This document shows, piece after piece, positions 1 to 64,000 of a stretch of DNA of 64,000 nucleotides. The DNA is taken from the NCBI GenBank assembly GCA_964599635.1, contig CAZRGM010000009.1, forward strand, positions 14,495-78,494, read 5' to 3'. Source of the stretch: an uncultured Eubacteriales bacterium. GTDB taxonomy: Bacteria; Acidobacteriota; Aminicenantia; Aminicenantales; Aminicenantaceae. Numbering within the stretch: the stretch's first letter is position 1; each line of letters opens with the position of its first letter. The notes below the pieces were generated by a model. The model saw only the letters and a list, made by a program, of their open reading frames with translations, was not told where the DNA came from and searched no databases. The position numbers and the translations under genes were made by a program.

Positions 1-270
1 CTTAGAGTTAATCCCCATGCTTCTCCTTTTGACGGAAAAATAAACTGCTGTGTTATCGATACAAAATCTTTCAACGATTCATTAAAAATGGCCTACTCTG
101 TATGGAGAAAAAAACATGCAAACAAAAGGGAAACAAAGCTTTTCTCTAAAAAAAGCTTTATGGTTACTTCTGATGAACCCATAAACATCCAATATGACGG
201 AAACGTTATTTTAGGAGTTAAAGAATTTAAAGTTTCCGTCCTCCCTTCAGCCATTAAAATCCTTGGTTAA
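1..270 (+). CDS. 3' part of a lipid/diacylglycerol kinase family (YegS/BmrU-like) gene; the 5' end lies outside the window
   Basis: Frame +1 is open from base 1 to TAA 268-270; the tracked 88-270 ORF starts at an internal Met. The tail ...NPHASPFDGKINCCVID...SDEPINIQYDGNVILGVKEFKVSVLPSAIKILG resembles the C-terminal sheet of DAGK-catalytic-domain lipid kinases. Motif memory only. Confidence 0.45.
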   Translation, partial: LRVNPHASPFDGKINCCVIDTKSFNDSLKMAYSVWRKKHANKRETKLFSKKSFMVTSDEPINIQYDGNVILGVKEFKVSVLPSAIKILG

Positions 271-314
271 ACTCATCTACCCTAAATTTCACGAATCAAA
301 ATTATAATCTTATT

Positions 315-420
315 GAAATTCAGGTGTAGCTGAAGGAAATTTGGGCTGTAACGGTGAATTGTAAATGGTCAATCGTAAATTGAAAAACCATTCTTCATTT
401 TCCATTCACCATTACCTGTT
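315..420. repeat. Repeat patch: solo family-1 terminal motif plus head-to-head heptamer arrays
   Basis: 315-336 GAAATTCAGGTGTAGCTGAAGG matches the terminal motif seen at 4139, 11961, 19032 and, inverted, at 4292-4325, 4437-4457 and 19263-19297. 346-420 reads GGTGAAT TGTAAAT GGTCAAT CGTAAAT..., then the opposite polarity CCATTCT TCATTTT CCATTCA CCATTAC. Confidence 0.6.
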
Positions 421-429
421 ATTGATAAA

Positions 430-516
430 CGGAGGGAGAGGGATTCGAACCCCCGTCACGATTTCTCGTGAAGCGGTTTTCAAGACCGCCGCCTTCAGCC
501 ACTCGGCCATCCCTCC
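430..516 (-). tRNA. tRNA-Ser (anticodon UGA), class II with long variable arm
   Basis: The reverse complement reads GGAGGGA TG GCCGAGTGGCTGAAGGCG GCGGT CTTGAAA ACCGC TTCACGAGAAATCGTGAC GGGGG TTCGAAT CCCTC TCCCTCC G. It has a 7-bp acceptor stem, the anticodon loop CU-UGA-AA, a variable-arm hairpin CACGA/TCGTG and the T-loop TTCGAAT. No encoded CCA. Confidence 0.9.
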
Positions 517-562
517 TTAATGCAAATATGAGTGTAACACGTTCACTTCAGACCTGCAAAAA

Positions 563-1834
563 TCAGGATATTTCTGTAACCCCACCCATATATGAATGAA
601 GGACTTCTGGAATGAGTACGCTTCCATTTCTCTGCTGAAACGATTCCAAAATAGAACTGACCGTTCTTCCCACTGCAACTCCAGAACCATTGAGGGTATG
701 AACAAATTCAGGCTTGGATTCTTTCTCTCTTCTAAACCTTATTTGAGCGCGTCTTGCCTGAAAATCCTCACAATTTGTACAGGAAGATATCTCCACATAA
801 TCATTTCGGTTGGGCATCCAGAGCTCCAAATCATAGGTCTTAGCCCCAGCAAACCCCAGCTCTCCGGTACACAAGCTGACAACCCGATAATGAAGTCCCA
901 ACTTTTTCAGGACCTTCTCAGCACATAAAGTTATTTTTTCCAGCTCTTCATAAGATTTTTCTGGAAGAGTGAAGCTCATCAACTCCACCTTATTAAACTG
1001 ATGCTGACGAATGAGACCCCGAACATCTTTACCATAGGAGCCCGCTTCACTTCTAAAACACGGTGTATAGGCCACAAATCTTTTCGGTAGAGTCTCTGCC
1101 TCTAGAATCTCATCACGAAACAAATTTGTTAACGGAACTTCAGCAGTCGGTATTAAATACCAATCAAATCCTCTGAGTTTAAACAAATCTTTTTCAAACT
1201 TCGGAAGATTTCCAGTCCCCAGCAGACTCTCTTTGTTTGAAATATAAGGAGGAAGGATTTCCTCAAATCCATTCTCTTTGATATGGATATCAAGCATAAA
1301 ATTGATTAAAGCTCTTTCCAATCTGGCTCCCAATCCTTTATAAACAGCGAATCGAGCACCCGCCAATTTGGAAGCTCTTTTAAAATCAAGAATCCCTAAT
1401 CTTTCGCCAATCTCCCAATGCGGTTTGGGTTTAAACTGGAATTGAGGTTTTTCCCCAAACCTCCTCAATTCTTCATTACAAGAAGGGTCTCTTCCCACAG
1501 GCACAGACTCATGAGGAATGTTAGGAATATTCAGTAAGATATCCCTTATCTTTTCCTCTACAGCTTTAAATTCCTCTTCTTTTTCCTTTATCTCATCTGA
1601 TACCTGTTTCATTTCAGCGATCAGGTAAGAGCAATCCTTGCCTTCCTGCTTCATCTTTCCGATTAACTTCGAATTTTTATTGAGTTTATGACGCAAATCT
1701 TCAATCTTCACCAAATATTTCTTTTTCTCTTGATCCAGTTCAACAAACTCTGAAAAGTCAAGGTCTATACCTCTGCTAGAGATTTTTTCTTTGATAAAAT
1801 CCGTGCTTTCTTGAACAAATTTGTTATCCAGCAT
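563..1834 (-). CDS. serS: Seryl-tRNA synthetase
   Basis: 423 aa. An N-terminal coiled-coil arm ([10 protein letters not shown]...[24 protein letters not shown]) is followed by a class II core ([40 protein letters not shown]). The antisense ORFs 517-705 and 596-928 are ignored. Confidence 0.95.
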
Positions 1835-1889
1835 GAGGAGAGATTATATTATAAAAAAGGGGAAATGTGAAATGACAAAATACCCTTAG

Positions 1890-1918
1890 TTGACTATGAA
1901 GTTATATTAAAATATCAT
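1890..1918 (+). promoter_or_regulatory. Putative sigma70-type promoter for cobO
   Basis: TTGACT (1890-1895), a 17-nt spacer, then TATCAT (1913-1918), about 30 nt upstream of ATG 1948. Pattern match only. Confidence 0.35.
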
Positions 1919-1947
1919 TAATTAGAAGAGATGAAAGGATTTTTATC

Positions 1948-2478
1948 ATGGAAAACTTCAAGGGATATATCCAAATATATACCGGCAATGGGAAAGGAAA
2001 AACAACCGCTGCTTTAGGGCTCGCATTGAGAGCATCTGGACACGGATTTAAGACCTTTATTGGACAGTTTATGAAAGGTCAAAAATACGGTGAACTCAAA
2101 GCGATAGAGAAGTTAAAACCTTTTGTGCAGGTCAAACAGTTCGGCAGAAATACATTTATTCATGTCACCCAAAACCCAGATCCAATAGATGTAAAAAAAG
2201 CTGAAGACGGACTCGACACATGCTTCAAAGCCATGCTGTCTGGATTGTTTGATATCATTATCCTAGATGAAATCAATGTGGCTTTGTATTTTAATCTTAT
2301 TAAAGAAAAAAAAGTTCATGAATTTCTCGATAAAAAACCAGACAATATTGAAGTGATACTCACAGGCCGATACGCTCCGGAATCTCTTATAAAAAGAGCT
2401 GATTTAGTGACAGAAATGAAAGAAATTAAGCACTACTACACAAAAAACATTTTAGCTCGAGATGGAATAGAAAAATAA
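1948..2478 (+). CDS. cobO: Cob(I)yrinic acid a,c-diamide (corrinoid) adenosyltransferase, CobO/BtuR type
   Basis: 176 aa with the family signatures IYTGNGKGKTTAALGLALRASGHG, QFMKG, IILDEINVAL, LTGRYAP and ADLVTEMKEIKH. Confidence 0.85.
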   Translation: MENFKGYIQIYTGNGKGKTTAALGLALRASGHGFKTFIGQFMKGQKYGELKAIEKLKPFVQVKQFGRNTFIHVTQNPDPIDVKKAEDGLDTCFKAMLSGLFDIIILDEINVALYFNLIKEKKVHEFLDKKPDNIEVILTGRYAPESLIKRADLVTEMKEIKHYYTKNILARDGIEK

Positions 2479-2488
2479 TCCAGGTCAT

Positions 2489-2863
2489 ATGGAGAAAAAA
2501 AAATTTGAAAGACTCGTCGAAGAAGCCTTATTAGAAATCCATAAAAAGTTTAAGAAACACCTTAAAAATATTGCTGTCATTGTGGAGGATTATCCTCCTC
2601 AAGAAGTTTATAAACGGCTTTCATTAGACCGGAGAAACCTGATATTGGGCCTTTATCACGGAGTCCCCTTGAAAAACAGAGGGCCTTATTATGGAAATAT
2701 TCCCCCGGATGTTATATCTATCTACCAAAAGCCCATAGAAAGTGTCTGTTCCACTGAGGAGGAAATCAAAAAAAAAGTCAGAGAAGTGGTAAGACATGAA
2801 ATGGGACATTATTTTGGCAAAAGTGATAAAGAGTTGAAAGAAATAGAAAACAATCAAGATTGA
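2489..2863 (+). CDS. Small zincin-like metallopeptidase family protein (DUF1025-type)
   Basis: 124 aa with an HExxH motif near the C-terminus (VRHEMGHYFG) and typical size and layout for this family. Confidence 0.65.
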   Translation: MEKKKFERLVEEALLEIHKKFKKHLKNIAVIVEDYPPQEVYKRLSLDRRNLILGLYHGVPLKNRGPYYGNIPPDVISIYQKPIESVCSTEEEIKKKVREVVRHEMGHYFGKSDKELKEIENNQD

Positions 2864-2872
2864 TTGGAGTTC

Positions 2873-3766
2873 ATGAATATGGATAAATCATACCAAGGAA
2901 TCATCGCTGCCTTAACAACTCCTTTTAAAAATGAACGGTTATTCCCTGAAAAATTAAAACAAAATATTGAAAGATACAATGAAACTGACCTTGCTGGATA
3001 TGTCATAGCCGGGTCCACCGGAGAAGGAGCCTATTTATCTGATGATGAATGTCTGTCCCTGGTAGATACAGCCGTCAAGTGCTCGTCAAAAAATAAAATA
3101 ATCATAGCGGGGACAGCCCGCGAATCCGTAAAAAATACGGTGGACCTTACAAACAAAGCGGCTGATAAAGGAGCTGACGCAGCCCTTGTGTGCACCCCTC
3201 ATTATTTCAAATCCAAGATGACTCACGATGCTCTCAAAAAATTTTATCTTTCCGTAGCCAAAAAATCTCAGATTCCCATTATTATCTACAACATCCCTCA
3301 AAATACCGGAGTCTGGGTGGACCAAAGACTCATAATAACTCTTTTAAAACACCCGAATATCCTCGGTTTAAAGGACAGCTCAGGGGATCTAATCTTTTTT
3401 GAACAGGTCTGTCCTTATCTTGACTCCGAAAGTTTCTTTCTTTTGGGTTCTGGAAGTCTGATTCTACCCGGGCTTATCATGGGGGCAAGCGGAGGGATCT
3501 TAAGACTCGCTTCTATAACCCCTAAACTCTGCACAGAGCTTTTTCATTTATATAAAGAAAAAAAATGGGAAAAAGCAAAAAAGATCCAGCTGGATCTGGT
3601 CCCTTTAAATCAAGCTGTAACCAAGGACTATGGAATCGCTGCCGCTAAATATGCACTGGATCTTCTAGGCTATTATGGGGGAACCTGCAGACTTCCTCTT
3701 CTTAACCTCAGCCTTCCGATTAAAAATAAGATCAAAGATCTTCTCAAAAAACTCCAACTGCTGTAA
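2873..3766 (+). CDS. DapA/NAL-family class I aldolase (dihydrodipicolinate synthase-like); substrate uncertain
   Basis: Family motifs GSTGEGAYLS, YNIPQNTG and the Schiff-base Lys context LGLKDSSGD. The tracked ORF starts at TTG 2864; ATG 2873, preceded by TGGAG, is more plausible. The Arg expected in the DHDPS Y-N-V-P-x-R-T motif is Asn here. Confidence 0.75.
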   Translation: MNMDKSYQGIIAALTTPFKNERLFPEKLKQNIERYNETDLAGYVIAGSTGEGAYLSDDECLSLVDTAVKCSSKNKIIIAGTARESVKNTVDLTNKAADKGADAALVCTPHYFKSKMTHDALKKFYLSVAKKSQIPIIIYNIPQNTGVWVDQRLIITLLKHPNILGLKDSSGDLIFFEQVCPYLDSESFFLLGSGSLILPGLIMGASGGILRLASITPKLCTELFHLYKEKKWEKAKKIQLDLVPLNQAVTKDYGIAAAKYALDLLGYYGGTCRLPLLNLSLPIKNKIKDLLKKLQLL

Positions 3767-3781
3767 GAAAAATGTATTTAT

Positions 3782-4057
3782 GGACCGTGCACCCAGTCTT
3801 GACAAAACTTCCCCTGCGTATCCCATGCAGTTAGCTCAGGCAAGGCTGACCTGCAGCACAAGTCACGACTCTGCTACCGCTGCTACCTCCCGGTCCTGAC
3901 GGGATTTGCAGAGAGTGCTTTGCACAGGACCCATACCTTCAACACCACTTACATAAGTACCGGCCAGAAAAAGTTAAATGCCTCAACAGGGAATTCAATC
4001 TCACTGTAGCGGATTGTGAGTCACAGGGCACCGCTAGCTCCCCATCTAGCACGGTCC
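3782..4057 (-). ncRNA. ffs: Signal recognition particle RNA, long (Bacillus-type, Alu-domain-containing) form
   Basis: The minus strand starts GGACCGTGCTAGATGGGGAGCTAGCGGTGCCCTGTGA...CAATCCGCT and ends ...GAGCTAACTGC...GCACGGTCC, giving a terminal helix GGACCGTGC/GCACGGTCC. The core GTCAGGACCGGGAGGTAGCAGC matches the universal helix-8 motif GTCAGGTCCGGAAGGAAGCAGC. AAGTGGTGTTGAAGGTATGGGTCCTGTGCAA parallels B. subtilis scRNA as I remember it. The tracked ORFs 3675-3899 overlap it and are rejected. Confidence 0.85.
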
Positions 4058-4091
4058 AATATTGCAATCACTTGCATAAAAATCCTAACGC

Positions 4092-4120
4092 TTAATGTCT
4101 CTTTTGTCAACCAATCCTGG
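4092..4120 (-). promoter_or_regulatory. Putative promoter of the SRP RNA
   Basis: On the minus strand: TTGACA (4120-4115), a 17-nt spacer, TAGGAT (4097-4092), about 30 nt upstream of the terminal helix. Confidence 0.35.
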
Positions 4121-4138
4121 TCATTCATAAAATATGTT

Positions 4139-4457
4139 GAAATTCAGGTATGACTTGTGCTTCCTTCAGATTTTTAACGCCATTCTTCTCACTGTGTTTT
4201 CGGCTGCTACGCAACTCCCCCCGTCCGTGGGTCAAACATGCTCCCAGCTCAGCTCCGCTGAGTTCCCTCAAACACAGCCCTAAGAAGGCTAAATCTTCAA
4301 TGTCGCTTCAGCCACACCTGAATTTTATAAAGCTGTGCGGTTTTAATGTTTAGAATAACTAACCTTGATGATTCATGATTCAAAATGGTTGCAGAGGGAG
4401 AAGGGCAAGGGATTCATCACCTCTTTCCCATCTCCTCTGAAGCCATACCTGAATTTC
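4139..4457. repeat. Family-1 MITE-like element(s) bounded by GAAATTCAGGT... terminal inverted repeats
   Basis: GAAATTCAGGTA at 4139-4150 has inverted partners AATCTTCAATGTCGCTTCAGCCACACCTGAATTT (4292-4325) and CTGAAGCCATACCTGAATTTC (4437-4457). The interior contains GAGAAGGGCAAGGGATTCATCACC, related to 12051-12080 and to the reverse complement of 19181-19206. No ORF is conserved between copies. Confidence 0.55.
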
Positions 4458-4466
4458 ACACTTATC

Positions 4467-4495
4467 TTGACATATAGATAGAGAAGTGATAGAAA
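4467..4495 (+). promoter_or_regulatory. Possible promoter of the M14 peptidase gene
   Basis: TTGACA (4467-4472), a 17-nt spacer, TAGAAA (4490-4495). The -10 is weak. Confidence 0.25.
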
Positions 4496-4574
4496 AATAG
4501 TCTTATCATATAATGATCAATCAAAGCCTTATTATCCAATATATATTAAAAATCATTGTAGGAGGTTTCATCTC

Positions 4575-7169
4575 GTGAACAAAAAATTTATAGTGTCCCT
4601 GTGTATTTCTTTATTCATGATTCCATTTATGCTGTCGGCTCAAACACATCCTAAAGAATTTTTAGGTTATGAGGTTGGAGCTGATAGAAAGCTTGCTGAT
4701 TACAATCAAATAATGGAATATTTTAACAAACTGGATGAAGAATCAGACAAAATCAAGATTCTTAATATTGGAGAATCCACACTTGGAAAGCCCATCATTA
4801 TGGCTGTTATCACCGCCGAAGAAAACATGGATAAACTGGATACCTACACCAGCATCACCAAGAGATTGAGAAATGCAAGAGGACTGACCGATGAAGAGGC
4901 CCAAAATCTTGCTGAGGAAGGAAAGGTCATTGTGCTTTTAACCTGCAATATCCACTCCACTGAAATCGCTTCCTCTCAGATGGCCATGGAGCTTGCCTAT
5001 GATCTCGTGACAGGAAACACTCCTTTTGATGCGGACAAAGTCCTTAAAGACGTGATTGTCCTTCTAGCCCCTTCCACCAATCCTGACGGTGAACAGATGG
5101 TCACCGAATGGTACAGAAAATATGTGGGAACCAAGTATGAAGGCTCAAATATGCCCTGGCTCTATCACCATTACGCAGGCCACGATAACAACCGTGACTG
5201 GTTTATGTTTAATTTAAAAGAAACCCAGGCTGTAACCCAAGTCCTTTACCATGATTGGATTCCTCAAGTCCATATAGACGAGCATCAGATGGGATCTACG
5301 GGAGCCCGTCTGTTTATCCCACCCTTTAAAGATCCCCCTGTTCCAACTATACATCCCCTGCTCTGGAGAGGAGTCGCTCTCTGTGGAATGAACATGGCCT
5401 ATGATCTGCAGAAAAATGGATTTCAAGGCGTGGTTCATGGGAGAAGCTTTACAGGATGGTGGATCGGAGCCTGCGATGATACTTCCTGGCTTCATAATAC
5501 CATAGGGCTTTTAAGTGAAATGGCTTCTGTTCGTGTGGCCTCTCCTATCTATATAGACCCCAATGAAATCCCCGACTCCTATGTTGAAAAAAGGCTTCAA
5601 TTTCCAGACCCATGGCCGGGCGGATGGTGGAGACTCAGAGATATTGTCGAATATGAGCTCACTTTATCCAAAAGTCTTGTGGAAACCGCCTATTCCCATA
5701 AAGAAGACTTTTTGTTTAATTTCTACAAAATGTGTAAGGATGAAATCAAAATCAGAGAGGAGGGAGAACCCTTTGCCTTTGTTGTATCCAAAAACCAAAG
5801 AGACTATCCCACCGCTCTGCGTATGCTTGAAATCTTAAAATTTGGAGGAGTCGAAATACATCAGGCTAAAAAAGATTTTGTTGCGGACGGGAAATTTTTT
5901 CCGGAGGGCTCCTTCGTTATTTTGATGTCTCAACCTTACAGACCCTATGCTCAAGCACTTCTAGAAAAACAGGAATATCCAGATATAAGGTTATATCCAG
6001 GCGGCCCCCCAGAGCCTCCCTATGACAATGCAGGCTGGACACTTCCTCTCCAAATGGGAGTGGACTGTGAACAAATTGATGTTCCCTTTGAAACTGAAGT
6101 CATTCAAATAGAAGAAATTCCTGACCCGGAAATACAAGCCCCCGCTGAAGATGTCCCCTATATCGTCCTTGATTCCAAACAAAACACCTCCTACTCTGTG
6201 ATATTTGCTTTGCTTAAATCCAATGCCTCTGTTTTCCGATCCCAAGAGCCGGTCAATGGAGATGGTTTCCAAACCTGTTTTGGGAGCTTCCTCATTGAAA
6301 ATACCCCTCAAGTCCAGAAAGAACTCCCTGATCTTCTTAACAAATGGAATGTAAAAGCCTATCCTATTAACGATATATCAGATATCAAAAAGAACTCTCT
6401 GAAAAATCCAAAAATCGCCCTGTATCAGTCATGGAAATCAAATATGGATGAAGGATGGACTCGCTGTGCTTTAGATAGTCTTGAAATTCCTTACACCACG
6501 ATTCATAACAAAGAATTTAAAGATAAAAAAGACAAGCCAGCTGATCTGAAAGCCAAATTCGATGTGATTGTGTTTGCCAGCGAAAGTCCGGATATCATAA
6601 AAACGGGAAAGCCCGACCCGAAATCCAGATATGCTCGATACTACACAGAGGGTCCTCCTGAATATGAAGGAGGAATCGGCAAACAAGGTGTGGAAGCTTT
6701 AAAAAACTTTGTCACAGAGGGTGGAATCTTGGTCACTTTAAACCAATCCAGCGAGCTGGTTATCAATGAATTCAAACCTCCTGTATCCAATATTTTGGAA
6801 AATGTATCCAGAAACGACTTCTTCTGCCCCACCTCAATAATTAAACTGAATGTCGAGCAAAAATCACCCATTGGATATGGATTTGATAAAGAAACAGCCG
6901 CTGTTTTTGCTCAAAGTCTGGCCTTTAGGACCAGCATACCTGATATGGAATGGGAAAGGACTGTGGCGGCCAGATATCCTAAAAAAGATATCCTTCTAAG
7001 CGGATGGCTGTTAGGCGAAGATGCCATCAGCCGAAGAGCCGCTGTGGTTGATGCTCAGTACAAAAAGGGTCATCTTATTTTGATAGGAATTCGATGCCAA
7101 CACAGAGCCCAGTCTCATGGAACCTACAAATTTTTGCTGAACGCCCTGCTCTACCCAGAGATGGATTAA
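4575..7169 (+). CDS. Secreted M14-family zinc carboxypeptidase-like protein with a long C-terminal extension
   Basis: 864 aa. GTG start 9 nt after GGAGG, then a signal peptide (FIVSLCISLFMIPFMLSAQT). M14-like zinc/catalytic context CNIHSTEIAS (HxxE), APSTNPDGE, HDNNRDW, IDEHQMG. Confidence 0.75.
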   Translation: MNKKFIVSLCISLFMIPFMLSAQTHPKEFLGYEVGADRKLADYNQIMEYFNKLDEESDKIKILNIGESTLGKPIIMAVITAEENMDKLDTYTSITKRLRNARGLTDEEAQNLAEEGKVIVLLTCNIHSTEIASSQMAMELAYDLVTGNTPFDADKVLKDVIVLLAPSTNPDGEQMVTEWYRKYVGTKYEGSNMPWLYHHYAGHDNNRDWFMFNLKETQAVTQVLYHDWIPQVHIDEHQMGSTGARLFIPPFKDPPVPTIHPLLWRGVALCGMNMAYDLQKNGFQGVVHGRSFTGWWIGACDDTSWLHNTIGLLSEMASVRVASPIYIDPNEIPDSYVEKRLQFPDPWPGGWWRLRDIVEYELTLSKSLVETAYSHKEDFLFNFYKMCKDEIKIREEGEPFAFVVSKNQRDYPTALRMLEILKFGGVEIHQAKKDFVADGKFFPEGSFVILMSQPYRPYAQALLEKQEYPDIRLYPGGPPEPPYDNAGWTLPLQMGVDCEQIDVPFETEVIQIEEIPDPEIQAPAEDVPYIVLDSKQNTSYSVIFALLKSNASVFRSQEPVNGDGFQTCFGSFLIENTPQVQKELPDLLNKWNVKAYPINDISDIKKNSLKNPKIALYQSWKSNMDEGWTRCALDSLEIPYTTIHNKEFKDKKDKPADLKAKFDVIVFASESPDIIKTGKPDPKSRYARYYTEGPPEYEGGIGKQGVEALKNFVTEGGILVTLNQSSELVINEFKPPVSNILENVSRNDFFCPTSIIKLNVEQKSPIGYGFDKETAAVFAQSLAFRTSIPDMEWERTVAARYPKKDILLSGWLLGEDAISRRAAVVDAQYKKGHLILIGIRCQHRAQSHGTYKFLLNALLYPEMD

Positions 7170-7198
7170 AAAAAAACGGGAGAGAGATTCCTCATCCC
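7168..7198 (-). terminator. Intrinsic terminator of the BNR gene 7212-10394, partly bidirectional with the convergent M14 gene
   Basis: The minus strand reads GGGATGAGGAATCTCTCTCCC (stems GGGA/TCCC and GAG/CTC), then G, then a run of nine T. Confidence 0.55.
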
Positions 7199-7211
7199 TT
7201 TGAACTTCTCC

Positions 7212-10200
7212 TTAATATTTGATCACTTCAGGAATCAGAAGGGTTGGAACGTTGTTTTCTGAAAAAATTTTGTTGATCTGTTTCGCACTTTCAACTAAAT
7301 ACTTATTGATTTCTGTCATTCCAGCCTCGAATTCCTGTTTCAATTCATCAAAATAAATCCTTTGTGCTTTAGTAGGGGCTTTATTGACTCCGTCTATAGA
7401 CTGGAATAACGCCTTTAACCGTTCGATAAGACGGGGGCCTTCACTCCAAAAAGGGGCTCCTTTTGGTTTCGTTAATACACTCTGGATTTGCTTGATTTCT
7501 TTGATATGATTTTCGATAGTCTCCATCACTTCCTCAGAAAATGTTCCCGGCTGCATAGAGATGGTGTTTTTTCTATCATCAAGCTGTGATAAAAGAGTAT
7601 CTAATGATCTGAGTCCGTCATTGACAGAAGACTGCATCGAGCATAAATCCGAAGTATATTGATGCTGAACTTCAAGGTCATTATCACTGACCTCGACTGT
7701 GGGATCGATACGGACTGTCAATTCTTGTTTATAAGCTTGTTCCCCTTTAACAAACCTTACCGTATAGATCCCGGGCTGAACCTGAGGGCCTAGAGGACCA
7801 GAAGAGAAAAAATCTTCCTCTGGTTTCGTTTCGTACCTCTGTCGGGGAGGGGTTTCCCTCAAATCCCATGACACTCTGTTCATTCCCTTTTCTGCAGGTA
7901 AATCTTTTATTCTCCTTATTAAATTCTTATCCTTATTATAGATGTCAATTCTTAAATCTTTGTTATCATCCATACGGCTTTTCAAATAATAAGTCATGAG
8001 GGCTCCATAAGGCGGATTCTCTCCCCTATATTCTCTATCTCCGATTCCATAACGGGTCGGTTTAACCGCATGCCGCATCGCAGGCCTGATTTTAAAAAGA
8101 TGAGCATCTTCCTCCAGAAGTTCAGGGCGGGTTTCTCTCAAAAAAGAAATATCATCAAAAATCCAGATGCCTCTTCCATGAGTCCCCAATATCAAATCAT
8201 TTTCCCTAGGGTGGACACTAATATCATGAACGGCTACAGGAGGAAGGTTTTTCATGTGAAGCTTTATCCAATGAGTCCCTCTGCTAAAGGAAACAAAAAG
8301 ACCCAGTTCTGTCCCCGCATATATGATTTGAGGCCGGATCGGATCCTCTCTGATGACCCAAACATAGGCATTATCCGGAAGATTTCCCGTGACATCCACC
8401 CACGTCCTCCCGAAATCAGAGGTCCTGTAGACAAAAGGGCTGAAATTATCCAGCATATGTCGATCAAAAGCCGCATACGCCATGCCAGTTGAAAAGATAG
8501 AGGGTTCTACATGAGAAACAGGTGTATAGGAGGGCAAATCAGGAATGCTGTTGATCACATTTTCCCAATCATTCCCTCCATTCATGGTGACATGAAGCTG
8601 GCCGTCATCTGTGCCTGCCCAAATCACTCCGGGCTGCACAGGCGACTCTGCCAGGCTGATGATGGTGCAGTAGTATTCAGCTGTTGTATTTTCAGGCCAA
8701 GCCGGACTTCCGGCAGTCTTTTGTTTCTCAGGATCATCTGTTGTCAGATCAGGGCTAATAATATCCCATGTTGAACCAAAATCCATAGATTTAAAAACAA
8801 CATTTCCCCCGACAAAAATTGTCTTTTTGTCATGAGGAGAAGGAATTATGGGAGTGTTCCAGTTGAAGCGATACTTCAGTTCAGAAGCAGGGGCTCCATC
8901 GGCCCTCCTAGGTTGAGGACTTATATCCTGCTGCTCCATAGTATCCATGTTGGTCCTCACTATCCCCCCTCCCTGCCTTTCACTGACAAAAATCTGTGGA
9001 TTATCAGGGTGACAGGCGACATGGAAGCCGTCTCCAAAACTCACCATTCTCCAATCATCTTTTAAAATTCCAAAACTCTCCTTATTTCGGCTGGGGCCAT
9101 ACCAAGTCCCGTTATCCTGAAGCCCTCCTCCTACATAATAAAATGGTTCCCTGTTATCAGCACAGATTTGATAGAACTGGGCAGCACAGATATTATTAAT
9201 ATAATCCCAGTTCTTCCCTCTGTCATAAGAAACGCATATGCCTCCATCCTGTCCCTGCCAGATTCGATGGGGATTTTCGGGATCTATCCAAAGCGTATGA
9301 AAGTCAACATGGGTGGACTGGGATATCTGTTCAAAAGTTTTCCCTCCATCAATGGAAACATAAAGCCTTGAAGAGATGGCATACACCCGGTTTTCATCGG
9401 CAGGATCCACTCTTAAGTCTGTATAATAAAAACCTCGAGAAACAATCTCGACATCACTGGAGACACGGTAAAAACTTTCCCCTGCATCATCAGAACGGTA
9501 TAGAGTTCCTTCAGGAGACTCGGTCATAGCATAAACCACATCTGGATTGCTGGGCGCGACCTTGATTCCAATCCGGCCTATCAGTTCAGGAAGTCCCTCT
9601 GTGACCTTGCCCCAGGTTCTCCCCCCATCCACAGACCTGAATACACCGCCTTCTTTGTCTCCACTTTCAAAAGTCCAGGGTTTTCTCATAAATTTCCATA
9701 AACCTGCAAAGACAATATTAGGGTTTTTCGGGTTGATATCCATATCTGAGACCCCATGCCATTGGTCCTTATAGAGTGTCTTTTCCCAGCTTTGTCCCCC
9801 ATCTCTAGAAACAAAAACTCCTCGGCTTGAGTTGGGTCCAAAGGCACGCCCCAAAGCTCCTACGTAGACAATATCCGGATTATTGGGATTAATCACGATA
9901 CGGGATATATGTTCAGTATCCTTGAGGCCAACATGACTCCAGGTATGACCTCCGTCTGTGGATTTATAGACTCCATTCCCAAATGAGACGCTGTTTCTTA
10001 CATTAGATTCTCCTGTCCCCACATAGACCACATCAGGATTTCCAGGCTCAAGGGCAATATCCCCAATTGAAGCCACAGACTGTCCGTCAAATATAGGCTT
10101 CCAGGTAATCCCTCCGTTCAATGTCTTCCACACTCCTCCTGAAGCTGAACCAACATACACAACATTGGGATCCCCAGGGACTCCCTCCACATCACTGACT

Positions 10201-10394
10201 CGGCCAACCATGTTGGCAGGTCCGATATTCCTCCATGATAAATTCTTAAAAAGAGAAGAATTTAGATTTGCGTCGTTATCAGATTTAAGATTACTGGATG
10301 CTTCTGCAGAAAAGGCATGAAGGAAACCTGCACACATAAAAAATACAACAACAAAGAATGGACTCAAACGACGAATTCTCATGTTTTCCTCCAA
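7212..10394 (-). CDS. Secreted BNR/Asp-box repeat protein (sortilin/VPS10- or GH74-like twin beta-propeller)
   Basis: 1060 aa with a signal peptide. Many S-x-D-x-G-x-T-W boxes (STDGGHTWSHV, SRDGGQSWEK, SVDGGRTWGK, SIDGGKTFEQ, SYDRGKNWDY, SMDFGSTWD, TSDFGRTWVD). Paralogue of 12247-15414. The internal antisense ORFs are ignored. Confidence 0.8.
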   Translation of the reverse strand: MEENMRIRRLSPFFVVVFFMCAGFLHAFSAEASSNLKSDNDANLNSSLFKNLSWRNIGPANMVGRVSDVEGVPGDPNVVYVGSASGGVWKTLNGGITWKPIFDGQSVASIGDIALEPGNPDVVYVGTGESNVRNSVSFGNGVYKSTDGGHTWSHVGLKDTEHISRIVINPNNPDIVYVGALGRAFGPNSSRGVFVSRDGGQSWEKTLYKDQWHGVSDMDINPKNPNIVFAGLWKFMRKPWTFESGDKEGGVFRSVDGGRTWGKVTEGLPELIGRIGIKVAPSNPDVVYAMTESPEGTLYRSDDAGESFYRVSSDVEIVSRGFYYTDLRVDPADENRVYAISSRLYVSIDGGKTFEQISQSTHVDFHTLWIDPENPHRIWQGQDGGICVSYDRGKNWDYINNICAAQFYQICADNREPFYYVGGGLQDNGTWYGPSRNKESFGILKDDWRMVSFGDGFHVACHPDNPQIFVSERQGGGIVRTNMDTMEQQDISPQPRRADGAPASELKYRFNWNTPIIPSPHDKKTIFVGGNVVFKSMDFGSTWDIISPDLTTDDPEKQKTAGSPAWPENTTAEYYCTIISLAESPVQPGVIWAGTDDGQLHVTMNGGNDWENVINSIPDLPSYTPVSHVEPSIFSTGMAYAAFDRHMLDNFSPFVYRTSDFGRTWVDVTGNLPDNAYVWVIREDPIRPQIIYAGTELGLFVSFSRGTHWIKLHMKNLPPVAVHDISVHPRENDLILGTHGRGIWIFDDISFLRETRPELLEEDAHLFKIRPAMRHAVKPTRYGIGDREYRGENPPYGALMTYYLKSRMDDNKDLRIDIYNKDKNLIRRIKDLPAEKGMNRVSWDLRETPPRQRYETKPEEDFFSSGPLGPQVQPGIYTVRFVKGEQAYKQELTVRIDPTVEVSDNDLEVQHQYTSDLCSMQSSVNDGLRSLDTLLSQLDDRKNTISMQPGTFSEEVMETIENHIKEIKQIQSVLTKPKGAPFWSEGPRLIERLKALFQSIDGVNKAPTKAQRIYFDELKQEFEAGMTEINKYLVESAKQINKIFSENNVPTLLIPEVIKY

Positions 10395-10512
10395 GATTTA
10401 CAGCGAAATGAATACATCAAAATCATGTCCAACGATTCACTGGATTATTCATAAAAAAATTGATTCTAAATCATACAAGTCTCTTGGATGATATAACAGC
10501 AGGTCAAAAAGT

Positions 10513-11937
10513 TCAATCAAATATCTTTTCAGGATTCAGGATGCTGTGGGGATCAAAAACTTTTTTGATCCCCTTCATCATTGAAATTTCCTCATCATCG
10601 ACTGCATAGGAAAGATAGGGCTTTTTCACCAAGCCGATCCCATGCTCTCCTGAAATAGTCCCGCCTCTTTCTCTGCAGTCCTGAAAAAGCTCCTTCCGCA
10701 CTTTATTCAGTTTTTCCTTCCACTCCTCCTCAGATAAAGGAATGAGCTTTCCCTTATCATACCGAACCTTCATGATGTGAGTGTGCACATTCCCATCAGC
10801 CGCATGCCCATAGGTGGGAAGCCACATGCCGTATTTTTCTTGGACTTCCATTACTTTTTTAACATGTTCAGCTATCTCAGCTCTAGGAACAGCAATATCC
10901 AGAGTTTCAATATTATCCTCTTTTATGGATTCATAAAGCTTGCTTCTTATATCCAAAACCTGCTTTTGTTTTCCTGGATTATCTGCCACAAAAACATCCA
11001 AAGCCCCTTTTTCAAAACTGACTTCAGCCACTTTTTGGGAGAGATTGTCGATTTCATCTTCACTTGAGGCATCCAATATCACCAGAAGATAGGTGCTTCC
11101 CATCTTGCTTGGCCAGCTCTTTTTTAATATTTTTTCAGTTCTGAGGATCACTTCCTTAGGTATAAATTCCACGGCCATAGGAAGTATTTTCCTTTTTATC
11201 AGAAGAGGCACGGTTTCTATGGCCTGTTTAAGGTCATCATATGGGATAATAAGAGAACGGATTATTTCAGGAGGAGGCATCAATTGGATCACGGCTGAAG
11301 TGATCACACCCAGAGTTCCTTCAGAACCGATAAATAGATTCATGAGATTGTAACCGGCACTGCTTTTCATGAATTTCCCCCCAGGAAGAATTATCTTTCC
11401 GGAAGCCAGAACCACCTCCAGTCCTCGAATGTAATTCCTGATCACACCATATTTGACAGCCCTCGCTCCTCCGGCATTTGCGGCAATCAAACCCCCAATC
11501 ATAGCGCTTTCATCGCCGGGATGAGGGGGAAAAAAAAGACCTGCTGATTCTACTGCCTCATAAAAATCCATCAGATGAACTCCGGCTTCCACCACCGCCA
11601 TCTGATTATTCACATCCACTTCAATTATTTTGTTCATTCTCTCAACAGAAAGAACAATTCCACCCAATGAGGGAACACACCCTCCACAAAGACCTGTAGC
11701 TCCTCCTCTCGGAGTGATGGGAATGATATGGTCATTGGCATATTCTAAGATCTTTGAGACCTCCTCAGTTCTTTGGGGCTTAACCACCACTTCCGGCATG
11801 TGAGCGATATCAGAAAGACTAAACTCATCATGGCTGTATTCAATCATCCTGGATTCATCCGTATCCACATTCTTCTCCCCCACTATTCTTTCCAAATCCT
11901 TTATCACCTTCTTATCCACTCGTTTATATTCAGTCAT
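10513..11937 (-). CDS. FAD-linked oxidase (GlcD / D-lactate dehydrogenase family)
   Basis: 474 aa with an FAD-binding PCMH-type N-domain (PRGGATGLCGG, IGSEGTLGVITSA) and the C-terminal signature GGTISGEHGIGLVK. Confidence 0.85.
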   Translation of the reverse strand: MTEYKRVDKKVIKDLERIVGEKNVDTDESRMIEYSHDEFSLSDIAHMPEVVVKPQRTEEVSKILEYANDHIIPITPRGGATGLCGGCVPSLGGIVLSVERMNKIIEVDVNNQMAVVEAGVHLMDFYEAVESAGLFFPPHPGDESAMIGGLIAANAGGARAVKYGVIRNYIRGLEVVLASGKIILPGGKFMKSSAGYNLMNLFIGSEGTLGVITSAVIQLMPPPEIIRSLIIPYDDLKQAIETVPLLIKRKILPMAVEFIPKEVILRTEKILKKSWPSKMGSTYLLVILDASSEDEIDNLSQKVAEVSFEKGALDVFVADNPGKQKQVLDIRSKLYESIKEDNIETLDIAVPRAEIAEHVKKVMEVQEKYGMWLPTYGHAADGNVHTHIMKVRYDKGKLIPLSEEEWKEKLNKVRKELFQDCRERGGTISGEHGIGLVKKPYLSYAVDDEEISMMKGIKKVFDPHSILNPEKIFD

Positions 11938-11960
11938 CTTTACCCTTCCCTAGACTCTAT

Positions 11961-12200
11961 GAAATTCAGGTGTGGCCAAAGAGATCTTAAAGATTGTGAC
12001 TTCATAACCATGATTTTAATCCTTATATATCCCTAAATCAAGATTCCTACAGAGGGTAAGGGCAAGGGATTCGTCACCTATTCGATTCCCACATCGATAA
12101 CTTGGAGGGAGAAATCTAAGATTTCCCCCTTCCAACGGTCGCTTGAGCTCCCTGCCTCCCCTTCTCGGGCTTTTGCCCTGCGACCAAAGGGACAAACCCC
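11961..12200. repeat. Family-1 repeat copy, interior in opposite orientation to the 19032-19297 copy
   Basis: It starts GAAATTCAGGTGTGGCC (11961-11977). It contains AGAGGGTAAGGGCAAGGGATTCGTCACCTATTCGATTCCC, which matches the reverse complement of GGGGAATCGAACGGGTGACGAATCCCTTTCCCTTCTCCC at 19165-19206. Confidence 0.5.
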
Positions 12201-12213
12201 CTTGGAACCCCCG

Positions 12214-12241
12214 AATGATTTGTTAGGATTCACAAATCATT
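12214..12241 (-). other. 10-bp stem-loop 5 nt downstream of the stop of gene 12247-15414
   Basis: AATGATTTGT (12214-12223) pairs with ACAAATCATT (12232-12241) around an 8-nt loop. No U-run follows on the minus strand, so it is not a canonical terminator. Confidence 0.4.
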
Positions 12242-12246
12242 TCATC

Positions 12247-15200
12247 TCACTTGACAATCACAGCAGGAATATCTGCTTTCTTCACCAATTTGTTGAAATT
12301 TTTAAGATCTCTCTCTACATAGAGGTTAAGAAGTCCCAGTTGAGAATCAGCCTTTGAAGACAGATCATGAAATACCTTATATGACTGTTCTGTAGGACGG
12401 AAATCAGCACTCGAAACATAGGAAGCCAGTGCAGCTATTTTATTGTCAAGTTTAATGGGATAATTCAAAGGGTCCTGACCGCTTTTTGATTTGGATTGGG
12501 TGAGTTCATCTTCAACCGCTGTTAATTTCTCAATAAGATCTTCTCCTGCTTCCCTAATATCTTTATGGCTTTCCATATCCCTCATTTTTGCAAAAAGGCT
12601 GTTGATCTGCTCTTTGATGCTTCTCAGTTTTTTAATTCCCCGGTTAACATCTGTGACTTTGTTTCTAATCTCTATGAGGAGATCGAACTGTTCTTGAAAA
12701 TCACGCTGTGTGGTATCAAGCCGAGGATCTTTTTCCCACTTCCAGCTTTTGATCATTCGGTCCTCGCCTACTTTTAACCTCACCGTGTACTCTCCTGGGA
12801 CAGCCAATGGACCTCTCAAAGAAGCACCCCAGTAAACAGCACCGGGGACTCTTTCCGCTTCAGGATACCTCATATCCCATACAAATCGGTTCATTCCTTT
12901 TTTTGCGGTGATGCTCTGGCTGCCTGAATAACCCCATCGTGAAAAAGATTCAAATCCAGTATCTTCTTTTTTTCTTGCTTTGAACTCTTTGATGACGTTT
13001 CCCTGCCGGTCTGAAAATTCTAAGCTGACCTCTTCATTTGGTTCTTCCTTTAAATAATAATAAATCACACTTCCGGCAGGAGGGTTCTCTCCAGCATCTG
13101 TTCGAGGAAATCCTGCGCCTCCCACTCTATAAGCATCTCTGGGTTCGAACAAATAAAAATCTGACTCCAGCACTGATTCTGTCAGCTGGTGTAAAGGAGT
13201 CAGGTCATCCAGAATCCAAAACGATCTACCATGAGTAGCTGCCACCAGGTCATCTCCTTTGACCACCATATCATGAACCGGAACCACAGGCAGGTTCAGT
13301 TGGAGTGACCGCCAGTTTTCACCATCATCAAATGAGACAAAAACTCCGGTCTCTGTTCCTGCATAGAGCAGTCCTTTTCTCTCAGGATCTTCTCTCACCA
13401 CCCGCACAAAGGTGTTACCTGGAATTCCGTCGGTAATCTTTTCCCATGTCTTTCCAAAATCCTCAGTCTTATATATAAACGGAGAAAAATCATCCAATTC
13501 ATGGCGATCCACAGCTAAAAAAGCTCTTCCCGCTTTAAAAGTGGACGTTTCTATGCTGCTGATCAAACTCCATTTCGGCATGTTTTTAGGAGTGATGTTA
13601 TTCCAGGTCTTCCCTCCATTTCTTGTAATGTGCACCAGACCGTCATCAGAACCTACCCAGAGAATATTTGGATCATATACGGATTCGGCAAGAGCAAAAA
13701 TTGTGCAGTAATATTCGACGCTGGTGTCATCTTTAGTGATGGGTCCTCCTGATTTCTCCTGCTTCGACTTATCATTTGTTGTGAGGTCAGGACTGATCGC
13801 TTCCCAACTGTGTCCCTCATCTGTGGATTTAAATAAAACCTGAGCCGCATGATAAAGGACATTAGAATTAAATCTCGAAACAAGAATAGGAGCTGTCCAC
13901 TGGAATCTGTACTTCAGATCTTTGGCCCCCCAGCCCATAGGATTTTCCGGCCAGGGATTTATAGCTCTGGTCTCTCGTGTTTCATAGTCCCACCGGGTTA
14001 TAAGCCCTCCATAGCTACCTGCATACACAATATCAGGATTATCATGCCTCACCGCAATATGTCCGCTCTCTCCTCCACCGACAGAATGCCAGGACTCACG
14101 ATCAATACCATAACCTGATGTCCTCGATGCAATGCGGACTGTCGAATTATCCTGCTGGGCCCCATAAACCCAATAGGGAAACTGGTCATCTGTGATCACA
14201 TGATAAAACTGGGCTGTGGGCTGGTTATCCTGAGCCGTCCAGGAAATTCCTCCATTATAAGTCACATTGGCTCCTCCGTCATTGCTGTTAATCATCCGGT
14301 CTGGATTGTTTGGATCAATCCACAGGTCATGATTATCGCCGTGAGGCACCCTTATAGAAGAAAAAGTACGGCCTCCATCCAGGGAACGATAAAAACCTGT
14401 ATTGAGAACATACACTTTATCCGGATTTTGAGGATCGGCATAGATCCGGGAATAATACCAGGCTCTCTGACGGAGCCTTGGTTCACTGTTAACCCGGATC
14501 CAGATTTCACCTCCATCATCAGAACGAAAGACTCCTCCTTGCTCAGCCTCAACAATAGCCCAGACTCTCCCCTGTTTTGCACCAGAGGCAGTTAATCCAA
14601 TTTTTCCCAGGACCCCCTCAGGGAGTCCTGGCTTTCGGGTCAACTCGATCCAGGTATCACCACTGTCTGCAGACTTATAAATTCCGCTTCCCGGCCCCCC
14701 GCTCACTAAACTATAAGGGGTTCGGTGAGCTGACCAAAACGCCGCATAAATCACTCTGGGATTAAAGGGATCTAAGACAAGATCTATAGCTCCAGCTTTA
14801 TCACTGACATAAAGCACTCTCTCCCAAGTTTCCCCTCCATCTTTAGATCGAAAAACACCTCTCTGCTGGTTGGGGCCATACACATGCCCCAAAGCCGCCA
14901 CATAAACCAATTCTGGATTTCGCGGATGAATTCTGACTCGAGATATCTGAGAAGTATCCCCCAGGCCGATATGAGTCCATGTCTTTCCTCCATCCAAAGA
15001 TTTATACAGGCCATCCCCATGAGATACATTCCCTCTGATAGGAGCCTCTCCCATCCCAACATACACCACATTGGGGTCCCATTCGGAAACAGCCACCGCT
15101 CCCACAGATCCGGTTTTGAAATAGCCATCTGAGATTGGGCTCCAGGTTAATCCTCCATCTTCGGTCTTCCAGACACCACCTCCACAGGCACCAAAATAAT

Positions 15201-15414
15201 AGGTGTAGGGCTTAGAAGGAATGCCTGTCACAGCCGTCACTCTTCCCCCTCTATAGGGACCTATGCACCGCCATTTCATTGCCTGATAGGCACTCGGGTC
15301 AATGCGGTTGACTTCTTTGGCTGTTTGGTTACTCTGCGAAAATATAGGAAGAGCACTCAAGACAGATAAACACAAGACAGCCACCATTATTTTTTTAAAA
15401 CTTGAATAATTCAT
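12247..15414 (-). CDS. Secreted BNR/Asp-box repeat protein, paralogue of 7212-10394
   Basis: 1055 aa with a signal peptide. It has the same collinear architecture and shared blocks (GGVWKT.DGG.TW, KS.DGG.TW.H.GL, FRS.DGG..W, DFG.TW). Confidence 0.8.
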   Translation of the reverse strand: MNYSSFKKIMVAVLCLSVLSALPIFSQSNQTAKEVNRIDPSAYQAMKWRCIGPYRGGRVTAVTGIPSKPYTYYFGACGGGVWKTEDGGLTWSPISDGYFKTGSVGAVAVSEWDPNVVYVGMGEAPIRGNVSHGDGLYKSLDGGKTWTHIGLGDTSQISRVRIHPRNPELVYVAALGHVYGPNQQRGVFRSKDGGETWERVLYVSDKAGAIDLVLDPFNPRVIYAAFWSAHRTPYSLVSGGPGSGIYKSADSGDTWIELTRKPGLPEGVLGKIGLTASGAKQGRVWAIVEAEQGGVFRSDDGGEIWIRVNSEPRLRQRAWYYSRIYADPQNPDKVYVLNTGFYRSLDGGRTFSSIRVPHGDNHDLWIDPNNPDRMINSNDGGANVTYNGGISWTAQDNQPTAQFYHVITDDQFPYWVYGAQQDNSTVRIASRTSGYGIDRESWHSVGGGESGHIAVRHDNPDIVYAGSYGGLITRWDYETRETRAINPWPENPMGWGAKDLKYRFQWTAPILVSRFNSNVLYHAAQVLFKSTDEGHSWEAISPDLTTNDKSKQEKSGGPITKDDTSVEYYCTIFALAESVYDPNILWVGSDDGLVHITRNGGKTWNNITPKNMPKWSLISSIETSTFKAGRAFLAVDRHELDDFSPFIYKTEDFGKTWEKITDGIPGNTFVRVVREDPERKGLLYAGTETGVFVSFDDGENWRSLQLNLPVVPVHDMVVKGDDLVAATHGRSFWILDDLTPLHQLTESVLESDFYLFEPRDAYRVGGAGFPRTDAGENPPAGSVIYYYLKEEPNEEVSLEFSDRQGNVIKEFKARKKEDTGFESFSRWGYSGSQSITAKKGMNRFVWDMRYPEAERVPGAVYWGASLRGPLAVPGEYTVRLKVGEDRMIKSWKWEKDPRLDTTQRDFQEQFDLLIEIRNKVTDVNRGIKKLRSIKEQINSLFAKMRDMESHKDIREAGEDLIEKLTAVEDELTQSKSKSGQDPLNYPIKLDNKIAALASYVSSADFRPTEQSYKVFHDLSSKADSQLGLLNLYVERDLKNFNKLVKKADIPAVIVK

Positions 15415-15473
15415 AAAACACCTCTTTGAGTTTAAAGTTTAAAATTTAACACTCCTTAAAATATATACAAAAT

Positions 15474-16877
15474 TCACCTTTCACTGTCTTCTAAATATTC
15501 ATTAAGCCGCTGGATCGTCTTTTTCTTCCCTATAAGCTCCAGCACTTCGAATATTCCTGGACTTACTTTCATCCCCAGCATTATAACCCTAAGAGCATGA
15601 ATAAACAAAGCCGCTGGGACTTTCTCTTTTTGGGCTCTCTGACGTAAAATATTTTCAATCTCTTTGGCTGAAAAGTCATCACACCTTAAAAAATCCTGTC
15701 TGAGTTTTGGCAGAAGGAGATTGAGCCGCTCATCATTCAGATATTTTTCAATCGCTTCTTTTTCTATCGGGTAATTATCTGACAGAAAAGGCCTCGCTCT
15801 GGCTACAAAATCCAATATACGTCTGTTTCTTGGCTTTAAAAGTTTGATCAGCTCAAGAATCCATCTTTTCTGCTGGTCATCAAATTGATCTTCCCATAAT
15901 TCTGCCTTTTTCAGCTCTTTTTTGACATAAGGCAGTAATTGTTCTTCGCTCATCTGAGAAATCACCTGTCCATTCAGCCATTCCAGCTTATCAATATCAA
16001 AGACGGGATTCCCTCCGCTTCTTCTGTCTAGATAGAATTTTTCTGTCATCTCCCTTATAGAATAGATTCTTTCTTTTCCTGGCGACCAGCTCATCTGAGC
16101 CAAAAAGTTCACCACAGCCAGGGGTAGAAATCCTTTATCTCGAAATTCAAGAACGGATGTCACCCCATGCCTTTTACTCAGTTTCTTTTTATCTTTCCCT
16201 AGGATGAGGGACATATGGGCAAAACTTGGAATAGGAGCCCCCAACGCTTTGTAAACAAGAATCTGTTTCGGAGTATTTGATATATGATCATCTCCTCTTA
16301 TCACATGAGTGATCCTCTGGTCAATGTCATCAACCACCACAGATAGATGATAAGTCGGAAGACCATCTCTCCTCAAAAGCACAAAATTCTCAACATGATC
16401 TAATTTTGTGTTGATTTCTCCATGAATCATATCTTTGAATTTAACTTCCCCTTGAGGAACCTTAAAACGAATCGCTCTCGGTCGGCCTTGTTGTTCATAT
16501 CTTTTTATTTCATCCTCAGATAGGTTGAAGCACTGACATCCTGATTTCCACTCCTCGGCTGTCCCCTTATCATCGGGGGAGCAGTAACAGTAATACGCAG
16601 ACCCCCTTTTAACCAACTCTTCAGCTTTTTCTTGATAAAGGTTGATCCTTTCTGACTGCAGGACAGGCCCTTCATCCCAATCCAATCCCAGCCATTGGAG
16701 TCCTTTGATGATTCCTTGGATCATTTCTTGAGAGGAACGGGATAGATCTGTATCTTCAATGCGCAGGATAAATTTTCCTCCGTAATGCCGGGAATACAGC
16801 CAGTTGTATAAAGCTGTCCGGGCAGCACCTATGTGAAGATATCCTGTAGGGCTAGGAGCAAATCTGACACGAACCAT
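15474..16877 (-). CDS. gltX: Glutamyl-tRNA synthetase
   Basis: 467 aa. RFAPSPTGYLHIGAARTALYNWLY carries the HIGH-type motif and KLSKRHG the KMSKS-type motif. Confidence 0.95.
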   Translation of the reverse strand: MVRVRFAPSPTGYLHIGAARTALYNWLYSRHYGGKFILRIEDTDLSRSSQEMIQGIIKGLQWLGLDWDEGPVLQSERINLYQEKAEELVKRGSAYYCYCSPDDKGTAEEWKSGCQCFNLSEDEIKRYEQQGRPRAIRFKVPQGEVKFKDMIHGEINTKLDHVENFVLLRRDGLPTYHLSVVVDDIDQRITHVIRGDDHISNTPKQILVYKALGAPIPSFAHMSLILGKDKKKLSKRHGVTSVLEFRDKGFLPLAVVNFLAQMSWSPGKERIYSIREMTEKFYLDRRSGGNPVFDIDKLEWLNGQVISQMSEEQLLPYVKKELKKAELWEDQFDDQQKRWILELIKLLKPRNRRILDFVARARPFLSDNYPIEKEAIEKYLNDERLNLLLPKLRQDFLRCDDFSAKEIENILRQRAQKEKVPAALFIHALRVIMLGMKVSPGIFEVLELIGKKKTIQRLNEYLEDSER

Positions 16878-16920
16878 TTTTCCAAAGAATATAACAAAAT
16901 CCCTTCAAACAGTAAACACT

Positions 16921-16950
16921 AAAAAACAGTAACACAATACCTTTTTACCA
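16921..16950 (+). repeat. Solo copy of the 30-nt RAYT-associated repeat
   Basis: AAAAAACAGTAACACAATACCTTTTTACCA is identical to 25221-25250 and, inverted, to 25990-26017 (28/30). Confidence 0.8.
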
Positions 16951-17089
16951 ATTTTTTGATTGTTTGGAATGAATCCAATCTGGACTCTTAAGCATAGTGA
17001 GTCTCTCATGTGGATTGGATTTATGCCGCTAAAAAATAGGGCTTTATCAAAGCCGCAGATGGAAAATAAATATTTTCTATAATTAATCA

Positions 17090-17118
17090 TTGTGAAGCTT
17101 TTTATAAGATAATATAAT
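17090..17118 (+). promoter_or_regulatory. Putative promoter of the transketolase gene
   Basis: TTGTGA (17090-17095), a 17-nt spacer, TATAAT (17113-17118). Confidence 0.35.
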
Positions 17119-17168
17119 GTTTCCTTCTTTATCTAACTTATATTTTATTTAAAAAGGGAGCTTTGTTC

Positions 17169-18992
17169 ATGGAAAAAAAAGAGGTTTTAAAAAAAATTGC
17201 CAAAAGACTGCGAATCCATTCTTTAAAAATGACCACAGCGGCTGGTTCAGGTCACCCCACCACATGTCTATCCATGGCTGAAATCGCGGCTTGTTTGTTT
17301 TTTGATGAGATGAGATACAATATCCATGATCCTTTTGACTGGTCAAATGATGAATTTGTCCTCTCTAAAGGACACGCTGCACCCATATTGTGGGCTTGCT
17401 ACGCGGAGGCAGGAATTTTTTCTCTCCAGAGCCTCATGGATTTAAGAAAGATTTCAAGTCCCCTGGAAGGCCATCCCACTCCCAGAATGGAATGGGTCAA
17501 ATCAGCCACCGGTTCTCTGGGTCAGGGACTTTCCATAGGAGTTGGTCTGGCATCGGCCATCAAGCTCGCCAAATCAGACCGAAAAGTTTATGTGGTTCTC
17601 GGTGACGGTGAATGCGGGGAAGGAGCAACGTGGGAAGCTGCCAACAGTGCCGCTGATTTAGGGCTTGATAATCTCTGTGCTATTGTCGATATCAACCGCC
17701 TCTCTCAATCAGGTCCCACTCTGCACGGTCATGATATCACGGCATACTCTGAGAAATTCAGAGCTTTCGGCTGGGAAGCTATTGAAATAGACGGCCATAA
17801 TATTGAACAAATCCTTCAGGCATTCAAGAAAGCAAAAAACTCTGAAAAACCCGTGGTGATTTTGGCACGGACCATCAAGGGGAAAGGTGTTTCTTTTCTG
17901 GAAGACAGAAATGGATGGCATGGGAAACCCCTCAAAGAAGACGAACTCAATAAAGCTCTTGAAGAAATCGGGCCGATGCCTGAGATAGATGCCAAAAAGT
18001 ATGTCAAGAATCCAGACAAAACTCCCGCTCCGCGTTTTAAAAAAAGATTTGACTTTGAAAAGCTGGACTATAAAAAAGATACCGCAACCCGAAGAGGCTA
18101 CGGAAATGCCCTTTTAAATTTAGGCAAAGTCAACGAAGCGGTGGTCGCTCTGGATGGAGATGTGAAAAATTCCACTTATTCTGAAGACTTTTTTGAGGCT
18201 TTTCCTGAAAGGTCTTTTCAATCCTACATAGCCGAACAGAATATGCTCGGAATGGGCATAGGACTGGCTGCTAAAGGTTACATTCCTTTTATGGCAACTT
18301 TTTCAGCTTTCCTGGGAAGAGCCCATGATCAGATTCGAATGGCTGCTTATTCTTTATCCAATATCAAACTGGCGGGGTCTCATGCCGGAGTCAGCATAGG
18401 GGCTGATGGACCCTCTCAAATGGGACTGGAAGATTTGGCTATATTCACTCCCATTCCAGGGTGTGTGGTGTTTTATCCCTGCGATGCCCCCTCTGCAGAA
18501 GCCTGTGTTGAAACCATGGCCCAACACCAAGGCATGGCCTATATAAGAACCACACGTCCCGCCACTCCAGTTCTTTATAAAAAAGGAGAAAAATTTCCTG
18601 TGGGAGGTTCCAAAGTCATTAAAAAAAGCGGTGAGGACAAAGCCTTAGTGGTGGCCGCAGGCATTACTGTTTTTGAGGCCTTGAAAGCTTCTGAGGAATT
18701 AAAATCAAAGGGAATCTCAATCCGAATTATAGACGCCTACTGCATCAAACCCATAGACAGAGTCAGCTTAATCAAAAATGCAGAGGAGATAGGGGGAAAA
18801 GTAGTGGTGGTGGAAGACCATTATCCCAGCGGAGGGCTGGGATGTGCGGTGAGCCTGGCTTTAGCAGGAAAAGCCCATATCATCCACCTCGCCATAAAAT
18901 CCCTCCCCAGATCAGGAAAACCTCAGGAGCTTCTGGATAAATACGGAATATCCGCCAAACACATCAGTGAAGCTGTGGAGAAGATGCAGTAA
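17169..18992 (+). CDS. tkt: Transketolase, single-chain short form (N-terminal TPP domain and C-terminal Pyr domain fused)
   Basis: About 607 aa from ATG 17169, preceded by AAGGGAG; the tracked ORF starts at TTG 17163. Motifs GSGHPTTCLSMAEI and the TPP motif VVLGDGECGEGATWEAANSA, with a C-terminal pyrimidine-binding half. Confidence 0.85.
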   Translation: MEKKEVLKKIAKRLRIHSLKMTTAAGSGHPTTCLSMAEIAACLFFDEMRYNIHDPFDWSNDEFVLSKGHAAPILWACYAEAGIFSLQSLMDLRKISSPLEGHPTPRMEWVKSATGSLGQGLSIGVGLASAIKLAKSDRKVYVVLGDGECGEGATWEAANSAADLGLDNLCAIVDINRLSQSGPTLHGHDITAYSEKFRAFGWEAIEIDGHNIEQILQAFKKAKNSEKPVVILARTIKGKGVSFLEDRNGWHGKPLKEDELNKALEEIGPMPEIDAKKYVKNPDKTPAPRFKKRFDFEKLDYKKDTATRRGYGNALLNLGKVNEAVVALDGDVKNSTYSEDFFEAFPERSFQSYIAEQNMLGMGIGLAAKGYIPFMATFSAFLGRAHDQIRMAAYSLSNIKLAGSHAGVSIGADGPSQMGLEDLAIFTPIPGCVVFYPCDAPSAEACVETMAQHQGMAYIRTTRPATPVLYKKGEKFPVGGSKVIKKSGEDKALVVAAGITVFEALKASEELKSKGISIRIIDAYCIKPIDRVSLIKNAEEIGGKVVVVEDHYPSGGLGCAVSLALAGKAHIIHLAIKSLPRSGKPQELLDKYGISAKHISEAVEKMQ

Positions 18993-19031
18993 GAATAGAT
19001 AATGAGGAATATTTGATATGAAAAATGAGAT

Positions 19032-19297
19032 GAAATTAAGGTATGGCTTATGCTCGCTAACTTTAATAGAAGGGAAAGGGATGAGGAATCCCCTGTGAGG
19101 GCTGAGCGGGCAGGGGTCCTCTTTAGAGGAGAGCGAAGCCCGAGCGGAAGAGAGATTCCTCGCTGGGGAATCGAACGGGTGACGAATCCCTTTCCCTTCT
19201 CCCATAACGAGACCTAGACTTTTGAATCTAAAAAATATTACATCCATACATTCAGAAAGCTGAATCTTCAATGTCGCTTCAGACACACCTGAATTTC
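19032..19297. repeat. Complete family-1 MITE-like element (~266 nt) with degenerate terminal inverted repeats
   Basis: The left end GAAATTAAGGTATGGCTTATGCTCGC pairs with the right end AATCTTCAATGTCGCTTCAGACACACCTGAATTTC (19263-19297). An internal long inverted repeat pairs GAAGGGAAAGGGAT with ATCCCTTTCCCTTC. 19119-19190 is about 93% identical to 44244-44314. The tracked ORF 18912-19286 is an artefact of this element. Confidence 0.6.
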
Positions 19298-19322
19298 ATC
19301 TTGCTCTTGGATATAAGAGAAC

Positions 19323-20078
19323 ATGTTTAAAATAAAGAATTTTGCAATCGTTGCCCTTCTCTGCCTGCTGGTCCAGTGCTCATCCCAGGCAGACACCGGC
19401 ACTGTCACTGTGGTTTATGACGGAGACACCATTCAAGTCCGGCTCTCTTCAGGAAAAGAAGAAAAAATAAGACTGATCGGAGTGGATGCCCCTGAAACCA
19501 ATTCTGAAGATCAAGAGGAGCGGCTTAAAGCGCTTTACTCTAAAAGATTTGCCTTTAAATTCTTGTATAAAAAACAAGTAAAGATCGAATATGACTGGGA
19601 AAAACGCGACAAGTACGGAAGGCTCCTGGCTTACATTTGGACTGAAAACGGAACATTTTTCAATGAGTTTGTGATAAAAAAAGGTTTTGCTGCGGCTTAC
19701 ACCCGATTTAAATACAGACCAGAATACAGGGAAAAATTCTTAAAAGCTGAAGAATACGCTAAAGCCAGAGAAAAGGGCTTATGGAAAAAAGAGCCTTTTC
19801 CTTTGATTCAAAAAAAAGAATTCTCCGAATTTCTGGGTCAGCTGGTCTCCCATGAATTTGTGTGCGAAAAAATCGAAGATAAAGGAAATCTGATTCTTCT
19901 TGTCTCCGAAAAGGATGCCTTTGCGGTTTCTTTGTATAAAAAATATCTTCACTTTTTTCCTGGGATTCAAACTTGGATAGGCAAAAGGCTTATCATCTCC
20001 GGCCTTTTGGAGGAATACAACGGACAGCCCCAAATCATGCTGTTTCTCCCTTCCCAACTCAAGCATAATCGAAAATAA
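19323..20078 (+). CDS. Secreted thermonuclease (staphylococcal nuclease-like) with an extra C-terminal domain
   Basis: 251 aa with a signal peptide. SNase motifs VVYDGDTIQV, IRLIGVDAPE and KYGRLLAYIW. Confidence 0.75.
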   Translation: MFKIKNFAIVALLCLLVQCSSQADTGTVTVVYDGDTIQVRLSSGKEEKIRLIGVDAPETNSEDQEERLKALYSKRFAFKFLYKKQVKIEYDWEKRDKYGRLLAYIWTENGTFFNEFVIKKGFAAAYTRFKYRPEYREKFLKAEEYAKAREKGLWKKEPFPLIQKKEFSEFLGQLVSHEFVCEKIEDKGNLILLVSEKDAFAVSLYKKYLHFFPGIQTWIGKRLIISGLLEEYNGQPQIMLFLPSQLKHNRK

Positions 20079-20095
20079 TCTAGGTTTAAAAGAGG

Positions 20096-22870
20096 TTATT
20101 CCACCCCAATTCGGACATAGAGAATGCATCCTGATCTAAAAAACGTGACCATATCATTTGTCTCATCTCTGTCGCTTTCTACCTGAAACTGTAAACGAAT
20201 AAAAAACCATCGATCCCCTCTATGATAAGCTTCGCTAACAGAACGTTCTAGTGGTATACTAAAACGCGGTGGTCCATGAAGATTATAGACCTTATCTCCA
20301 TCCATAGTGTAAGCTAAACGGCAGGCATCATTATTATCTACACACGAGCTAAAGGATATAATGGTTTGAGCAAGTGGAATAACAACCACTTGGAAATTAC
20401 CTAGATCACTAAAAGGATCGCTCTCATACCATATACTACATTTTGAAATATCCATCTCTATCCAGGCTTCAAAAACCCAGGCTCCTTCAGGAATGACAGA
20501 AAGATCATAGGCTATTATTCCCCTGCGAGAACTCTGATCGATATGATCGCCCACATCAACATTGGTCGTGGTACAATTGTAATAAGTATGAGTGCTATCC
20601 AATGACACAGATCCTGATTGATAGCTATCTAATGGCAGTTCTATTACTCTATTTACAATAGGAAATTCTTCCTCAATACGAAAAGATTCGTCACTTTCAT
20701 CATACACATCTGTGAGATTCACTTCAGGCGTAGCTATGCCACTCACTCTAATCATAAAATCGCCTATAAGGAGATCCTCTGGAGGAATCCAATTATAAGT
20801 CCCTGTATATCTTCCATGACTTATGGTTAAGTTTTCATCGTTGTCCATCTGTCCGATTCGAGATACCAGAAGTCCTTCAGTGGGTCCTGAGCCGCGAATC
20901 AATTCAAGGTTTACCAAATCGCCGACTCCTTTGGCACACCATTTGATTTCATAACTCTGTTTTTTGTACCAGGTCTCTCCTCCGTTTGGCACAATCACAC
21001 GCATCTCGCTCTCTTCTGGGAAGATGAAAAACTCTCGATCGCTCTGGTCCATGAAATCCCCGCTGATGCTCTCGATTCTGACTCGATAGAGGTGATAGCC
21101 TGTTTCCAGGTGGTCAGGAACAAGCCATCTAAGAATCCCATCATTTTCAGTAGAATTCTCAATAGTCATGCACGGATTCTCATCTTTCCATAACTCAATT
21201 CTGACATATTCGCCTACTTCTTCAGCTCCGATCCAACGAATGCGGTATAGTCCCCCCTTATAATAATGTTCGCCTCCATTAGGACTGAGCACCTCGAGCG
21301 CCACTGGCGGCCCTTCAAGCTTTCTGAGCCCTTCTCTTGGAGTTATCTCACGCATCAGCTCTGGTCGGGGTAAGGAGCTCACCATCCATTCTCTTTCTGT
21401 CAGCAGTTTTTTCCCGGCGGGCATATCAAATACTCTAAAAATAAGCTTTTGTTCTCCGGTCATATCACTCAAAATCGAAGTCTCAAAACTCTTTTTTTCT
21501 CCGGGTCCTAGTTTTTTGACCTTCTGCTGATCCACCACGTGCCCTTCCAAAGAAACCTGAAGAAAACAGGAGGGAATCTCATTCTCCGTGAGGTTCTGGA
21601 TAGTCCCTGATAGAAGATAGTGTTTACTGGGACTCAGGGAGAGGCGGTTTTCTTGAAAAGAAACCTTGTTTCCCTCTAAGTCCTGAACATGGGAGATGGA
21701 GACATCCACTCTTTTCTCTATCTCTCCAGTGGATACAAAATAGCGGAGCTTAGGAATTGAGTATTGAACCTGGGGCTGGATGATGTTTAAAGTCACTTCA
21801 TGAATCCCAGGTACCTGGGTGGGAAGGGGCGTCTCTTTTCCCAAGCTTAGAATCTGCTGACCCTTTGCAGATAAGCTCAGGGATACAGGCTGAAAAGTCT
21901 GCCCATCCACCATCCACTGCGCTTTAAATATCCCTGTGCCTTCATACTTCATATCCGCAAACACCAGCAATGGCTGAAATCCTTTGGCCACCTGCTGGTA
22001 TGATTTTCCGTCCTCAAACCGAAGCTGAACAAATGATATCTGAAAAGGCGCGGCCATCCCTGTCCGAGAAAGAACATTCAAGGTTATTGATTTAGGATAT
22101 TTATCCTGCCCGCAGTGGTCATAAGCTTTCACTGGATAACTGCCTTCTTTTTTATAGATGTGAGTCTCCTTAGATGAACCTTTCTCTTTAATGGTTCCGT
22201 CCCCGAAATCCCATTTAATGCATTGGGACCTAAAATTCGTGGCGGTAAAGATAATCTCCTGGTCCGTAAAAGCCGGGGTCGGTGAGTATGAGAGGGTCCT
22301 TAAGTCCGGAGTCACGATCAACTGCACTTCCACACCAGGTATCCCCTGCTGCCCGTAATAGTCCCAGGCTTTAACCGTATATGTCCCTGGAGTCTTATAG
22401 GTGCGATAGGCAGTCTGTTTCCCCTGGGTTATAATGGTTCCGTCCCCGAAATCCCACTTGATCTGGTTGGATAGAAAATGATGGGCTTTAAAGGTAACCG
22501 ATTCATTAACTCTGGGATCAGCAGGACTAAAGCTAATAAATCTTCCCTCTCTTACAACCACGATTTGGGTGTCTGTGGGAAAAACCTGTGTTGAGGTCGC
22601 GTAGGTGGCTTTAACCGTGTATGTTCCCGGACTCATGTACTTGTGCCTGGCAGTGGGAGGAGGAAGTTTCTGGGTTGCGCCATCCCCAAAATCCCATTCC
22701 ACAGAGCCCATTATGGTCCCTGAAGGAGGGATCACAGTAAAAACAACCTCTTCTCCCATCTCAGGATGGGACGGAATATAGGTAATGGAAGCAAAAACTG
22801 TGACCACAGTGAAAATAAAGAGGCCCATAAACCATAAAACCTTGGGGTCTTGACTGTATTTACGCCTCAT
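20096..22870 (-). CDS. Large membrane-anchored surface protein with PKD repeats
   Basis: 924 aa with an N-terminal TM segment. At least four repeats of the PKD signature (WDFGDGATQ, WDFGDGTIITQ, WDFGDGTIKEK...YTVKA). Further on are two small Ig-like modules (LSPNGGEHYYKGGLYRIRW, IVPNGGETWYKKQSYEIKW). Confidence 0.7.
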   Translation of the reverse strand: MRRKYSQDPKVLWFMGLFIFTVVTVFASITYIPSHPEMGEEVVFTVIPPSGTIMGSVEWDFGDGATQKLPPPTARHKYMSPGTYTVKATYATSTQVFPTDTQIVVVREGRFISFSPADPRVNESVTFKAHHFLSNQIKWDFGDGTIITQGKQTAYRTYKTPGTYTVKAWDYYGQQGIPGVEVQLIVTPDLRTLSYSPTPAFTDQEIIFTATNFRSQCIKWDFGDGTIKEKGSSKETHIYKKEGSYPVKAYDHCGQDKYPKSITLNVLSRTGMAAPFQISFVQLRFEDGKSYQQVAKGFQPLLVFADMKYEGTGIFKAQWMVDGQTFQPVSLSLSAKGQQILSLGKETPLPTQVPGIHEVTLNIIQPQVQYSIPKLRYFVSTGEIEKRVDVSISHVQDLEGNKVSFQENRLSLSPSKHYLLSGTIQNLTENEIPSCFLQVSLEGHVVDQQKVKKLGPGEKKSFETSILSDMTGEQKLIFRVFDMPAGKKLLTEREWMVSSLPRPELMREITPREGLRKLEGPPVALEVLSPNGGEHYYKGGLYRIRWIGAEEVGEYVRIELWKDENPCMTIENSTENDGILRWLVPDHLETGYHLYRVRIESISGDFMDQSDREFFIFPEESEMRVIVPNGGETWYKKQSYEIKWCAKGVGDLVNLELIRGSGPTEGLLVSRIGQMDNDENLTISHGRYTGTYNWIPPEDLLIGDFMIRVSGIATPEVNLTDVYDESDESFRIEEEFPIVNRVIELPLDSYQSGSVSLDSTHTYYNCTTTNVDVGDHIDQSSRRGIIAYDLSVIPEGAWVFEAWIEMDISKCSIWYESDPFSDLGNFQVVVIPLAQTIISFSSCVDNNDACRLAYTMDGDKVYNLHGPPRFSIPLERSVSEAYHRGDRWFFIRLQFQVESDRDETNDMVTFFRSGCILYVRIGVE

Positions 22871-22912
22871 TTTTTTTCTCCTTTAATACCATATTGCTTT
22901 TCTCCTTTTATT

Positions 22913-24904
22913 TTAAAAGGAAAAATTAAACTGGAGAGAAACACTCTCATATGTGTCTGAATGATCCGCATTTTTCACTTTCCTTAAATCTCCCCTTAAG
23001 CTAAGCGCCGCATTGGCTATTTGTTTGATAAGGCTTCCTACATAAAAGTTCAAATAAGAAGAAATGTTGAAGCTGTCTATAATTCCTGAGTCTGTGGCAG
23101 TTCGGTTAAAGGAACTTGATGTTGATACAGACAGAACGCTGGGAATCAAAGTCAGCTCAGCGCTTAGAAACGAATTATAAATTTCTGTCTCCACATTGAT
23201 TATCTCATTTCTGGAAAGGCTGTAGCTCAAAAAAGGATAGATACAAAGAATTTTTCCAAGTTTGATGTTACCTCCCAGATTCGTGGTGAGAACAGTGCTC
23301 TCATTAACCGGATTGCTGGAGCTTTGAATTTCAGAATAAATGGCTGACAGATCAATGACAGTTGATGGGCTCAATATTAAGCTAAATCCTAATGAGTAAT
23401 CATTAGTTGAAAGGTTCTGGAACAGTCCTTCTTTATTCTCTCCGGTGTATGTTTTTAACTGATTTGTTTGATAATTAGAATTAAGGGAAAGCCATTTGAA
23501 TATAACCAGGTTTAAGTTGGCGCCGCCCAGCTTACTGTAGGAAGTCAAACGATCTGGATCATCATCAATATTATCTCTTTCGTCCAAATAAGTCAGATTG
23601 AAATTAATTTTTTTTGATGAGATTCCCAAAGAAGCCTGATATCCTTTTCTGTCATTGGTAAAATACTGATGACCGATAGGATTAAAATCCTTGCAAATGT
23701 TTTTATAGGTGGCACTTAATTTAAATACTCCATAAGAAAGATTCCCTCCAATTCTCCAGGCACTGTCTTTTTTTGCCCCTTCTTCATCTTCAAGATTGTC
23801 ATCGTGCCAGCTCTGAGCGAATTCGCCGAAAAGATTCAATTTATCATCAAATATCTTTAGCTCCTCTATGAGAGCTAAAGTGTTCCCTTTCCGTTTATCT
23901 AAAGACAATCCAGCCACGTTTCTTCCTTCAGCCGGATTATCTTTTCCAGATAAATAAATGGCTTTAAGAGTGAATTTTTGTTTGAAAAAACGATATCCAA
24001 TGATACCCCCAAAGAGATTCAAATCCGGCTGAGGAACCAGACCCTCCCATCCCTGCTGCTGCTGGGAGCTGATATCAAAAACATGAAATAAAAAATCCTG
24101 ATTGTCAAACTGATACTCAACACCCCGCCTTCCCAGGCCAAAAACAGTATAATCAGATCCGCCGGTAAGAGAAATATCCCCTATTTTCAGGGAATGACTT
24201 GGGCTCGCTGCTGATAACGTCAAGCGGTTTAACTGAAAACTCTGATTCCCTTCCAAAGGATGATTGGTACTGTTTGTATTTATATCCATGTTTATCCGGA
24301 AATTCTCTTTTTTGAAAGATTTGGATAAATTAAGGTTTCCATCTGCCCTAAAATCCTGCTCTTCCTCCATGGATACATCGCTATCCCAGAATCTCTGCTG
24401 AAGGCTTCCGTTTATATAAATCCATTCAGGAAATTTAAATCTTTCTTTTTCAGCTTTAATTTCTTTAGCAGAAAGTAAGGGATACTCCTCTTTGATTTCT
24501 CCGGCTACCTGGAACGATTCTTCAGGGGCTTTCTCAGGATAAGTCATGACTGTATGGTTTGATTTATAAGAAAAATAATACTCAAATTGGGAAGACACCA
24601 GTTGAGATGTATCAAGTAAATATAAGTAAGAGGTCTCAGATAATTTTTCCATCTTTCTTACCTGGAATTGATCCCATACTTCAGTTCGATAGAAAAACAT
24701 CAGCCACTTGACTTCTTTTTGAACCTGAACCGTAATTTTTAATTCTTCTCCCTGTTTAAATTCCTTAACAGGAGTGTGAGTGATGATTTGATTCGAAAGA
24801 ATGAGTTCATTTGAATCCTGCTGAGCCAGTGAAGGGGAGAAAATCAAGAGAGTCAAAGACCAAATGAAAATTAAACATCTGATCATTCCCTTTTCTCGAT
24901 CCAT
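22913..24904 (-). CDS. Putative outer-membrane beta-barrel protein with an N-terminal Ig-like domain
   Basis: 663 aa with a signal peptide (likely start MIRCLIFIW...). Long stretches show alternating hydrophobic beta-strand pattern, and the C-terminus ...SLQFNFSF ends in Phe as in OMP sorting signals. Probably co-transcribed with the PKD gene. Confidence 0.5.
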   Translation of the reverse strand: MDREKGMIRCLIFIWSLTLLIFSPSLAQQDSNELILSNQIITHTPVKEFKQGEELKITVQVQKEVKWLMFFYRTEVWDQFQVRKMEKLSETSYLYLLDTSQLVSSQFEYYFSYKSNHTVMTYPEKAPEESFQVAGEIKEEYPLLSAKEIKAEKERFKFPEWIYINGSLQQRFWDSDVSMEEEQDFRADGNLNLSKSFKKENFRINMDINTNSTNHPLEGNQSFQLNRLTLSAASPSHSLKIGDISLTGGSDYTVFGLGRRGVEYQFDNQDFLFHVFDISSQQQQGWEGLVPQPDLNLFGGIIGYRFFKQKFTLKAIYLSGKDNPAEGRNVAGLSLDKRKGNTLALIEELKIFDDKLNLFGEFAQSWHDDNLEDEEGAKKDSAWRIGGNLSYGVFKLSATYKNICKDFNPIGHQYFTNDRKGYQASLGISSKKINFNLTYLDERDNIDDDPDRLTSYSKLGGANLNLVIFKWLSLNSNYQTNQLKTYTGENKEGLFQNLSTNDYSLGFSLILSPSTVIDLSAIYSEIQSSSNPVNESTVLTTNLGGNIKLGKILCIYPFLSYSLSRNEIINVETEIYNSFLSAELTLIPSVLSVSTSSSFNRTATDSGIIDSFNISSYLNFYVGSLIKQIANAALSLRGDLRKVKNADHSDTYESVSLQFNFSF

Positions 24905-25033
24905 TGATCCTTCACGAGAGGAGAAAAGTCAGGTTGAAATAAAATTGAAAGCTATCGGAATCACCTTTTAAACTTCTATGTCTTTTCCCCCCTAAATGAA
25001 TTAAATATATAAATTTTTCTTTGTAATATCATC

Positions 25034-25063
25034 ATCATAATAATAATAATAATCTAATGTCAA
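25034..25063 (-). promoter_or_regulatory. Putative promoter of the OMP/PKD operon with a trinucleotide-repeat spacer
   Basis: The minus strand reads TTGACA (25063-25058), an 18-nt spacer ttag(ATT)4at, then TATGAT (25039-25034). The spacer and the -10 lie inside an (ATT)5(ATG)3 microsatellite. Confidence 0.4.
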
Positions 25064-25127
25064 CAAAAATTTCAGTCCTTGCTCATCTATAACATTAAAA
25101 TGAAATCTGAAACACTTAAAAAAAAAG

Positions 25128-25200
25128 TGCGCCAGGCGGGATTCGAACCCGCGACCTTCGGTTCCGGAGACCGACGCTCTATCCACTGAGCTACAGGCGC
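25128..25200 (-). tRNA. tRNA-Arg (anticodon CCG)
   Basis: The reverse complement reads GCGCCTG TA GCTC AGTGGATA GAGC G TCGGT CTCCGGA ACCGA AGGTC GCGGG TTCGAAT CCCGC CTGGCGC A. The cloverleaf is intact apart from one U-U at 6:67. A T-run follows. The tracked ORF 25001-25186 overlaps it and is rejected. Confidence 0.9.
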
Positions 25201-25220
25201 ATAAATTTATTATCTATAAT

Positions 25221-26017
25221 AAAAAACAGTAACACAATACCTTTTTACCATTTTTTCTAATCAATGACTTGTCCTTATGGATCTTTTTTGAGAATCCTAG
25301 ACCTTCTTTCCGTCCATTAATATATCATGGGAGCTATTGCTCGAGTTGTCATCCCTGGATGCCCGCATCATATCATCCAACGAGGTAATCGGCGCCAAAA
25401 AGTATTTTTTCATGACGAAGATAAAAAATTCTACCTTCATCTCCTTAGTTATCATTCAAGAAAGGAAAATGTTTCTATATGGTGTTATTGTTTAATGGAC
25501 AATCATGTCCATTTCATAGCTGTTCCACAAAAACCTGAAAGTCTTGCTAAAGCGGTTGGTGAAATTCATAGAAAATACACAACAACAATAAACATCAGGT
25601 ATAATTGGAAAGGCTATTTATGGCAAGGAAGATTTCGCTCCTACCCAATGGACCAAAATCATACTTATTCAGCTATACGGTACATTGAGCGCAATCCTGT
25701 TAGATCAATGTTAGTAAAAAATGCAGAAGATTATCCATGGTCAAGTGCCAAAGCACATATTACTGGAAGCTATGATAAAGTTTTATCAGATTTTTATCTT
25801 CTAAAAGAAATAAATGACTGGCTGAGTTATCTACAGAAAAAAGAAACACAAGAAGAACAAATGCTTATCAAAAAATACGCAAAATCTGGGCTACCCTTAG
25901 GAAGTAAAAGCTTCATACTGCAGGCCGAAACAATAACAGGAAGGAAATTAAGAAAAAATAAACCAGGAAGACCGCCCAATAAAAAATAGTAAAAAGGTAT
26001 TGTGTTACTGTTTTTTT
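25221..26017 (+). mobile_element. RAYT-type (IS200/Y1-like) transposase gene bracketed by inverted 28-30-nt repeats
   Basis: The left repeat AAAAAACAGTAACACAATACCTTTTTACCA (25221-25250) is matched by its reverse complement at 25990-26017 (28 nt identical). A third identical copy lies at 16921-16950. A 13-nt tandem duplication TACTGTTTTTTTA x2 sits at 26006-26031. Confidence 0.7.
25327..25989 (+). CDS. Y1 (HUH) transposase of the REP-associated tyrosine transposase (RAYT)/IS200-like family
   Basis: 220 aa. N-terminal GCPHHIIQRGNRRQKVFF, HUH motif MDNHVHFIAV, and catalytic Tyr context AIRYIERNPVR. Confidence 0.75.
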   Translation: MGAIARVVIPGCPHHIIQRGNRRQKVFFHDEDKKFYLHLLSYHSRKENVSIWCYCLMDNHVHFIAVPQKPESLAKAVGEIHRKYTTTINIRYNWKGYLWQGRFRSYPMDQNHTYSAIRYIERNPVRSMLVKNAEDYPWSSAKAHITGSYDKVLSDFYLLKEINDWLSYLQKKETQEEQMLIKKYAKSGLPLGSKSFILQAETITGRKLRKNKPGRPPNKK

Positions 26018-26039
26018 ATACTGTTTTTTTATAAAAAGG

Positions 26040-26068
26040 TTGACTCTAAAGTCAAAAAATACTATAAA
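26040..26068 (+). promoter_or_regulatory. Putative promoter of the diguanylate cyclase gene
   Basis: TTGACT (26040-26045), a 17-nt spacer, TATAAA (26063-26068), 60 nt upstream of ATG 26129. Confidence 0.4.
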
Positions 26069-26128
26069 TTTAGTGGGCTGAGAAAAAAGATATAAATCTG
26101 ATTATTTAAATCAGTTTAAAAACACTCT

Positions 26129-28201
26129 ATGCTGAGGCTATTCACATTGGATAAAAGCAAAGCCAAAATCAATTCTATCTTAAACAACAGCCGTCTCAGC
26201 ACATTTCCCAAAAATATTCTTATCCTCAACAGTAACAGTGATGAAGCCTTTTTCCTGGACAGCCTTTGCTCTAATTCAGGAAGAGTGCATTATGCCCCGT
26301 CCGTTGAAAAAGCAGCTTCTCTAACAAAATCACTGGATTTCAATGTCGTCATTGCCGAAAATATTCTTGCCAGTTATTCCATTCTCCAAGATATTTTCAA
26401 AAGCACCACCAGCATCATCATAACAGGATATTCGGAAAAAGAAATCATCAATAACGCTAGAGGTTGGCCACAGAATCGGTTTGTTACCACCTTCCTTTTT
26501 TCTCAAACAGAAAGCAGCCAAAATGTCTTTAAGAGATCTTTGGACACAGCCATGAAACACTCCCTCCTTCTTCTTGAGACTCAGGCTCTCAGAAGGTCTG
26601 TCGAAAGAAAAGAAGTCAATTTCAAAAAAGCCTTTTATGAAATCAAAGAAATAAAAAAATTCCTCAGATCATCTATAGTCAAAGAAATCGAAAAACGCAT
26701 TGCTTATCAAGCAAAATATGATCATTTTAAAAAAGAAAAACTTAAGATCGAAACCTTACTCAAAAAACTTTATATGGCTAATGATGTCACAAGTCTGATC
26801 GACACCATCTATGAAATCAAAGAACTCATCAATGCCAGCGGAACAACCATCTATATTCTTGAAGAAAATCGCTCCATTGGAAAGTATCTAAAGCCTTTGG
26901 TCTGGGATGATTCTATCCTCTCTCATGTTGACTTCACCAAACACATCGTTCACTTAAATGATAATGACTTTGCGGCCCAATCAGCCCGGCTTACAAAAAT
27001 CATAAGAGCTGAGAATATAAAAAAAGATGAAAGCTTTGCCTCCCGCTACCGAGAACAGCTAAACTCTCCGCTCCACAGCATTATATGCATCCCTATTATC
27101 TATAAAAATGACCTTATCGGAATTCTTGAGGTTTACAACAAAAAGAAAGACAATCATTTCGCCCATTATGGATTTAATCAAATAGACCAGGACACTTTGG
27201 TTCACCTCTCCGAACATATCTCCATCGCCATCACAAAGCTCAATTTGATTCAGTACGACCCCCTTACTGGATTACTGAGACCTGACCCCTTTTTTGAGAA
27301 AATCATTCAGAAAATCAAACAGGAAAATAAAAGACTTAGAGAAGGAGGAACCTATGCTCTGGTTATGGGGGATGTAGATTGGTTCAAAAATTACAATGAC
27401 AGGCTGGGTCATGAATCAGGAAACCGTCTTTTGAGAAAGCTGGGAAGCATCCTTAAGTCTTCCACTCGTGAGGAAGACTTTCTCTGTCGTTACGGAGGAG
27501 AAGAATTTTTGTTCTTTTTGTCCGGACTCGAAAACCAGGATGAAGCCCTTATCTTTACCGACAGAATAAGAAAAAATGTGGAAGAAACTTATTTTGAAAA
27601 CCAGGAAATCCAGCCTAAAAATAATTTAACCATGAGCTTCGGCATTACTCATTTCTCAAGAGACAAATTCAATTCTTCAGAGTCAATCAATAAAGAAAAT
27701 TTAAAAAACCTCGTGAATGAAGCTGACACGGCTTTAGCTGAAGCCAAAGGGAAGAGAACTCCTCTCTTAGGAGAGAAAAGGGAATCTATCTGGGACAAAA
27801 ATAAAATTTCCGTTTATCACAGGCAAATCTCAGAAAAAAATAAAATTTTTTCTTCCTTTAAAACTGATGAAAAGAAATTTTCTGAAGAAAAAAGGAAATT
27901 TCCCAGATATTATTCATCCACTCCCTTAATTTATAAAAACAAAAAGGGCCATGAAGCCATTAAAACCGTCAACATCAGCCAAGGAGGTATCAAGGTCTCA
28001 AGCCCTTTCTCAATCAATCCCTATGAAAATTTAGATATCATCCTCGTTCTAGAAAATAAAGCTTTTGAATGCAGAGGACAAGTGGTCTATTCACAGAAAG
28101 GCAATGGGCATCTTTCTCATTACTATGCAGGGATCGAATTTACAAAAATGTCTCTTGATAACAAAATGATTCTAAAAAAATACTTGGCTTCCCTCTCTTA
28201 A
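26129..28201 (+). CDS. Diguanylate cyclase: degenerate receiver-like N-domain, coiled coil, GAF, GGDEF and C-terminal PilZ
   Basis: 690 aa. The GAF-like block is ICIPIIYKNDLIGILEVYNKK. The active site is RYGGEEF, with an RxxD I-site (REED) 5 residues upstream. The PilZ signatures are RKFPRY...(RxxxR-like) and VNISQGGIKV (D/NxSxxG). Confidence 0.8.
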   Translation: MLRLFTLDKSKAKINSILNNSRLSTFPKNILILNSNSDEAFFLDSLCSNSGRVHYAPSVEKAASLTKSLDFNVVIAENILASYSILQDIFKSTTSIIITGYSEKEIINNARGWPQNRFVTTFLFSQTESSQNVFKRSLDTAMKHSLLLLETQALRRSVERKEVNFKKAFYEIKEIKKFLRSSIVKEIEKRIAYQAKYDHFKKEKLKIETLLKKLYMANDVTSLIDTIYEIKELINASGTTIYILEENRSIGKYLKPLVWDDSILSHVDFTKHIVHLNDNDFAAQSARLTKIIRAENIKKDESFASRYREQLNSPLHSIICIPIIYKNDLIGILEVYNKKKDNHFAHYGFNQIDQDTLVHLSEHISIAITKLNLIQYDPLTGLLRPDPFFEKIIQKIKQENKRLREGGTYALVMGDVDWFKNYNDRLGHESGNRLLRKLGSILKSSTREEDFLCRYGGEEFLFFLSGLENQDEALIFTDRIRKNVEETYFENQEIQPKNNLTMSFGITHFSRDKFNSSESINKENLKNLVNEADTALAEAKGKRTPLLGEKRESIWDKNKISVYHRQISEKNKIFSSFKTDEKKFSEEKRKFPRYYSSTPLIYKNKKGHEAIKTVNISQGGIKVSSPFSINPYENLDIILVLENKAFECRGQVVYSQKGNGHLSHYYAGIEFTKMSLDNKMILKKYLASLS

Positions 28202-28266
28202 AAAATATAAACAGTCCTACAGTGAATTGTTATTTGTGAAGGGTCAAGTGTAGAAAATAGTTCAGA

Positions 28267-29580
28267 TTAAGACAATTCCTTAAGTATTGAATCAATATAT
28301 TCATCTGAAGGGGAAGTTTTTGAGTCAAACTCTTTACCTAAATCCTCAATATATTCAGAAAACGCATCGAAATCATCTTGATTGCTCCAATTTTCCATGC
28401 TCACTCTCTCCAAAATCTCTTTAAGCTTTTCTTCATCAAAAACATCTTTTATATTTTGAGGAAAAAAGCAGTCCCCCATTTCACAAACTCTCATGCATCC
28501 CAGAATAAATTTCCTTATATTTTCCTGCTCCTGAATGATTTCCTGTTTGATAAAGAAATGCTCTTTGGGTGAAGTCGTATCTTCAAGCTTTTCATAAAGT
28601 TTAGAAGCCTCACGAAGGCCCTTTCTCATTGAGTCTATGACATATTTGCTGTCTAAAGTGATTTTACCCTCATTTTCAAAATACACCACTTTCAATTCAT
28701 CTTCACGACCTTCGGTTTGTCTAAACTTTTCTAGTTCTTTATAAACCTCTAATTCCCTGCTTTCTTCTTCATCCTGCTCTTTTTTCATTTCTTCCTCATC
28801 CTGCTCCTCTAGTTCTTCTCGAATTTCCTCTTCTTCATCTCCTTTAACCTCTTCCTCCTCTAATTCCCTGCTTTCTTCTTCATCCTTTAATTCTTCCTCT
28901 TCTTCTTCCTCGATTTCTTCCTCTTCTTCCTCCTCGATTTCTTCCTCTTCTTCCTCCTCTTCACCTTCCTCTCGCTCCTCTTCTCCCTCTTCCTCCTCTT
29001 CACTTTGATCCTTAGATCCTAATTCTGAAATTCGACTCCCATTTTCTCCTAATAAATCTTTAATCTTGTTGAGTTTCTGAAGTTCATCATCAAGGTCAAA
29101 ATCTGTATCAACAGGGCCTGTATCTTCTAAATTCTCGGTTTCAATCCCATATTTTTCTTCTAAATTTTTTCTCAAAACGGATAATTTACCTGATGCCTCC
29201 TCATTAATATCTTCAAGTTTCTTATGCAAACTTTCAATAATCTTCAGCTCTTCCAGAGACTTCCCCGTCAATGATTCAATGTCTGACTGGAGCTTCATAA
29301 CGATTTTGAGGTGAGTTTTAATATCCTCTTTGATAGACACTTTCTCATCTTCAAAATCAGACAGGAGAGTTTTGTACTCCTGAAGACTTTCTCTCTCTTC
29401 GATGACTTCACTCTCTATTTCACTTATTTTGCTCCTGGCCTCTTCCTTTTGCCGATTTATGGCCTCTTCCAGCTCTTCCTCAATCTTTCTTTTTCTCTCC
29501 TCAAGAATTTTATTAAGCTGTTCTTCGACTTCTTCTATGATTGAAGCTGAATTTTTGGGAAAATTTTCTTTCTTTGCCAT
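28267..29580 (-). CDS. Highly acidic coiled-coil protein of unknown function
   Basis: 437 aa with heptad-like E/K-rich N-terminal half and a ~90-residue almost pure Glu tract (SEEEEEGEEEREEGEEEEEEEEIEEEEEEE...). SD AGGAG lies upstream of ATG 29580. Confidence 0.55.
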   Translation of the reverse strand: MAKKENFPKNSASIIEEVEEQLNKILEERKRKIEEELEEAINRQKEEARSKISEIESEVIEERESLQEYKTLLSDFEDEKVSIKEDIKTHLKIVMKLQSDIESLTGKSLEELKIIESLHKKLEDINEEASGKLSVLRKNLEEKYGIETENLEDTGPVDTDFDLDDELQKLNKIKDLLGENGSRISELGSKDQSEEEEEGEEEREEGEEEEEEEEIEEEEEEEIEEEEEEELKDEEESRELEEEEVKGDEEEEIREELEEQDEEEMKKEQDEEESRELEVYKELEKFRQTEGREDELKVVYFENEGKITLDSKYVIDSMRKGLREASKLYEKLEDTTSPKEHFFIKQEIIQEQENIRKFILGCMRVCEMGDCFFPQNIKDVFDEEKLKEILERVSMENWSNQDDFDAFSEYIEDLGKEFDSKTSPSDEYIDSILKELS

Positions 29581-29601
29581 TTTTTTATCTCCTGTCCCCT
29601 T

Positions 29602-29861
29602 TTAACCTGGCCTTTTCATAAAAAAATGGCGATGTATTTATCATTAATTTCTTTTCAGCGATAGGCAATTTTCTTTCTGAAATGAACATTGAACCTATTT
29701 TCTTGTTTCTGTTTTTAATTTTAATCGCCATTTTTTTACCATTAAGGCGAGCCGATCTTACTGCATCTGCTTCGTTACAGGGAACTCGCGGTGAAGGACC
29801 ACAGCTTCACCCCCTGTGCCTTGAATCTGCAGCAACCTCGACTCGTGAAATATCCAGGTTA
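29602..29861 (+). repeat. Family-2 foldback element, copy A (~260 nt)
   Basis: TTAACCTGG...CCAGGTTA termini. The sub-terminal inverted repeat pairs AAAAAAATGGCGAT (29620-29633) with ATCGCCATTTTTTT (29724-29737). Collinear with copies at 41303-41562 and 49957-50152. ORF 29682-29870 is not conserved in copy B, which has a stop there. Confidence 0.7.
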
Positions 29862-30006
29862 TTAAAATAATACATCCACCTCTGTTTAGAGTCAATATCC
29901 CTAAGCAATCATTACTCATTTTATCTGAGCCCAAATATAGCGAAAAACACCTATCCCTGACAATACTCTTTTGGGAGTAAATAAGGGGGGATTTTGATGC
30001 TTTAGG

Positions 30007-30057
30007 ACTCACCCTTAGGGGTGAGTTAAAGGAAATAAAGACTGACCTCGTGTCTTT
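30007..30057 (-). terminator. Two consecutive hairpins just downstream of the HD-GYP gene
   Basis: AAAGAC/GTCTTT (30037-30057) abuts the stop codon and is followed by T-rich sequence on the minus strand. Next comes a perfect 8-bp stem ACTCACCC-ttag-GGGTGAGT (30007-30026). No strong U-run. Confidence 0.3.
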
Positions 30058-30058
30058 T

Positions 30059-31180
30059 TTATTGAGAGGTAGTGCTTTTTTGGGATGAGATTCCCGCCAT
30101 TGTTTCGAAAAAAGGGATCAATCGAGTGCTCTCAAATCTTATTCTTTCCCATTCCTTCACATCAAGTGAACAAAAGGCTTTAACAACTTCAGGATCAAAT
30201 TGGGTCCCTGAGTTTCTCCTGATCTCTTCTCGGGCATAATCAAAACTCTGTTCTTTTCTATAAGGCCGATAAGAAGTGATCGCATCGAGAGCATCAGCCA
30301 CCGCAAATATTCTTGCTTCCTGAGGAATCTCTTTTTCTCTTAAATGATTTTGATACCCATTCCCATCAAATCTTTCGTGATGATAAAGAATGATATTTCC
30401 TATTTCCTTAACCAGTTTTATCTCTTTTATAAGGCCGTATCCAAGGGAAGGATGAAGTTTTATTTTTTCCCATTCTGAAGGAGATAGAGAACTTGGTTTT
30501 TTAAGAATAGAATCTGGAATCGCTATCTTCCCTATATCATGGAGAAGAGCCCCTTTTTTGATATTGTTCAGAGCCTTTGGTTCCTTGATTCCTAAGATTT
30601 TGGCTAATACCTGACTGTATTTAGCCACTGTTCGGGAATGTCCAAAGGTTTCCACATCCCTTAAATCTAATGCGGTCATTAAGTTTTCTAGAGTAGAATC
30701 ATAAATCTCTTCAAGGTCCAGTGCTTTCTTTATATTGACCTGCTGCTGTTCCTTAAGTTTTATAATCCTCTTCTGGTACATTTGGTTGTCTCTTAAAAGA
30801 TCTCTTTTCAACAGTTCGTTTTTCAGAGCTAAAAACACCGCTGACTTGTTATCGGAATTGACAATATGACCTAAAATTCCTTTTTTATACAAAGAAACAG
30901 CGAGATCCGGCTCTATCTGATCTGAGAGAATCACAATCCCCAGTTCAGGATTGAATTTTTTTATACTCTGGATGGTGCCTATTTTATGCTTTTCATCTGA
31001 GTTTAACGGCAGAATAAGAACTGAAAAACTATTAGCACTCAATAATCTGTTTGACGCTTTTGAAAAATCTGAAGCTTCCTCAATCAAAAAAGAAAACTTG
31101 GATAAAAATTTGACGATTGAATTTCTCCGCTTTTTATTGGGATCAACAATAATCACTTTTCTTAAACCAGCCATCAACAA
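30059..31180 (-). CDS. HD-GYP-type phosphohydrolase with a degenerate receiver-like N-domain
   Basis: 373 aa. HD motif LLHDIGKIAIPD and HHERFDGNGYQ (the GYP position reads GYQ). The N-terminal REC-like fold lacks the usual phospho-acceptor Asp context (SVLILPLN). Confidence 0.75.
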   Translation of the reverse strand: MLMAGLRKVIIVDPNKKRRNSIVKFLSKFSFLIEEASDFSKASNRLLSANSFSVLILPLNSDEKHKIGTIQSIKKFNPELGIVILSDQIEPDLAVSLYKKGILGHIVNSDNKSAVFLALKNELLKRDLLRDNQMYQKRIIKLKEQQQVNIKKALDLEEIYDSTLENLMTALDLRDVETFGHSRTVAKYSQVLAKILGIKEPKALNNIKKGALLHDIGKIAIPDSILKKPSSLSPSEWEKIKLHPSLGYGLIKEIKLVKEIGNIILYHHERFDGNGYQNHLREKEIPQEARIFAVADALDAITSYRPYRKEQSFDYAREEIRRNSGTQFDPEVVKAFCSLDVKEWERIRFESTRLIPFFETMAGISSQKSTTSQ

Positions 31181-31235
31181 TCTCCTTTATGAGTCCGCTT
31201 GAAATTTTTATACACCATTTGAACTGAAAAGGCAA

Positions 31236-32084
31236 TCAATCTTCCAGTTTGGCTAGGAATATCCTCTTGATTCCAGCTAGATCCTTAATGATTTCAACAC
31301 GTTCCCATTTTTTGCTGAAAAAACTTTTGACTTTATTCTCCTGACCTTTTCCGATTTCAAAAAGCAGATATCCTTTGGGTTTCAAATATTCAGAAGCTTT
31401 CCGGACCAATTGATTTATAAATTCGGTTCCATCTCTTCCCGAAACAAGCGCCTCTTTAGGTTCATGATCTCTGATCTGGGGCTCAAGAGAAGACCACTCT
31501 CTTTGCGCAACATAAGGAGGATTTGAAACAATCAGTTCACATTTTTTTCTCAACACATTTTTTTTTAAAGCTCCAAACATATCCCCGACTATAAACCAAA
31601 CGTTTTGGATATGATGAAGAAAAGCATTCTTTTGAGCATAATAAACAGCTCTATCTGAAATGTCTAATCCCAATATTTTTGATCCAGGAAGTTCCCGGGC
31701 TAAAGACAAAGCAATGTTGCCGCATCCTGTTCCCATGTCCACAATAATCCCTTTGCTGCCAGAGTAAAGCTCAAGGACCTTTTCCACCAGAATTTCAGTC
31801 TCAGGTCTGGGAATCAAGACTCCTTCTCCCACTTTAAAGTCCATTGACCAAAATTCTTTCTCTCCTGTAATATAAGCTAGAGGCTTTCCTTTGACCCGCT
31901 TCTCCAGCATTCTGAAATATTCATTCTTTATTTCCTCAGAGACCTGAAAATTTGGTTCAGAAAAAAACCTTTCTTCAGAAACGCCTGCTGCTTTCAAAAG
32001 AATAACTTTGGCTTCTAAGGCTGGTTTGTCCAGTTCTTTTAAAAGAGAGATCCCCTTTTTGTGAAGCTCTCCAAGAGAACTCAT
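31236..32084 (-). CDS. prmC: Release-factor glutamine N5-methyltransferase
   Basis: 282 aa with DMGTGCGNIALSLA (SAM site) and IVSNPPY, located directly downstream of prfA. Confidence 0.9.
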   Translation of the reverse strand: MSSLGELHKKGISLLKELDKPALEAKVILLKAAGVSEERFFSEPNFQVSEEIKNEYFRMLEKRVKGKPLAYITGEKEFWSMDFKVGEGVLIPRPETEILVEKVLELYSGSKGIIVDMGTGCGNIALSLARELPGSKILGLDISDRAVYYAQKNAFLHHIQNVWFIVGDMFGALKKNVLRKKCELIVSNPPYVAQREWSSLEPQIRDHEPKEALVSGRDGTEFINQLVRKASEYLKPKGYLLFEIGKGQENKVKSFFSKKWERVEIIKDLAGIKRIFLAKLED

Positions 32085-32088
32085 TTGT

Positions 32089-33159
32089 TTAATTTGTCTC
32101 AGCCGTCATCTTCGCCTGAAAATGAAGGATCAATTTTTCTATGAACTCATCAAGGCTTCCATTCAGAACGCCTTCAATATCATAAACAGAAAGATTAAGC
32201 CTGTGGTCTGTCACCCGGGATTGAGGAAAATTATAAGTTCTTATTTTCTCACTGCGCTCTCCAGTCCCCACTTGAGACCTTCTATCCTTGGAGATCTTAT
32301 CTTTCTGTTCTCTTCTCGCTATATCCAGAAGCCGTGTTCGTAATATTTTTAGTGCCTTTTCTTTGTTTCTGTGCTGGGACTTCTCATCCTGGCAGGAAGC
32401 CACAAGCCCGGAAGGAATATGAGTCACCCTGATAGCGGTATAATTCCGGTTAACATTCTGCCCGCCTGGACCTGAGGCACCAAAAGCCTCGATTCTCATA
32501 TCTTTGGGATCAAGCTTCACATCGACATCATCTGCCTCAGGAAGGACCGCTACCGTTACTGTTGAGGTGTGAACCCTTCCGCTGGCTTCCGTTTCAGGGA
32601 CTCTCTGAACCCTATGCACCCCACTCTCATATTTTAACTGAGAATAAACTCGATCTCCCTTGATGCTGGCAATAATTTCTTTAAACCCATTTATGGTGGA
32701 TGAACTTGTGCTCAAAACTTCCAATTTCCATTTTTTTCTTTCAGCAAAACGGGAATACATCCGGAACAAATCCTGAGCAAAAAGAGAAGCCTCATCCCCC
32801 CCGGCTCCAGCCCTTATCTCTAAGAGAACATTTTTCTCATCGTTAGGATCTTTAGGTAGGAGTAAAACTCTGAGTTCCTCTTCCAGTTTTTTTTTCTTTT
32901 CTCTTAATTGATCAAGCTCTTCCCTGGCAAGCTCTTTTAAGTCTTCTTCTGAATCTGGATTGTTTAAGATCTCTTCAGAATCTTTAATCTCTTTCCTGGT
33001 TTTTTCATAATCCTGATATTTATGAACAATCGGCTCAATCTCAGCTCTTTCTTTAGAGGCTTTCTTTATTTTTTCAGGGTCAGAGATAAAATCTGGATCA
33101 GATAAAAAAGAGGTCAGCTGGTTATACCTCTCCCTTATGGATTCTAAATCTTGGAGCAT
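32089..33159 (-). CDS. prfA: Peptide chain release factor 1
   Basis: 356 aa with SGPGGQNVN (GGQ motif) and [26 protein letters not shown] (RF1-type block). Confidence 0.95.
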
Positions 33160-33162
33160 ATT

Positions 33163-33384
33163 TTATTTCTTATTTTTGTCCCGGGAAATCTTTCCATACT
33201 TCTTTTGGAACTTTTCAACTCTTCCCGCACTGTCCACAAATTTGTGTTTCCCGGTAAAAAAAGGATGGCACTGCGAACAAATTTCAACCCTTATTTCAGA
33301 CTTGGTGGAACGGGTTTTAAAAGTATTTCCGCACGCACAGGTGACCACACATTCTTTGTATTCTGGATGTATGTTCTTCTTCAT
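33163..33384 (-). CDS. rpmE: Ribosomal protein L31
   Basis: [46 protein letters not shown]... with the CxC...CxxC zinc ribbon. The tracked ORF is extended to 33411; the internal Met at 33384 fits the family N-terminus. Confidence 0.9.
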
Positions 33385-33413
33385 TTCTTCCTCTCTGTCT
33401 TTTGTAGGCAAAC

Positions 33414-33422
33414 ATTATAGCA
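33414..33422 (-). promoter_or_regulatory. Extended -10 promoter element upstream of rpmE
   Basis: The minus strand reads TGCTATAAT about 30 nt upstream of ATG 33384. No convincing -35. Confidence 0.3.
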
Positions 33423-33470
33423 AAAATAAAATAAGAATTCCAGAGCCCTGAAAGTTCTTTTCTTCCATAA

Positions 33471-33495
33471 TTTTTTTATGAATAGGTCAGGTTAA
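33471..33495 (-). repeat. Solo 25-mer identical to the left terminus of the family-2 element
   Basis: The minus strand reads TTAACCTGACCTATTCATAAAAAAA, the same as 41303-41327. A near-identical solo lies at 51438-51462. Confidence 0.7.
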
Positions 33496-33532
33496 TTAGA
33501 GGAACCGTTTTCTTTGCAGCCCTTCTGACTGA

Positions 33533-34387
33533 TTAAAGTCGTTCTCTTAGAGTCTCAACCGCACTTTTTGAAGGCAAAAAACCAAAATCATAAACAGGAA
33601 CTTTATGGACTGTATGGTCCAGTATATTTATGGCTGTCGGAATTGTCTCCGGCAGCCAGTTAAAGGTGCGGCTGTTGTGTATTAAAGAACGACTGGCTTG
33701 TTTCAAAGATAATCTTTTTATTTCGTTTTTAGATAAATGCCTGACTACACACACAGCAGCTAAAGGCCCTTTTCTTGGTTTGGGAGGACCTAAAGAACCA
33801 GGCCAGGGCGTAGCATGAACATAGATGTCCTCTTGACTTAATTGAAGATAAGGATTCTCATCGGTCAAATTTGTGTAACCCATCTCCACGGCTAATTTGC
33901 TGAAGGTTGTTTTCCCTGTGCCTGAATCACCCATTAAAAGGACATACTTATCTTCAATAACAACTAAGGCTCCGTGCATAAAGCAATATCTGTCTAAACT
34001 GGCCCTCCCCCAGAGTATGAGTTGTAGAGTTGGGACTCCATTAAAATTTATCCTGCCGCATCTCTGCTCGCTGATAGCCGCTTCATACGGAGACCAAAGC
34101 TTTATTTTGGTAAAATCACGATTGGTAAGAAATTGCCCTGTTCTGTAATGAAATAACATTTTTCCCTGGTATTTAGACATTTTGATAGAATCAACTTCCG
34201 GACTCTCTGAGCTTTTGACATGATCGGGAGACAAAGGATCAGATACAATTTCAATAACAGATTTTTTGGGGGAAGAAACAGGTGGATTCACCTGATAAGC
34301 CTCTAATTCCGGACTTAAGGGCATTTGAGTCCCTGAGGAAAATTTTAACTCAAAGATGATGCCGAGAATTTTAAGAAGATAGTCCAA
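33533..34387 (-). CDS. HPr kinase/phosphorylase C-terminal-domain-like P-loop protein (HprK-related kinase)
   Basis: 284 aa. The P-loop context VLLMGDSGTGKTTFSKLAVEMGYTNLTDENP parallels G-x-SG-x-GKS...L...G..LvaDD of the HprK C-domain. There is no HPr or PTS context. Confidence 0.6.
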   Translation of the reverse strand: MDYLLKILGIIFELKFSSGTQMPLSPELEAYQVNPPVSSPKKSVIEIVSDPLSPDHVKSSESPEVDSIKMSKYQGKMLFHYRTGQFLTNRDFTKIKLWSPYEAAISEQRCGRINFNGVPTLQLILWGRASLDRYCFMHGALVVIEDKYVLLMGDSGTGKTTFSKLAVEMGYTNLTDENPYLQLSQEDIYVHATPWPGSLGPPKPRKGPLAAVCVVRHLSKNEIKRLSLKQASRSLIHNSRTFNWLPETIPTAINILDHTVHKVPVYDFGFLPSKSAVETLRERL

Positions 34388-34499
34388 TAATTTTCAGACC
34401 TGACTTAATAATTAAAAAAAAAATTTAAATAAAGGGATTTTCTTATAAATAAAAAATTTGTGATTCTGGCTAAATAGAAATTATCTTCTCAGCAGCCTA

Positions 34500-34673
34500 T
34501 TAGCTGCAACTACCTGAGTTCCAACAGGCGTAAGCTTGGGTTTCTTTACAACCGCACGCACCTTGATTTTGAGGAGTACTATCGCTTCCGTAGCAAGCTG
34601 CCTGCATAACCTTATCAAATTTAAGGTCAACAACCTCTATTTTTGGATGGGCCCACTTCCTTTTTTCTTTCAC
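34500..34673 (-). CDS. Untracked 57-codon Cys-rich small ORF; candidate RiPP precursor peptide
   Basis: GTG start (34673-34671) overlaps the TGA stop of the SPASM gene as GTGA, with GGAG 7 nt upstream. Translation: MKEKRKWAHPKIEVVDLKFDKVMQAACYGSDSTPQNQGACGCKETQAYACWNSGSCS, stop TAA 34502-34500. Five Cys fall in the last 31 residues. It is below the 60-aa cut-off of the ORF track. Confidence 0.55.
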   Translation of the reverse strand: MKEKRKWAHPKIEVVDLKFDKVMQAACYGSDSTPQNQGACGCKETQAYACWNSGSCS

Positions 34674-35299
34674 GCTTTTCTCCTTAACGGTGATATTTTT
34701 GCATTAAAACCCTTAATTGTCAAGTTTTTTTTCATATCGTTTGTCCCATAAGCTTTAATCCGGGCTGAGGCTAACCGACACTTGTAAGGAACCGGTCCCG
34801 TAGGAGGACATCCTTCCAGAAGGGCAAAACCAACGCATTGACCGCAAATATTCGCGACCTCACACGTCTGGCAGGGACCTGGTTTCCAGGGTAGATTTTT
34901 AAGCATATCTGGAACAGCCCTATGCCATCCCTCTTGGATGCTTCCAGTCTTAAGATCATATTTTAAACTTTCAAGTAAAAGACATGGATGCAGATAACCG
35001 TAGGCATCAATATGAGACTCTCCATGTCCCACATTACATCGAAAAGGCGACTTTTTATTGGGGGGTAATGGAGTCCATTCTTTGAAAAGGTTTTTTAGCT
35101 GATCATTTCTGACTGGATCCTTTTTTCCCAATTCAACATATTCTTCAGGAGACAGCCTCAAAGACTGAGGACGATTCTTATACCCTTGGAAGCTCCCTAT
35201 TAGTTCAGCATCCCATCGGAACAAATCGCAGTATCTTAATGCCATATCCCGGACCTGCAAAAATTCATGAGCGTTTAAACGGCTGAACACTCCTTTCAT
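34670..35299 (-). CDS. SPASM-domain half of a radical SAM peptide maturase (separate ORF)
   Basis: 209 aa. It contains FRCNVGHGESHIDAYGYLHPC and CQTCEVANICGQCVG (the auxiliary Fe-S Cys motifs of SPASM/twitch domains). Its ATG overlaps the upstream ORF's stop as ATGA. Confidence 0.7.
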   Translation of the reverse strand: MKGVFSRLNAHEFLQVRDMALRYCDLFRWDAELIGSFQGYKNRPQSLRLSPEEYVELGKKDPVRNDQLKNLFKEWTPLPPNKKSPFRCNVGHGESHIDAYGYLHPCLLLESLKYDLKTGSIQEGWHRAVPDMLKNLPWKPGPCQTCEVANICGQCVGFALLEGCPPTGPVPYKCRLASARIKAYGTNDMKKNLTIKGFNAKISPLRRKA

Positions 35300-35796
35300 T
35301 CTAAAAGAATTTTTCTTTGGGCTAAAATATTAAGTGAATGCAGAACACGCTCTAACATTCCAGATCGGAGGGTCACTTTTCGGTATGTCTCCTCAGTTGA
35401 TCCGTATAAAGTGATGGAAACTTTCGCTGGCGTCCATTCCGAAAGAAAATCAGCTAATTCTTCATCGATAAGAGATCCGTTTGAAAAAAGAGTCACCAGG
35501 AATCCTTTCTTTTTAGCCGTGATCCAGAGTTTTCGGAAATTTTGATACAGCAAAGGCTCACCCCCCGTAAAGGTCAGATTGAGAACCCCTTCTTCTATGC
35601 ATTGATTTAAAATATCATCCCACTGCTCTAAACTAAGTTCATACTCTTTTTTGGGGCTTTTTTCAGGAATAGCGCAAAAGCAATGCGGACATTTAAAATT
35701 GCATCTCCGGGTTAGTTCAATGGTCAAGCTGTGCAGAGGTCGAGTTCTTTGACTGCTGATCTCTTCATAAAATTTTTCAGCTTTACAAAGTTCCAT
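35296..35796 (-). CDS. Radical SAM core half (CxxxCxxC) of a peptide maturase
   Basis: 166 aa with TRRCNFKCPHCFC (CX3CX2C) and TFTGGEPLL. It ends in the middle of the usual TIM-barrel fold. Confidence 0.75.
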   Translation of the reverse strand: MELCKAEKFYEEISSQRTRPLHSLTIELTRRCNFKCPHCFCAIPEKSPKKEYELSLEQWDDILNQCIEEGVLNLTFTGGEPLLYQNFRKLWITAKKKGFLVTLFSNGSLIDEELADFLSEWTPAKVSITLYGSTEETYRKVTLRSGMLERVLHSLNILAQRKILLE

Positions 35797-35807
35797 AAAA
35801 TTACCTT

Positions 35808-36161
35808 CTATGAGGAATAAATAAATTCCAGGGTGATAAGATCCTCCAGAAAATGATTCACATCTTTTTGAATGATCTCTGGATCCTCATTGAACTCTTC
35901 GGTCAACAAACTCAGCAAAGATTCTCTGGACCGGGGTGTTTCCAATTTTTTCCATATAAAGGCTCCTATCTCATTGAGTCTATATATTTTCTGGATCTCT
36001 AAACCCGTCTGATTTATGGGTATTAAGACTATCTCACCGCCTATCTGGCGAGTCACAACTTTATCATTTCTTTTAAAAATTTCTTGTTTTTTTATCATTT
36101 TTTTATGTCTAATCCAGTCTAAAAATTTATCTATTTTTATTGATAAAATATCATAAACCAA
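35808..36161 (-). CDS. PqqD-family protein (RiPP recognition element-like)
   Basis: 117 aa; an internal start MIKKQEIF... at about 36098 is possible. VVTRQIGGEIVLIP...IYRLNEIGAFIWKKLETPRSRESLLSLLTEEFNEDPEIIQKDVNHFLEDLITLEFI matches the PqqD beta-strand plus winged-helix pattern. Confidence 0.7.
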   Translation of the reverse strand: MVYDILSIKIDKFLDWIRHKKMIKKQEIFKRNDKVVTRQIGGEIVLIPINQTGLEIQKIYRLNEIGAFIWKKLETPRSRESLLSLLTEEFNEDPEIIQKDVNHFLEDLITLEFIYSS

Positions 36162-36199
36162 TAATATATTATTTCAACTGATTGAGCTAACAAATCACC

Positions 36200-37039
36200 T
36201 CAGATCCTTTCTGCTTTTTCCTTCATCTTCCTTCTAAAACAGTCCCAATCCACAGAAAAACTGAATTTTCCTTTAGCTTCCCTGACTTCCTTTTTGTAAC
36301 TTTTAGAATCAAAAAAATCTTCCAGTTTGCTGTCAACAGGCAGAAGCATTTCCTCAGCTTCCCATTTGTAAACCTTTCCCTCTCTGCCCCTCAAACACTC
36401 CAGATGAACAATCCACGCCAGCTCTTTAAATGTCATTTTTTTAAAAGTCTTTCTTATGACCTCGACCTCTGATTTTTTCTGAGGAGAAATAAAATTGAAA
36501 TATCTAGAAAAAAGTAGCGCATTATGAAAATAAGCCGGATAAGCAACGATTCCCTGATCTTTATTCAATTTAGCAAGATAGATGAATAAATCCACCACTT
36601 TTTTCCCCAAGCTCAATCCCGGATACTTCTGACCAGGAAGAGGGGTTCTCTTCCCGTTAAATTTTAACCGGGGATTCTGAAGGGTCAGCCATTCCAAAAC
36701 TAAAAATCGAGATTGATGCATCTTTAAAGGAAAATCTCTTTTGGTCTCGAAAATTCCCTCTCTAATTTTAAGATCAACAATGATATTTTCTGGATCTCTC
36801 TTTTTATAATATATGATCAATCTCTGTAAGGGAGGATATTGAGAGGAGTCCAGTTCATATTCAATGGGCCATAAACCTCTTTTTTTCGCCTCTCTATAAA
36901 AATTTCTTTTTCTTAAAACGACTTCAGCCTCTCTCATTGTGTATTTGCCCAGGAAAAGAGAAGTCCCTTTGGCCCCAGACATATCCTGAAAAATATCTCC
37001 TTTTTCAATAAGAGGAGTCGTCCTTGACTTCTTTTTCAT
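36200..37039 (-). CDS. Hypothetical protein (279 aa), no recognisable motif
   Basis: A long ORF in an operon-like position between rsmD and the PqqD gene. No family recognised by eye. Confidence 0.5.
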   Translation of the reverse strand: MKKKSRTTPLIEKGDIFQDMSGAKGTSLFLGKYTMREAEVVLRKRNFYREAKKRGLWPIEYELDSSQYPPLQRLIIYYKKRDPENIIVDLKIREGIFETKRDFPLKMHQSRFLVLEWLTLQNPRLKFNGKRTPLPGQKYPGLSLGKKVVDLFIYLAKLNKDQGIVAYPAYFHNALLFSRYFNFISPQKKSEVEVIRKTFKKMTFKELAWIVHLECLRGREGKVYKWEAEEMLLPVDSKLEDFFDSKSYKKEVREAKGKFSFSVDWDCFRRKMKEKAERI

Positions 37040-37100
37040 TTTCCCATTCCCTATTTTTCACGTCTCGCTTTTCTCGCTCTTTCTATTCACAATTTACTAT
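37040..37100. repeat. Intergenic low-complexity repeat (TTCTCGCTCTTTCTATTCAC / CGTCTCGCTTTTCTCGC type)
   Basis: TTCCCATTCCCTATTTTTCACGTCTCGCTTTTCTCGCTCTTTCTATTCACAATTTAC has near-copies at 49050-49086 and at 52700-52770 and 52855-52905. Confidence 0.6.
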
Positions 37101-37649
37101 TTATTCATATCCATAAAACTTCAGCACATCATCCGCCACTCTCATTTCTCTTTTTAATTCAAAATATTTAGATTCAAATCTGGTTTTATAATGATGTCTC
37201 AAAACAATGATCCCTCCCTGACTCAGCAAGTCTCTCTTATAAAGAACTTTTAAAGGGTCCCTCTCACCCACCATTAAATACGGAGGGTCCAGAAATATCA
37301 GGTCAAAGATTTTCTTTTCCTTTGACAGCATGATGACAGCCCGATTGAACTCTTTATGGACAACCCGGGTTGAATCTTCAGCATCACACCTCCTGATATT
37401 GGTCTTTATGGCTTTGATAGCCGGATAATAATCATCTACAAAGGTAACTTCCTTAGCTCCTCGGCTTAAAGCTTCAATTCCTAAGGACCCGGTTCCAGCA
37501 AAGCCATCCAGAACAGAAATATCTGGAATATCCAAATGCACTATATTAAATAACACCTCCTTGAGTTTATGAGGTATCGGCCTGACTTTTTCATCCCGCA
37601 CATGTCTAAGGCGCTTTCCTTTGTATTTTCCGCTTATAACCCGAATCAT
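37101..37649 (-). CDS. rsmD: 16S rRNA (guanine966-N2)-methyltransferase
   Basis: 182 aa with RVISGKYKGKRL, DGFAGTGSLGIEALSRGA and IFLDPPY. Confidence 0.85.
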   Translation of the reverse strand: MIRVISGKYKGKRLRHVRDEKVRPIPHKLKEVLFNIVHLDIPDISVLDGFAGTGSLGIEALSRGAKEVTFVDDYYPAIKAIKTNIRRCDAEDSTRVVHKEFNRAVIMLSKEKKIFDLIFLDPPYLMVGERDPLKVLYKRDLLSQGGIIVLRHHYKTRFESKYFELKREMRVADDVLKFYGYE

Positions 37650-37673
37650 TTTATCATGGTTTATTCATAAAAT

Positions 37674-37793
37674 CAGTCTGCAACCTCTTCTCACATCTCC
37701 TGATTATTTGTCTTTTCATTTATTGTCATTATATCAAGTTTATTCCTTTATTCTTATTTTGATTTCTTTTTCTTTGCAGACTGCAACCTCTTT
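37674..37793 (-). promoter_or_regulatory. Extended -10 promoter candidate flanked by two 17-nt direct repeats
   Basis: CAGTCTGCAACCTCTTC (37674-37690) and CAGACTGCAACCTCTTT (37777-37793) flank the minus-strand TGATATAAT (37736-37728). The upstream copy forms the palindrome TTGCAGtCTGCAA. Confidence 0.3.
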
Positions 37794-38382
37794 AATAATA
37801 AAATATGGCTTTCCCACTTTCCGTGCGGACATCTTTGATTCCATAGGGAAGTTCATACCAATCATTTAAAGTCGTATTTTCAGTTCCTTTGAATTTGGAT
37901 GCTAAATAAATCACAGTATCCAGCAGCACAGAGTCAACAGGTTCTTTATTCAGAAAAAGCTCTTGAATCACTAACCGGGCAGCGCCTTGTTTGACTTTAA
38001 GAATTCCATTAAAATAAAAGACCATTTTAGGGTTGAGCAGCAAAGGAAGATTTTGACCTTTGAATTGAAGCAGAACCTTTCCCTCAATTCTATTTTTATC
38101 AAATAACTTCAATTTCAGCTCTTTCATCACATCTTCCTCTTGTTCAATCCTAAAAGCCAGATAGGAGTTAAGCTCGCTTTCACTGACCTTGACTTCCCGT
38201 AACGGACCGGAATACTCGTTTTCCGCCTCTGATTGAACCTTTTCAATAAGCTCCAGAACTCTTAACACCTCATCAAGAGAATAATCGCTCTGAGCCAAGC
38301 TGATTTGTGGAACCATGAGGTTCAATATGAAACAGCAAACAGCCATTAAAGCATATAAGTGTCTAAAAAAATGGTTCATCAT
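37792..38382 (-). CDS. Hypothetical secreted protein (196 aa)
   Basis: N-terminal signal-like segment LYALMAVCCFILNLMVPQISLAQS. No family recognised. Confidence 0.5.
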   Translation of the reverse strand: MMNHFFRHLYALMAVCCFILNLMVPQISLAQSDYSLDEVLRVLELIEKVQSEAENEYSGPLREVKVSESELNSYLAFRIEQEEDVMKELKLKLFDKNRIEGKVLLQFKGQNLPLLLNPKMVFYFNGILKVKQGAARLVIQELFLNKEPVDSVLLDTVIYLASKFKGTENTTLNDWYELPYGIKDVRTESGKAIFYY

Positions 38383-38420
38383 TCACTATCCCCTATTGAC
38401 CATTCACAATTCACCATTCT
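38383..38420. repeat. Heptamer array filling the whole intergenic spacer
   Basis: The minus-strand sense reads GAGAATG GTGAATT GTGAATG GTCAATA GGGGATA GTGAATG and runs directly into ATG 38382. Confidence 0.7.
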
Positions 38421-39242
38421 CTAATAATGAGTCAGAGTACCATCTTTTTTTGCTTTCTTCAATGCCAAACGGAACAAGGTGATACTTAAGGGGAAAAGAA
38501 TCACGGCAAATATGAGTAAAGCCATGATATCTGGAAAAATCTCAGAAAAGGATGCTGAAGTAATCATGCTTTTCCTCAGCCCTTCTAAAGAATAAGTAAT
38601 AGGAAGAAGATAAGATATCCATTTGATCCATGGAGGAAGGACCTGGATAGGAAAAAACACCCCACCCAGCAAGCCGGAAACACTTCCATAGATCCACGAA
38701 AAAGGATTCCCTTTTTTATAAACCAGAATAAAGCAGGCTGATAATATTCCGATACTTAAAAAGCATAATGCGGTTAAAATAAAAGTTATGATAGCACCCG
38801 GCCAGTTAATCTTTTCTATCTGCATTCCAAAAACCCATACAGCCAGAATGATTTGAAACACGGTGGAAACCACAGAAAAGAGAAAATAATACAAAGAAGA
38901 TCCAAATAAAATCACAGGGAGACTGGTTCTGGAGACCAAAATCGCCTCCAAAGTCCCGGTAACCTGAGCCTGCCGAATTATGGCTGGAAGATGCTCCTGG
39001 AACACAGCCAGAAGGCCTGAAAAGGCAATCCCTATGATCACAAAAGAAAAATAATCCCCTCCATAAGCATCCAGAACAGAAGAACTGTTCGGTGATATTA
39101 ATTTCGAAATAAAGAAAAAGGTGGCAGAAGAGAGGAAAATTCCGATAAAAGAGGCAATAAATGAAAATTTATAGCTGGCCTCCTCTAAAAAATCCCGCTT
39201 TAAAAAGGCATAAAGCTTCTCTATGAGCGCCACTGAAATCAT
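38421..39242 (-). CDS. ABC-2 type transporter permease
   Basis: 273 aa with about 6 predicted TM helices. Its start overlaps the stop of the ATPase gene by 4 nt. Confidence 0.7.
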   Translation of the reverse strand: MISVALIEKLYAFLKRDFLEEASYKFSFIASFIGIFLSSATFFFISKLISPNSSSVLDAYGGDYFSFVIIGIAFSGLLAVFQEHLPAIIRQAQVTGTLEAILVSRTSLPVILFGSSLYYFLFSVVSTVFQIILAVWVFGMQIEKINWPGAIITFILTALCFLSIGILSACFILVYKKGNPFSWIYGSVSGLLGGVFFPIQVLPPWIKWISYLLPITYSLEGLRKSMITSASFSEIFPDIMALLIFAVILFPLSITLFRLALKKAKKDGTLTHY

Positions 39243-40063
39243 CTCCCAAAACTTTCATGGTCTGCTGCAGCCTTTTTGACCGCTTTTTCATAGACCTGGT
39301 GTAGAGAATTTTTCCCTTGTTCTGTCAAGCTGGATACCGATCCTTGAGCCATGACCTGTCCCTCTACAATAATGGCTAAAGTGTGTGCAAAGTCCTGGGC
39401 TTCTTTCAGGTCATGAGTGGCCCAGAATACCGTCTTGCCTTGATTTTCAACCATCTCTTTTCTCAAAAACTTTCTTATGTTTTGGGCAGCTAGTGGATCC
39501 AAACTTCTCGTGGGTTCGTCAACAAATAAAATCTCTGGGTCTGTGAGGAGGGCTCTTGCAATGGCCATCATTTGCCTCATACCTGTGGAATAAGTATTGA
39601 ACCTTTGCTCAGCAGCTTTTTTCATTCCCACAAGATCTAAAACTTCCTGAATAATCTTCCTTCTTTTTGATGAAGGTATACTATTCAAAGCCGCAAAAAA
39701 ATCCAGATTCTGCAGACCCGTCAGCCTCCAATAAAAACTTCTCTCCTCACTTAAGGCAAAACCAATGTGTTTTTTGACCTCATCTGTTTCATGCTCCAAG
39801 TCACAGCCTTTGATGAAAACTTTTCCCTCATCAGGCAGCACAAGGGTTGAAAGAATCTTAATGAGAGTGGTCTTCCCGGCTCCATTAGGACCCATTAAAC
39901 AAAAGCACTGACCCGATTCCACTTCTAAATCCACCCCTCTTAAAGCTGTGGTCCATTTCCTTGCTAAAGGATGGAACAAAAGCTCTCTGTAACCTTTGAC
40001 CACAGGATAGACTTTTTTGAGAGATCTTACTTCTACAGCCTTCATCTTCTTATCCTGTCTCAA
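39239..40063 (-). CDS. ABC transporter ATP-binding protein
   Basis: Walker A GPNGAGKTT, signature-like YSTGMRQMMAIA, and Walker B ILFVDEPTRSLD. The start is probably MKAVEVRSL at 40045. Confidence 0.85.
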   Translation of the reverse strand: MRQDKKMKAVEVRSLKKVYPVVKGYRELLFHPLARKWTTALRGVDLEVESGQCFCLMGPNGAGKTTLIKILSTLVLPDEGKVFIKGCDLEHETDEVKKHIGFALSEERSFYWRLTGLQNLDFFAALNSIPSSKRRKIIQEVLDLVGMKKAAEQRFNTYSTGMRQMMAIARALLTDPEILFVDEPTRSLDPLAAQNIRKFLRKEMVENQGKTVFWATHDLKEAQDFAHTLAIIVEGQVMAQGSVSSLTEQGKNSLHQVYEKAVKKAAADHESFGR

Positions 40064-41225
40064 TCAATCTTCTAAAAATAAGATATAGGGGTCTCCAGAA
40101 ACGCCATAGATAATGAAGCCCCATTTTATACGAATGGGGAGAAATCCCATAATAAAAAGAGACCCAGGAACGGGGGGGAAAGAAAAAATTATAGAGTGCT
40201 TGAATAAATGGGCCTATTCTTCTCCTGTTCAGCACTGAAAAAAAAGTAGGAGCATGCATGGGAAACAGAAGCTTCTGTTGTCTGGACTTCACCAAATCTT
40301 GAGGCCAAAAAAAATGAAGCAGTCTTAGGTTCAGAGAAGAAATAGAAAATCGGCTTATGATATTCTCTGAAACTGTATTGGGCCAAAATTCATTCACCAG
40401 ATGCAGCCCATAGTAAACAGACGCTTCTATTTTCTCTCTCCTGCATATATCCAAGACCTTATTCCAGTTCAATTTATAGATAGAAATCATTTCTGCTATG
40501 TCTGTAAACCAATCCAACCGAGAATAAGAATGCTGCTGGGAATGAAGACAAAGAAGGCAAAGCTCATATTCAGGCGAAAGAATCTGAGCCGGAGAACCCT
40601 CTATGTCAATTTTCTGTATGCTTCTCCAAAGATCCTCCCTCATTGAAAACGGCATATGAAGACCCGGAAAATTATAATGAAGTTCCAGCTCAAGCTTTCC
40701 TTTTCTGTAGACAGGGCGGTAGGTCCAAAATATTTTCTCCCGCTCACTCAATTCACGACTGATATGCTCACCGGCTGCCTGAACAAAACCCAATCCTCGG
40801 AGTAATTCTTGAAATTCAGTTCTTTGGGAAGAATCAAGAAAAAGATCAACATCAATAAAAAATCTCAACCCAATATCTTTATAAAGCGTTTTTGCCAGCC
40901 TGGGCCCCTTCACTAACGCCACCCTCATTCCTGAATTCTCGATAGAATCCAGAACTGGTTTCAGCGCGTTGAGAAGATATAGATTCCGACCAAAATTTGT
41001 TATGTATATTCGATTGAGCTGACTGACAATCTCATCCGGAACTTTGTCTTCATACACCTTCAGATTTCGGTATAAAAGAGGGGAAACATTTTCTTTCTGA
41101 GCTCTTTTCAGAAGCTCATGCCAGTCCAAATCTTTATTTAATATTTGCTTGAATTCAGACTTTTGACTTGGATTCAGTTTGATCCTTGAGCCTAAAATAA
41201 GAAGCTTGACTTCAGGAGATAACAT
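40050..41225 (-). CDS. Uncharacterised nucleotidyltransferase family protein (NTP_transf_5-like)
   Basis: 391 aa. KENVSPLLYRNLK, FIDVDLFLD and HSQQHSY... fit the PF14907-type pattern as I remember it. Confidence 0.55.
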   Translation of the reverse strand: MLSPEVKLLILGSRIKLNPSQKSEFKQILNKDLDWHELLKRAQKENVSPLLYRNLKVYEDKVPDEIVSQLNRIYITNFGRNLYLLNALKPVLDSIENSGMRVALVKGPRLAKTLYKDIGLRFFIDVDLFLDSSQRTEFQELLRGLGFVQAAGEHISRELSEREKIFWTYRPVYRKGKLELELHYNFPGLHMPFSMREDLWRSIQKIDIEGSPAQILSPEYELCLLCLHSQQHSYSRLDWFTDIAEMISIYKLNWNKVLDICRREKIEASVYYGLHLVNEFWPNTVSENIISRFSISSLNLRLLHFFWPQDLVKSRQQKLLFPMHAPTFFSVLNRRRIGPFIQALYNFFFPPRSWVSFYYGISPHSYKMGLHYLWRFWRPLYLIFRRLIETG

Positions 41226-41302
41226 TCGTGCTCAAATTAGTAAAATAATGAATAATGAATGGTAAATTGTGAATGGATTTCTAGCGTTTTAGAACGTTTA
41301 AT

Positions 41303-41562
41303 TTAACCTGACCTATTCATAAAAAAATGGCGATGTTTTCATAATTCATTTATTCTCAACGATATACAGGACTTTTTCAAGAACAATTTCTTGAACATTT
41401 TTTCTGTTTGTATTTTAATTTTAATCGCCATTTTTTTACCTTAAAGGCGAGCCGATCTCACGGCATCTTCTTCGTACCAGGGCATTCGTAGTGAAGTACC
41501 ACGACTTCATGCCCCGTGCCTCGCATCTGCAGCAATCTCGGCTCGTGAATAATCCAGGTTTA
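41303..41562 (+). repeat. Family-2 foldback element, copy B (~260 nt)
   Basis: Collinear with copy A, with the same AAAAAAATGGCGAT / ATCGCCATTTTTTT pair and the same GGCGAGCCGATCT...CCAGGTT right arm. ORF 41491-41709 is in a different frame from the copy-A ORF, so the element is non-coding. Confidence 0.7.
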
Positions 41563-41579
41563 AATCAAATGATTAGATC

Positions 41580-42398
41580 TTATTTCCTTATAGGTGACAC
41601 ATCATCTGGTTCATCATCAGGCTCATTGAGAGTGACCCCCCCTATGACTAAAGCAAGTCCCACAGGAATCAAAAATATAGGGACAAGTCCTTTTCTTTTC
41701 ACCAGATAAACCAAGTCTCCGGGAGCCACATCTTCTTCCATATAGATAGCGACAATCTGTCCTTCTGTGGCTTTCTTAATGGGCTCGTCATTCAGGGTCA
41801 GAATTTTAACATATTGATAGAAATCAGTTTCAGGTTCATCCTCGTCAGGTGTTAGGATATGTATCTCATCATCTTTCCACAGCTCTATTTCTTCATCTTC
41901 TTCCTCATAGGTCATAATCTCTACGGTGGCTATCTGGGTATTTGGTTCATAAGAAATAACCAGGCCTACTAATTTTTCTCCCTCGTCGTTTCTAGCCTCA
42001 AACTTCTGTCCTGCCGCCTCTTGGCTTCCCTTGGTAAAAGTCTTCAGGGTTACAGATATTTTTCCTGTCTTTCCTGATCGGATCCCCACCAAATTTTCTG
42101 CGTTGTACCCACCATTCTCAGATTCAACCCCCAAGATATAAAGGCCTTTCTCTATTTTCTCGACTTTAAACACTCCATGATCGTCAGTTCCGGTGCTTTG
42201 ATAAACGTCACCCGATGAAACATTCCTGAGAGTGACTAAGGCTCCTTTAACAGGAGTTGTCCCGTCCTCACTAAAAATGAATCCCGTTAGGCTTCCTGTT
42301 TCTGGGCTCCCCGCTTTGGCTATATTGGGAAGGTACAAAACAACAAGAGATAAACACAATAGGATTGATGTTAATTTTTTATAGGCGCCTCTATTCAT
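41580..42398 (-). CDS. Secreted carboxypeptidase-regulatory-like (CarboxypepD_reg) domain protein with a C-terminal TM segment
   Basis: 272 aa with a signal peptide. GSLTGFIFSEDGTTPVKGALVTLRNVSSGDVYQSTGTDDHGVFKVEKIEKGLYILGVE is a typical CarboxypepD_reg fold signature. The C-terminal LVPIFLIPVGLALVIGGVTL is followed by an acidic tail. Confidence 0.6.
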   Translation of the reverse strand: MNRGAYKKLTSILLCLSLVVLYLPNIAKAGSPETGSLTGFIFSEDGTTPVKGALVTLRNVSSGDVYQSTGTDDHGVFKVEKIEKGLYILGVESENGGYNAENLVGIRSGKTGKISVTLKTFTKGSQEAAGQKFEARNDEGEKLVGLVISYEPNTQIATVEIMTYEEEDEEIELWKDDEIHILTPDEDEPETDFYQYVKILTLNDEPIKKATEGQIVAIYMEEDVAPGDLVYLVKRKGLVPIFLIPVGLALVIGGVTLNEPDDEPDDVSPIRK

Positions 42399-42420
42399 AT
42401 TTCCTCCTTAAGGTATATTT

Positions 42421-42449
42421 AATATAGACATAACAAATGTATTTGTCAA
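42421..42449 (-). promoter_or_regulatory. Strong sigma70-like promoter for gene 41580-42398
   Basis: The minus strand reads TTGACA (42449-42444), a 17-nt spacer, TATATT (42426-42421). AGGAGG follows 4 nt before ATG 42398. Confidence 0.5.
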
Positions 42450-42522
42450 TAAATTTTTTACATATTACCCATATATTCTCTATGACTTATAAGCCTACTA
42501 TGCCCATTAATCAGCCACCGTT

Positions 42523-44199
42523 TTATCCATTGTCTTTAACTATCCTCACAATTTCAATTTCTCTATTAATGGGTTTCAGCTCTAGAATATTTTCCCCTCT
42601 TTTGGTCATAAGTTCCAATCCTGAAATGCGGCCCTCATGGGCAACCTGTTCATCAATGACTCTCCCATTCAAAAAAACAGCCAACAAAGGACTCACCGAA
42701 TCTTTTTTCAGTTCAATATTGATAAAAATAGGTGACTCTTCAGCAAATAAAAGAGGAACTCCGTAGGTCTCCCCTTTTTTTATCTTTTTATGGCCAAATG
42801 ACATTATCTCCGGCATCAAAACTTTAGAAAGCCTCTCATCAATCTCTTTAATTTTTTCGATATCATTAAGACGCTCATAATTCTTATGCATTCTCAACAG
42901 GATCTCCACATTTTGAGGATCTCTATCCAGTGCTTTTCTATAAAAATCACCCGCATCATAAACAAAGTCTACAGCCTGATAAGAATCACCCACTATTTGC
43001 AAAAGTTTTACCAAATCGTCATGAGATCCAAAATCTCCGGAAAATAGAAGGCTCTCTACTTTGTCTCTTTGCTGAATGACTTCTCTGTATCGATGCTGTT
43101 TGAAATCAAATACGATACTGAAATAAAGGCGGGAAAAACTCTCGCTTCCTCCGGGTATGACTTCAAGTAAATTTCGGCCCCTCAAAAATCCTTCTAACTC
43201 CTCGATCTCCGCATCTTCATTTTCCATCTCTAAGTAAGTTTTGAGATGATTCTCCGCACCCTTCAATCCTTCAGACCTCTGAATTTCTAATTTTATCAGT
43301 CCCAAAAGAACTGATTTTTTGGTTTCGATAAGCTCTTTCTCCTCTATTAATTTTTCTCCGGTTAGGGATTGATAAAATTTTATATGGTTGAGCTGTCTCA
43401 AGCTGGATGAAAGATGACTTAAAGCATTTTTCATATGATAAATTCTGGCTTCATCCTGACCTTTATGGTAAAGATCTCTGGCTCTTTCATACTCCATGCT
43501 TTCAGCTTTTGAAAGCTTATCCAGCCTTTCACTCAGGTTGAGAGATCTTCCTCCTAAAAAATCAGCATACAGGCGAAATGCTTCAGCTTCTCGAGGAAGG
43601 ATCTGATTCATAACGGAATAGTCTTCAACATAAACCGCCCACACATGCATCACATCCATTAATCCCTGTCTTCCTTTGGCATCAATAACATCTTTCATCA
43701 TCTTGACAACATACTTTTTATCTTCTCCCTTTAATTCTTCCCAATTCTGCATCATTATCTTTCCTATCTCAAAATAAGCCTCTTCATCAAATGTGGTCAA
43801 AAGGGCCGCCTTTTTATACTGGTCATAATAATCGATCTCAACAGGTTGAAAATAATTCATATAAGAAAGTGCCTGGGCAAGGCGAAAATGAGCCGCATAG
43901 GACCCTGGATTTAAGCGGACTGCCTGAATAAAATTCTGTATCGATGTATTCAGATTCTCGTTTCCTTGGGGCCCATTTCCAGCATCCTTCACTCCTCTTT
44001 CGAAATAAGTCTTTCCCAGTTCATAATACACTTTATCATTGAAAGGATTTAACTGCTGAGACTTCTTGAGAATAAAGATCCTTTTTTCTGAATCAAGAGT
44101 CCTTTCCCCTTTATAATAGAGATGCACACTCCAGTACATATAGAAATTGATCGCCATCAGAAGCAAAATCCCAACGATTAAAGCCGTTTTTTTTTGCAT
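42523..44199 (-). CDS. Membrane-anchored TPR-repeat protein
   Basis: 558 aa with an N-terminal TM helix and repeated TPR-like 34-mers (YYELGKTYFERG, AHFRLAQALSYMNY, GDFYRKALDRDPQN). Confidence 0.6.
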   Translation of the reverse strand: MQKKTALIVGILLLMAINFYMYWSVHLYYKGERTLDSEKRIFILKKSQQLNPFNDKVYYELGKTYFERGVKDAGNGPQGNENLNTSIQNFIQAVRLNPGSYAAHFRLAQALSYMNYFQPVEIDYYDQYKKAALLTTFDEEAYFEIGKIMMQNWEELKGEDKKYVVKMMKDVIDAKGRQGLMDVMHVWAVYVEDYSVMNQILPREAEAFRLYADFLGGRSLNLSERLDKLSKAESMEYERARDLYHKGQDEARIYHMKNALSHLSSSLRQLNHIKFYQSLTGEKLIEEKELIETKKSVLLGLIKLEIQRSEGLKGAENHLKTYLEMENEDAEIEELEGFLRGRNLLEVIPGGSESFSRLYFSIVFDFKQHRYREVIQQRDKVESLLFSGDFGSHDDLVKLLQIVGDSYQAVDFVYDAGDFYRKALDRDPQNVEILLRMHKNYERLNDIEKIKEIDERLSKVLMPEIMSFGHKKIKKGETYGVPLLFAEESPIFINIELKKDSVSPLLAVFLNGRVIDEQVAHEGRISGLELMTKRGENILELKPINREIEIVRIVKDNG

Positions 44200-44243
44200 A
44201 ACTTTTTCTTATTTTAAAATATCTGCAATCCTTTTCTCTTCAG

Positions 44244-44314
44244 CTCTTTAGAGGAGAGCGAAGCCCGAACGGGAGAGAGACTCCTCGATGGGGAATCGAA
44301 CGGGTGACGAATCC
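44244..44314. repeat. Family-1 internal segment (fragment)
   Basis: CTCTTTAGAGGAGAGCGAAGCCCGAACGGGAGAGAGACTCCTCGATGGGGAATCGAACGGGTGACGAATCC differs at 5 of 72 positions from 19119-19190. Confidence 0.65.
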
Positions 44315-44380
44315 TCTGTTTTTTCCCCTTTAAATTTTTTGTGGAGCGCAAACCATGCCTATATTTCATAAAAATCATCT

Positions 44381-45862
44381 TTATTTCCGATTCAGCACCC
44401 AACACAGCGATACAATCACTGTAAAAAGAACCATATTAGCCGGGATATGAAGATTAAAATCTGTAAAGGAGTGAACGGCGATCACCGCTAAAGACACAAA
44501 ACATCCCATACTCAATCCCTTAATCCAGAGGTCGGCTCTTTTTTTCCAGCGAGAAAAAGACCAAAACACCAAGGAGAGTATCCCCCCTGCGAGAAAACAA
44601 AATCCGATCAACCCCAATTCAGATAAATATTCCAAATAATCATTATGGGCATGCCTTAGAAACCCATATAACCCAATAGATTCATAAGCAGGGTAAACAG
44701 CAGAGAATGTTCCCAATCCTGTCCCAAAAACAGGGAAATCCCGGACCATTTCCATTGTGTTCGCCCAGTACTGAGGCCTCTGGCCTCCGGGAAGCCCCTC
44801 TTTGGCAAATCTCTCCATAGTGGCATCAATACCTGCATAGATAACAAACAGTATGATAAAAATAAACAAAATCTGGAGAAATTTCCTTAATCCGGTTCTG
44901 GATACAGGTCCTTCTCGGAAATAGAACACAGACAAGTGAAAAAATACAAGAATCATCACGATAAGAGAAAGCAAAGCTGAGCGGGAGCGTGATAAAATAA
45001 GACCCACTGTCAAGAAAATCACCAATGCTCCCAGAACCAAATTCAGCGCAAATCTTTTTTCTCCAAAAAGAGCCATCTTTTCTTTAAATATCTTCCCAGC
45101 CTTTAACATCAAATCCATTCTCGAAATGATCAGTCCTATGACCAAGGGAATGATCATCTCCAGATAGCCCGTGAAGTGATTCTGGTTTACAAAAGTCCCG
45201 GTCACCGCATGAAGACTAATCTCTTTTTTATAAAAAAGGATCCGAGGGTTATCCCGATATAACTCGAACATTCCATAAAAAGCCTCAAAAAAACCCATAG
45301 CTAAAATCACATAAAAAATACGTTTGATTTGAGTCCTTTTGACTACATTCTTTATAACCAGAAATCCCAAAATCACGTAAGCCAAAAGTTCCATCCCTTC
45401 CTGAAAGGTTTGAAAAGGAAATAACGAAAGGCTCATAAATTTTTCCCCTTGAACTCCCAGAGAAAATATCTCTCGAAAATGGTAAGTTTCCGGGCTTATT
45501 ATTTTGGCCAGAAATGCAGGAAGAGGGATCATCTGAAAAATCAAATATAAGAAAAAACCACCAAAAAAATATTGAATTCGCTTTCTAACCAACGGCTGTC
45601 CGAGAGGAAGGATAGGCTTGTACTTCATCAACACATAGGCTCCCAGCATCACGAAAACAGCCATTTCTATGACCAGAATGCTCCATTCATAAACAGAAGC
45701 CGCAGCCAGAGGAGAAAAAATGAGTACCCCCAAAATCCCATATTCAATAATTTTGGAACAGACTCGGTCCATTTTTGTGCCTAAAAACCCAACAGCTTTT
45801 TTAGATTTTTTTTCTAGCCGTGGTTTGATCCAGACATTATCTGCTGGCGTGAATCTGATCAT
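44381..45862 (-). CDS. O-antigen ligase/polymerase-like (Wzy_C family) membrane protein
   Basis: 493 aa, polytopic, with SRSRSALLSL and HAHNDYLEYLSELGLIG. Confidence 0.7.
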   Translation of the reverse strand: MIRFTPADNVWIKPRLEKKSKKAVGFLGTKMDRVCSKIIEYGILGVLIFSPLAAASVYEWSILVIEMAVFVMLGAYVLMKYKPILPLGQPLVRKRIQYFFGGFFLYLIFQMIPLPAFLAKIISPETYHFREIFSLGVQGEKFMSLSLFPFQTFQEGMELLAYVILGFLVIKNVVKRTQIKRIFYVILAMGFFEAFYGMFELYRDNPRILFYKKEISLHAVTGTFVNQNHFTGYLEMIIPLVIGLIISRMDLMLKAGKIFKEKMALFGEKRFALNLVLGALVIFLTVGLILSRSRSALLSLIVMILVFFHLSVFYFREGPVSRTGLRKFLQILFIFIILFVIYAGIDATMERFAKEGLPGGQRPQYWANTMEMVRDFPVFGTGLGTFSAVYPAYESIGLYGFLRHAHNDYLEYLSELGLIGFCFLAGGILSLVFWSFSRWKKRADLWIKGLSMGCFVSLAVIAVHSFTDFNLHIPANMVLFTVIVSLCWVLNRK

Positions 45863-46668
45863 TATTTCTTTTTTATAAAGGAAGGAAGTTTGATCTTAAA
45901 TGCTTTTCTTTCTGCCTGAGCCTCCCGAGGTTCGGGGATGAAAGAAATCTCTCTATCTTCAATCACACACAGGGGATTGTCCTCAACCAGAGCTCTAGCC
46001 TTTTCTTCTCCAATGATTTCTTGAACCTTTTTTAGGGCATCAGAAAGTCTTGGAAGAATAACCCAAGTGTTGTGACAATCCGTAGCGAGGAAATGGACAT
46101 AGCCTAATTCAAGAAATCGAAATACAGTTTCCTGAACCTGAGTACCGTAAATTCCATTAAAGCTTCCCTGATTCACCTGACAAAGTGCACCCATTTGAAG
46201 GAGTTCATACATAAAGTTCGGGCTGTGTCTAAATACAGAATTTCTTTCCGGATGAGCAATAATTGGCACAATCCCTTCAGACATAAGCTCAAAAATCAGA
46301 TCTTTGACTCCCGCAAAAACATGATCTGAGGGAAACTCAATAAACATATAGCGGCTTTGATTGAGAACCAAAAATCGGCGGTTCATCCTGATCTCATCCA
46401 TGAGATTATGAGAAACATGGACTTCTGCGCCAGAAAAAATCTCAAGGGGAATATTATTTTCTTTGAGGGCATGCCTGAATTGGCTCTTGGCTTCTTCAAT
46501 CTCATCATAGCCCGCTGCAGAATAACTGCCTCGGAATAGATGAGGTGTGGCAATCATCTTTTCAATTCCATCATCCACAGCCATCCGTGCCATTTCTAAG
46601 GCTGTTTTCATATCTTTGGCTCCGTCATCCACTCCAGGAAGGATATGAGAATGAATATCAATCATCAT
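45862..46668 (-). CDS. CpsB/CapC-type PHP-family protein-tyrosine phosphatase
   Basis: 268 aa with MIDIHSHILPGVDDGA, ATPH and IAHPERN, adjacent to a BY-kinase gene. Confidence 0.8.
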   Translation of the reverse strand: MMIDIHSHILPGVDDGAKDMKTALEMARMAVDDGIEKMIATPHLFRGSYSAAGYDEIEEAKSQFRHALKENNIPLEIFSGAEVHVSHNLMDEIRMNRRFLVLNQSRYMFIEFPSDHVFAGVKDLIFELMSEGIVPIIAHPERNSVFRHSPNFMYELLQMGALCQVNQGSFNGIYGTQVQETVFRFLELGYVHFLATDCHNTWVILPRLSDALKKVQEIIGEEKARALVEDNPLCVIEDREISFIPEPREAQAERKAFKIKLPSFIKKK

Positions 46669-46724
46669 AACTCACGATTCTCCATTTTCTATCTTCCATT
46701 CACAATTCCCCATCCCCTATTCAC
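46669..46724. repeat. Heptamer array (8 units) filling the spacer and covering the upstream gene's stop codon
   Basis: The plus strand reads AACTCAC GATTCTC CATTTTC TATCTTC CATTCAC AATTCCC CATCCCC TATTCAC. Confidence 0.7.
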
Positions 46725-48991
46725 TTCTTCTGCTCGTAATAAGAACCAAGATAACCTTGATGTTCCGCAGAATAATATCCCCTTCCTCTGGTCCTCATTT
46801 CATTATAAACCACTCCTATAATGTCTGCCTTTACTTTTTCAAGAGCCCTGATGCTGTTCACATAGGCCTTCCGAGTGGTTTTCCCCACTTTTATGATGAA
46901 AACAGTCCCATCAGTCAATGATGAGACGATAGCTGAATCCACCACAGCCAAGATAGGAGGAGTGTCTATAAAAACAAAATCAAAACGCTCCTTGACAGCC
47001 TCAATCAATTCCCTCATCCTGGGTGTATCCATCAATTCCACCGGATTAGGAGGATGAGGCCCGCTGGTGATCACGGATATATTCTCAATTTTTGTTTCTT
47101 TCACAGCTTCATCAAGATCAACTTTCCCAGTCAAAAAGCTGCTCAATCCATCTAAGATGCTCAAATCAAACACTCTATGTAGCCTAGGTTTTCTCATGTC
47201 TCCATCAATCAACAGCACCTTCTTATTCAGCTGAGCAAATGAAACTGCCGTATTGACAAGGGTTGCTGTTTTTCCTTCCTGCGGAAAAGCACTGGTAAAA
47301 GAGATAGCTTTAGGGACATTCCCCACACGGGAAAAAAGAATAGAAGTCCTGAGGGTTCGATAACTTTCTGAAACAGATAACCGGGGATATTTATGATTGA
47401 CCATTTCAAACTGCTTGATATCTAAGCTTTGTTTTGGCTCATCAGTCCCATAGGAATACGAGGCATAGGCACTTCCTTTCCTCACCCCATCCTTTGAAAC
47501 AAAAGGAATCACTCCTAGGGACGGAAGTTCAATAAGTTTCTCAGCTTCCTCAGGTTCTTTGATGGTGTTATCCACATATTCCGCCAGAAATGCCAATCCC
47601 ACTCCCATAAAGAGCCCCAAAAGGATCGCCAGCATTAATGAACGGCTTTTATTAGGATAATAGGGAGCTGAAGGAACAAGAGCACTGTCAATGATTTTGA
47701 TATTGGAGGATTTAAGCCCTTTTAAACGGGCAGAAACAAGAGTCTCATTCTGTCTTGCAAGAAGAGAGTTCAACAGGTTTCGTTTGTTTTCTATTTCAAT
47801 TTTTAAGCTGTTATAAAGAATGGCATTATTATTCATCTCCATGACATCTTTTCTCTGTTCATTCAAAAGTCCACTCAGCTTACTTTCTTCTTTTAAAGCA
47901 GCTTTGTAATCAGACTCAGCGGCTTCAACCGCTTTTTGGATCTCTTCTTTAAGCTGGTTTCTCATTGAATCAATTTTGGCGCCCAGACTGATCATTTCGG
48001 GATAGCTGGGCTTAAACGTTTTTAATTTTTCCTGATAAGTATTCACCATTTGGTTGTATTCAGTCTTTAGATTCTGAATGACAGGATTGTTGATGTATTG
48101 AGGCATAGAATCAACTTCCAGACCACTGAGTTCTAAATAAGCCGATTCCGCCCGGATCCTCTCTATCTGAGCTTGAGTTAACGCGGTATTCAAATCCCCA
48201 AATTTCGAAACCACCGAGCTCTCTTTATCACTTAAATAAAGAAGTTCTTTCTCTTCTCCATAACGCTGAATTTCTCTTTCTTTCGCGGAAAGTTCAGTCC
48301 TTAACTGGGCTATTTGCTCGTTTAAAAACTCAGAAGCCTGCTGTGTGGCTTCATAGCGCATTTCTATGGAATAATTGAGAAACTCCTCCACCACCGTATT
48401 GACCACATCGGCTGCCAGCTGTGGATGTGGAGAGCTGTAGCTGACCCCAACCAGTCGAGTCTCTTCAATCGGTTGGACAGAAAGTCCCCCCAATACGGCA
48501 AAAGCATAAGCTTCATTTGGATTCCGCTCAAAGACTGACTCAGAATCAGTTTCCTCTTCAGAAGGTTTTTTCCTAAAAATCCATCTCAAAGTGATAAATT
48601 CCTTAAAAGTCTGAATGACATTGACTTTGGTTCCCTGAGAAGCATGTAGCTCTGGCCGGTCAGATAGATTCATTTTTCTGGAAACTCTCTCCGCCAGAGA
48701 ACGGCTGGATAAAAGCCTTAACTGAGTGTTAAAATAGGCTCCGGTAAAATCATATTGATAATAAGGAGCTGCAGCAAAAGTATCATTAATATTGAGCATA
48801 TTGGAGCTGGGATTCTCAATAATAATGGTTGCGGTCGCCTTATATAAAGGTACCCGAGTGAACAGATGAACCGCTGTGATAATCAATATAACAACCACAG
48901 CTGACACAATAATCCATTTTCTTTTAAGCGCAGTCCGCCAGATGTCGAGAAGGTCTATCTCTTTTTTACTTTGTTTATTTAAATTTTCCAT
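46721..48991 (-). CDS. Polysaccharide co-polymerase (Wzz/GNVR) fused to a BY-type tyrosine autokinase
   Basis: 756 aa. The N-terminal TM and chain-length-determinant region is followed by a long coiled coil and a second TM. Walker A is SAFPQEGKTAT, Walker A' LLIDGDMRKP and Walker B FVFIDTPP. The C-terminal Tyr cluster is RGYYSAEHQGYLGSYYEQ. Confidence 0.85.
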   Translation of the reverse strand: MENLNKQSKKEIDLLDIWRTALKRKWIIVSAVVVILIITAVHLFTRVPLYKATATIIIENPSSNMLNINDTFAAAPYYQYDFTGAYFNTQLRLLSSRSLAERVSRKMNLSDRPELHASQGTKVNVIQTFKEFITLRWIFRKKPSEEETDSESVFERNPNEAYAFAVLGGLSVQPIEETRLVGVSYSSPHPQLAADVVNTVVEEFLNYSIEMRYEATQQASEFLNEQIAQLRTELSAKEREIQRYGEEKELLYLSDKESSVVSKFGDLNTALTQAQIERIRAESAYLELSGLEVDSMPQYINNPVIQNLKTEYNQMVNTYQEKLKTFKPSYPEMISLGAKIDSMRNQLKEEIQKAVEAAESDYKAALKEESKLSGLLNEQRKDVMEMNNNAILYNSLKIEIENKRNLLNSLLARQNETLVSARLKGLKSSNIKIIDSALVPSAPYYPNKSRSLMLAILLGLFMGVGLAFLAEYVDNTIKEPEEAEKLIELPSLGVIPFVSKDGVRKGSAYASYSYGTDEPKQSLDIKQFEMVNHKYPRLSVSESYRTLRTSILFSRVGNVPKAISFTSAFPQEGKTATLVNTAVSFAQLNKKVLLIDGDMRKPRLHRVFDLSILDGLSSFLTGKVDLDEAVKETKIENISVITSGPHPPNPVELMDTPRMRELIEAVKERFDFVFIDTPPILAVVDSAIVSSLTDGTVFIIKVGKTTRKAYVNSIRALEKVKADIIGVVYNEMRTRGRGYYSAEHQGYLGSYYEQKK

Positions 48992-49014
48992 TTTTTTTAC
49001 TCTTTTTTTAATTT

Positions 49015-49086
49015 AATTCAACCACTCACAACTCACCGCTTTTTACGTCTCGCCTCAAACTTTTCTCGCTCTTTTTATTCGCAGTT
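49015..49086. repeat. Intergenic low-complexity repeat (CACTCAC AACTCAC ... TTTTCTCGCTCTTTTTATTC)
   Basis: It shares CGTCTCGCC...TTTTCTCGCTCTTT with 37066-37090 and the 52700-52900 region. Confidence 0.55.
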
Positions 49087-49090
49087 TTTA

Positions 49091-49933
49091 TTAAAATAGA
49101 GTTTCCGGTACAAACACAATATCATTCTCTTTTAACGGGATATCCTCAACCTTTCCTTTGATGATTGCCTTTACATTCACTTTAATCTCTTCCTCTTTTC
49201 CCTCTTCGCTCTTCCGTTTTATGACAACTCTTCTTTTCGCAGCCCTCTCCGAAAAACCTCCTGCCTGCGCAATAGCCTGCACCAGAGAAGGGATATTTGA
49301 TTTCTTCACCTCTAAGGCCCCAGGGTTCCCGACCTGTCCGAATACATAGACGTGAACGATCATATCAATAGGAATATTCACAATATCCCCAGGTTCTAAA
49401 GGAATGTTCAAACTGGAATCCCCTTTCAAGATCAAATCATCAATGGATATGTTTATAGATCTGCTTGTCCCATCTTTATTCTCGCGAACCACTATAATCT
49501 CATCTCCAGCTTGTTCGGTCATTCCTCCTGCCTGGGCAATCATGTGGAGCAAAGTCTGGCGACCCAAAACCTCATACCTCCCTGGTCGAGATACAGATCC
49601 TAAGATAGAAACCCTTTTGCTCTGATATTCTCTGATGAAAATAGTGATCTGGGGATTCTGGAGATACTTCTCTTCCAAAAGCCGCGTCAACTTCTGTTCG
49701 AGTTCAGATTTGGTAAGATCCTGAACTTCCATTTCTCCAAGTAAAGGGAGGGTGATATTTCCATCCTCTGAAACTCTGACAGTCTTATTCATCTCATCCA
49801 AACCAAAAACATTAATCTCCAGAAGGTCCTGAGGTCCTATTTTGTATTCAAGAGACTGCTTTTTCTGAGAAGAGAGAAATGAGGCAAAAATAAAGACACA
49901 CAAAAGAACATAAACGATTATTATTTTTTTCAT
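49091..49933 (-). CDS. Polysaccharide export protein (Wza-like: Poly_export plus SLBB domains)
   Basis: YKIGPQDLLEINVFG and GNITLPLLGEMEVQDLTKSELEQKL, with two soluble-ligand-binding beta-grasp repeats. The start is likely MKKIIIVYVLL at 49933; the tracked start 49972 lies inside repeat copy C. Confidence 0.8.
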   Translation of the reverse strand: MKKIIIVYVLLCVFIFASFLSSQKKQSLEYKIGPQDLLEINVFGLDEMNKTVRVSEDGNITLPLLGEMEVQDLTKSELEQKLTRLLEEKYLQNPQITIFIREYQSKRVSILGSVSRPGRYEVLGRQTLLHMIAQAGGMTEQAGDEIIVVRENKDGTSRSINISIDDLILKGDSSLNIPLEPGDIVNIPIDMIVHVYVFGQVGNPGALEVKKSNIPSLVQAIAQAGGFSERAAKRRVVIKRKSEEGKEEEIKVNVKAIIKGKVEDIPLKENDIVFVPETLF

Positions 49934-49956
49934 CCCGCTATCCTTATATCTAATCA

Positions 49957-50152
49957 AACCTGACCTATTCATAAAAAAATGGCGATTTTTTCATTAATAA
50001 TTTATTTTCAGCGATGTACAAGATTTTTTCAAAAACAATGACTTGAATATTTTTCCTATTTGTATTCTTATTTTAATCGCCATTTTTTTACCTCTCAGGC
50101 GAGCCGATCTCACGGCATCTGCCGCAACCTCGACTCGTTCATCATCCAGGTC
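49957..50152 (+). repeat. Family-2 foldback element, copy C (~196 nt), lacking the 60-nt module
   Basis: Collinear with A and B, but CGGCATCTGC is joined directly to CGCAACCTCGACTCG. Confidence 0.7.
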
Positions 50153-50267
50153 AAATTTCATGTCTATACAACTTCTCTTATTTTTTCATTATCCCCGATT
50201 ATATTAATGATTTATTATAATACATTAGAGAAATTAAAGAAACCTATCTCTTCCCCCTTTACTGGTT

Positions 50268-51437
50268 TTATAATTTGATGAGTGCTTTTAATGTCGGAAC
50301 CGGAGCTTTTTTGGCCAGCTCTAAAATCAAATCAACCTGCCAATCGAATTTTCCTTTTTCTCTAATCAGCGGGAAAACTCCATTGGCCTTGGCTAATTGA
50401 AAAAGTTTCTCGAGCTCTTTATCCTTCAACCGACCGCAGGCTTTCCGTGTATAATATCCTACGAGAAGTTCTCTCTTTATCTCATTTTTCCACTCTCTCT
50501 CATATTCTGAAAGGTCAGAAGACATCAATAAATCTGCAGGCAATTTTTTCAAAATTGTTTTGACTGCAATTTGAGAACAAAGAAGCCCATAATAAAGCCC
50601 TCCCCCAGTGGTGGTTTTAACCTGGGCTGCCGACTCTCCCACACAAAGCACCCGATCAGAATAGGTTTTTGAAACAGGTCCCTGGGCAATGATCTTACTC
50701 CTATATCTGGGTTTATGTTTGGCATTGGCTTTGTCTGGATACAATCGGGAAACAAGCTTTTTCAAATAAAAGCAGGCCTCTTTTTCAGTGATAAGTCCCA
50801 CCCGCACCAGCCTGTCATTGGTCGGAATCCCCCAGGCAAAAGCTCCTGGAGCCACTTCATTTCCCACAATCATAAAAGGGACTTCGTGTTCCCTGGCCTC
50901 AAGTTCCACTTGAGCCCCATTAATAAATTTTCTGGGGACGCCCAATCCTAATTTTTTATGAAGGCGGTACTCAACACCCGTAGCTAAAACAGCTATTTTG
51001 GCCTTATGCCTCTGTTTTTTGTTGTTTCTCGAAAATGAGGCCACCTCGACACCATCACTTTTTATTAGAACATCCTCTACTTTCACTCCCGTTAGAATTT
51101 CTGCTCCCCGGGATAAAGCCCTATGAGCCAAATTCAGGTCAAATTTTTTTCTGTCCACCACATAGGCAAACACTTCTCCATGGTCATAATGCAGGGCAGT
51201 TCCATAAGGAGAAATCATATTCATGCCTCTCAGTTCAGACAAAATAGAGTCTCTCTGAAGTCCAAATCTTTGAAAGGCTTCTTTTCCTAAAATTCCGGTG
51301 CATAAGATCTCTTCACCCACCGCTTTCTTCTTTTCAAAAACTTTAACATCCAGACCAGCTTCAGCTAAAAGTCCTGCCGTGTAGAGACCACTGGGGCCTC
51401 CTCCAATCACAATGATATCGTTCATTTGTTGAGCCAT
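50268..51437 (-). CDS. FAD-dependent oxidoreductase of the geranylgeranyl reductase family
   Basis: 389 aa with DIIVIGGGPSGLYTAGLLAEAGLDVKVFEKK (Rossmann FAD site) and VLCVGESAAQVKTTTGGG. Confidence 0.7.
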   Translation of the reverse strand: MAQQMNDIIVIGGGPSGLYTAGLLAEAGLDVKVFEKKKAVGEEILCTGILGKEAFQRFGLQRDSILSELRGMNMISPYGTALHYDHGEVFAYVVDRKKFDLNLAHRALSRGAEILTGVKVEDVLIKSDGVEVASFSRNNKKQRHKAKIAVLATGVEYRLHKKLGLGVPRKFINGAQVELEAREHEVPFMIVGNEVAPGAFAWGIPTNDRLVRVGLITEKEACFYLKKLVSRLYPDKANAKHKPRYRSKIIAQGPVSKTYSDRVLCVGESAAQVKTTTGGGLYYGLLCSQIAVKTILKKLPADLLMSSDLSEYEREWKNEIKRELLVGYYTRKACGRLKDKELEKLFQLAKANGVFPLIREKGKFDWQVDLILELAKKAPVPTLKALIKL

Positions 51438-51462
51438 TTTTTTTATGAATAGATCAGGTTAA
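51438..51462 (-). repeat. Solo 25-mer of the family-2 terminus abutting the start codon
   Basis: The minus strand reads TTAACCTGATCTATTCATAAAAAAA, immediately followed by ATG 51437. No SD is visible. Confidence 0.7.
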
Positions 51463-51514
51463 TTTTGCTGGAATTATACAAAAAAAATAATAAAATTCAA
51501 ACCTAAAAAAAGTC

Positions 51515-52753
51515 CTATTTTTCGTCTGCCTCCCATTTTCCCCTGAATGAAATCCAGAAAGAACGGAATATCAATTGAAGATCAAACCAGAAACTCTGCT
51601 TTTTAATATAAAAAACATCATACAGAAATTTTTCTGTTCTCGGTGCATCCGCAGGAAGAAAAACCTGGGCTAATCCAGTGAGCCCCGGTCTAACTTTTTG
51701 CCGTTCTTTATAACCAGGAATATCTTTCATCGACACGGCTTTCCGCTTCTCACCATTTTCCCTTTTCCTTGGTTCATTCGGCCTTTTCCATTTTCCATTT
51801 TCCATTTTCCGTCTTCCATTCACAATTCCCCATTCACCATTGACAATTTCCCGACTTTCAACTTCCTCTGGCCTTAATGCCCGAGGGCCCACAAAACTCA
51901 TGTCTCCTCTGAAGATATTCACAAGCTGGGGCAGCTCATCCATGGCCGTGGCTCTGAGCAGACGCCCTATGGGAGTCACTCTGGGATCATTCTTTCCAGC
52001 CTGCACAGGAGTGCCGTCTATTTCAGCATCTTTGATCATGGAGCGGAATTTGCAGGCTTTAAAGAGACGACCCCCTTTCCCTTCTCTTTCCTGAGTATAA
52101 AAAATGGAACCCTTATCTTCAAGCCAAATCAGCAAACCAAAGACAATCCAGAGAGGAGATGATAGGATGACCCCAAATCCAGAAACCAAAATATCAAAGG
52201 GCCTTTTTAAAAATAAACACCTCTTATCCATCAGCCATCCACTATTCCCCATCCTGTATAGGGACATCCCATAGATCACCGCCAGTACCAACGCTATCCC
52301 TATCGCATCCATCAAAATATCCATCATTGAAGAACTGCGGGACTTTAGGAAATACTGTAATGTCTCGTCCACGCACCCATAACCTATGGCAATCAAGGCC
52401 GTGTAGCCAGCCCAGGAATTTTTCCAAAGCTGCTTCTCATCTCCTCTAAAAAAACGGTAAATGAGAAAGGCCATGAGAGCATAAGCCGCCACATGAAGAA
52501 ATCGGCGCAAATAGATATAATAAAGACTTATCTTGTACCAGCTTATATCCTCTGCCAGCCACTTCCAGAATTTAATATTCAATCGGTACAAAAAAGGGCT
52601 GGCCAAAAAGCGGTTCCATAGAGGAAAAAGAAAAATCATCCATAAAACAGGCGGCAGCCAATATCTCAATCTTCTTATCTTACCTTTTACCAATTCTCCA
52701 ATCTCCGCTTTTCCCGTCTCGCTTTTCTTATTTCTCGCCTGTCTCACTTTCAA
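51515..52753 (-). CDS. Priming sugar-phosphate transferase (Bac_transf family) fused to an N-terminal VanZ-like domain, with a repeat-derived insertion
   Basis: Bac_transf blocks are KRPFDILVS, LFKACKFRSM, DPRVTPIGRLLRATAMDELPQL, GDMSFVGPRA and VRPGLTGLAQV. An extra ~44 aa lies between GPRA and RPGLTG. The first ~25 codons are encoded by intergenic-type repeats, so the true start is uncertain. Confidence 0.75.
   Translation of the reverse strand: MKVRQARNKKSETGKAEIGELVKGKIRRLRYWLPPVLWMIFLFPLWNRFLASPFLYRLNIKFWKWLAEDISWYKISLYYIYLRRFLHVAAYALMAFLIYRFFRGDEKQLWKNSWAGYTALIAIGYGCVDETLQYFLKSRSSSMMDILMDAIGIALVLAVIYGMSLYRMGNSGWLMDKRCLFLKRPFDILVSGFGVILSSPLWIVFGLLIWLEDKGSIFYTQEREGKGGRLFKACKFRSMIKDAEIDGTPVQAGKNDPRVTPIGRLLRATAMDELPQLVNIFRGDMSFVGPRALRPEEVESREIVNGEWGIVNGRRKMENGKWKRPNEPRKRENGEKRKAVSMKDIPGYKERQKVRPGLTGLAQVFLPADAPRTEKFLYDVFYIKKQSFWFDLQLIFRSFWISFRGKWEADEK
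51731..51862. repeat. Heptamer/low-complexity repeat inserted in frame inside the sugar transferase gene
   Basis: The plus strand reads ...TTCTCACCATTTTCCCTTTTCC...CCATTTTCCATTTTCCATTTTCCGTCTTCCATTCACAATTCCCCATTCACCATTGACAATTTCC. It encodes VESREIVNGEWGIVNGRRKMENGKWKRPNEPRKRENGEKRKAVS. Confidence 0.7.
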
Positions 52754-52874
52754 CTTTTCTCGCTCTTTTTATGACTCACCATTCACCACTCACAATTCCC
52801 CATTCACTGTTTTTTCCCAACGCAATTAACGCAACAAACGCTATAAACGCAAATCTTTCTCGCCTTTCTCGCTT
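52754..52874. repeat. Composite repeat spacer: heptamers plus a 4 x 9-nt tandem repeat
   Basis: TTTTCTCGCTCTTTTTATGACTCACCATTCACCACTCACAATTCCCCATTCAC, then AACGCAATT AACGCAACA AACGCTATA AACGCAAAT (52819-52854), then TTTCTCGCCTTTCTCGCTTTCAAC. Confidence 0.7.
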
Positions 52875-54104
52875 TCAACTTTTCTCGCTCTTTCTATTCA
52901 CCGTATTTATCAGCTCTTCATATTTATTAAGCACCACATCCCTAGCATAATTTTCTGCAACATAATTCCGGGCGTTCTGACCCATTTTTTCTGTGACTCC
53001 TTTTTCTTTTCTCAGCCTCTGAAACATTTTGACCATTCCCTGGATATCATCCGGCAGAATGTTTAATCCACAGTTCCCCTCTTGAATGATGCGGGCCACT
53101 TCAGATTGATCATCCGTAAATCCAATAATGGGGCGGCCTGCAGCCATATAGTGATAGAGCTTGGAAGGCACAGAAAGCTGAGTCTTTTTGATGTCCAGAG
53201 GAACCAGAAGCAGATCTGAAGCTCCTAAAAGAAGAGGCAGATCCTCATAAGGCTGGAAAGGAAGAAAGATTATATTTTTCAATTTCAACTGTTCTGCTTT
53301 TTCTATAAGAGCCGGCTTTTTTAATCCTTCTCCTGTGATAACCAGACGGAAATCCTCTTCATTTTCCATCAGTTTCGCCGCTTCCATCACTTTTTCCAGG
53401 GTCAAATAACTGCTCAGAGTCAGAGTGCCAGAATACAGGGCTACAAATTTATCCTCAAGAGAAAATTTTTGCGACAATGGATTATTCTTGGGATAGGGAC
53501 GCAAAAATTCAGTATCCACCCAGTTGGGAACAATATGAAGTCTTCCCTCATCCACATGCTTTTTCAAAAGATTCTGTCGAAATCCCTCGCTGATGACCGC
53601 GATTTCATCCGCCTGTTTGTAGATCCATTTTTCAAACTTCTGAGCCAAATCAATGGCCCATTTTTTCTTCAAAAGCCCTGATTCGATGGAAAGGTCAGGG
53701 TGAATATCCTGGACACTCATCAAAACATGGGCTTTCTTCCAGAGGCGGGCCAGCCATCCTACCATCCCCAGCTGAAGAGGAGGAAGCCTTAGAAAAAGCA
53801 TATCCCCTTTTTTGACTCTGCGGAGATTCTGTGCTGCCCAAAAAGCATAAAGAGTCCAGGCAATAAGTCTTCCTATGTGGTGGATCGTAAAATTGGTCCG
53901 GTACCGCCTCACCGTAAAGTTGTCTATTTTTTCTGTTGATAACAGGTTCCCTTTATAAGGCTTGTGATGAGGAGGCCGGGGAATGGTGGTGATGATTTCC
54001 ACCTCATAGCCTCTTGAACTGAGATAACGAGCCAGCTCATCCATTAAAATAGGCGCACTCCCGTATTCAGGAAGATAATACATAGTGTGGATATAAACCG
54101 TCAT
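52875..54104 (-). CDS. Glycosyltransferase family 4 (WcaI/WbuB-like)
   Basis: 409 aa with a GT-B fold pattern and E-x7-E-like region (LLLVPLDIKKTQLSVPSKLYHYMAAGRPIIG). The C-terminal residues VNRKSEKS are encoded by the repeat GGTGAATAGAAAGAGCGAGAAAAG. Confidence 0.75.
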   Translation of the reverse strand: MTVYIHTMYYLPEYGSAPILMDELARYLSSRGYEVEIITTIPRPPHHKPYKGNLLSTEKIDNFTVRRYRTNFTIHHIGRLIAWTLYAFWAAQNLRRVKKGDMLFLRLPPLQLGMVGWLARLWKKAHVLMSVQDIHPDLSIESGLLKKKWAIDLAQKFEKWIYKQADEIAVISEGFRQNLLKKHVDEGRLHIVPNWVDTEFLRPYPKNNPLSQKFSLEDKFVALYSGTLTLSSYLTLEKVMEAAKLMENEEDFRLVITGEGLKKPALIEKAEQLKLKNIIFLPFQPYEDLPLLLGASDLLLVPLDIKKTQLSVPSKLYHYMAAGRPIIGFTDDQSEVARIIQEGNCGLNILPDDIQGMVKMFQRLRKEKGVTEKMGQNARNYVAENYARDVVLNKYEELINTVNRKSEKS

Positions 54105-54168
54105 CCTTTACTCTTCACAATTTACCATTCACCATTTTCTATTGACCATTTTCCATTAATCATTCACC
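54105..54168. repeat. Heptamer array (9 units) spanning the spacer and the 3' end of the next gene
   Basis: The plus strand reads CCTTTAC TCTTCAC AATTTAC CATTCAC CATTTTC TATTGAC CATTTTC CATTAAT CATTCAC. Confidence 0.75.
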
Positions 54169-55349
54169 GCCTTTTTTGCCCACACGTAAATATAAGCAGC
54201 CGCAGGGATAAAAAGCAAAAGATCCACACCAAAAAATGCAGCGGTCGATTCGAAAAAACTCCTAGATGTTAAAAATCCTATAATCAAAACTGATTCAATC
54301 AAAAAAGGTCTATGCTCCCTATCCGCATCTTTAATCCGCCTGAGCACATTATTCTTTAAAATCACATACCAGATGCTGAAAACAGCAGCCAGAAAAAACA
54401 CAAGCCCCACAATACCTCCGTGCATTAGGGCATGCAAATAAGAATTGTGCATGTGCTGAGAATCAAGAAGGATCCGGTCCGCATGAAATCCCCATCCCAG
54501 AAAGGGAGATTTTTTAATCTCAATCACAGCCTGTTCCCAGGTTAACTGACGCCCTGTTAGGTTAACCAACTGCTCCAGGCTTCCATGGGCTCTTTCCTGA
54601 AAGCCCGCTCTCCAGAGAACATAGGCTGCGGCAGGGCCTAAAAACACAAACTGCCATCTCAGTCCCATAATATAGACAAGCAGCAATCCTGCCACAGCCA
54701 ATCCCAAAAAAGCAGTCCGGGATTGTGTCTGCATAATTGTATAGGTAGATAAAATTAGCGGGCCAATCCATAAATACCTCCAAACTCGTTTCTGGGATAA
54801 AAACCTCACACCCGCTATGATCATCAGCACAAGAGCAAACCGCGCCACTCCATTAGCCTTCATAATTCCCAATCCAAAAGGAAGCTCGTAAAACATGAAC
54901 CTCATATTCCCACCAAATCCATAACTATAAATTTCAGGTAAAAGAAAAATAAAAAAAAGTAGGATTGCAAAATAATTCACATAAAGGATTTTCTTTATCC
55001 GCTCTAAAACATCATCCCCTGAAAGAACAAGCCACAATGCCATGACAGGAGCTAAATAAATTCCTCCCCAATAGAGTGCTGTTGTTTTTTCTGGCGAAAA
55101 AAAAGAAACAGCCAGTCCAACCACACAGTAGTAAAAGAAAAATCCCACTGGATTGGAAAAAGAGGGCACTTTAGATCCAGCCAGAAGCATCCACATAAAG
55201 CATATATATAGGGATAAAAGCGGCAGAAAAGCCCGGGCTCCCTGAAAAAAAGCCAGAGGATCTGAAAACATGCTCCCTGTCACATTATAAAGTCCGGTAA
55301 ACAGTCCTCCCCATATCATCAGCCATAAAAAAACAGGAGCAGACAGCAT
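54156..55349 (-). CDS. O-antigen polymerase/ligase-like (Wzy family) membrane protein
   Basis: 397 aa, polytopic, with QSRTAFLGL and HMHNSYLHALMHGGIVG. Confidence 0.7.
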   Translation of the reverse strand: MLSAPVFLWLMIWGGLFTGLYNVTGSMFSDPLAFFQGARAFLPLLSLYICFMWMLLAGSKVPSFSNPVGFFFYYCVVGLAVSFFSPEKTTALYWGGIYLAPVMALWLVLSGDDVLERIKKILYVNYFAILLFFIFLLPEIYSYGFGGNMRFMFYELPFGLGIMKANGVARFALVLMIIAGVRFLSQKRVWRYLWIGPLILSTYTIMQTQSRTAFLGLAVAGLLLVYIMGLRWQFVFLGPAAAYVLWRAGFQERAHGSLEQLVNLTGRQLTWEQAVIEIKKSPFLGWGFHADRILLDSQHMHNSYLHALMHGGIVGLVFFLAAVFSIWYVILKNNVLRRIKDADREHRPFLIESVLIIGFLTSRSFFESTAAFFGVDLLLFIPAAAYIYVWAKKAVND

Positions 55350-55402
55350 GAATCTTTAAAAATGGTGAATGGTTAATGGTAATTTACAATTTTCCATTAA
55401 CC
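55350..55402. repeat. Heptamer repeats in inverted arrangement forming a 9-bp hairpin across a stop codon
   Basis: AAAAATG GTGAATG GTTAATG GTAATTT. GGTTAATGG (55371-55379) pairs with CCATTAACC (55394-55402) around a 14-nt loop, and the stop codon 55384-55386 sits in the loop. Confidence 0.6.
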
Positions 55403-56628
55403 GCCTTATAGATTTCCTCCATCCTCTTACCCAGCTCATCCCACACATAATACTCTTTAGCTCTTTTTCGGGCCGCTTTCCCCATCTTTCTTCTTAAAGG
55501 CTCATCCTTATAAAGTTTTTCTAAAGCCAGAGCCAATTCATTAACCACCATTTCTTTGGCCTTGGGCTCCACCTTAACCCCCCAATCCTTTTTTATGTGG
55601 AATCCGGGTCCCCCTGTATTGAGACAGACCACAGGTTTCCCCTGAGCCATAGCTTCCGCCACCACAGCTCCTCCTCCATCCCGAAGGCTGGGGAAAAGAA
55701 AGACATCACATTTCTGCATCATTTTTAAAAGTTTTTTTCTCTCAACCCAAGGAGTTATTTTGACTCTGCTTTTTAGCCCTAATCTCTTAATTAAATCCTC
55801 AAGGTTCTGTTTTTCCTTGCCGCTTCCTATAATCTCAAAAACCGTATTTTGGTTCTCCTGGGAAAATAATTGAAAAGCTTGAACAGCCAGATCAAAAGCT
55901 TTGAGTCTGTGCAGACGTCCTGCTGAAAAAACCTTGAATTCTTTTGGTTTCTCTTTTTTCCTGGGAACAGGCCCTATTTCTTTTTGGCTTATGCCGTTTA
56001 CTGGGAAATAATGTACCTTGTGATGATATTTTTGAGGTATTTTATGTTTGGTTTCTTCATTACAGACTAAAATCGCTTTGGCTTTTTTGACCAGCCGTTT
56101 CCTCGTCCAGAGCCTCCTCCCTATCCACTGGGCTGCTACTCTTCCTTTTTCAGCAAACCGACCATAAAAACTAAATTCCTTGAGTAGTTCTTTAGGGACA
56201 GTCTGCCCTCCTCCCACAGGCCCCCAAATAAAAGGCACCGGAAGATAGGCTCCGATAAAACTGGGAATCCAGTCATTGCCAAAGGTCACCTGATGGGCGA
56301 GATCAAACTGCACTTTTCTATGAAGATGTCTTGCTTTTCTCCATGCCGCCATCTGCCAGATGTAATAATAAATCCGTTCCCCAAATCCCACTTTATATAA
56401 AATTTTCTTAAACCACGTGAGATTTATAAAAATGACCCTGGCTCCCTCAAGCTCTCCTTTGGCCATTTCCTCCATAATGGCTTCCCGGTTGTATCCATGG
56501 GTGAGAATCCAGAGGTCATGGCGCTGGTTTATCTGATTCACCAGCTCCCATCCCACCAAATCCTCTCCGGGATGAAGCTGCATAGAGCCGCTGGGATTAA
56601 AGGCATAAGCTGAGATAAGAACTTTCAT
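55384..56628 (-). CDS. Glycosyltransferase family 4/1 (GT-B)
   Basis: The start is likely MKVLISAYAFNP at 56628; the tracked start 56676 overlaps the upstream gene. C-terminal motif FLFPSLRDGGGAVVAEAMAQGKPVV. Confidence 0.75.
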   Translation of the reverse strand: MKVLISAYAFNPSGSMQLHPGEDLVGWELVNQINQRHDLWILTHGYNREAIMEEMAKGELEGARVIFINLTWFKKILYKVGFGERIYYYIWQMAAWRKARHLHRKVQFDLAHQVTFGNDWIPSFIGAYLPVPFIWGPVGGGQTVPKELLKEFSFYGRFAEKGRVAAQWIGRRLWTRKRLVKKAKAILVCNEETKHKIPQKYHHKVHYFPVNGISQKEIGPVPRKKEKPKEFKVFSAGRLHRLKAFDLAVQAFQLFSQENQNTVFEIIGSGKEKQNLEDLIKRLGLKSRVKITPWVERKKLLKMMQKCDVFLFPSLRDGGGAVVAEAMAQGKPVVCLNTGGPGFHIKKDWGVKVEPKAKEMVVNELALALEKLYKDEPLRRKMGKAARKRAKEYYVWDELGKRMEEIYKAVNGKL

Positions 56629-56629
56629 T

Positions 56630-57562
56630 TTATTTATTTTGAAATAAAGCTTTAAAAAACCCAACTGAATTTCCAAATGCTCTTGAAAGAAAATAAAATT
56701 TCCTTTCCTTTATAAAAATCCATAAACTCATAATCTGTCTGATTTTAAGGCCTATGAAACATTTAAATATTGAAAGTTCTCCATGTTTTCTAACGAAATG
56801 AAACCTATTCACGACTTCTCTTACTCCAAACTCATATCCGCTTCCTCTGCCACTGGGTGCCGGATAATGATAATATCCCGCATCAGCAACCACGGCCAGC
56901 TTATATTTCTTCCCTACAGCATAACTGAAATCCAAATCCTCCAGATAACTATACCCTTTGTACCATTCATCAAAAAGAAAATTATTAAACACTTTCTTTC
57001 TCCATATAACTGCCGTTGAAGGAAGCCAATCAACAAAAGTATTTTTTTTTACTCTTCCTATTAATGACTGAAATCCAGAAGGAAGCACTTTCCCTCCAGT
57101 TTTTGAATAGAGTCCTAGCTTCTTTGTAATATCCAAAGACTTAAATTTTTCAGCATAAAGATTAGTATGATTCATAAGATTAAATGCAGCTCCGCCAACA
57201 TCCTTATCTATTTTTCTCCAAAACTCCATTATATTCTCTACAGATTTCTCTTCAAGGATGATATCATCATCAAGTATTCCAATAAAATCACAATTTTTAT
57301 CCAATGATTTGATCCCCATATTTCTTTGTCGTGTGGCAGAAGGAGGATAGACTCTAATATATTTTATATTAAGGTTTTTGCATTCATCTCCAATTTTTGT
57401 AGGAAGTTTATCCCCGCCATCCACAACCACAACTTTATCAGGCTTTCTGGTCTGCTGGACCAAACTTTTCAGCATATTTCTCAATTTTATAGGTCTATCT
57501 TTAGTCGCAATGACAAAGCAAAGTCTATTGAATCTCTTTTTCATTTCTTTCAAAAAATTCAC
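56630..57562 (-). CDS. Glycosyltransferase family 2
   Basis: 310 aa with FVIATKDRP, VVVVDGG and ILDDDII (DxD). Confidence 0.75.
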   Translation of the reverse strand: MNFLKEMKKRFNRLCFVIATKDRPIKLRNMLKSLVQQTRKPDKVVVVDGGDKLPTKIGDECKNLNIKYIRVYPPSATRQRNMGIKSLDKNCDFIGILDDDIILEEKSVENIMEFWRKIDKDVGGAAFNLMNHTNLYAEKFKSLDITKKLGLYSKTGGKVLPSGFQSLIGRVKKNTFVDWLPSTAVIWRKKVFNNFLFDEWYKGYSYLEDLDFSYAVGKKYKLAVVADAGYYHYPAPSGRGSGYEFGVREVVNRFHFVRKHGELSIFKCFIGLKIRQIMSLWIFIKERKFYFLSRAFGNSVGFFKALFQNK

Positions 57563-58700
57563 TCACCAAGCTTTTAACTTCCAACATAAAGGCATAGGTA
57601 GAAAACTTTTTTGACTGATTCTGTAAATGCTTCAATAATTCTTTCTGCTTTTTATTTTTCTTTAATATTTTCTCTATTTTGGCAACAGCGTCTTTTTCTG
57701 ACTTATAGATAAGGTCAGGATGATCAACGATTTCAACCTGTCCTCCTCCTTCTGGAACCCAGACTATACATCCTGCCTTAATCATCTCGGCTACTGCTAT
57801 TCCAAACGGTTCATTTTTTCTTCCCGAAATTCCGTATTTGTGTTCTGAAAGAAACATTTTTTTGTCCTTTCCATATTTGGGCCCTTCAAGAGAACACCAA
57901 CTGCTGTTTTCTCTTGCTATACTAAGAAGTTTTTTATAATAAGAAGTATTACTAACCCCTCCTATGATATGAAAGTGGATATCATGTCCTTTTTCTCTGA
58001 CCTTTTTTAAAATATTTATAATTTGATCAAACTTCTTTTCAGGCACCAGCCGTCCAATAGCAACAAATCCGTTTCCCTTTTTCCCCCACTGAATATCTGG
58101 AAATTTTTCTTCAACAGGAGGATAAATTACCCCAGCATTAATTCCATAGTTCCTCTTCAATAACTCAGAGCTCCATTTGGAATTGGCAACAGTAATATTT
58201 TTCATCCAGCCTTCACTTGATTCCCCTGAAATCCATTTGCTAAAATTTATGTATAATCTTCTTAATAATGTTTTTTGATATAGAATTTTGTATGATTTTC
58301 CTGATTCAAAATCATACTTTCTTCTTAAATCATCATCAAATGAGAAATCTGCAATAAACTGAATCCCTCTTTTACCAAAATCCATGACATTACATGTCGA
58401 TATCATCAAATCAAATCGGTCAGAATTTTTCTTGCAGTACCTGGACAATCGATAACTTCGAAGCGCATCAAACCTTCTTTTGAGCAACTTGGGTATAGGA
58501 ATTTCTATAATACTGATTTCATCATACTTTAAATTAGTATCATAATATTGATTCAATGCCTCTAGATCTATATTCCCCATACTTACAAGAGTGACCTGAT
58601 AATCTTTCTTAAGTGCTTCAGCAATCCAGAGAGCCCTTGCTTCTGAGCCTCCTCCAGGTTTAAGGCGAGGATGGATGATTGCGATCTCTCTTTCGTTCAT
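57525..58700 (-). CDS. Glycosyltransferase family 4
   Basis: 391 aa with IAIIHPRLKPGGGSEA, GRLVPEKK and NEPFGIAVAEMIKAGCIV. Confidence 0.75.
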   Translation of the reverse strand: MNEREIAIIHPRLKPGGGSEARALWIAEALKKDYQVTLVSMGNIDLEALNQYYDTNLKYDEISIIEIPIPKLLKRRFDALRSYRLSRYCKKNSDRFDLMISTCNVMDFGKRGIQFIADFSFDDDLRRKYDFESGKSYKILYQKTLLRRLYINFSKWISGESSEGWMKNITVANSKWSSELLKRNYGINAGVIYPPVEEKFPDIQWGKKGNGFVAIGRLVPEKKFDQIINILKKVREKGHDIHFHIIGGVSNTSYYKKLLSIARENSSWCSLEGPKYGKDKKMFLSEHKYGISGRKNEPFGIAVAEMIKAGCIVWVPEGGGQVEIVDHPDLIYKSEKDAVAKIEKILKKNKKQKELLKHLQNQSKKFSTYAFMLEVKSLVSEFFERNEKEIQ

Positions 58701-58734
58701 AGTAAATTTTTACTTTGAATATTATAAGAGACCT

Positions 58735-59547
58735 CTACTTATAACATATAGCGTGTATCTCGTTGCCTCTTTTTTTTGTTTCTATTTTTGTAAAACCTAA
58801 CTTATTTATATAATTCAAAACATCTTGAGGAGTAATGTTTTTAGGATATAAATGATTATGTATCTCGCAGCATATTATCCTGCAATTTTTATTTAAAAGG
58901 GTTTGTTCTAAACCTTTTAAAACAGGAAATTCAAATCCCTCAACATCTATCTTGACTGCATTGGGTAAAGGCAAGTTTTTTTTACTGACTAAACAATCTC
59001 CTTTATTAACTTGCACGGTTTTATAGGACCATCTATCAGTGCCTTTAACCAATGAATATTTTCCAATTCCACCCTTTTTGTTTTTATATAAATACATTTG
59101 TTCATTCTTATCTCCAAGAGCTTCCGTAAATACTCTGACATTTTTCAATTCATTAATTTCTATATTCCTTCTCAGTATGAATGAATTTTTTTCTTCCGGT
59201 TCAAAAGCTACAACGACTCCCTTCTTTCCCACTCTTTTTGCTAAAAAGATTGTATGTATCCCAATATTAGCACCTATATCATATACAACATCCCCTGATT
59301 TTAGAAATCTGAAAAGAATATCTAAAAAATCAGATTCATTTCTGACTCCATTTTTTAATGCATTCTCAATTATAATTATACTTTCATAATTATTTACATA
59401 AAAAAAACTTCTCATTCCTTTAAAATTCAACTCCATCTTTTTATTTTTTACAGCATAAAATAAATAATATATTTTTTTCAGTATTGCCCCTAAGTTAAAA
59501 AATCTTATAATTCTTAAGATTAATTCATTTTGGGTTATTTCTCTCAA
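58735..59547 (-). CDS. FkbM-family methyltransferase
   Basis: 270 aa with VYDIGANIGIHTIFLAK and IKIDVEGFEFPVLKG. Confidence 0.75.
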   Translation of the reverse strand: MREITQNELILRIIRFFNLGAILKKIYYLFYAVKNKKMELNFKGMRSFFYVNNYESIIIIENALKNGVRNESDFLDILFRFLKSGDVVYDIGANIGIHTIFLAKRVGKKGVVVAFEPEEKNSFILRRNIEINELKNVRVFTEALGDKNEQMYLYKNKKGGIGKYSLVKGTDRWSYKTVQVNKGDCLVSKKNLPLPNAVKIDVEGFEFPVLKGLEQTLLNKNCRIICCEIHNHLYPKNITPQDVLNYINKLGFTKIETKKRGNEIHAICYK

Positions 59548-59553
59548 CTTATA

Positions 59554-61011
59554 TTACCCTTCGCCTTTTAGATATATGACATTTTCCTTAATTAAAAAAT
59601 ATATACTATAATTAAATATCTTATCAGAAATAAAAGCCAATAATAGGTAAATAATTGAGACGCTTATAACTATTGTTATGAATTCCCAAAATTCAATCAC
59701 TAAAAAAGATTTTATTCCATAAATTAATAAAACAAATATCATTGTGTTGATTAAAGGAATAACAAGCTCTTTCATAAATACTTTTAATGAAACCAACGTT
59801 ATCTTAATAGCGTAAAAATAGAAAAATATCCCCGAAATCAAAACACTTAAAATTACCGCTACAGAAGCTCCTACTAATCCTAATCTTATAATGAAAGGAT
59901 AAATACAAATGGCTAGAACTATAAATCTTATAACTTGACATCTTGTGTCAATTTTCGGTTTTCCCATACTGTAAAATAAAGGTCCTGTTGTAGAGATAAT
60001 AGCCCTAATAAGGCCTGCTAGCACCAAAGCCTGCATAGCAGGAGCCATAGGCATCCATTTTTCGCCTAAAAATATTCGGACAAACTCAGGAGAAAGAGCA
60101 AAAATCACGCCAGTAAGAGGAAAAACAAGAAAAGAGGTAAATTTAACTACCTTTAAATAAGCTTCTTTCAATTTGTGCAAATCATCTTGAAGTTTAGAAA
60201 AAGCAGGAAGAGTAATTTGAGATAATAGTTTTGTTATCTCTGTGGCTGGAGTGTTGGATATCTTATAAGCCATCTGATAAAAACCAAGCATGGTTGCTCC
60301 CAATAATTTTCCAACCAACAAATCATCCCCCTGGGTGATAAGAAAAACCAGCACCGTGGAACCTAAAATCCACTTCCCAAACCCGAAAAGTTCTCGGGCT
60401 TTATGAAAGTTCCCGCTGATTTTTGGCCTATATGGATGGATGATATAGCTTGCTATAAGCTGAGCAATCTTCCCTGCAACAAATCCGAATAAGAGTGCCC
60501 AAACACTCCCCAATAAAATAGCGGCTGTCACAGCCACAGCAAAATCCGTCACCGTTCCTGTTGTGATGTAAATAAACTGTTTGTGAAATTCAAGTTCTTT
60601 TTTGAAATACACCACTCCAACATTAGTAAATGCCTGGATCAGAATGACTAGTCCAATAGCTTGGACCACCCCTTTAGCCTGAGGAGTTTCAAAAAAATTA
60701 GCCACTAATGGAGCTATTAAAACAATGATAGAGAAAAGAATGATTCCTCTAATGAGAAGAAAAGTCCAAGCTACATCAAGATAACCTTCTATGTTTTCCT
60801 TTTTCTGGATCAGGGCTTCTTGAAAGCCGGTCTGAGAAAAAGTTTCCAGAGTCATCATAGTGAGAAGAGCGATACCCATAAGACCAAAATCTTTAGGATC
60901 TAATAATCGTGCTAGAATGATCAGCCTGCCCAGGTAAAACACCTGATGCACAAATCGCATCCCAAAAACCCATGCTCCGCTTCGGGCCACCTGGCTCCGT
61001 AGATTACTCAT
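59554..61011 (-). CDS. Wzx-type oligosaccharide flippase (polysaccharide biosynthesis protein, MOP superfamily)
   Basis: 485 aa with about 12-14 TM helices and the typical N-terminal ARSGAWVFGMRFVHQVFYLGRLIILARLLDPKDFGL. Confidence 0.75.
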   Translation of the reverse strand: MSNLRSQVARSGAWVFGMRFVHQVFYLGRLIILARLLDPKDFGLMGIALLTMMTLETFSQTGFQEALIQKKENIEGYLDVAWTFLLIRGIILFSIIVLIAPLVANFFETPQAKGVVQAIGLVILIQAFTNVGVVYFKKELEFHKQFIYITTGTVTDFAVAVTAAILLGSVWALLFGFVAGKIAQLIASYIIHPYRPKISGNFHKARELFGFGKWILGSTVLVFLITQGDDLLVGKLLGATMLGFYQMAYKISNTPATEITKLLSQITLPAFSKLQDDLHKLKEAYLKVVKFTSFLVFPLTGVIFALSPEFVRIFLGEKWMPMAPAMQALVLAGLIRAIISTTGPLFYSMGKPKIDTRCQVIRFIVLAICIYPFIIRLGLVGASVAVILSVLISGIFFYFYAIKITLVSLKVFMKELVIPLINTMIFVLLIYGIKSFLVIEFWEFITIVISVSIIYLLLAFISDKIFNYSIYFLIKENVIYLKGEG

Positions 61012-62147
61012 TAATTTATATGCATCCGTGAGAGAATTATTCTGGCATGGGATAATATTTCATTCCATCTCCCCGTAAGAATCAATTTTAATGCGAGCTG
61101 GATTTTTTTCTTCAATCTAAAAACAACTTGATGACCTCTTTTGACCAAAATAAATCCAAATCCTCCTTTTTGTTCAATTTTGAAAGCTCCATAACGATTA
61201 ATTTTATATTTAGGAGGAATTTCTCTCCACCTTGGAAATGTAAACAAAGAGCTGGATTTCTCACTTATGTAATGATACAGAATATATTCCTTACTATTAC
61301 AAAACACTCTTCCATGATCATAAATAACTTCTCTACTACGCGGTATCATTTCTAAGGCAATGGTCTTAAAAAGAGGCTTCAATGAGTGGGTTTTTTCTCC
61401 GATTTTAACTAATTCAGTAAAACTCACAATGGGTATATTGATATCAAATATTGACTTTCCTTTCCGGAGTTCTTCCCATGCTTTCCCGCATTCACAAAAA
61501 GAGTAAAAATTTTGAGAATCCTCAAATACTTTAATATAATCAGGGCTCTGCTTATAAAGAGCATTCATTTTTGGTTTGTTTTTCATAAGGAATAAAGATC
61601 CTGTTGTATATTCTTTACGGACAAATAGAGCATCATATTTTTGAAGAACATCATTTGTAAAAAACTTTCTTATTTGCCCATAAACTAGATCAATATCACT
61701 ATTTCCCCAAAAATCAAACCCACTTATATATCCGTTAAAAATTTCTCCATACGAAGGCCTTAAATCGCAAATCTTATAAGGACTATCTATTTTTATATTC
61801 AGTTTTAGACGTTCAGAAGCAAGTTGATTGAAATCCTTAAGAGTTAAATGATAATATCTGCAATTTGGCAGAATATACATTTTTTTTGTAATCCCACAAT
61901 CACTAAAAAACAAGAATTCAATGTCAGGATTATTCGCACAGCTGTTTAAAAATAAGTCAAAATAGATAGGCCATCCTCCAAAATAAACAACAATAATACA
62001 TATAGATTGACCTGGAGAATCAACTTTAGAAAATGGTTCTAATGAATTCATATCACAAGGCAAAAGTATGATCTTTATTGTATTATAATTATGTTTTTTT
62101 AAATGAAAACTATTTTTTCTCTGCCAGCACAATGGTAAAAAGGCCAT
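61011..62147 (-). CDS. Hypothetical protein, possibly a glycosyltransferase-like DUF
   Basis: It contains YKICDLRPSYGEIF...FDFWGNSDIDLVYG, a pattern I associate with uncharacterised capsule-locus proteins. The start is probably MNSLEPF at 62051, because the tracked start overlaps the upstream gene by 38 nt. Confidence 0.45.
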   Translation of the reverse strand: MAFLPLCWQRKNSFHLKKHNYNTIKIILLPCDMNSLEPFSKVDSPGQSICIIVVYFGGWPIYFDLFLNSCANNPDIEFLFFSDCGITKKMYILPNCRYYHLTLKDFNQLASERLKLNIKIDSPYKICDLRPSYGEIFNGYISGFDFWGNSDIDLVYGQIRKFFTNDVLQKYDALFVRKEYTTGSLFLMKNKPKMNALYKQSPDYIKVFEDSQNFYSFCECGKAWEELRKGKSIFDINIPIVSFTELVKIGEKTHSLKPLFKTIALEMIPRSREVIYDHGRVFCNSKEYILYHYISEKSSSLFTFPRWREIPPKYKINRYGAFKIEQKGGFGFILVKRGHQVVFRLKKKIQLALKLILTGRWNEILSHARIILSRMHIN

Positions 62148-62832
62148 AATAAGGAAATATTTTGGCTAGAAATTTTCCAATAAGAGGAATCCCCCATGTT
62201 CCCCCATGGTTGCTGATAACTTTAAATCCATATATTCCCAGCAGGTCGTTCATCGCCCTAGTGGCGAAAAGCCTTAAATGACCATGGCCTTGGGTTCCAT
62301 ATTCTGCAGCTCTCCCCCATCTATGGGTTGAAAAAACATTTCCTAAACCATAATATTTATCCGACACCATATTCATGGGAGGATTTATGGTGAACAGCAT
62401 CATCAATATATAAACCAATGCGGCTTGATTGGGCACGGATACCAGGAAATAGCCTCCCGGTTTTAAAACACGATAAGATTCTTCCATCACATGGTCTGTA
62501 TTAGGGATATGTTCCAGACACTGTGAACTGACTACAACATCTATGGAGTTGCTCTCAAGGTTCCATCTTTCTTTTCCTAGATCCTGCTCCAGACAAGTGT
62601 ATCCAAGACTGCGGCAGTATGAAGAAACTTCTTTAAATTCAATAACAAACTTATCTCTGACTTTCACCTGCTTTAAGCTTTCCAAAAGAGGAGCCTTTCC
62701 TGGTCCTAATTCCAGAAATTTTCCCTTCATTGGTCGAAGATAATCCCGCATAACAGATCTATTTATATTGGCAGCCTCTCGGAATGGAGCTGCAAGGATA
62801 TTTTTTAACTTATCAAACATCTTGTCACCCAA
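62110..62832 (-). CDS. Class I SAM-dependent methyltransferase
   Basis: 240 aa with FLELGPGKAP (motif I) and VLKPGGYFLVSVPN. Confidence 0.7.
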   Translation of the reverse strand: MGDKMFDKLKNILAAPFREAANINRSVMRDYLRPMKGKFLELGPGKAPLLESLKQVKVRDKFVIEFKEVSSYCRSLGYTCLEQDLGKERWNLESNSIDVVVSSQCLEHIPNTDHVMEESYRVLKPGGYFLVSVPNQAALVYILMMLFTINPPMNMVSDKYYGLGNVFSTHRWGRAAEYGTQGHGHLRLFATRAMNDLLGIYGFKVISNHGGTWGIPLIGKFLAKIFPYYGLFTIVLAEKK

Positions 62833-62918
62833 ATATTACATCTAACTTTGCTTAAAGACAGGCTACCGCCGGTGGGCTTTTTTTGCTTCTTTGATTCAGT
62901 TGTCATCCCGCTCAAAAC

Positions 62919-63018
62919 TATCAATCTATTGATAAGGACCGTTTAAGTCTCTTCTTTCCCTCTTCCTTCATATCTTCAAATTACAGAAATACCTCTCCAA
63001 TTTGATAAAATCTATCAA
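62919..63018. promoter_or_regulatory. Two palindromes sharing the half-site TTGATA/TATCAA in the 330-nt non-coding region upstream of the methyltransferase/EPS genes
   Basis: TATCAATctATTGATA (62919-62934) and TTGATAaaatcTATCAA (63002-63018), with centres about 83 nt apart. Confidence 0.35.
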
Positions 63019-63160
63019 TTATACCTTATTTCTCAACAATTCACCCTCTCTAAAATAATCTGGAATGATTATGCCCCTATTTGAAAATAAAAAAAATACC
63101 CAACCCAGATGATTCTCAGGGTGATATTCCATACCTATCTCTAACCCCTTTAGGTGACTT

Positions 63161-63679
63161 TTACCTCACAAATCCTCTTCGCAACAACCAGATCAGCTTC
63201 CAGAGATAAAACAAAAAACGCCTCCCCATCCCATCCCGTGAGACCATGGCAACCGCATATTTCTCAGGCCCCAGAGAAAAAGACACGGTTTTTCCTTTCC
63301 TTTCAATCTTCACAACACGGCCGAAAATCGCCTTTCTATCCACCAGGCCATCCATCTTAAAAGCATTATCCCCTTTGATTAAATACTGCATCCCTTCTCT
63401 TCCAACCACTCTGTGGACAATTAATTTCCCTGAAACAGGCTCTTCACAGGCAACCACATCCCCAATCTGGATAGTTCGATCGACCAATGGAGCTAGAGTG
63501 ATCACATCACCGTTCCGAATAAACGGCTGCATGCTGAAACCTTTTGCTTGAAATCTGAATTTTTTCCCTCTCTGGAGAACTTCCTTAAGGAATGCCTTCA
63601 TGGACTCCTTATCTAATGAGATTTCACCTTTCTTTCGAACAACGATTCCCGGCTCAAGCCTTAAATTTAAGTTTCTCAT
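63161..63679 (-). CDS. S24/S26-family serine peptidase (signal-peptidase-I-like, Sec11/SipW-type Ser-His signature)
   Basis: 172 aa with KGFSMQPFIRNGDVITLAP (nucleophile Ser) and LIVHRVVGRE (HR motif of ER/archaeal-type enzymes). It has no N-terminal TM anchor, and the C-terminus is hydrophobic (FLFYLWKLIWLL). Confidence 0.55.
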   Translation of the reverse strand: MRNLNLRLEPGIVVRKKGEISLDKESMKAFLKEVLQRGKKFRFQAKGFSMQPFIRNGDVITLAPLVDRTIQIGDVVACEEPVSGKLIVHRVVGREGMQYLIKGDNAFKMDGLVDRKAIFGRVVKIERKGKTVSFSLGPEKYAVAMVSRDGMGRRFLFYLWKLIWLLRRGFVR

Positions 63680-63908
63680 GTAAAATCCGACTTTTCTGCT
63701 TAAAACTTTATATCCATTCCAAAGAATATCGAATTTCTCACCTTATCTTTCCCTTCATCTGGAGAATTATATGTTCAATAGAGATATGTTTCAATAGTTA
63801 TATGCATGAGTTAATAAGAAAACAAAGCACTCTGTTCTTCCTGCGGAAAACAAATTAAATTTTTAATAAAAATCCTCAAGCCATAATCTTCATAATAATT
63901 TTCACTTT

Positions 63909-64000
63909 TTAGATCATTGAATCAAGAAATGATCGGACAGCTTTGTAGGCTTTCTCTATTTGGAGTGAGGAAGTACAGGCCGTGCGAATTTTTTCTAAAT
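63909..64000 (-). CDS. 3' end of an unidentified gene that begins beyond the window
   Basis: The minus-strand frame reads ...LEKIRTACTSSLQIEKAYKAVRSFLDSMI, then TAA (63911-63909). Only 30 codons are visible. Confidence 0.3.
   Translation of the reverse strand, partial: LEKIRTACTSSLQIEKAYKAVRSFLDSMI

Follow-up and report, generated by a model that had tools for sequence, protein, structure and literature searches.

The minus-strand segment 33533-36161 of the window, the 64,000-nucleotide stretch of DNA analysed here, is probably a self-contained RiPP-type module of a large, phylum-spanning family. The functional unit is this 2.7-kb module, which reads in the order PqqD, radical SAM (rSAM)/SPASM, 57-codon peptide and HPrK-fold kinase, rather than the eleven-gene string 33533-41225 that an earlier note had proposed as a RiPP pathway. 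The maturase set of that proposal stands (PqqD, rSAM/SPASM and a Cys-containing precursor); its reading of eleven genes as one pathway does not survive comparison with the related locus L092, described below. Every open reading frame that the note had placed on the minus strand was found there, and its domain calls hold for NTP_transf_5, ABC_tran, ABC2_membrane, RsmD, PqqD and Radical_SAM. The features of the module and its candidate accessory genes are as follows:

33533..34387, minus strand, HPr-kinase/PEPCK-fold P-loop kinase, 'ScmC-like' (profile and AF2 fold matches)
34500..34673, minus strand, 57-aa putative precursor peptide (SD, GTG start, homologues in the same position)
34670..35299, minus strand, SPASM part of the maturase, 209 residues (barrel end, bridging region and 7-Cys SPASM)
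35296..35299, minus strand, ATGA stop/start overlap (1-nt deletion in a Val codon)
35296..35796, minus strand, N-terminal part of the rSAM, 166 residues (PF04055; CX3CX2C motif C32/C36/C39)
35808..36161, minus strand, discrete PqqD-family protein (PF05402, 60.4 bits vs 23.4)
36150..36177, minus strand, promoter-like site TTGAAA-16-TATGAT (10/12 consensus matches)
38421..39242, minus strand, ABC-2 permease, candidate exporter (ABC2_membrane, 63.5 bits; 4-nt overlap with the ATPase gene)
39239..40063, minus strand, ABC ATPase, DrrA-like, candidate exporter (ABC_tran, 107 bits)
40050..41225, minus strand, NTP_transf_5 nucleotidyltransferase (PF14907, 156.8 bits vs cut-off 31.2)
63161..63679, minus strand, 172-aa S24/S26-type serine peptidase (PF00717, 26.5 vs 23.3)

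The 57-codon ORF, singled out by the note as a hidden Cys-rich gene, is real. An SD sequence (AAGGAG) lies 6 nt ahead of its GTG start, which overlaps the upstream stop, and homologues occupy the matching position in many genomes. The gene differs from its L001 orthologue by 14 synonymous and 12 non-synonymous codons and is under purifying selection. Conservation of a small ORF beside homologous maturases was also observed: the precursor family has 70 matches in 60 of 85 sources (84 related loci plus the window). The window peptide carries the leader motif W7-x-x-P10-x-I12 (WxxPxI), which is of the YxxPxL type, the conserved cysteines C27, C40 and C50, the lineage-specific C42 and C56, and a C-terminal Ser57. 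Among 60 family members P10 and C27 never vary, and conservation of C40 and C50 is at least 90%; the modal Cys count is three. The first Cys follows the motif at a distance of 15 in the window peptide, and 54 of 57 peptides have a spacing of 15 or 16; 41 of 57 have their last Cys 5 or 6 residues from the C-terminus. A C-terminal Ser is found in 59 of 69 unique peptides against a background of 9-11%, a count with a small bias from HMM seeds that mostly end in Ser. The precursors of the closest relatives (L001, L003 and L004) do not end in Ser, so C-terminal phosphorylation is apparently not universal in the window's subfamily.

The kinase has a beta-rich N-terminal domain and a Walker A motif (GDSGTGKT), and it retains His138 and TDE(175-177); the catalytic His and Walker A are conserved. 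As a single protein it gives weak sequence support for the note's HPr-kinase-like call (Pfam E=9e-4), and this call is backed by the family profile, which matches HPrK/P in the PDB (3.5e-7 over 60 residues), and by a confident AF2 model (pLDDT 89.9) whose best PDB fold matches are HPrK/P and ATP-PEPCK (E~1e-6, probability 1.0). Its precomputed Pfam assignment is PF27840 ScmC.

YxxPxL is the leader motif of lasso peptides (PMC10368454). Lasso precursors are phosphorylated by HPrK homologues, and the phosphate is glycosylated by a nucleotidyltransferase (PMC8498205); at least one lasso kinase phosphorylates Ser3 rather than the C-terminal Ser. Of the NCBIfam models, the lasso PqqD chaperone NF033536 matches the window PqqD best, though below threshold, and among 60 leaders seven weakly match the paeninodin-family lasso precursor model and three the StsA sactipeptide model. 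These likenesses agree with the note's view that an rSAM maturase set is combined here with tailoring enzymes familiar from lasso clusters, in this case those of the paeninodin/pseudomycoidin type, and the precursors add the leader motif and the conserved C-terminal Ser. As the note had said, the locus lacks lasso-forming enzymes: neither a lasso cyclase nor a B2 protease was found in the window between 23.5 and 64 kb. The module gives the impression of rSAM chemistry that has been joined to the leader, chaperone, kinase and nucleotidyltransferase logic of lasso pathways.

We propose the following scheme. The discrete PqqD, presumed to be a leader-binding RiPP recognition element, would bind the 57-aa precursor through its lasso-type WxxPxI motif and hand it to the rSAM/SPASM enzyme, which would modify the Gly/Ser/Thr/Cys-rich core. 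The likeliest chemistry, which we put a little short of an even call, would be thioether cross-links from C27, C40 and C50. With somewhat better than even confidence, we suggest that the HPr-kinase-fold kinase phosphorylates a Ser, likely the C-terminal Ser57 as in paeninodin-type lasso peptides. The PF14907 nucleotidyltransferase might then decorate the phosphate in a pseudomycoidin-like manner, an ER-type signal-peptidase-like S24/S26 protease might cut off the leader, and the ABC-2 exporter would be a third accessory function recurring with the family.

The window cassette is a member of a very widespread family and no one-off. We collected 84 related loci, 80 distant ones through rSAM relatives and four closer ones, and the family spans at least 15 phyla. 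The core genes are co-conserved, as the note's proposal requires: PqqD is present in 74 of the 84 loci and a kinase of the window's type in 72, counts that are conditioned on the rSAM gene through which the loci were retrieved. On the same basis, an S24/S26-like peptidase lies beside the cassette in 53 loci and an NTP_transf_5 member in 28. Fusions of rSAM and kinase occur in 17 loci, and peptidase-NTP_transf_5 fusions in four (L008, L011, L015 and L049). Of the named neighbourhoods, the SynChlorMet (ScmC/D/E/F) cassette is nearest, itself below cut-off. GeoRSP and HprK-rel-A, two systems of the kind that the note had named as partly similar, also score below their cut-offs and lie further from the window locus; none of the NCBIfam system models scores above its cut-off there. 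We found no description of the module family in the curated models or papers within reach of our search, and no experimental characterisation in the literature searched.

The note had treated the rSAM core and the SPASM domain as separate genes. The two ORFs are instead a single gene broken by a 1-nt deletion within the rSAM barrel. The deletion turns GAA GTN AAA into GAA TGA AA, changing Val to Met with no residue lost. The 166-residue part scores 82.7 bits against PF04055 (cut-off 29.5), contains CNFKCPHC and aligns gap-free to the N-terminal half of one-piece homologues. In the 209-residue part the SPASM cysteines form CX2CX5CX2C plus three more Cys; the SPASM model TIGR04085 falls just short of threshold (24.2 vs 27), yet all seven SPASM cysteines (C254, C272, C309, C312, C318, C321 and C340) stay unchanged across an alignment of 22 sequences, which upholds the SPASM call. 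Among solved structures the nearest to the rSAM are peptide maturases, namely SkfB (1e-29), PqqE, SuiB and CteB, rather than the sulfatase maturases that would have spoken against the note's proposal.

Because the maturase gene is split at an ATGA overlap, the pathway here either runs on a two-piece enzyme or was recently inactivated. The same split is present in three independent assemblies (JGI 3300077564, SRR2989655 and JGI 3300001533), seven contigs carry the 166-aa product, and no assembly of this population has a maturase free of the frameshift. That the cassette was inactivated recently and is now a remnant, with the maturase killed and no modified peptide made, is a serious possibility, if one we rate somewhat below even. 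Each of the 21 aligned homologues is one polypeptide of 361-376 aa, and the break falls within the barrel (the PF04055 match covers profile positions 1-140 of 166) rather than at a domain boundary. Across the 3.5 kb compared, the split-carrying assemblies show no differences, and 20.9 kb of a fourth contain a single differing position, so the lesion could be very young. However, the ATGA overlap permits coupled translation of the halves, neither half has a second lesion or excess deviations at conserved columns, both look undegraded, and the genes for the peptide, PqqD and kinase are intact.

The accessory genes at 38421-41225 and 63161-63679 lie outside the core module, and their link to it is plausible. 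The PF14907 nucleotidyltransferase is a probable accessory tailoring enzyme, with an uncertain link to the cassette in this genome; it is 28% identical to the L011 peptidase-NTP_transf_5 fusion. Close relatives of the ATPase-permease pair adjoin the cassette in L008, L015 and L028 (ABC-2 matches of 5e-56, 2e-54 and 1e-17, respectively). The peptidase has the motifs SM.P / VHR / GDN, is ER/archaeal signal-peptidase-like (TIGR02228, 42.5 vs cut-off 51.85), matches a cassette-derived HMM at E=2e-15 and is 36% identical to the peptidase after the kinase in L003. We infer that it is a candidate leader peptidase of the cassette. It is also the first gene of a ~30-kb minus-strand string, at the head of an EPS locus (Bac_transf, Wza, Wzc, CpsB, Wzx, two Wzy_C and several glycosyltransferases), and 22 kb of EPS genes separate it from the cassette.

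Since the NTP_transf_5/ABC block occurs in L092 without the cassette and the peptidase lies so far off in the EPS locus, the accessory genes may serve polysaccharide biosynthesis in this genome. The stronger form of this idea, that all three belong to the adjacent Wzx/Wzy locus and are unrelated to the peptide, is possible, though less likely than not. These genes do bracket a complete EPS locus, and L092 keeps Wzy-TPR next to NTP_transf_5-ABC-ABC2. Against this, in distant phyla members of all three families adjoin related cassettes or form fusions within them, and EPS-type genes flank a notable minority of those cassettes, so the cassette and EPS systems may be linked and more than adjacent.

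We consider it improbable that the module, like those for PQQ or mycofactocin, matures an intracellular factor or a redox cofactor made from a peptide, with no exported natural product. Its discrete PqqD with rSAM/SPASM recalls PqqD/E and MftB/C, the strongly conserved C-terminal residue recalls MftA, and the full-length homologues have MftC and PqqE among their best sub-threshold NCBIfam matches. But those scores fall far below cut-off (88-105 vs 265; 82-92 vs 381) and linked dehydrogenases are absent. Moreover, outside the Cys residues and terminal Ser the precursor cores are hypervariable, which is natural-product-like rather than cofactor-like, several loci have multiple different precursors, and the family repeatedly includes an exporter and a signal-peptidase-like protease.

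The boundaries of the module bear on the eleven-gene string. The PqqD-rSAM-peptide-kinase order is kept in the close relatives L001, L003 and L004. The syntenic relative L092 lacks these genes and has an otherwise whole flank (NTP_transf_5-ABC-ABC2-196aa-rsmD-279aa-rpmE, with positional counterparts of the 279-aa and 196-aa genes); between the 279-aa gene and rpmE the cassette is missing in both L092 and L091. The rsmD, 279-aa and 196-aa genes are conserved Aminicenantes backbone genes. RsmD (TIGR00095, 133 bits vs cut-off 117.5) is an rRNA methyltransferase with a housekeeping role. More than 740 homologues of the 279-aa protein were found, of which the organism-named ones are all from Aminicenantes, and the protein's gene lies upstream of rpmE-prfA without the cassette in 2 of 2 neighbourhoods examined; HMMs for the 279-aa and 196-aa proteins match only the window and L001 among 85 sources. 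That all eleven genes form one dedicated pathway is thus very unlikely, even though they are contiguous on one strand and NTP_transf_5 and ABC-2 relatives adjoin related cassettes elsewhere.

A conserved promoter-like site ahead of PqqD also argues against the eleven-gene pathway. It sits just 3' of the 279-aa gene stop, its TTGAAA is conserved at the matching place in L001, and it is a weak candidate for the start of the cassette's own transcription unit; the promoter scan overall was not enriched over shuffles, despite the 10/12 match. The TTG at 36161, where the note had started PqqD, falls within this site. The true start is probably the ATG at 36098, giving 96 aa, the length at which PqqD is called in other assemblies.

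The earlier note had proposed that eleven minus-strand genes at 33533-41225 form one RiPP pathway. All eleven ORFs are present on the minus strand at those coordinates, and the core idea, that this is a radical SAM (rSAM)-dependent RiPP-type system, is supported. The core cassette comprises a PqqD-like protein, an rSAM/SPASM maturase, a 57-codon precursor and an HPr-kinase-fold protein (33533-36161, minus strand). The data below indicate that the locus genuinely belongs to a variant of the rSAM-dependent RiPP systems that is widespread and, it appears, undescribed.

The maturase carries both domains assigned to it. In a Pfam search, its N-terminal ORF matches Radical_SAM (PF04055) with 82.7 bits against a gathering threshold of 29.5, and the CX3CX2C motif CNFKCPHC (C32/C36/C39) is invariant across 22 homologues. 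The SPASM cysteines C254, C272, C309, C312, C318, C321 and C340 are likewise invariant in the 22-sequence alignment, with a window spacing of CX2CX5CX2C rather than CX2CX5CX3C. The SPASM ORF falls just under the cut-off of TIGR04085 (24.2 versus 27) and did not match PF13186 in the Pfam search. The solved structures nearest to the maturase are those of peptide maturases: SkfB (1e-29), PqqE (4e-23), SuiB and CteB.

What had been described as separate rSAM and SPASM genes, however, is a single gene interrupted by a 1-nt deletion. All homologues are one-piece proteins of 361-376 aa, and the best match, 79% identical, comes from a Candidatus Aminicenantes MAG; the two window ORFs align without gaps when joined ('...KILLE*' plus 'MKGVF...' against '...KIILEVKGVF...'). 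At the DNA level GAA-GTN-AAA has become GAA-TGA-AA, which results in an ATGA overlap. The split falls inside the rSAM barrel, at position 140 of 166 in the Pfam profile, and not at the rSAM/SPASM boundary. Sequencing error can be dismissed because the 166-aa product is carried on seven contigs and the region is identical in three assemblies of independent origin, from the JGI metagenomes 3300077564 and 3300001533 and the SRA run SRR2989655. Programmed frameshifting is also rejected, as the junction, read directly as CTT TTA GAA TGA, lacks an X XXY YYZ slippery heptamer; termination-reinitiation at the ATGA would be the simpler route. At conserved columns the window maturase shows one deviation, common to an intact relative, and no extra substitutions. 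The split maturase may either function as an enzyme in two pieces or be a pseudogene of very recent origin, and the local copy of the cassette may be non-functional. The split offers a natural experiment on the ability of two separate polypeptides to act as an rSAM/SPASM enzyme.

The PqqD-like assignment holds at 60.4 bits against a gathering threshold of 23.4 (PF05402), and the NCBIfam model that best matches this protein, below its cut-off, is the lasso PqqD chaperone. The HPr-kinase-like assignment is marginal when the single sequence is used (PF07475, 19.3 versus 33.3, E=9e-4), and TIGR00679, the model for bona fide HPr(Ser) kinase, does not match. It is nevertheless upheld by a 34-member family profile, which matches HPrK/P structures at 3.5e-7 over 60 residues, and by an AlphaFold2 model (pLDDT 89.9) whose best PDB folds are HPrK/P and ATP-PEPCK (Foldseek, E~1e-6, probability 1.0). 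The Walker A motif, His138 and the TDE motif are conserved, with H138, G158 and K159 invariant. A precomputed annotation of the kinase as PF27840.1 (ScmC) is flagged 'weak', and a direct Pfam search gave no such match. With the kinase profile, 50% identity clusters number 15,218 at E<=1e-3. At E<=1e-10 there are 7,541, a count that spans the whole HPrK-like peptide-kinase clan and not only cassette kinases. The full-length subfamily of the window kinase is small, with 57 clusters at E<=1e-30.

The small Cys-containing ORF proposed beside the maturase is real and conserved. The gene (34500-34673) has AAGGAG 6 nt 5' of its GTG start, which overlaps the maturase stop codon, and ORFs with homologous leaders lie 3' of the maturase in the three closest related loci (L001, L003 and L004). 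Over 51 aligned codons, the window gene and its L001 orthologue differ by 14 synonymous and 12 non-synonymous changes, which points to purifying selection on the precursor gene. L003 carries two copies after the maturase (L003:11125-11277 and L003:11507-11674), arranged in tandem with near-identical leaders and different cores. More than one precursor is also present in the related loci L041, L042, L014, L063 and L073.

A precursor HMM search returned 70 small ORFs in 60 of 85 sources (84 related loci plus the window). The family leader reads K-K-[YW]-x-K-P-x-L, and its Pro does not vary among 60 members. The first Cys is also invariant, lies 15 or 16 residues past the leader motif in 54 of 57 peptides, and is directly followed by Lys in 44 of 57. 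Gly, Ser, Thr and Asn abound in the core, which also contains two further conserved Cys, and 5 or 6 residues separate the last Cys from the C-terminus in 41 of 57 peptides. A C-terminal Ser ends 59 of 69 unique precursors, compared with 9-11% of control ORFs. The window precursor fits this pattern (W7-A-H-P10-K-I12; C27, C40 and C50; Ser57 at the end), while C42 and C56 are lineage-specific. The pattern yields a precursor signature for genome-mining tools, YxxPxL-(15 or 16 residues)-C-K...C...C-x5-S.

The window precursor has no NCBIfam or Pfam match, even at E<=10, and this includes NF033524 (paeninodin family). Seven of 60 relatives match NF033524 at E 0.02-1 (at most 13.8 bits against a cut-off of 27), and three of 60 precursor leaders weakly match the StsA sactipeptide model. 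These leader matches are all sub-threshold, each to a single family out of 18,950, and are far more than chance would produce. Signal-peptidase (-3,-1) rules and lasso spacing gave inconsistent predictions of the leader cleavage site across the family. Folding of the 118-nt spacer after the precursor gene equals that of shuffles (z=0.0), with no attenuator or terminator signal, and promoter and terminator scans showed no overall enrichment. A promoter-like TTGACA-17-(TG)AAAAAT element lies in the 3' end of the maturase, just 5' of the precursor start (34695-34723, minus strand). It could be the precursor's own promoter and is statistically no different from chance.

Species-representative genomes scanned with the maturase alignment contained at least 80 loci at 26-39% identity, each in a species-level genome. 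Among the loci listed, host phyla include Chloroflexota, Desulfobacterota, Omnitrophota, Nitrospirota, Verrucomicrobiota, Acidobacteriota/Aminicenantes, Myxococcota, Planctomycetota, Bacillota, Bacteroidota/Chlorobi, Actinomycetota, Elusimicrobia and others, and one host is a Methanomicrobiales archaeon. Component HMMs built from the window and its three closest loci were run on all 84 loci and matched as follows.

PqqD: 74 of 84 loci
HPrK-like kinase: 72 of 84 loci
Short S24/S26-type peptidase: 53 of 84 loci
NTP_transf_5: 28 of 84 loci
ABC ATPase: 28 of 84 loci

Gene fusions tie the parts of the cassette together. In 17 loci an rSAM/SPASM protein carries the kinase domain at its C-terminus, and in four the S24-like peptidase is fused to NTP_transf_5. 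The rSAM/SPASM-kinase fusions (L014, L022, L026, L027, L033, L042, L047, L050, L051, L063, L065, L066, L069, L073, L076, L077 and L081) are single ORFs of up to ~740 aa, most of them 650-740 aa. They usually occur in multi-rSAM cassettes in which the PqqD gene is directly followed by the S24-like peptidase gene. The peptidase-nucleotidyltransferase fusions (L008:3892-5973, L011:12132-13742, L015:3845-6070 and L049:11267-13066) have a counterpart in lasso clusters, for which fusions of the B2 protease to the nucleotidyltransferase are reported.

The proposal that all eleven genes form one unit was not borne out. Pfam and NCBIfam confirmed the NTP_transf_5, ABC_tran, ABC2_membrane and RsmD calls, the last above its equivalog cut-off. 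NTP_transf_5 (PF14907) scored 156.8 bits against 31.2 over profile positions 2-248 of 249, and a search of solved structures with this protein found nothing significant. An Aminicenantes relative without the cassette (L092; GCA_014727835.1, 1-11124) is syntenic with the window in the order Wzy, TPR, CarboxypepD_reg, NTP_transf_5, ABC, ABC2, 196-aa gene, rsmD, 279-aa gene, rpmE, prfA and prmC. Compared with window 31236-45862, the block absent from it is exactly PqqD-rSAM-peptide-kinase, which in the window separates the 279-aa gene from rpmE. A TTGAAA-16-TATGAT site lies 5' of PqqD and is conserved in L001. Because L092 is syntenic without the block and this site precedes PqqD, we conclude that the core is a 2.7-kb insertion/deletion module, probably with its own promoter. 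The window, L001 and L092 all share the conserved rpmE promoter (TCTGGAAT...TATAAT). GC content gives no support for a recent horizontal insertion of the cassette (0.392, compared to 0.390 and 0.403 in the flanks).

The rsmD, 279-aa and 196-aa genes are backbone genes. The 279-aa protein was considered as a novel tailoring enzyme and rejected, because this conserved hypothetical protein occurs throughout Aminicenantes, also where the cassette is absent. It has more than 740 homologues, and all those with an organism name are from Aminicenantes. In a second relative, with a complete genome (L091), its gene lies upstream of rpmE-prfA with no cassette there. A short ORF at 4150-4353 (plus strand) may be a fragment of a paralogue of the 196-aa secreted protein, whose HMM it matches (E=8e-9). 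An IS200/IS605-type Y1 transposase gene (PF01797; 25327-25989, plus strand) adjoins the gene of a GAF-GGDEF-PilZ protein (26129-28201, plus strand), and both keep the same position in L001 and L092. Whether NTP_transf_5 and the ABC-2 transporter belong to the unit here is ambiguous, because they occur without the cassette in a relative, yet members of the same subfamilies lie beside or are fused into related cassettes of Omnitrophota and Myxococcota. Two further features lie elsewhere in the window.

63161-63679, minus strand: S24/S26 peptidase of the cassette type, first gene of a long minus-strand string, 22 kb from the cassette
44381-62832, minus strand: complete Wzx/Wzy polysaccharide locus, between the S24-like peptidase and the cassette

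The peptidase matches PF00717 (26.5 versus 23.3), and GFSMQP, VHR and GDN motifs can be read from its sequence. It falls below the cut-off of the archaeal/ER-type signal peptidase model (42.5 versus 51.85).

We compared the cassette to named systems that contain similar parts. None of the NCBIfam system models reaches its cut-off for any cassette component, and membership in SynChlorMet (SCM), GeoRSP, HprK-rel-A/B, mycofactocin, PQQ, SkfB, PapB, StsB or AlbA systems is rejected since all scores are sub-threshold. Among named neighbourhoods the nearest is SynChlorMet, an uncharacterised cassette defined by comparative genomics (ScmC TIGR04249, ScmD TIGR04248, ScmE TIGR04250, ScmF TIGR04251; Pfam PF27840 for ScmC). 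Both systems link a ScmC-like HPrK-fold protein, a PqqD relative and rSAM/SPASM enzyme(s), and ScmC is the model matched by most family kinases (27 of 34). However, SynChlorMet has two rSAM/SPASM paralogues (ScmE and ScmF), whereas the window has a single, split maturase gene. The NCBIfam ScmC model did not match the window kinase at E<=0.001, and the window scored 33.1 against 100 for ScmD. Scores for ScmE were 53.5 (N-terminal half in the window) and 79-97 (full-length homologues) against 400, and those for ScmF were 50-75 against 400. A locus in a Chlorobiaceae MAG (L039, 786-13886) is a double cassette with a layout like that of SynChlorMet. Its first half reads NTP_transf_5, precursor, kinase, rSAM, PqqD, S24 and rSAM, and its second half precursor, kinase, rSAM, rSAM and ABC. 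Its rSAM proteins score far below the cut-offs of ScmE and ScmF, and neither ScmC nor ScmD is matched by its kinase-like and PqqD proteins. Searches of the full-text literature outside subscription journals found no paper on SynChlorMet and no description of the cassette.

Sactipeptide and ranthipeptide systems (SkfB, CteB, AlbA, PapB and StsB) likewise place a 7-Cys SPASM rSAM enzyme beside a small Cys-containing precursor. In those maturases the recognition element is an N-terminal fusion, whereas in the cassette it is a separate protein, and unlike them the cassette family has a linked kinase, nucleotidyltransferase and S24-like peptidase. The named maturase models, AlbA included, scored 60-91 bits against cut-offs of 300-850 (SkfB ~70/300, PapB ~65/340, StsB ~60-90/625). 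The PQQ (PqqD/PqqE) and mycofactocin (MftB/MftC) systems share a discrete PqqD chaperone with an rSAM/SPASM enzyme and a conserved C-terminal precursor residue. In contrast to these, cassette cores are hypervariable, a kinase is present, downstream cofactor-processing enzymes are absent and scores are sub-threshold. The HprK-related kinase A/B and GeoRSP systems of NCBIfam also hold HPrK-like and PqqD-like proteins in conserved neighbourhoods, and HprK_rel_B and HprK_rel_A match 26 and 20 of 34 family kinases; the window scored only 15.9 against 200 for HprK_rel_A, 52.2 against 400 for GeoRSP rSAM and 24.4 against 100 for GeoRSP PqqD.

Paeninodin/pseudomycoidin-type lasso clusters share more of the cassette's logic. 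Their parts are a precursor, a PqqD-like RRE (B1), a protease (B2), a cyclase (C), an ABC exporter (D), an HPr-kinase homologue (K) and a nucleotidyltransferase (N). In lasso biosynthesis the leader is recognised by its YxxPxL motif (PMC10368454). In paeninodin-type clusters the HPr-kinase homologue phosphorylates the C-terminal Ser of the precursor, and in pseudomycoidin a nucleotidyltransferase puts hexoses on the phosphate; nucleotidyltransferase-B2 protease fusions occur (PMC8498205). The cassette family has in common with these clusters a discrete PqqD-family protein, a YxxPxL-type leader, an HPrK-fold kinase, a PF14907 nucleotidyltransferase, a conserved C-terminal Ser and a nearby ABC exporter. 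Both also fuse a tailoring enzyme to a protease, S24 to NTP_transf_5 in the cassette family and B2 to the nucleotidyltransferase in lasso clusters. In line with the earlier note, which had seen neither in the locus itself, no Asn-synthetase-like cyclase and no transglutaminase-like B2 protease were found among the Pfam annotations of all genes at 23.5-64 kb of the window. An rSAM/SPASM enzyme and an S24/S26 serine peptidase stand in their place, and the cores have three conserved Cys rather than the ring-forming Gly1...Asp/Glu pattern. Since the lasso-type leader, PqqD and kinase features are present while the cyclase and B2 are absent, the best reading is a hybrid, in which lasso-type leader, chaperone, kinase and nucleotidyltransferase logic is joined to an rSAM/SPASM enzyme for the cyclase and an S24/S26 peptidase for B2.

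In this hybrid pathway, PqqD would bind the precursor leader and the rSAM/SPASM enzyme would cross-link the core, most plausibly by thioethers from the three conserved Cys. The kinase would then phosphorylate a Ser, most likely the C-terminal one. By analogy to paeninodin, the C-terminal Ser of the window precursor and of the family as a whole is suggestive only as the kinase target. The site is uncertain because the window's closest relatives have precursors that lack a C-terminal Ser and because one lasso kinase targets Ser3. Where present, the nucleotidyltransferase would decorate the phosphate, the signal-peptidase-like enzyme would remove the leader and the ABC-2 transporter would export the product. 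We tentatively suggest, rating it as a real possibility but somewhat short of probable, that these loci represent an unrecognised RiPP class that spans 15 or more phyla of bacteria and also occurs in one methanogen. The class would combine a lasso front end (YxxPxL leader, discrete PqqD, HPr-kinase-type Ser kinase and PF14907 nucleotidyltransferase, with lasso cyclase and B2 absent) with rSAM/SPASM cross-linking and an ER-type signal-peptidase-like leader protease, and its products would be small, Cys-cross-linked peptides with a C-terminal phospho-Ser or phosphoglycosyl-Ser. If this chemistry is correct, the family would be a large untapped source of modified peptides. Lasso cyclase and radical SAM, two unrelated core chemistries, appear to draw on the same leader-chaperone-kinase-nucleotidyltransferase set, a theme of modular evolution in RiPP pathways.

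More speculatively, a phosphoglycosylated peptide could be tied to capsule/EPS production as a signal, anchor or primer, because the cassette recurs beside Wzx/Wzy polysaccharide loci. EPS genes flank L001, L003, L004 and, in a low-sensitivity phmmer test, ~17 of 82 distant loci, a notable minority. The Wzx/Wzy locus of the window encodes Bac_transf with VanZ, an FAD oxidoreductase, Wza (Poly_export/SLBB), Wzc (Wzz/GNVR/AAA_31), a CpsB phosphatase, two Wzy_C proteins, a Wzx flippase, several glycosyltransferases and methyltransferases, and a DUF6625 protein. At 58001-60000, GC content dips to 0.295, compared to ~0.40 window-wide. The dip covers a Methyltransf_21 gene and parts of two others, the Wzx flippase gene (3' part) and a glycosyltransferase gene (5' part), a pattern often seen in horizontally exchanged O-antigen/EPS genes.

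Follow-up and report, generated by a model that had tools for sequence, protein, structure and literature searches.

Linear polyphosphorylated peptides (LPPs) have been reported as restricted to Bacillota; discrete RiPP recognition elements (RREs) of the lasso and LPP type bind a [Y/W]xxPx[L/V/I/F/A] motif in the leader of the precursor peptide (Popov et al., Nat Commun 2026, PMC13381572). In the precursors of paeninodin, pseudomycoidin and LPPs, HprK-like kinases act on Ser, which becomes phosphorylated, and PsmN puts a hexose on the phosphate (PMC6993621; PMC13381572). The searched literature contained no paper that treats HprK together with a radical SAM enzyme, nor one with the combination of HPr kinase, radical SAM enzyme, PqqD and precursor peptide; radical SAM is not mentioned in the LPP paper, the supplements of which are without the Pfam accessions looked for (PMC13381572), and neither the kinase nor the nucleotidyltransferase is mentioned in the RRE-Finder paper or the radical-SAM compendium paper. 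The SynChlorMet cassette, searched for by cassette and by Scm gene names, was likewise not mentioned in the searched literature. A precursor for this cassette is not known to have been identified. Pairs of PqqD and SPASM-type radical-SAM enzymes are established as peptide-modifying.

Here, a small ORF in a 64-kb stretch of DNA (referred to as the window, at its full length) was analyzed together with its neighbouring genes (Table 1). [quoted passage not shown] The ORF, with its GTG start, its length of 57 aa and its quoted sequence, was reproduced exactly as originally predicted, and so were its GTGA overlap with the upstream ORF 34670..35299 (GTG at 34673..34671, TGA at 34672..34670) and the leader pattern W7-x-x-P10-x-I12-x-V-V-D-L. 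The spacer between GGAG and GTG, given as 7 nt, was counted as 6 nt (AAAAGC). A core with five Cys had been described, and C27, C40, C42, C50 and C56 are all present; only C27, C40 and C50 are conserved among relatives. The GTGA overlap was found in the window and in its nearest relative L005, whereas in L001 and L003 the maturase stop lies 16-18 nt before the peptide start; overlap or abutment of the two genes is seen again in the more distant loci L087, L088 and L090. The ORF is already part of public gene calls, labelled only 'hypothetical protein' (P0393 in IMG and P0004 in NCBI). No second precursor copy was found in the 64-kb window, terminator or hairpin sites 3' of the ORF were no more than in shuffled sequence (fold z-score of 0.26), and an Rfam scan of 31000..43000 gave no match.

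Table 1. Positions of the precursor ORF, its parts and the neighbouring genes in the window.
Feature	Position	Strand	Remarks
Precursor peptide gene	34500..34673	minus	57 aa, GTG start, stop codon 34500..34502
Leader, residues 1-26	34596..34673	minus	carries W7-A-H-P10-K-I12
Core, residues 27-57	34503..34595	minus	C27, C40, C50 conserved; S30 invariant; G54-S55
Shine-Dalgarno AAGGAG	34680..34685	minus	6 nt 5' of GTG; kept in L003/L004 and L005
Maturase 5' half	35296..35796	minus	166 aa, CX3CX2C radical-SAM core; Pfam Radical_SAM E = 4e-23
Maturase 3' half	34670..35299	minus	209 aa; all seven family-invariant SPASM Cys; TGA overlaps peptide GTG
Discrete PqqD-family RiPP recognition element	35808..36161	minus	Pfam PqqD E = 2e-16
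Conserved 279-aa protein	36200..37039	minus	directly 5' of PqqD gene; only in the window's clade; cassette membership uncertain
HPr-kinase-like (ScmC-like) P-loop protein, predicted peptide Ser kinase	33533..34324	minus	Hpr_kinase_C E = 9e-4
Two-gene ABC-2 exporter	38421..40063	minus	ATPase 39239..40063, permease 38421..39242; syntenic in L001
PF14907 (NTP_transf_5) nucleotidyltransferase	40050..41225	minus	Pfam E = 9.5e-46
Archaeal-type signal-peptidase-I-like protein (S24/S26), candidate leader peptidase	63161..63679	minus	cassette-peptidase HMM E = 3e-30

The checks of frame conservation and codon periodicity that had been proposed together with the original prediction both came out in its favour: the precursor frame is unbroken in four lineages, i.e., in the window and in three homologues with 77-81% identity, and variable sites are distributed over the three codon positions as 9/9/22, an excess at the third position, with a dN/dS of 0.09-0.11 for divergent pairs. 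Moreover, an HMM built from 120 distant members of the peptide family, with the window's clade left out, matched the ORF with an end-to-end alignment (E = 2.6e-5), and among the 1,415 stop-to-stop segments of the window the ORF was its sole significant match. By these comparative measures, the ORF is a conserved gene under purifying selection. [quoted passage not shown]

An exhaustive profile search placed the peptide in a family of 1,287 clusters at 50% identity. At 90% identity, 862 family clusters were all 'hypothetical' or unnamed and none carried a Pfam domain; Pfam and NCBIfam have no model for this peptide family, and neither assigned the window peptide or any of ten family peptides to a family, a single chance match (E = 0.26) being the one result. 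Common to the family are a [Y/W]xxPx[LIV] leader motif, a distance of exactly 20 residues from Y/W to the first Cys and three conserved Cys. Among the top 120 members, 119 have exactly three Cys and the Y-to-C1 distance is 20 in 118. The family leader consensus reads PYEKPrLrxIeLxAEEVLavGCK, P10 and C27 are invariant in the family alignment, and C27, C40 and C50 are invariant across an alignment of 103 sequences. In the main 'Y-type' members a C-terminal Gly-Ser is near-invariant; relatives within the window's clade end in HQ, TQ or HE, i.e., the C-terminal Ser is not kept there. The window peptide is a divergent 'W-type' member of this large family. The suggested search for similar peptides beside homologous maturases was thus fruitful: a small ORF lies immediately 3' of the maturase gene in about 45-50 loci from many phyla. 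The carriers include Aminicenantes, Desulfobacterota, Nitrospirota, Omnitrophota, Acidobacteriota, Verrucomicrobiota, Myxococcota and others, and one of them is listed as a named species and not as a MAG, namely Desulfopila inferna (L087, GCA_016919005.1). The 1,823-aa protein P0373, in which the leader portion of the profile was matched seven times, was rejected as a chance low-complexity match, since it is repetitive, with PYKSPEIEGISL repeats, and unlike the family.

Throughout the family, the genes are ordered as a PqqD and radical-SAM/SPASM pair, followed by the peptide gene and then by the HPr-kinase-like gene. Naming the neighbours as PqqD, radical SAM and SPASM had been correct as far as these are present; the kinase-like gene, the PF14907 gene and the ABC-2 exporter genes had been missed. 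The best NCBIfam match of the window PqqD was lasso_PqqD_Bac, the Bacillota lasso PqqD model, below its cutoff. The probable start of the kinase-like protein is M22 of a 284-aa ORF reaching 34387, and its motifs comprise the Walker A sequence GDSGTGKTT, LTDEN (family consensus LSDDR, i.e., DEN in the window in place of the family DDR) and ATPWPG. Comparison of the kinase-like family profile with the PDB identified HPrK/P 1JB1 (E = 1.6e-7) in a match spanning Walker A and DDR, the likeness to HPrK being confined to the catalytic core; matches of the ScmC model PF27840 were weak for the kinase-like proteins of the window's clade and clear for those of L087, L088, L089 and L091. The PF14907 gene was found in 18 related loci, in some of them fused to the signal-peptidase-like gene, and its product appears by description to be an enzyme of the same kind as PsmN and LppN; a PDB sequence search with the nucleotidyltransferase gave no match. 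The signal-peptidase-like homologue of the window scored 42.5 bits against TIGR02228 (cutoff 51.85), and those of L008 and L012 scored 55 bits. For the 279-aa protein no Pfam, NCBIfam or PDB match was obtained and the AF2 model from its single sequence was unusable (pLDDT of 36.8); its dN/dS in comparison to L001 is 0.09.

Across the 85 loci L001-L085, PqqD was detected in 61, the kinase-like gene in 55 and PF14907 in 18. The kinase-like gene is present in 39 of 40 peptide-bearing loci, and the peptide was not found with more distant maturase homologues that are without the cassette. In 32 of 50 related loci, the gene next after the kinase-like one is that of the signal-peptidase-like protein; in the window its homologue is located about 22 kb off, beyond a polysaccharide locus of ~20 kb. 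Polysaccharide genes adjoin all seven W-type loci that were examined. Near Y-type loci they were found in 13 of 50 cases as compared to 5 of 24 controls, which is no demonstrable enrichment in an insensitive test, performed with phmmer and the window's own EPS proteins. These data support the claim that the neighbouring PqqD and radical-SAM/SPASM proteins have the peptide as their substrate, the evidence being comparative throughout: position, leader and core pattern, conserved Cys and tracking with the cassette.

The 'SPASM gene' of the original prediction turned out not to be a gene of its own, since 34670..35299 is the 3' half of one frameshifted radical-SAM/SPASM gene. The maturase is split by a recent deletion of 1 nt between 35298 and 35299, where stop and start now overlap as ATGA; L001, L002 and L003 possess a single intact maturase gene coding for about 367 aa. 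The family-invariant SPASM Cys are C254, C272, C309, C312, C318, C321 and C340. Profile comparison identified SkfB (E = 2.4e-28) and then PqqE as the closest solved relatives of the maturase, and SuiB and CteB were matched as well, the latter over the full length. SkfB is a thioether synthase, while PqqE forms C-C and not C-S bonds. The maturase reached no NCBIfam family cutoff: the best match was MftC with 88 bits (cutoff 265), and the thioether-synthase models SkfB, PapB and StsB scored 70 bits (cutoff 300), 66 bits (cutoff 340) and 60 bits (cutoff 625), respectively.

The locus resembles the LPP clusters (PMC13381572) in its discrete PqqD-type RRE and [Y/W]xxPx[LVIFA] motif, its HprK-like kinase, NTP transferase and exporter, its archaeal-type signal-peptidase-I-like putative leader peptidase, which is not adjacent to the kinase-like gene in the window, and its frequent location in or beside polysaccharide or capsule loci. 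It differs from them by the radical-SAM/SPASM maturase gene, which overlaps or abuts the precursor gene, by the three conserved core Cys, by the lack of the rest of the YxxPxVLxHQxIxFETxxS leader consensus and by a distribution reaching over Aminicenantes, Desulfobacterota, Nitrospirota, Omnitrophota, Acidobacteriota and other phyla. With the phosphorylated lasso peptides paeninodin and pseudomycoidin (PadeK, PsmK, PsmN; PMC6993621), where an HprK-like kinase acts on a C-terminal Ser and a nucleotidyltransferase adds a hexose, it shares genes of these two kinds, the WxxP leader, the discrete RRE and, in 118 of the 120 top family members, a terminal Ser. However, neither an Asn-synthetase-like cyclase nor a transglutaminase-like B2 peptidase was detected in the window cluster (Pfam/NCBIfam) or in the gene tables of related loci: a radical-SAM enzyme stands where the cyclase would be, and the window's clade is without the C-terminal Ser. 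As in sactipeptide and ranthipeptide systems (SkfB, AlbA, CteB, PapB), a SPASM maturase with the full 7-Cys auxiliary-cluster motif is combined with a core that contains Cys, an exporter and a leader the recognition of which would depend on the RRE. In contrast to those, the maturase does not come near the cutoff of any named NCBIfam sactipeptide or ranthipeptide model, the RRE is encoded separately instead of forming the N-terminal domain of the maturase, the cassette further comprises genes for a kinase, a nucleotidyltransferase and a signal-peptidase-like protein, and the chemistry is a predicted one. The SynChlorMet cassette ScmC/ScmD/ScmE/ScmF (TIGR04248, TIGR04250, TIGR04251; PF27840) likewise comprises an ScmC-family protein, a PqqD relative and a PqqE-like radical-SAM/SPASM enzyme, but two maturases instead of the one found here; window proteins scored 33 bits with the ScmD model (cutoff 100), 79 bits with ScmE (cutoff 400) and 65 bits with ScmF (cutoff 400). 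Finally, the PqqA/PqqD/PqqE system of pyrroloquinoline quinone biosynthesis likewise joins a PqqD chaperone and a PqqE-like SPASM enzyme to a small peptide, the opening of which is of the W-x-x-P type. The resemblance to PqqA-type leaders that had been noted for the window peptide is superficial: the motif fits that of discrete RREs of the lasso and LPP type (PMC13381572), and no PqqA model was matched.

The likeness to PqqA raises the question whether the peptide might be the precursor of a small redox cofactor, as are PqqA or MftA. The discrete PqqD and PqqE-like enzyme, the presence of MftC and PqqE among the best NCBIfam and PDB matches, and the residues E44-T-Q-A-Y48 of the window core, which resemble the Glu/Tyr pair of PqqA that is turned into the cofactor, would be in line with it. 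Against this, E44 is Val in L005, the W-type peptides of L087-L091 do not have the E-x3-Y motif, and the core varies between close relatives; PqqA and MftA models do not match the peptide (no family at E ≤ 0.1 for the window peptide and none at E ≤ 10 for the L001 homologue, in NCBIfam and Pfam). The cluster is also without PqqB/C/F-like and MftD/E/F-like genes: PqqB and PqqC had no match among the ten cluster proteins, pqqF is not in the cluster, and in the same ten proteins the PqqE and PqqD models reached 67 bits (cutoff 381) and 24 bits (cutoff 46), respectively. Moreover, the exporter and the signal-peptidase-like protease point to a secreted product. Membership in the PqqA family was rejected on account of the missing model match, the non-conserved Glu-x3-Tyr and the lack of a pqq context, and a cofactor precursor in general appears very improbable. 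Hardly more credit is given to an LPP-like peptide that would be substrate of the kinase, the nucleotidyltransferase and the peptidase only, with the radical-SAM enzyme acting on a sugar or cofactor of a polysaccharide pathway. [quoted passage not shown] Yet the genes of peptide and maturase overlap or adjoin each other, the three Cys are kept in essentially every family member, the peptide is missing beside the cassette-less distant maturase homologues, and PqqD partnered with a SPASM-type enzyme is a known peptide-modifying arrangement. The ORF might also be no gene at all but a frame that happens to be open 3' of the maturase gene: it is indeed short, starts with GTG, matches nothing in Pfam or NCBIfam and is overlapped by two further small ORFs, on both strands. 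This explanation is refuted by the conservation pattern and keeps a practically negligible probability: frame and length are kept with third-position changes in excess, the Shine-Dalgarno sequence is conserved, more than 1,000 homologues from many phyla and sources occupy the same genomic position, and the profile built without the window's clade singles out this very ORF.

Somewhat less than an even chance is given to the possibility that the peptide, although truly belonging to the family, is a remnant in this strain, where an inactivated maturase would leave it uncross-linked and useless or at most only phosphorylated. The 1-nt deletion breaks the maturase inside the radical-SAM barrel, after residue 166, and is not confined to the window assembly, as the same lesion was found in the Logan contig L086 and on 6 public contigs; with the gene frameshifted, the peptide may not be matured in this genome. 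Contig L092, which is 100% identical elsewhere and has the junction intact, carries a second, independent lesion in the same gene, a deletion of 121 nt corresponding to window positions 34986..35106 and thus to the first SPASM cysteines, so that the pathway may be decaying in this strain. Furthermore, the kinase-like gene of L005 is frameshifted, and the window peptide shows five private changes at sites invariant in the other three sequences (Y31D, N32S, Y42C, H46Q and S49A). However, L092 and L005 are short metagenome contigs, the lesions of which could be assembly errors, and private core changes are just as numerous in L005 as in the window, hence core change may be diversification and not decay. 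The dN/dS of both maturase halves compared to L001 is 0.12-0.17, besides the low value of the C-terminal part compared to L005, and any loss of function would therefore be very recent. Moreover, the ATGA junction could permit coupled translation of the second half, and the window retains intact versions of the peptide ORF and of the genes for PqqD, the kinase-like protein, the nucleotidyltransferase and the exporter.

For the RiPP precursor reading, which we favour for the family, the following pathway is proposed. The discrete PqqD protein would bind the W7-x-x-P10-x-I12 leader motif and present the peptide to the enzymes. The radical-SAM/SPASM enzyme, predicted to hold two auxiliary Fe-S clusters, would then cross-link the core, most likely by Cys-derived thioethers from C27, C40 and C50, in analogy to sactipeptides and ranthipeptides; in this genome, this step may be lost or may need the reassembly of the two maturase halves. 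The joint occurrence of the kinase-like protein, PF14907 and the ABC-2 exporter suggests phosphorylation as a second modification: by analogy, the HPr-kinase-like protein would phosphorylate a Ser, in Y-type members probably that of the near-invariant C-terminal Gly-Ser and in the window's clade more likely the invariant S30, located just after C27. Subsequently, the PF14907 nucleotidyltransferase may add a sugar onto the phosphate and, in the last step, the signal-peptidase-I-like protease would cut off the leader and the ABC-2 pump would export the product.

An extension of this pathway, which we regard as speculative and rather unlikely, is that the mature product is a cross-linked phospho-peptide joined via its Ser-phosphate to a sugar or glycan by the PF14907 transferase. 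This would explain why the module of kinase, transferase and signal peptidase is repeatedly found next to polysaccharide loci, here as well as in the LPP and paeninodin clusters of Bacillota, why the peptidase gene of the window lies at the far end of the polysaccharide locus, and why a product of the module has so far been absent from those identified. The glycan would in that case be supplied by the neighbouring polysaccharide genes, and the product, a conjugate of peptide and phosphoglycan, would have its role in the capsule, in biofilms or at the cell surface and would not be a free peptide of the antimicrobial type.

If the assignment of the ORF as a RiPP precursor is correct, it would describe a widespread family of at least 1,287 sequence clusters in many, mostly uncultured, anaerobic phyla, and it would supply the precursor for the ScmC/PqqD/radical-SAM type of cassette, to which none is assigned in Pfam or NCBIfam. 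The rigid features of the family, namely the Y/W-to-Cys spacing of 20, the three Cys and the terminal Gly-Ser, are testable, and Desulfopila inferna as a named carrier makes experiments feasible. Moreover, the family would unite radical-SAM/SPASM cross-linking with the module of HprK-like kinase, nucleotidyltransferase and signal peptidase, which in the searched literature are only described separately, and would extend this module well beyond Bacillota. The two independent maturase lesions would then represent a snapshot of pathway loss in this genome.

The 57-codon ORF directly 3' of the maturase is a gene. Read from its GTG start, the frame gives MKEKRKWAHPKIEVVDLKFDKVMQAACYGSDSTPQNQGACGCKETQAYACWNSGSCS, in agreement with the original prediction, and the anticipated W-x-x-P-x-I-x-V-V-D-L pattern and GTGA overlap, with two bases common to the stop of the maturase frame, are both present. 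The ribosome-binding site needed correction: AAGGAG lies at 34685..34680, with 6 nt and not seven following GGAG. Five cysteines were seen as claimed, invariance within the clade being limited to C27, C40 and C50, with C42 and C56 private to the window. The frame is conserved with codon periodicity in the DNA alignment (variable sites 9/9/22 at codon positions 1/2/3), dN/dS is 0.09-0.11 in divergent pairs, and the Shine-Dalgarno sequence and GTG are kept in L003 and L005, two loci of the same clade; a third, L001, starts with ATG and has its own GGAGG. Moreover, a protein search found three homologues (identity 77-81%), one in an Aminicenantes MAG and the other two in JGI metagenomes, all directly 3' of a maturase. 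In L005, the window's nearest relative, 1 leader residue and 9 of 28 core residues are changed, and dN/dS for this pair is 0.78 in the core as compared to 0.07 in the maturase C-terminus; RiPP precursors normally show this combination of a conserved leader and a rapidly changing core. A sigma-70-like site, TTGACA and AAAAAT separated by 17 nt, with 10 of 12 positions matched and a TG preceding the AAAAAT, was observed within the maturase 3' end, 22 nt 5' of the peptide start. The precursor might be transcribed from this site as an internal promoter; shuffled sequence contains at least as many sites of this kind as the region does.

The gene belongs to a large peptide family. Scanning species-representative genomes with a maturase-homologue alignment (A2) yielded 80 loci with maturases 25-41% identical, and peptides were detected with a four-peptide profile followed by a motif search. 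As anticipated, similar peptides do occur beside homologous maturases: about 45 of the 80 loci have a small ORF directly 3' of the maturase, and several loci first scored as peptide-negative carry a divergent copy. Among 50 unique peptides, the distance from Y/W to the first Cys is exactly 20 in 42, exactly three Cys are found in 37, and the C-terminus is Ser in 42 and Gly-Ser in 37, the consensus being K-x-P-Y-E-K-P-x-L-x-x-I-x-L-x-x-E-E-V-L-x-x-G-C-K ... C ... C ... G-S. The window peptide can be aligned from end to end: W7 matches the Tyr, P10 the Pro, C27/C40/C50 the three Cys and G54-S55 the Gly-Ser, followed by two extra residues. The family alignment retrieved 862 clusters (E <= 0.01) from a collection of 5.8 billion proteins, all unnamed or 'hypothetical' and none with a Pfam domain; in the top 120, exactly three Cys occur in 119, spacing 20 in 118 and C-terminal Ser in 118. 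In an exhaustive profile search, 1,287 of 1.84 billion representatives matched (E <= 0.001). A profile made from those 120 alone, the window's clade excluded, was run on the window's 1,415 stop-to-stop segments, and the ORF was its only significant match (E = 2.6e-5). No Pfam or NCBIfam model matches any of eleven family peptides.

Two branches carry either WxxP or YxxP in the leader, and W-type peptides accompany maturases at least 40% identical to that of L001. These peptides, found in the window, L001, L003, L005 and L087 to L091, have WxxP, a spacing of 20 and three Cys in common; a Ser/Thr patch follows the first Cys at 2-4 residues, and the C-terminus varies. L087 is recorded under a species name, Desulfopila inferna, and not as a MAG. 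In L088, the maturase is followed by a tandem pair of W-type precursor ORFs (L088:9050-9820), one with 3 Cys and the other with 2, only one of which was reported by the gene caller. In the window, L005, L087, L088 and L090 the peptide gene begins on or right beside the maturase stop, which fits translational coupling, although this arrangement is not universal.

Features of the cassette and its surroundings (window positions; cassette genes in minus-strand transcription order)
Feature	Position	Strand	Remarks
PF14907 nucleotidyltransferase	40050..41225	-	
ABC-2 exporter	38421..40063	-	two genes
196-aa protein	37792..38382	-	hydrophobic N-terminus, function not assigned
RsmD-like methyltransferase	37101..37649	-	Cons_hypoth95
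279-aa protein	36200..37039	-	no detectable family
PqqD	35808..36161	-	
Split maturase	34670..35796	-	
Maturase, 5' half	35296..35796	-	166 aa, CX3CX2C radical-SAM core, Pfam Radical_SAM E = 4e-23
Maturase, 3' half	34670..35299	-	209 aa, SPASM cysteines
Sigma-70-like site	34695..34723	-	
Peptide	34500..34673	-	57 aa
HPr-kinase-like protein	33533..34324	-	
Polysaccharide/capsule-type locus	42523..62832		~20 kb
Signal-peptidase-like protein	63161..63679	-	172-aa S24/S26 protein

In the window, the housekeeping genes rpmE, prfA and prmC come after the HPr-kinase-like gene. The three genes between exporter and PqqD, possible members of the pathway, keep their synteny in L001 (dN/dS 0.09-0.16); no other related locus has them. 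Among the 85 loci L001-L085, PqqD occurs in 61, the kinase-like gene in 55 and PF14907 in 18. Of 40 loci that have the peptide and a long enough flank, 39 carry the kinase-like gene, as compared to 11 of 28 loci without a regex-detected peptide (Fisher p = 7e-8, uncorrected for phylogeny). Directly 5' of the cassette, the polysaccharide locus encodes a TPR protein, a Wzy_C polymerase/ligase, a CpsB-like PHP phosphatase, a Wza-like exporter, a flippase, a 756-aa Wzz/tyrosine-kinase-like protein, an initiating sugar transferase, methyltransferases and several glycosyltransferases. Polysaccharide genes lie within 8 kb in all seven W-type loci examined; a crude test of Y-type loci gave no enrichment (13/50 vs 5/24).

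The kinase-like family has the consensus G-x-S-G-a-G-K-s-T ... L-s-D-D-R ... G-T-P-W-x-G, and its 39-sequence profile matches L. casei HPrK/P (1JB1; E = 1.6e-7) across Walker A and the Asp-Asp-Arg metal site. The window protein has GDSGTGKTT, LTDEN and ATPWPG, and its dN/dS of 0.12 shows purifying selection. The kinase-like gene is followed in 32 of 50 loci by one for a ~160-aa protein, best matched by the model for archaeal-type signal peptidase I (TIGR02228); the L008 and L012 proteins exceed the cutoff (55 bits vs 51.85), whereas the window homologue (E = 3e-30 to the cassette-peptidase profile) scores 42.5 bits and lies beyond the polysaccharide locus, 320 nt from the window end. In four Omnitrophota loci (L015:3892-5970, L019:3845-6067, L021:8132-9739, L033:4836-6464) this protein and PF14907 are apparently fused in ORFs of 536-741 aa, as inferred from ORF lengths and clustering of both families and not from domain order; such a fusion would suggest that the two act together. 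A gingipain-type Peptidase_C25 ORF, often of more than 1,800 aa, was observed in 32 related, mostly Y-type loci, at approximately positions 1-5900 of each (including L016, L017, L020, L025, L030, L037, L040, L044, L046, L076, L079 and L082). It ends just 5' of PqqD on the same strand in 14 of 16 examined C-termini, those with the C25-type GDPA motif, and two of these ORFs matched C25 in Pfam (E = 4.5e-80 and 5.2e-78), that of L017 having SdrD_B and CarboxypepD_reg repeats as well. The window has no Peptidase_C25 gene. In Y-type peptides the first Cys is followed by a near-invariant Lys (G-C-K), at which such a protease might cut, although this is pure speculation.

The accessory set and leader motif are shared with phosphorylated peptides described elsewhere. 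Precursors of linear polyphosphorylated peptides (LPPs) bear a [Y/W]xxPx[L/V/I/F/A] RRE-binding motif, their kinase polyphosphorylates one Ser and their clusters often lie inside capsule loci; LPPs and paeninodins are stated to be restricted to Bacillota, and radical SAM is unmentioned (Popov et al., Nat Commun 2026, PMC13381572). In a lasso peptide, PsmK phosphorylates the C-terminal Ser and PsmN, an uncharacterised nucleotidyltransferase, puts hexose onto the phosphate (Zyubko et al., PMC6993621). By contrast, the cassette adds a radical-SAM/SPASM maturase and a three-Cys core and, unlike LPPs, is spread over many non-Bacillota phyla. The nearest curated relatives are the SynChlorMet models ScmC/ScmD/ScmE/ScmF; however, window scores for ScmD, ScmE and ScmF are far under the cutoffs, and SCM has two maturases. 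The literature searched held no paper pairing HprK with radical SAM or naming the SynChlorMet cassette. The proposed likeness to PqqA proved superficial: E44-x3-Y48 (34530..34544) has the spacing of the Glu and Tyr of PqqA from which PQQ is formed, but is taken to be coincidental, E44 being Val in L005 and the motif absent from other W-type peptides.

Comparative evidence supports the core of the original prediction, that the peptide would be the substrate of the adjacent PqqD and radical-SAM/SPASM proteins. Following this, we propose that PqqD binds W7-x-x-P10-x-I12 and that the maturase would cross-link the core, most likely by thioethers formed from the three conserved Cys; among solved structures its closest relative is SkfB (E = 2.4e-28), followed by PqqE, SuiB and CteB, and it reaches no named NCBIfam family. 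The kinase-like protein would phosphorylate a Ser. By analogy with the paeninodin/pseudomycoidin site, the Y-type phosphosite is probably the near-invariant terminal Gly-Ser. C-termini in the window's clade vary (CS, TQ, HQ, HE), and the better candidate there is the invariant S30, three residues after C27, which is closer to the core Ser3 phosphorylated in LPPs. PF14907 may glycosylate the Ser phosphate, the signal-peptidase-like protein would cut off the leader and the ABC-2 pump would export the product.

What had been taken for a SPASM gene of its own is half of one broken maturase gene. The halves overlap as an ATGA stop/start at 35296..35299, and the closest public relatives (L001 and L002 from Candidatus Aminicenantes MAGs, and L003) carry one intact gene of ~367 aa; one G is missing in the window, GAA-TGAAAGGAG as compared to GAAGTTAAAGGAG. 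The frameshift is not a one-off assembly error, because the same lesion is present in the Logan contig L086 (SRR2989655, 7,862 bp), 100% identical to 33469..41330 with the 1-nt deletion included, and both half-proteins are recorded from six contigs (NCBI, JGI, Logan). In the JGI contig L092 (3300001335; equivalent to 33832..35475) the junction is intact (GAAGTGAAAGG) and 34986..35106, encoding the first SPASM cysteines, is missing (121-nt deletion), the remainder being 100% identical to the window; near-identical genomes thus bear two different lesions in the same gene. Since dN/dS is low (0.12-0.17 for both halves against L001, 0.07 for the C-terminal part against L005), either the damage is recent or the split gene still works.

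The split maturase and the second, independent lesion in L092, together with a frameshifted HPr-kinase-like gene in L005 (L005:601-1451; residues 1-77 in frame 1, 75-284 in frame 3 by tblastn on a short contig) and five private changes in the window peptide at sites otherwise invariant in the clade, suggest an ongoing loss of the pathway in this lineage. The lesions in the short metagenome contigs L092 and L005 could nevertheless be errors, and the private core changes could reflect diversification rather than decay, in line with the equal number found in L005. We consider it somewhat less likely than not that the peptide is no longer matured in this genome.

Taken all together, the cassette is a radical-SAM RiPP system joined to the phosphorylation module of LPP/paeninodin systems and not a categorically new principle; its peptide family is large, lacks a curated model and is open to experiment.

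Follow-up and report, generated by a model that had tools for sequence, protein, structure and literature searches.

The tandem heptanucleotides that occupy the short gene spacers of this EPS/capsule operon represent a new case within a known, unexplained class of heptanucleotide repeats, similar in kind to the short tandemly repeated repetitive (STRR) sequences and built on a unit of their own; our literature search found no report of this unit in tandem. We give a probability of roughly 50% to the reading that the arrays are a heptanucleotide SSR family that grew in place at EPS gene junctions, spread through slippage or block copying, was filtered by orientation and likely tunes translational coupling. 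The cause and role of heptanucleotide arrays are an old question, and the present case makes it testable with simple reporters.

In the mRNA sense the unit reads G-T-N-A-A-T-G/T/A, and its position weight matrix (PWM) on the antisense strand is [C/A/T]-A-T-T-N-A-C. Within the window, the 64,000-nt stretch analyzed here, arrays had been predicted in almost every short spacer of the minus-strand operons, and units do occur in 6 of the 7 spacers of up to 100 nt that separate same-strand genes from 37.0 to 55.4 kb, the exception being 51438-51514. Sequence reading and TRF found period 7 at each of the predicted sites, weakly so at 37040-37100. Three sense arrays on the minus strand run into an ATG without a canonical Shine-Dalgarno (the genome's usual one is AGGAGG-like), which bears out the claim that sense-oriented arrays abut start codons. 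The first (38383-38420, ~5.5 units, sequence reading and a PWM chain match at C9 52874-52915) is the entire spacer between the ABC-2 permease gene and a 196-aa ORF. The second (46669-46720, 7-8 units, sequence reading and PWM chain) makes up the full spacer from Wzz/tyrosine-kinase to CpsB, with the upstream TGA stop inside its first unit, and the third (54105-54168, 9 units, TRF, sequence reading and PWM chain) takes in the 3' end of the Wzy-like gene together with the spacer that leads to the GT4 start codon.

Further minus-strand spacers hold shorter or mixed arrays. About 5 sense units lie at 52776-52812 (TRF, sequence reading) in the 121-nt spacer from GT4 to VanZ/Bac_transf, as part of a composite module with 9-mer repeats (52813-52852) and GCGAGA-type motifs; ~3 sense units at 49016-49039, in the Poly_export to Wzz spacer, adjoin a GCGAGA-type motif, and the spacer at 37040-37100 combines such a motif with degenerate sense units (both from sequence reading). 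Exact copies of the GCGAGA-type motif number 4 in the locus and 1 in the rest of the genome. Two minus-strand arrays are coding: a ten-unit sense array (51782-51851, TRF) lies within the priming transferase gene, in frame with its Bac_transf domain, with one unit in four perfect copies and a single stop-free frame that is the frame of the ORF, and a decayed linker of ~3 units (52223-52252, identified by comparison with the congener G001) lies where the VanZ and Bac_transf domains are fused in one ORF. The translated repeats of the in-frame array, like the C-terminal tails and linkers that arrays encode, read VNGEW-like.

Genome-wide, the period-7 scan that the original prediction had proposed gave a strong excess, with 30 arrays of at least 4 units (each with ≤2 mismatches) against 0-1 in shuffles; periods of 5, 6, 8, 9 and 10 gave only 0-3 arrays. 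The runs thus exceed chance, as in the heptanucleotide long-SSR class in the sense of Mrazek 2007. Chaining PWM matches yielded 53 arrays against 2-3 in shuffles, intergenic in nearly all cases, with 28 nt (4 units) as the preferred module size (32 of 53). The arrays occur in two settings, as inverted 28-nt arms in MITE-like elements and as long, one-directional arrays in the spacers of one EPS/capsule operon. Short same-strand spacers carry arrays in 5 of 10 cases in the EPS region versus 3 of 623 elsewhere (Fisher p = 1.7e-8). Operon spacers account for only part of the copies, half of them being arms of dispersed hairpin elements.

The possibility that misassembly of low-complexity reads created the arrays was considered and refuted, and we regard its probability as next to nil. 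Three other assemblies (one JGI, two Logan) contain arrays 46669-46720 and 48992-49090 in identical form, long contigs from three public runs (X1 and X2, both marked as possible sources of this DNA, and X3) cross arrays with 0 differences, and orthologous loci of other species also hold arrays. A fourth run (X4) gave short contigs only, crossing at most the 52754-52874 spacer. The sole observation related to an artefact is that contigs of one run break within the perfect tract at 51816-51832.

Comparison of array lengths between relatives, another proposed check, revealed differences that form graded series at two junctions. From Wzz to CpsB, the stop is followed directly by the start in three congeners, and the codons overlap in one; the spacer is ~10 nt in one congener, ~28-37 nt in G001 and 52 nt in the source genome, a clean natural series at one junction. 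The Wzy to GT4 spacers measure 13, 10, 39, 62, 51 and 105 nt. A 0-nt junction is present in two metagenome relatives as well. The orthologous operon of G001 (63-85% aa identity) has 9 arrays, all in the sense orientation, and its Poly_export to Wzz array begins directly after the same stop codon as in the source genome. Multi-unit (28-nt) block repeats are visible in this congener; its composite 9-mer and heptamer module lies one spacer further upstream than in the source genome, and the site of the 52223-52252 linker holds an intergenic array with a separate ORF on either side. Since other congeners have spacers of 0-13 nt or overlapping stop and start codons, the arrays are dispensable, lineage-specific expansions, seeded where a TGA stop abuts an ATG start, the two together making one unit. 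On this comparative evidence the series shows that the EPS-operon arrays grew in place from tight gene junctions, and in-situ expansion is supported by the grading itself. It also displays the nucleation site, a stop abutting a start, and the orientation that an operon tolerates.

We hypothesize the following course. A TGA stop followed by an ATG start, with a G before them, already spells one unit, and arrays would grow at such sites as copies are added by slippage or multi-unit block copying, with modules perhaps copied at times from spacer to spacer. A sense array would halt translation in every frame and then offer ATG or GTG in every frame: stops occur in all frames in 4 of 5 sense arrays examined, the in-ORF array keeping one frame open, and ATG/GTG occurs in all frames in 5 of 5. 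Sense arrays contain only 1.8% C and are no more stably folded than shuffles (z about -0.6; the RNA of array 38383-38420 is likewise unstructured, z -0.7), and because the mRNA is almost without C it is predicted to lack structure and to load Rho, which the genome encodes, poorly. The opposite orientation, in which stops and starts are all but lacking, would lengthen the protein encoded upstream, provide no start codon and yield an RNA that is rich in C, free of G and rut-like. These predicted properties may explain why one orientation persists in the operon. The net effect is that spacers lengthen and that proteins gain C-terminal tails, a domain linker and an in-frame insertion, so that arrays are seen turning into protein; tuning of translational coupling is likely. 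One point against this reading is that tolerance alone does not explain the strong concentration in one operon.

Part of the original prediction was simple slippage-driven spread. Copies made by replication slippage should be most alike between neighbors, but lag-1 unit identity is 4.92 of 7, the same as for random units from other arrays (4.92; permutation p = 0.44), so recent simple slippage is not supported. Counted over the seven unit positions, mismatches from the consensus are spread very unevenly (54/8/4/4/70/29/6; chi-square p = 2e-35), unlike neutral decay, which implies that the core is under some constraint. Position-specific mismatches and neighbors with no extra likeness argue against plain neutral slippage, and the position-specific conservation together with the same core in distant phyla suggests that neutral slippage is not the whole story.

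These features would also fit a heptad core that is a recognition motif, the arrays being cis-acting RNA or DNA sites for an oligomeric factor, or ribosome standby sites, that control EPS translation or transcript continuity. We consider this possible, if rather unlikely. The position-specific conservation with two or three variable positions, the lack of any extra resemblance between adjacent units over random ones, the preference for 4 units (28 nt), the recurrence of the same core and free positions in many phyla where reversed-pattern controls are near zero, the operon-specific enrichment and the abutment on start codons, as in a proposal for TAACTGA repeats (PMC4679880), all speak for it. 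However, the same operon runs with 0-13-nt junctions in congeners, loci upstream of starts in other phyla have no sense bias (17 sense versus 30 antisense), the genome's Shine-Dalgarno is canonical and the GGTGA that units create is not enriched before starts, and a search for a candidate factor found none.

About half of all arrays are 28-nt arms in inverted pairs, about ten pairs in total, which belong to two dispersed element families with conserved flanks. One pair of 28-nt (4-unit) arms (354-416, TRF and PWM chain) lies directly 3' of tRNA-Ser (430-516), as had been predicted, and is a member of element family X; folding of 340-425 gives a significant -22.8 kcal/mol (z -3.6). A four-unit array of opposite polarity, also as predicted, stands on the plus strand at the edge of a ~260-nt foldback element (41248-41275, sequence reading and PWM chain; RNA fold 0 kcal/mol). 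The hairpin proposed at a stop codon near 55.4 kb was partly confirmed: a short inverted pair of units (55365-55401, sequence reading and PWM chain) forms a 9-bp stem across the stop of the GT4 gene, but its stability (-12.5 kcal/mol, z -1.5) is not significantly above that of shuffles.

Such pairs raise the question of whether the arrays in the spacers derive from mobile MITE/REPIN-like hairpin elements that inserted there, as solo arms or as debris. In addition to the two families, one element is multi-copy and located at contig ends in G001, the foldback element has 10-17 times the base depth, and the composite 9-mer and heptamer module occupies different spacers in the two species. An origin as debris nevertheless seems unlikely, because the graded series begins at junctions that already spell one unit and the operon arrays are long, one-directional and without element flanks. 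Moreover, array content within the family does not follow the Y1 (RAYT/IS200-type) transposase genes, Y1_Tnp being present in array-free genomes and missing from some array-bearing ones, and the RAYT-like gene in the window has a 30-mer of another kind on its flanks. REP, REPIN and BIME sequences pair 20-30-nt arms in inverted orientation, lie scattered through intergenic DNA and are mosaic with other modules. The elements here share these inverted hairpin doublets, intergenic dispersal and mosaicism; their arms differ in being internally periodic heptamers, and no link to a RAYT gene, as a cognate with the same repeat flanks or by co-occurrence, was found.

It is very unlikely, in our estimation, that the arrays are contingency (phase-variation) tracts in which gain or loss of 7-nt units switches or tunes EPS genes, most directly via the priming-transferase tract. 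The arrays do lie in a surface-polysaccharide locus, one of them within the priming transferase ORF with its four perfect unit copies, which is where contingency SSRs (in the promoter, 5' region or ORF of a surface-structure gene) are placed, and lengths differ between species. Literature excerpts mention heptanucleotide tracts alongside two phase-variable proteins, the K1-capsule O-acetyltransferase NeuO and the HMW1A adhesin of H. influenzae. Yet public-run contigs crossing the arrays, which hide rare variants, have no indels or other length polymorphism, and most units are imperfect with differing neighbors, which implies lower slippage rates.

The repeat class had been called lineage-specific, which holds in part. 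Arrays are patchy within the organism's family (12 of 24 genomes) and nearly absent from sister families, but the same core heptad with identical free positions also builds arrays across many other phyla and so is not strictly lineage-specific. As A-T-T-N-A-C-N it was seen in Acidobacteriota (e.g. Pyrinomonadaceae), Chitinophagaceae, Armatimonadota, Chloroflexota and cyanobacteria as well as the source lineage. A more far-reaching possibility, which we consider distinctly unlikely, is that this heptad, typically in four-unit 28-nt inverted arms, is a cross-phylum element whose invariant core is the target of a conserved cellular machine or of an unrecognized mobile-element protein, and that the EPS arrays are domesticated, Rho-proof, structure-free stop/restart relays from one cistron to the next.

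The passages that cite Mrazek 2007 (PMC4679880, PMC4692102) present heptamers as the most common class of long SSR among bacteria and slippage as their proposed cause, and one of them (PMC4692102) refers to the cyanobacterial STRRs as three tandem heptanucleotides of Calothrix PCC 7601. The proposed analogy to STRRs is apt in kind, both being 7-nt tandem units, mostly intergenic and at many loci per genome. The arrays here differ in unit sequence, in their strong concentration in one operon and in their association with hairpin elements. The PWM presumably matches none of the described STRR units, one of which would be a single base away from the array unit. The host is not cyanobacterial either, as the 96% complete genome gave no match to Photo_RC (PF00124) while a Synechococcus control was positive.

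The TAACTGA repeats of marine Beggiatoaceae (MacGregor 2015, PMC4679880) resemble the present arrays in forming forward arrays within a few nt of start codons, without a canonical Shine-Dalgarno here, in overlapping the place of the ribosome-binding site, in having some copies in ORFs and in being patchy across phyla. The unit here is not TAACTGA and is heterogeneous, and whereas the Beggiatoaceae have 169 sets over many gene classes, the operon-spacer form described here is almost confined to one EPS locus. Geobacter metallireducens (PMC2700814) has a multicopy module of four tandem heptanucleotides between and within genes, and another class of five, drawn as looping across two strands, that we liken to the arrays here; those units are GC-rich and annotated only as putative regulatory elements. 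The Xanthomonas GGGAATC-type and Nostoc GGGGA(T/C)T repeats (Rehm 2015, PMC4692102) are likewise heterogeneous heptamers with two free positions, mostly in four-unit arrays and some in inverted pairs, at positions that related species share, with variation in length and sequence. Their units are G-rich and quadruplex-capable, unlike those described here, which have no G-runs and a sense strand of A, G and U with almost no C.

The heptamer arrays predicted for the short spacers of the minus-strand polysaccharide operons were found by direct sequence reading and TRF to have strict 7-nt periodicity where it had been proposed. The unit reads [C/A/T]-A-T-T-N-A-C on the plus strand (PWM) and G-T-N-A-A-T-[G/T/A] in the minus-strand mRNA, and units are present in 6 of 7 same-strand spacers of up to 100 nt between 37.0 and 55.4 kb of the window (positions 14495-78494 of contig C9). 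Across the source genome (2.78 Mb, 58 contigs, 39.6% GC, 96% complete), 30 period-7 arrays of at least 4 units were detected compared with 0-1 in block shuffles, and the same scan at periods 5, 6, 8, 9 and 10 gave 0-3 such arrays. A PWM chain recovered 53 arrays versus 2-3 in shuffles, with a preferred size of four units (32/53). These counts rule out chance and bear out the genome-wide enrichment expected in the original prediction, as nearly all arrays are intergenic, crude ORF calls notwithstanding. Global autocorrelation found no overall period-7 excess in intergenic DNA, of which the arrays make up too little, and targeted scans had to be used. The unit did not stand out by over-representation of plain 7-mers, and an Rfam search of the whole window at gathering thresholds returned the SRP RNA and two tRNAs only, none of them on the arrays.

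The possibility of an assembly artefact, raised at the outset, was excluded. A JGI assembly and two Logan assemblies match the arrays at 46669-46720 and 48992-49090 letter for letter, and long contigs from three public sequencing runs (X1, X2 and X3) span both with 0 differences or indels, although the window DNA may derive from X1 and X2, which hence are not independent confirmation. Joints in the contig alignments near 51816-51841 and 52818-52875 may reflect either variation in unit number or cross-matching to other arrays. That the arrays act as phase-variation tracts seems improbable to us.

Heptanucleotides are reported to be the most abundant class of long SSRs in many prokaryotes, and polymerase slippage has been proposed as the cause (Mrazek 2007, as summarised in PMC4679880 and PMC4692102). 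Described cases include the cyanobacterial STRRs; the G-rich heptamers of Xanthomonas and Nostoc, in which two positions vary, most arrays have four units and some form inverted pairs (PMC4692102); the TAACTGA repeats that lie shortly before the start codons of Beggiatoaceae genes (PMC4679880); and the four- and five-heptanucleotide elements of Geobacter metallireducens (PMC2700814). The arrays here are STRR-like heptanucleotide repeats with their own unit and thus belong to a known class, as had been recognized, although the host is not a cyanobacterium. A full-text literature search found no published description of this unit in tandem form.

Long one-directional arrays of 5-10 units occupy intercistronic spacers of one polysaccharide locus, whose genes encode a Wzz/tyrosine kinase, a CpsB phosphatase, Poly_export, VanZ-Bac_transf, GT4s, Wzy-like proteins, a flippase and methyltransferases. 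This spacer setting is almost private to the locus: 5 of its 10 short same-strand spacers carry arrays versus 3 of 623 elsewhere (Fisher p = 1.7e-8). One ten-unit array (51782-51851) lies in frame within the Bac_transf domain and uses the sole stop-free frame, and unit-encoded VNGEW-like tails end several GT4 and VanZ proteins. VanZ and Bac_transf form a single 412-aa ORF (51515-52753) joined by a decayed three-unit remnant, whereas in the congener genome G001 (contig C32, 9325-10261; gene partly N-masked) they are two ORFs parted by a heptamer array, a difference that looks like repeat-mediated gene fusion or fission. The upstream half of the locus (56630-62832) has overlapping or tight junctions and no arrays; the fall in GC to 0.30 around 58-60 kb points to a segment that is variable and may have been acquired.

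The four-unit pattern (up to 2 mismatches, reversed patterns as controls) matched 12 of 24 further genomes from the family, with 1 to about 220 matches per genome, while sister families had almost none and the controls were near zero. G001 has an orthologous operon (63-85% amino-acid identity) with nine arrays in its spacers, 9/9 in sense orientation. Comparison of array lengths among relatives, as originally proposed, revealed a graded spacer series at two junctions. Between Wzz and CpsB, the start immediately follows the stop in three congeners, stop and start overlap in one and are about 10 nt apart (one and a half units) in another, and the spacer reaches about 28-37 nt in G001 and 52 nt in this genome; Wzy-GT4 spacers are 13 nt (without units), 10, 39, 62, 51 and 105 nt. 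The 0-nt Wzz-CpsB junction also occurs in two metagenome relatives, and the metagenome scan of this junction yielded only three near relatives, with an array in 0/3. Because the series includes such 0-nt junctions, the operon does not need the arrays. It also follows from the series that arrays expanded separately in different lineages, with nucleation where G, TGA (stop) and ATG (start) already make up one unit.

Within operons, approximately 24 arrays of both species together are sense and 1-2 antisense, orthologous arrays not being independent of each other. The sense mRNA copy consists of A 38%, G 31%, U 30% and C 1.8%, folds like shuffles (z about -0.6) and offers ATG/GTG in every frame; stop codons fall in all three frames in 4/5 arrays examined, the in-ORF array having one frame open. 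The antisense copy is complementary, C-rich and nearly G-free, with almost no stops and no ATG/GTG. Rho loads on unstructured, C-rich, G-poor RNA and is encoded in this genome; the antisense orientation would be rut-like. Given these contrasts, we infer that tolerance alone accounts for the orientation bias. We assign about even odds (roughly 0.5) to in-place expansion from stop/start seeds combined with orientation-dependent tolerance, with at most a modulatory effect on coupling. The system is valuable chiefly for the growth series that nature provides and for a prediction on orientation and Rho that can be tested.

A perfect array would create back-to-back six-codon mini-ORFs, every stop adjoining the following start, and a termination-reinitiation relay across arrays is conceivable, if purely speculative. 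The usual Shine-Dalgarno of this genome is AGGAGG-like. GGTGA, formed at unit junctions, is complementary to the 3' end of the 16S rRNA but was rejected as an alternative Shine-Dalgarno since it is not enriched before starts genome-wide; unit variants near start codons give GGAG- or GGGG-like cores. In four congeners, a GGTGAAA stretch that can base-pair with the 16S 3' end precedes the Wzz start codon by 5-7 nt (orthologous to the region upstream of window position 49091) and is possibly a non-canonical ribosome-binding site and a seed for the unit.

Mismatches to the consensus number 54, 70 and 29 at unit positions 1, 5 and 6 compared with 8, 4, 4 and 6 at positions 2, 3, 4 and 7 (chi-square p = 2e-35), under a detection rule that weighted all positions equally, and adjacent units resemble each other no more than units paired at random do. 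The same core and free positions form arrays in many phyla, often as inverted pairs 20-50 nt apart. A scan of species genomes found at least 120 loci with this core, the matches listed including Pyrinomonadaceae, Chitinophagaceae, Saprospiraceae, cyanobacteria, Armatimonadota, Chloroflexota and others; within the own phylum 27/301 genomes match, with controls near zero, and one Pyrinomonadaceae genome has 139 matches versus 2 in the control. The phylum-level sample also includes a family with arrays resembling those of Pyrinomonadaceae, a hint that the host may belong to the Acidobacteriota. The proposed lineage specificity needs softening, since the pattern scarcely occurs in sister families but recurs across phyla. 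Together with the four-unit size, these patterns do not fit neutral slippage, so the simple slippage-driven spread originally suggested is disfavoured and something must constrain the core. A constrained recognition motif would explain the position bias and the cross-phylum recurrence; however, among the matches listed, other-phylum loci do not favour the sense orientation upstream of start codons (17 sense, 30 antisense), so that the constraint is not a universal mRNA-sense function. We regard the motif explanation as doubtful.

Roughly half the copies occur as inverted pairs of 28-nt arms, each arm made of four units, within two dispersed families whose flanks are conserved. The pair next to tRNA-Ser (354-416; fold -22.8 kcal/mol, z -3.6) belongs to one of these families. 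The other is a foldback element of approximately 260 nt (41303-41562 and 49957-50152) with 10-17x base depth in metagenome contigs of the runs; given this depth and the contig breaks at the element, it is a high-copy dispersed element. The spacer arrays could be debris of such hairpin elements, which we judge unlikely. Y1/RAYT transposase, considered as a mobiliser, did not correlate with array content. Shortened derivatives of the foldback element lie just upstream of the Wzz start in congeners.

A second tandem class has a 9-nt TTGCGTTNA-like unit at 52813-52852, with further sites at C9 86267-86452, 129227-129305 and 130692-130814 and at C5 8695-8746 of this genome; its 75 two-unit pattern matches genome-wide, 40 of them intergenic, overlap, with several per array. 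These repeats, found in G001 too, are frequently fused with heptamer arrays as one composite module, and as the spacers that the module occupies in this genome and in G001 are adjacent but not the same, there has been some copying between spacers. Of a 14-nt GCGAGA-type motif, AAGAGCGAGAAAAG, the polysaccharide locus contains four exact copies (37062-37081, 49060-49073, 52754-52767 and 52879-52892) and the rest of the genome only one (C4 32156-32169).
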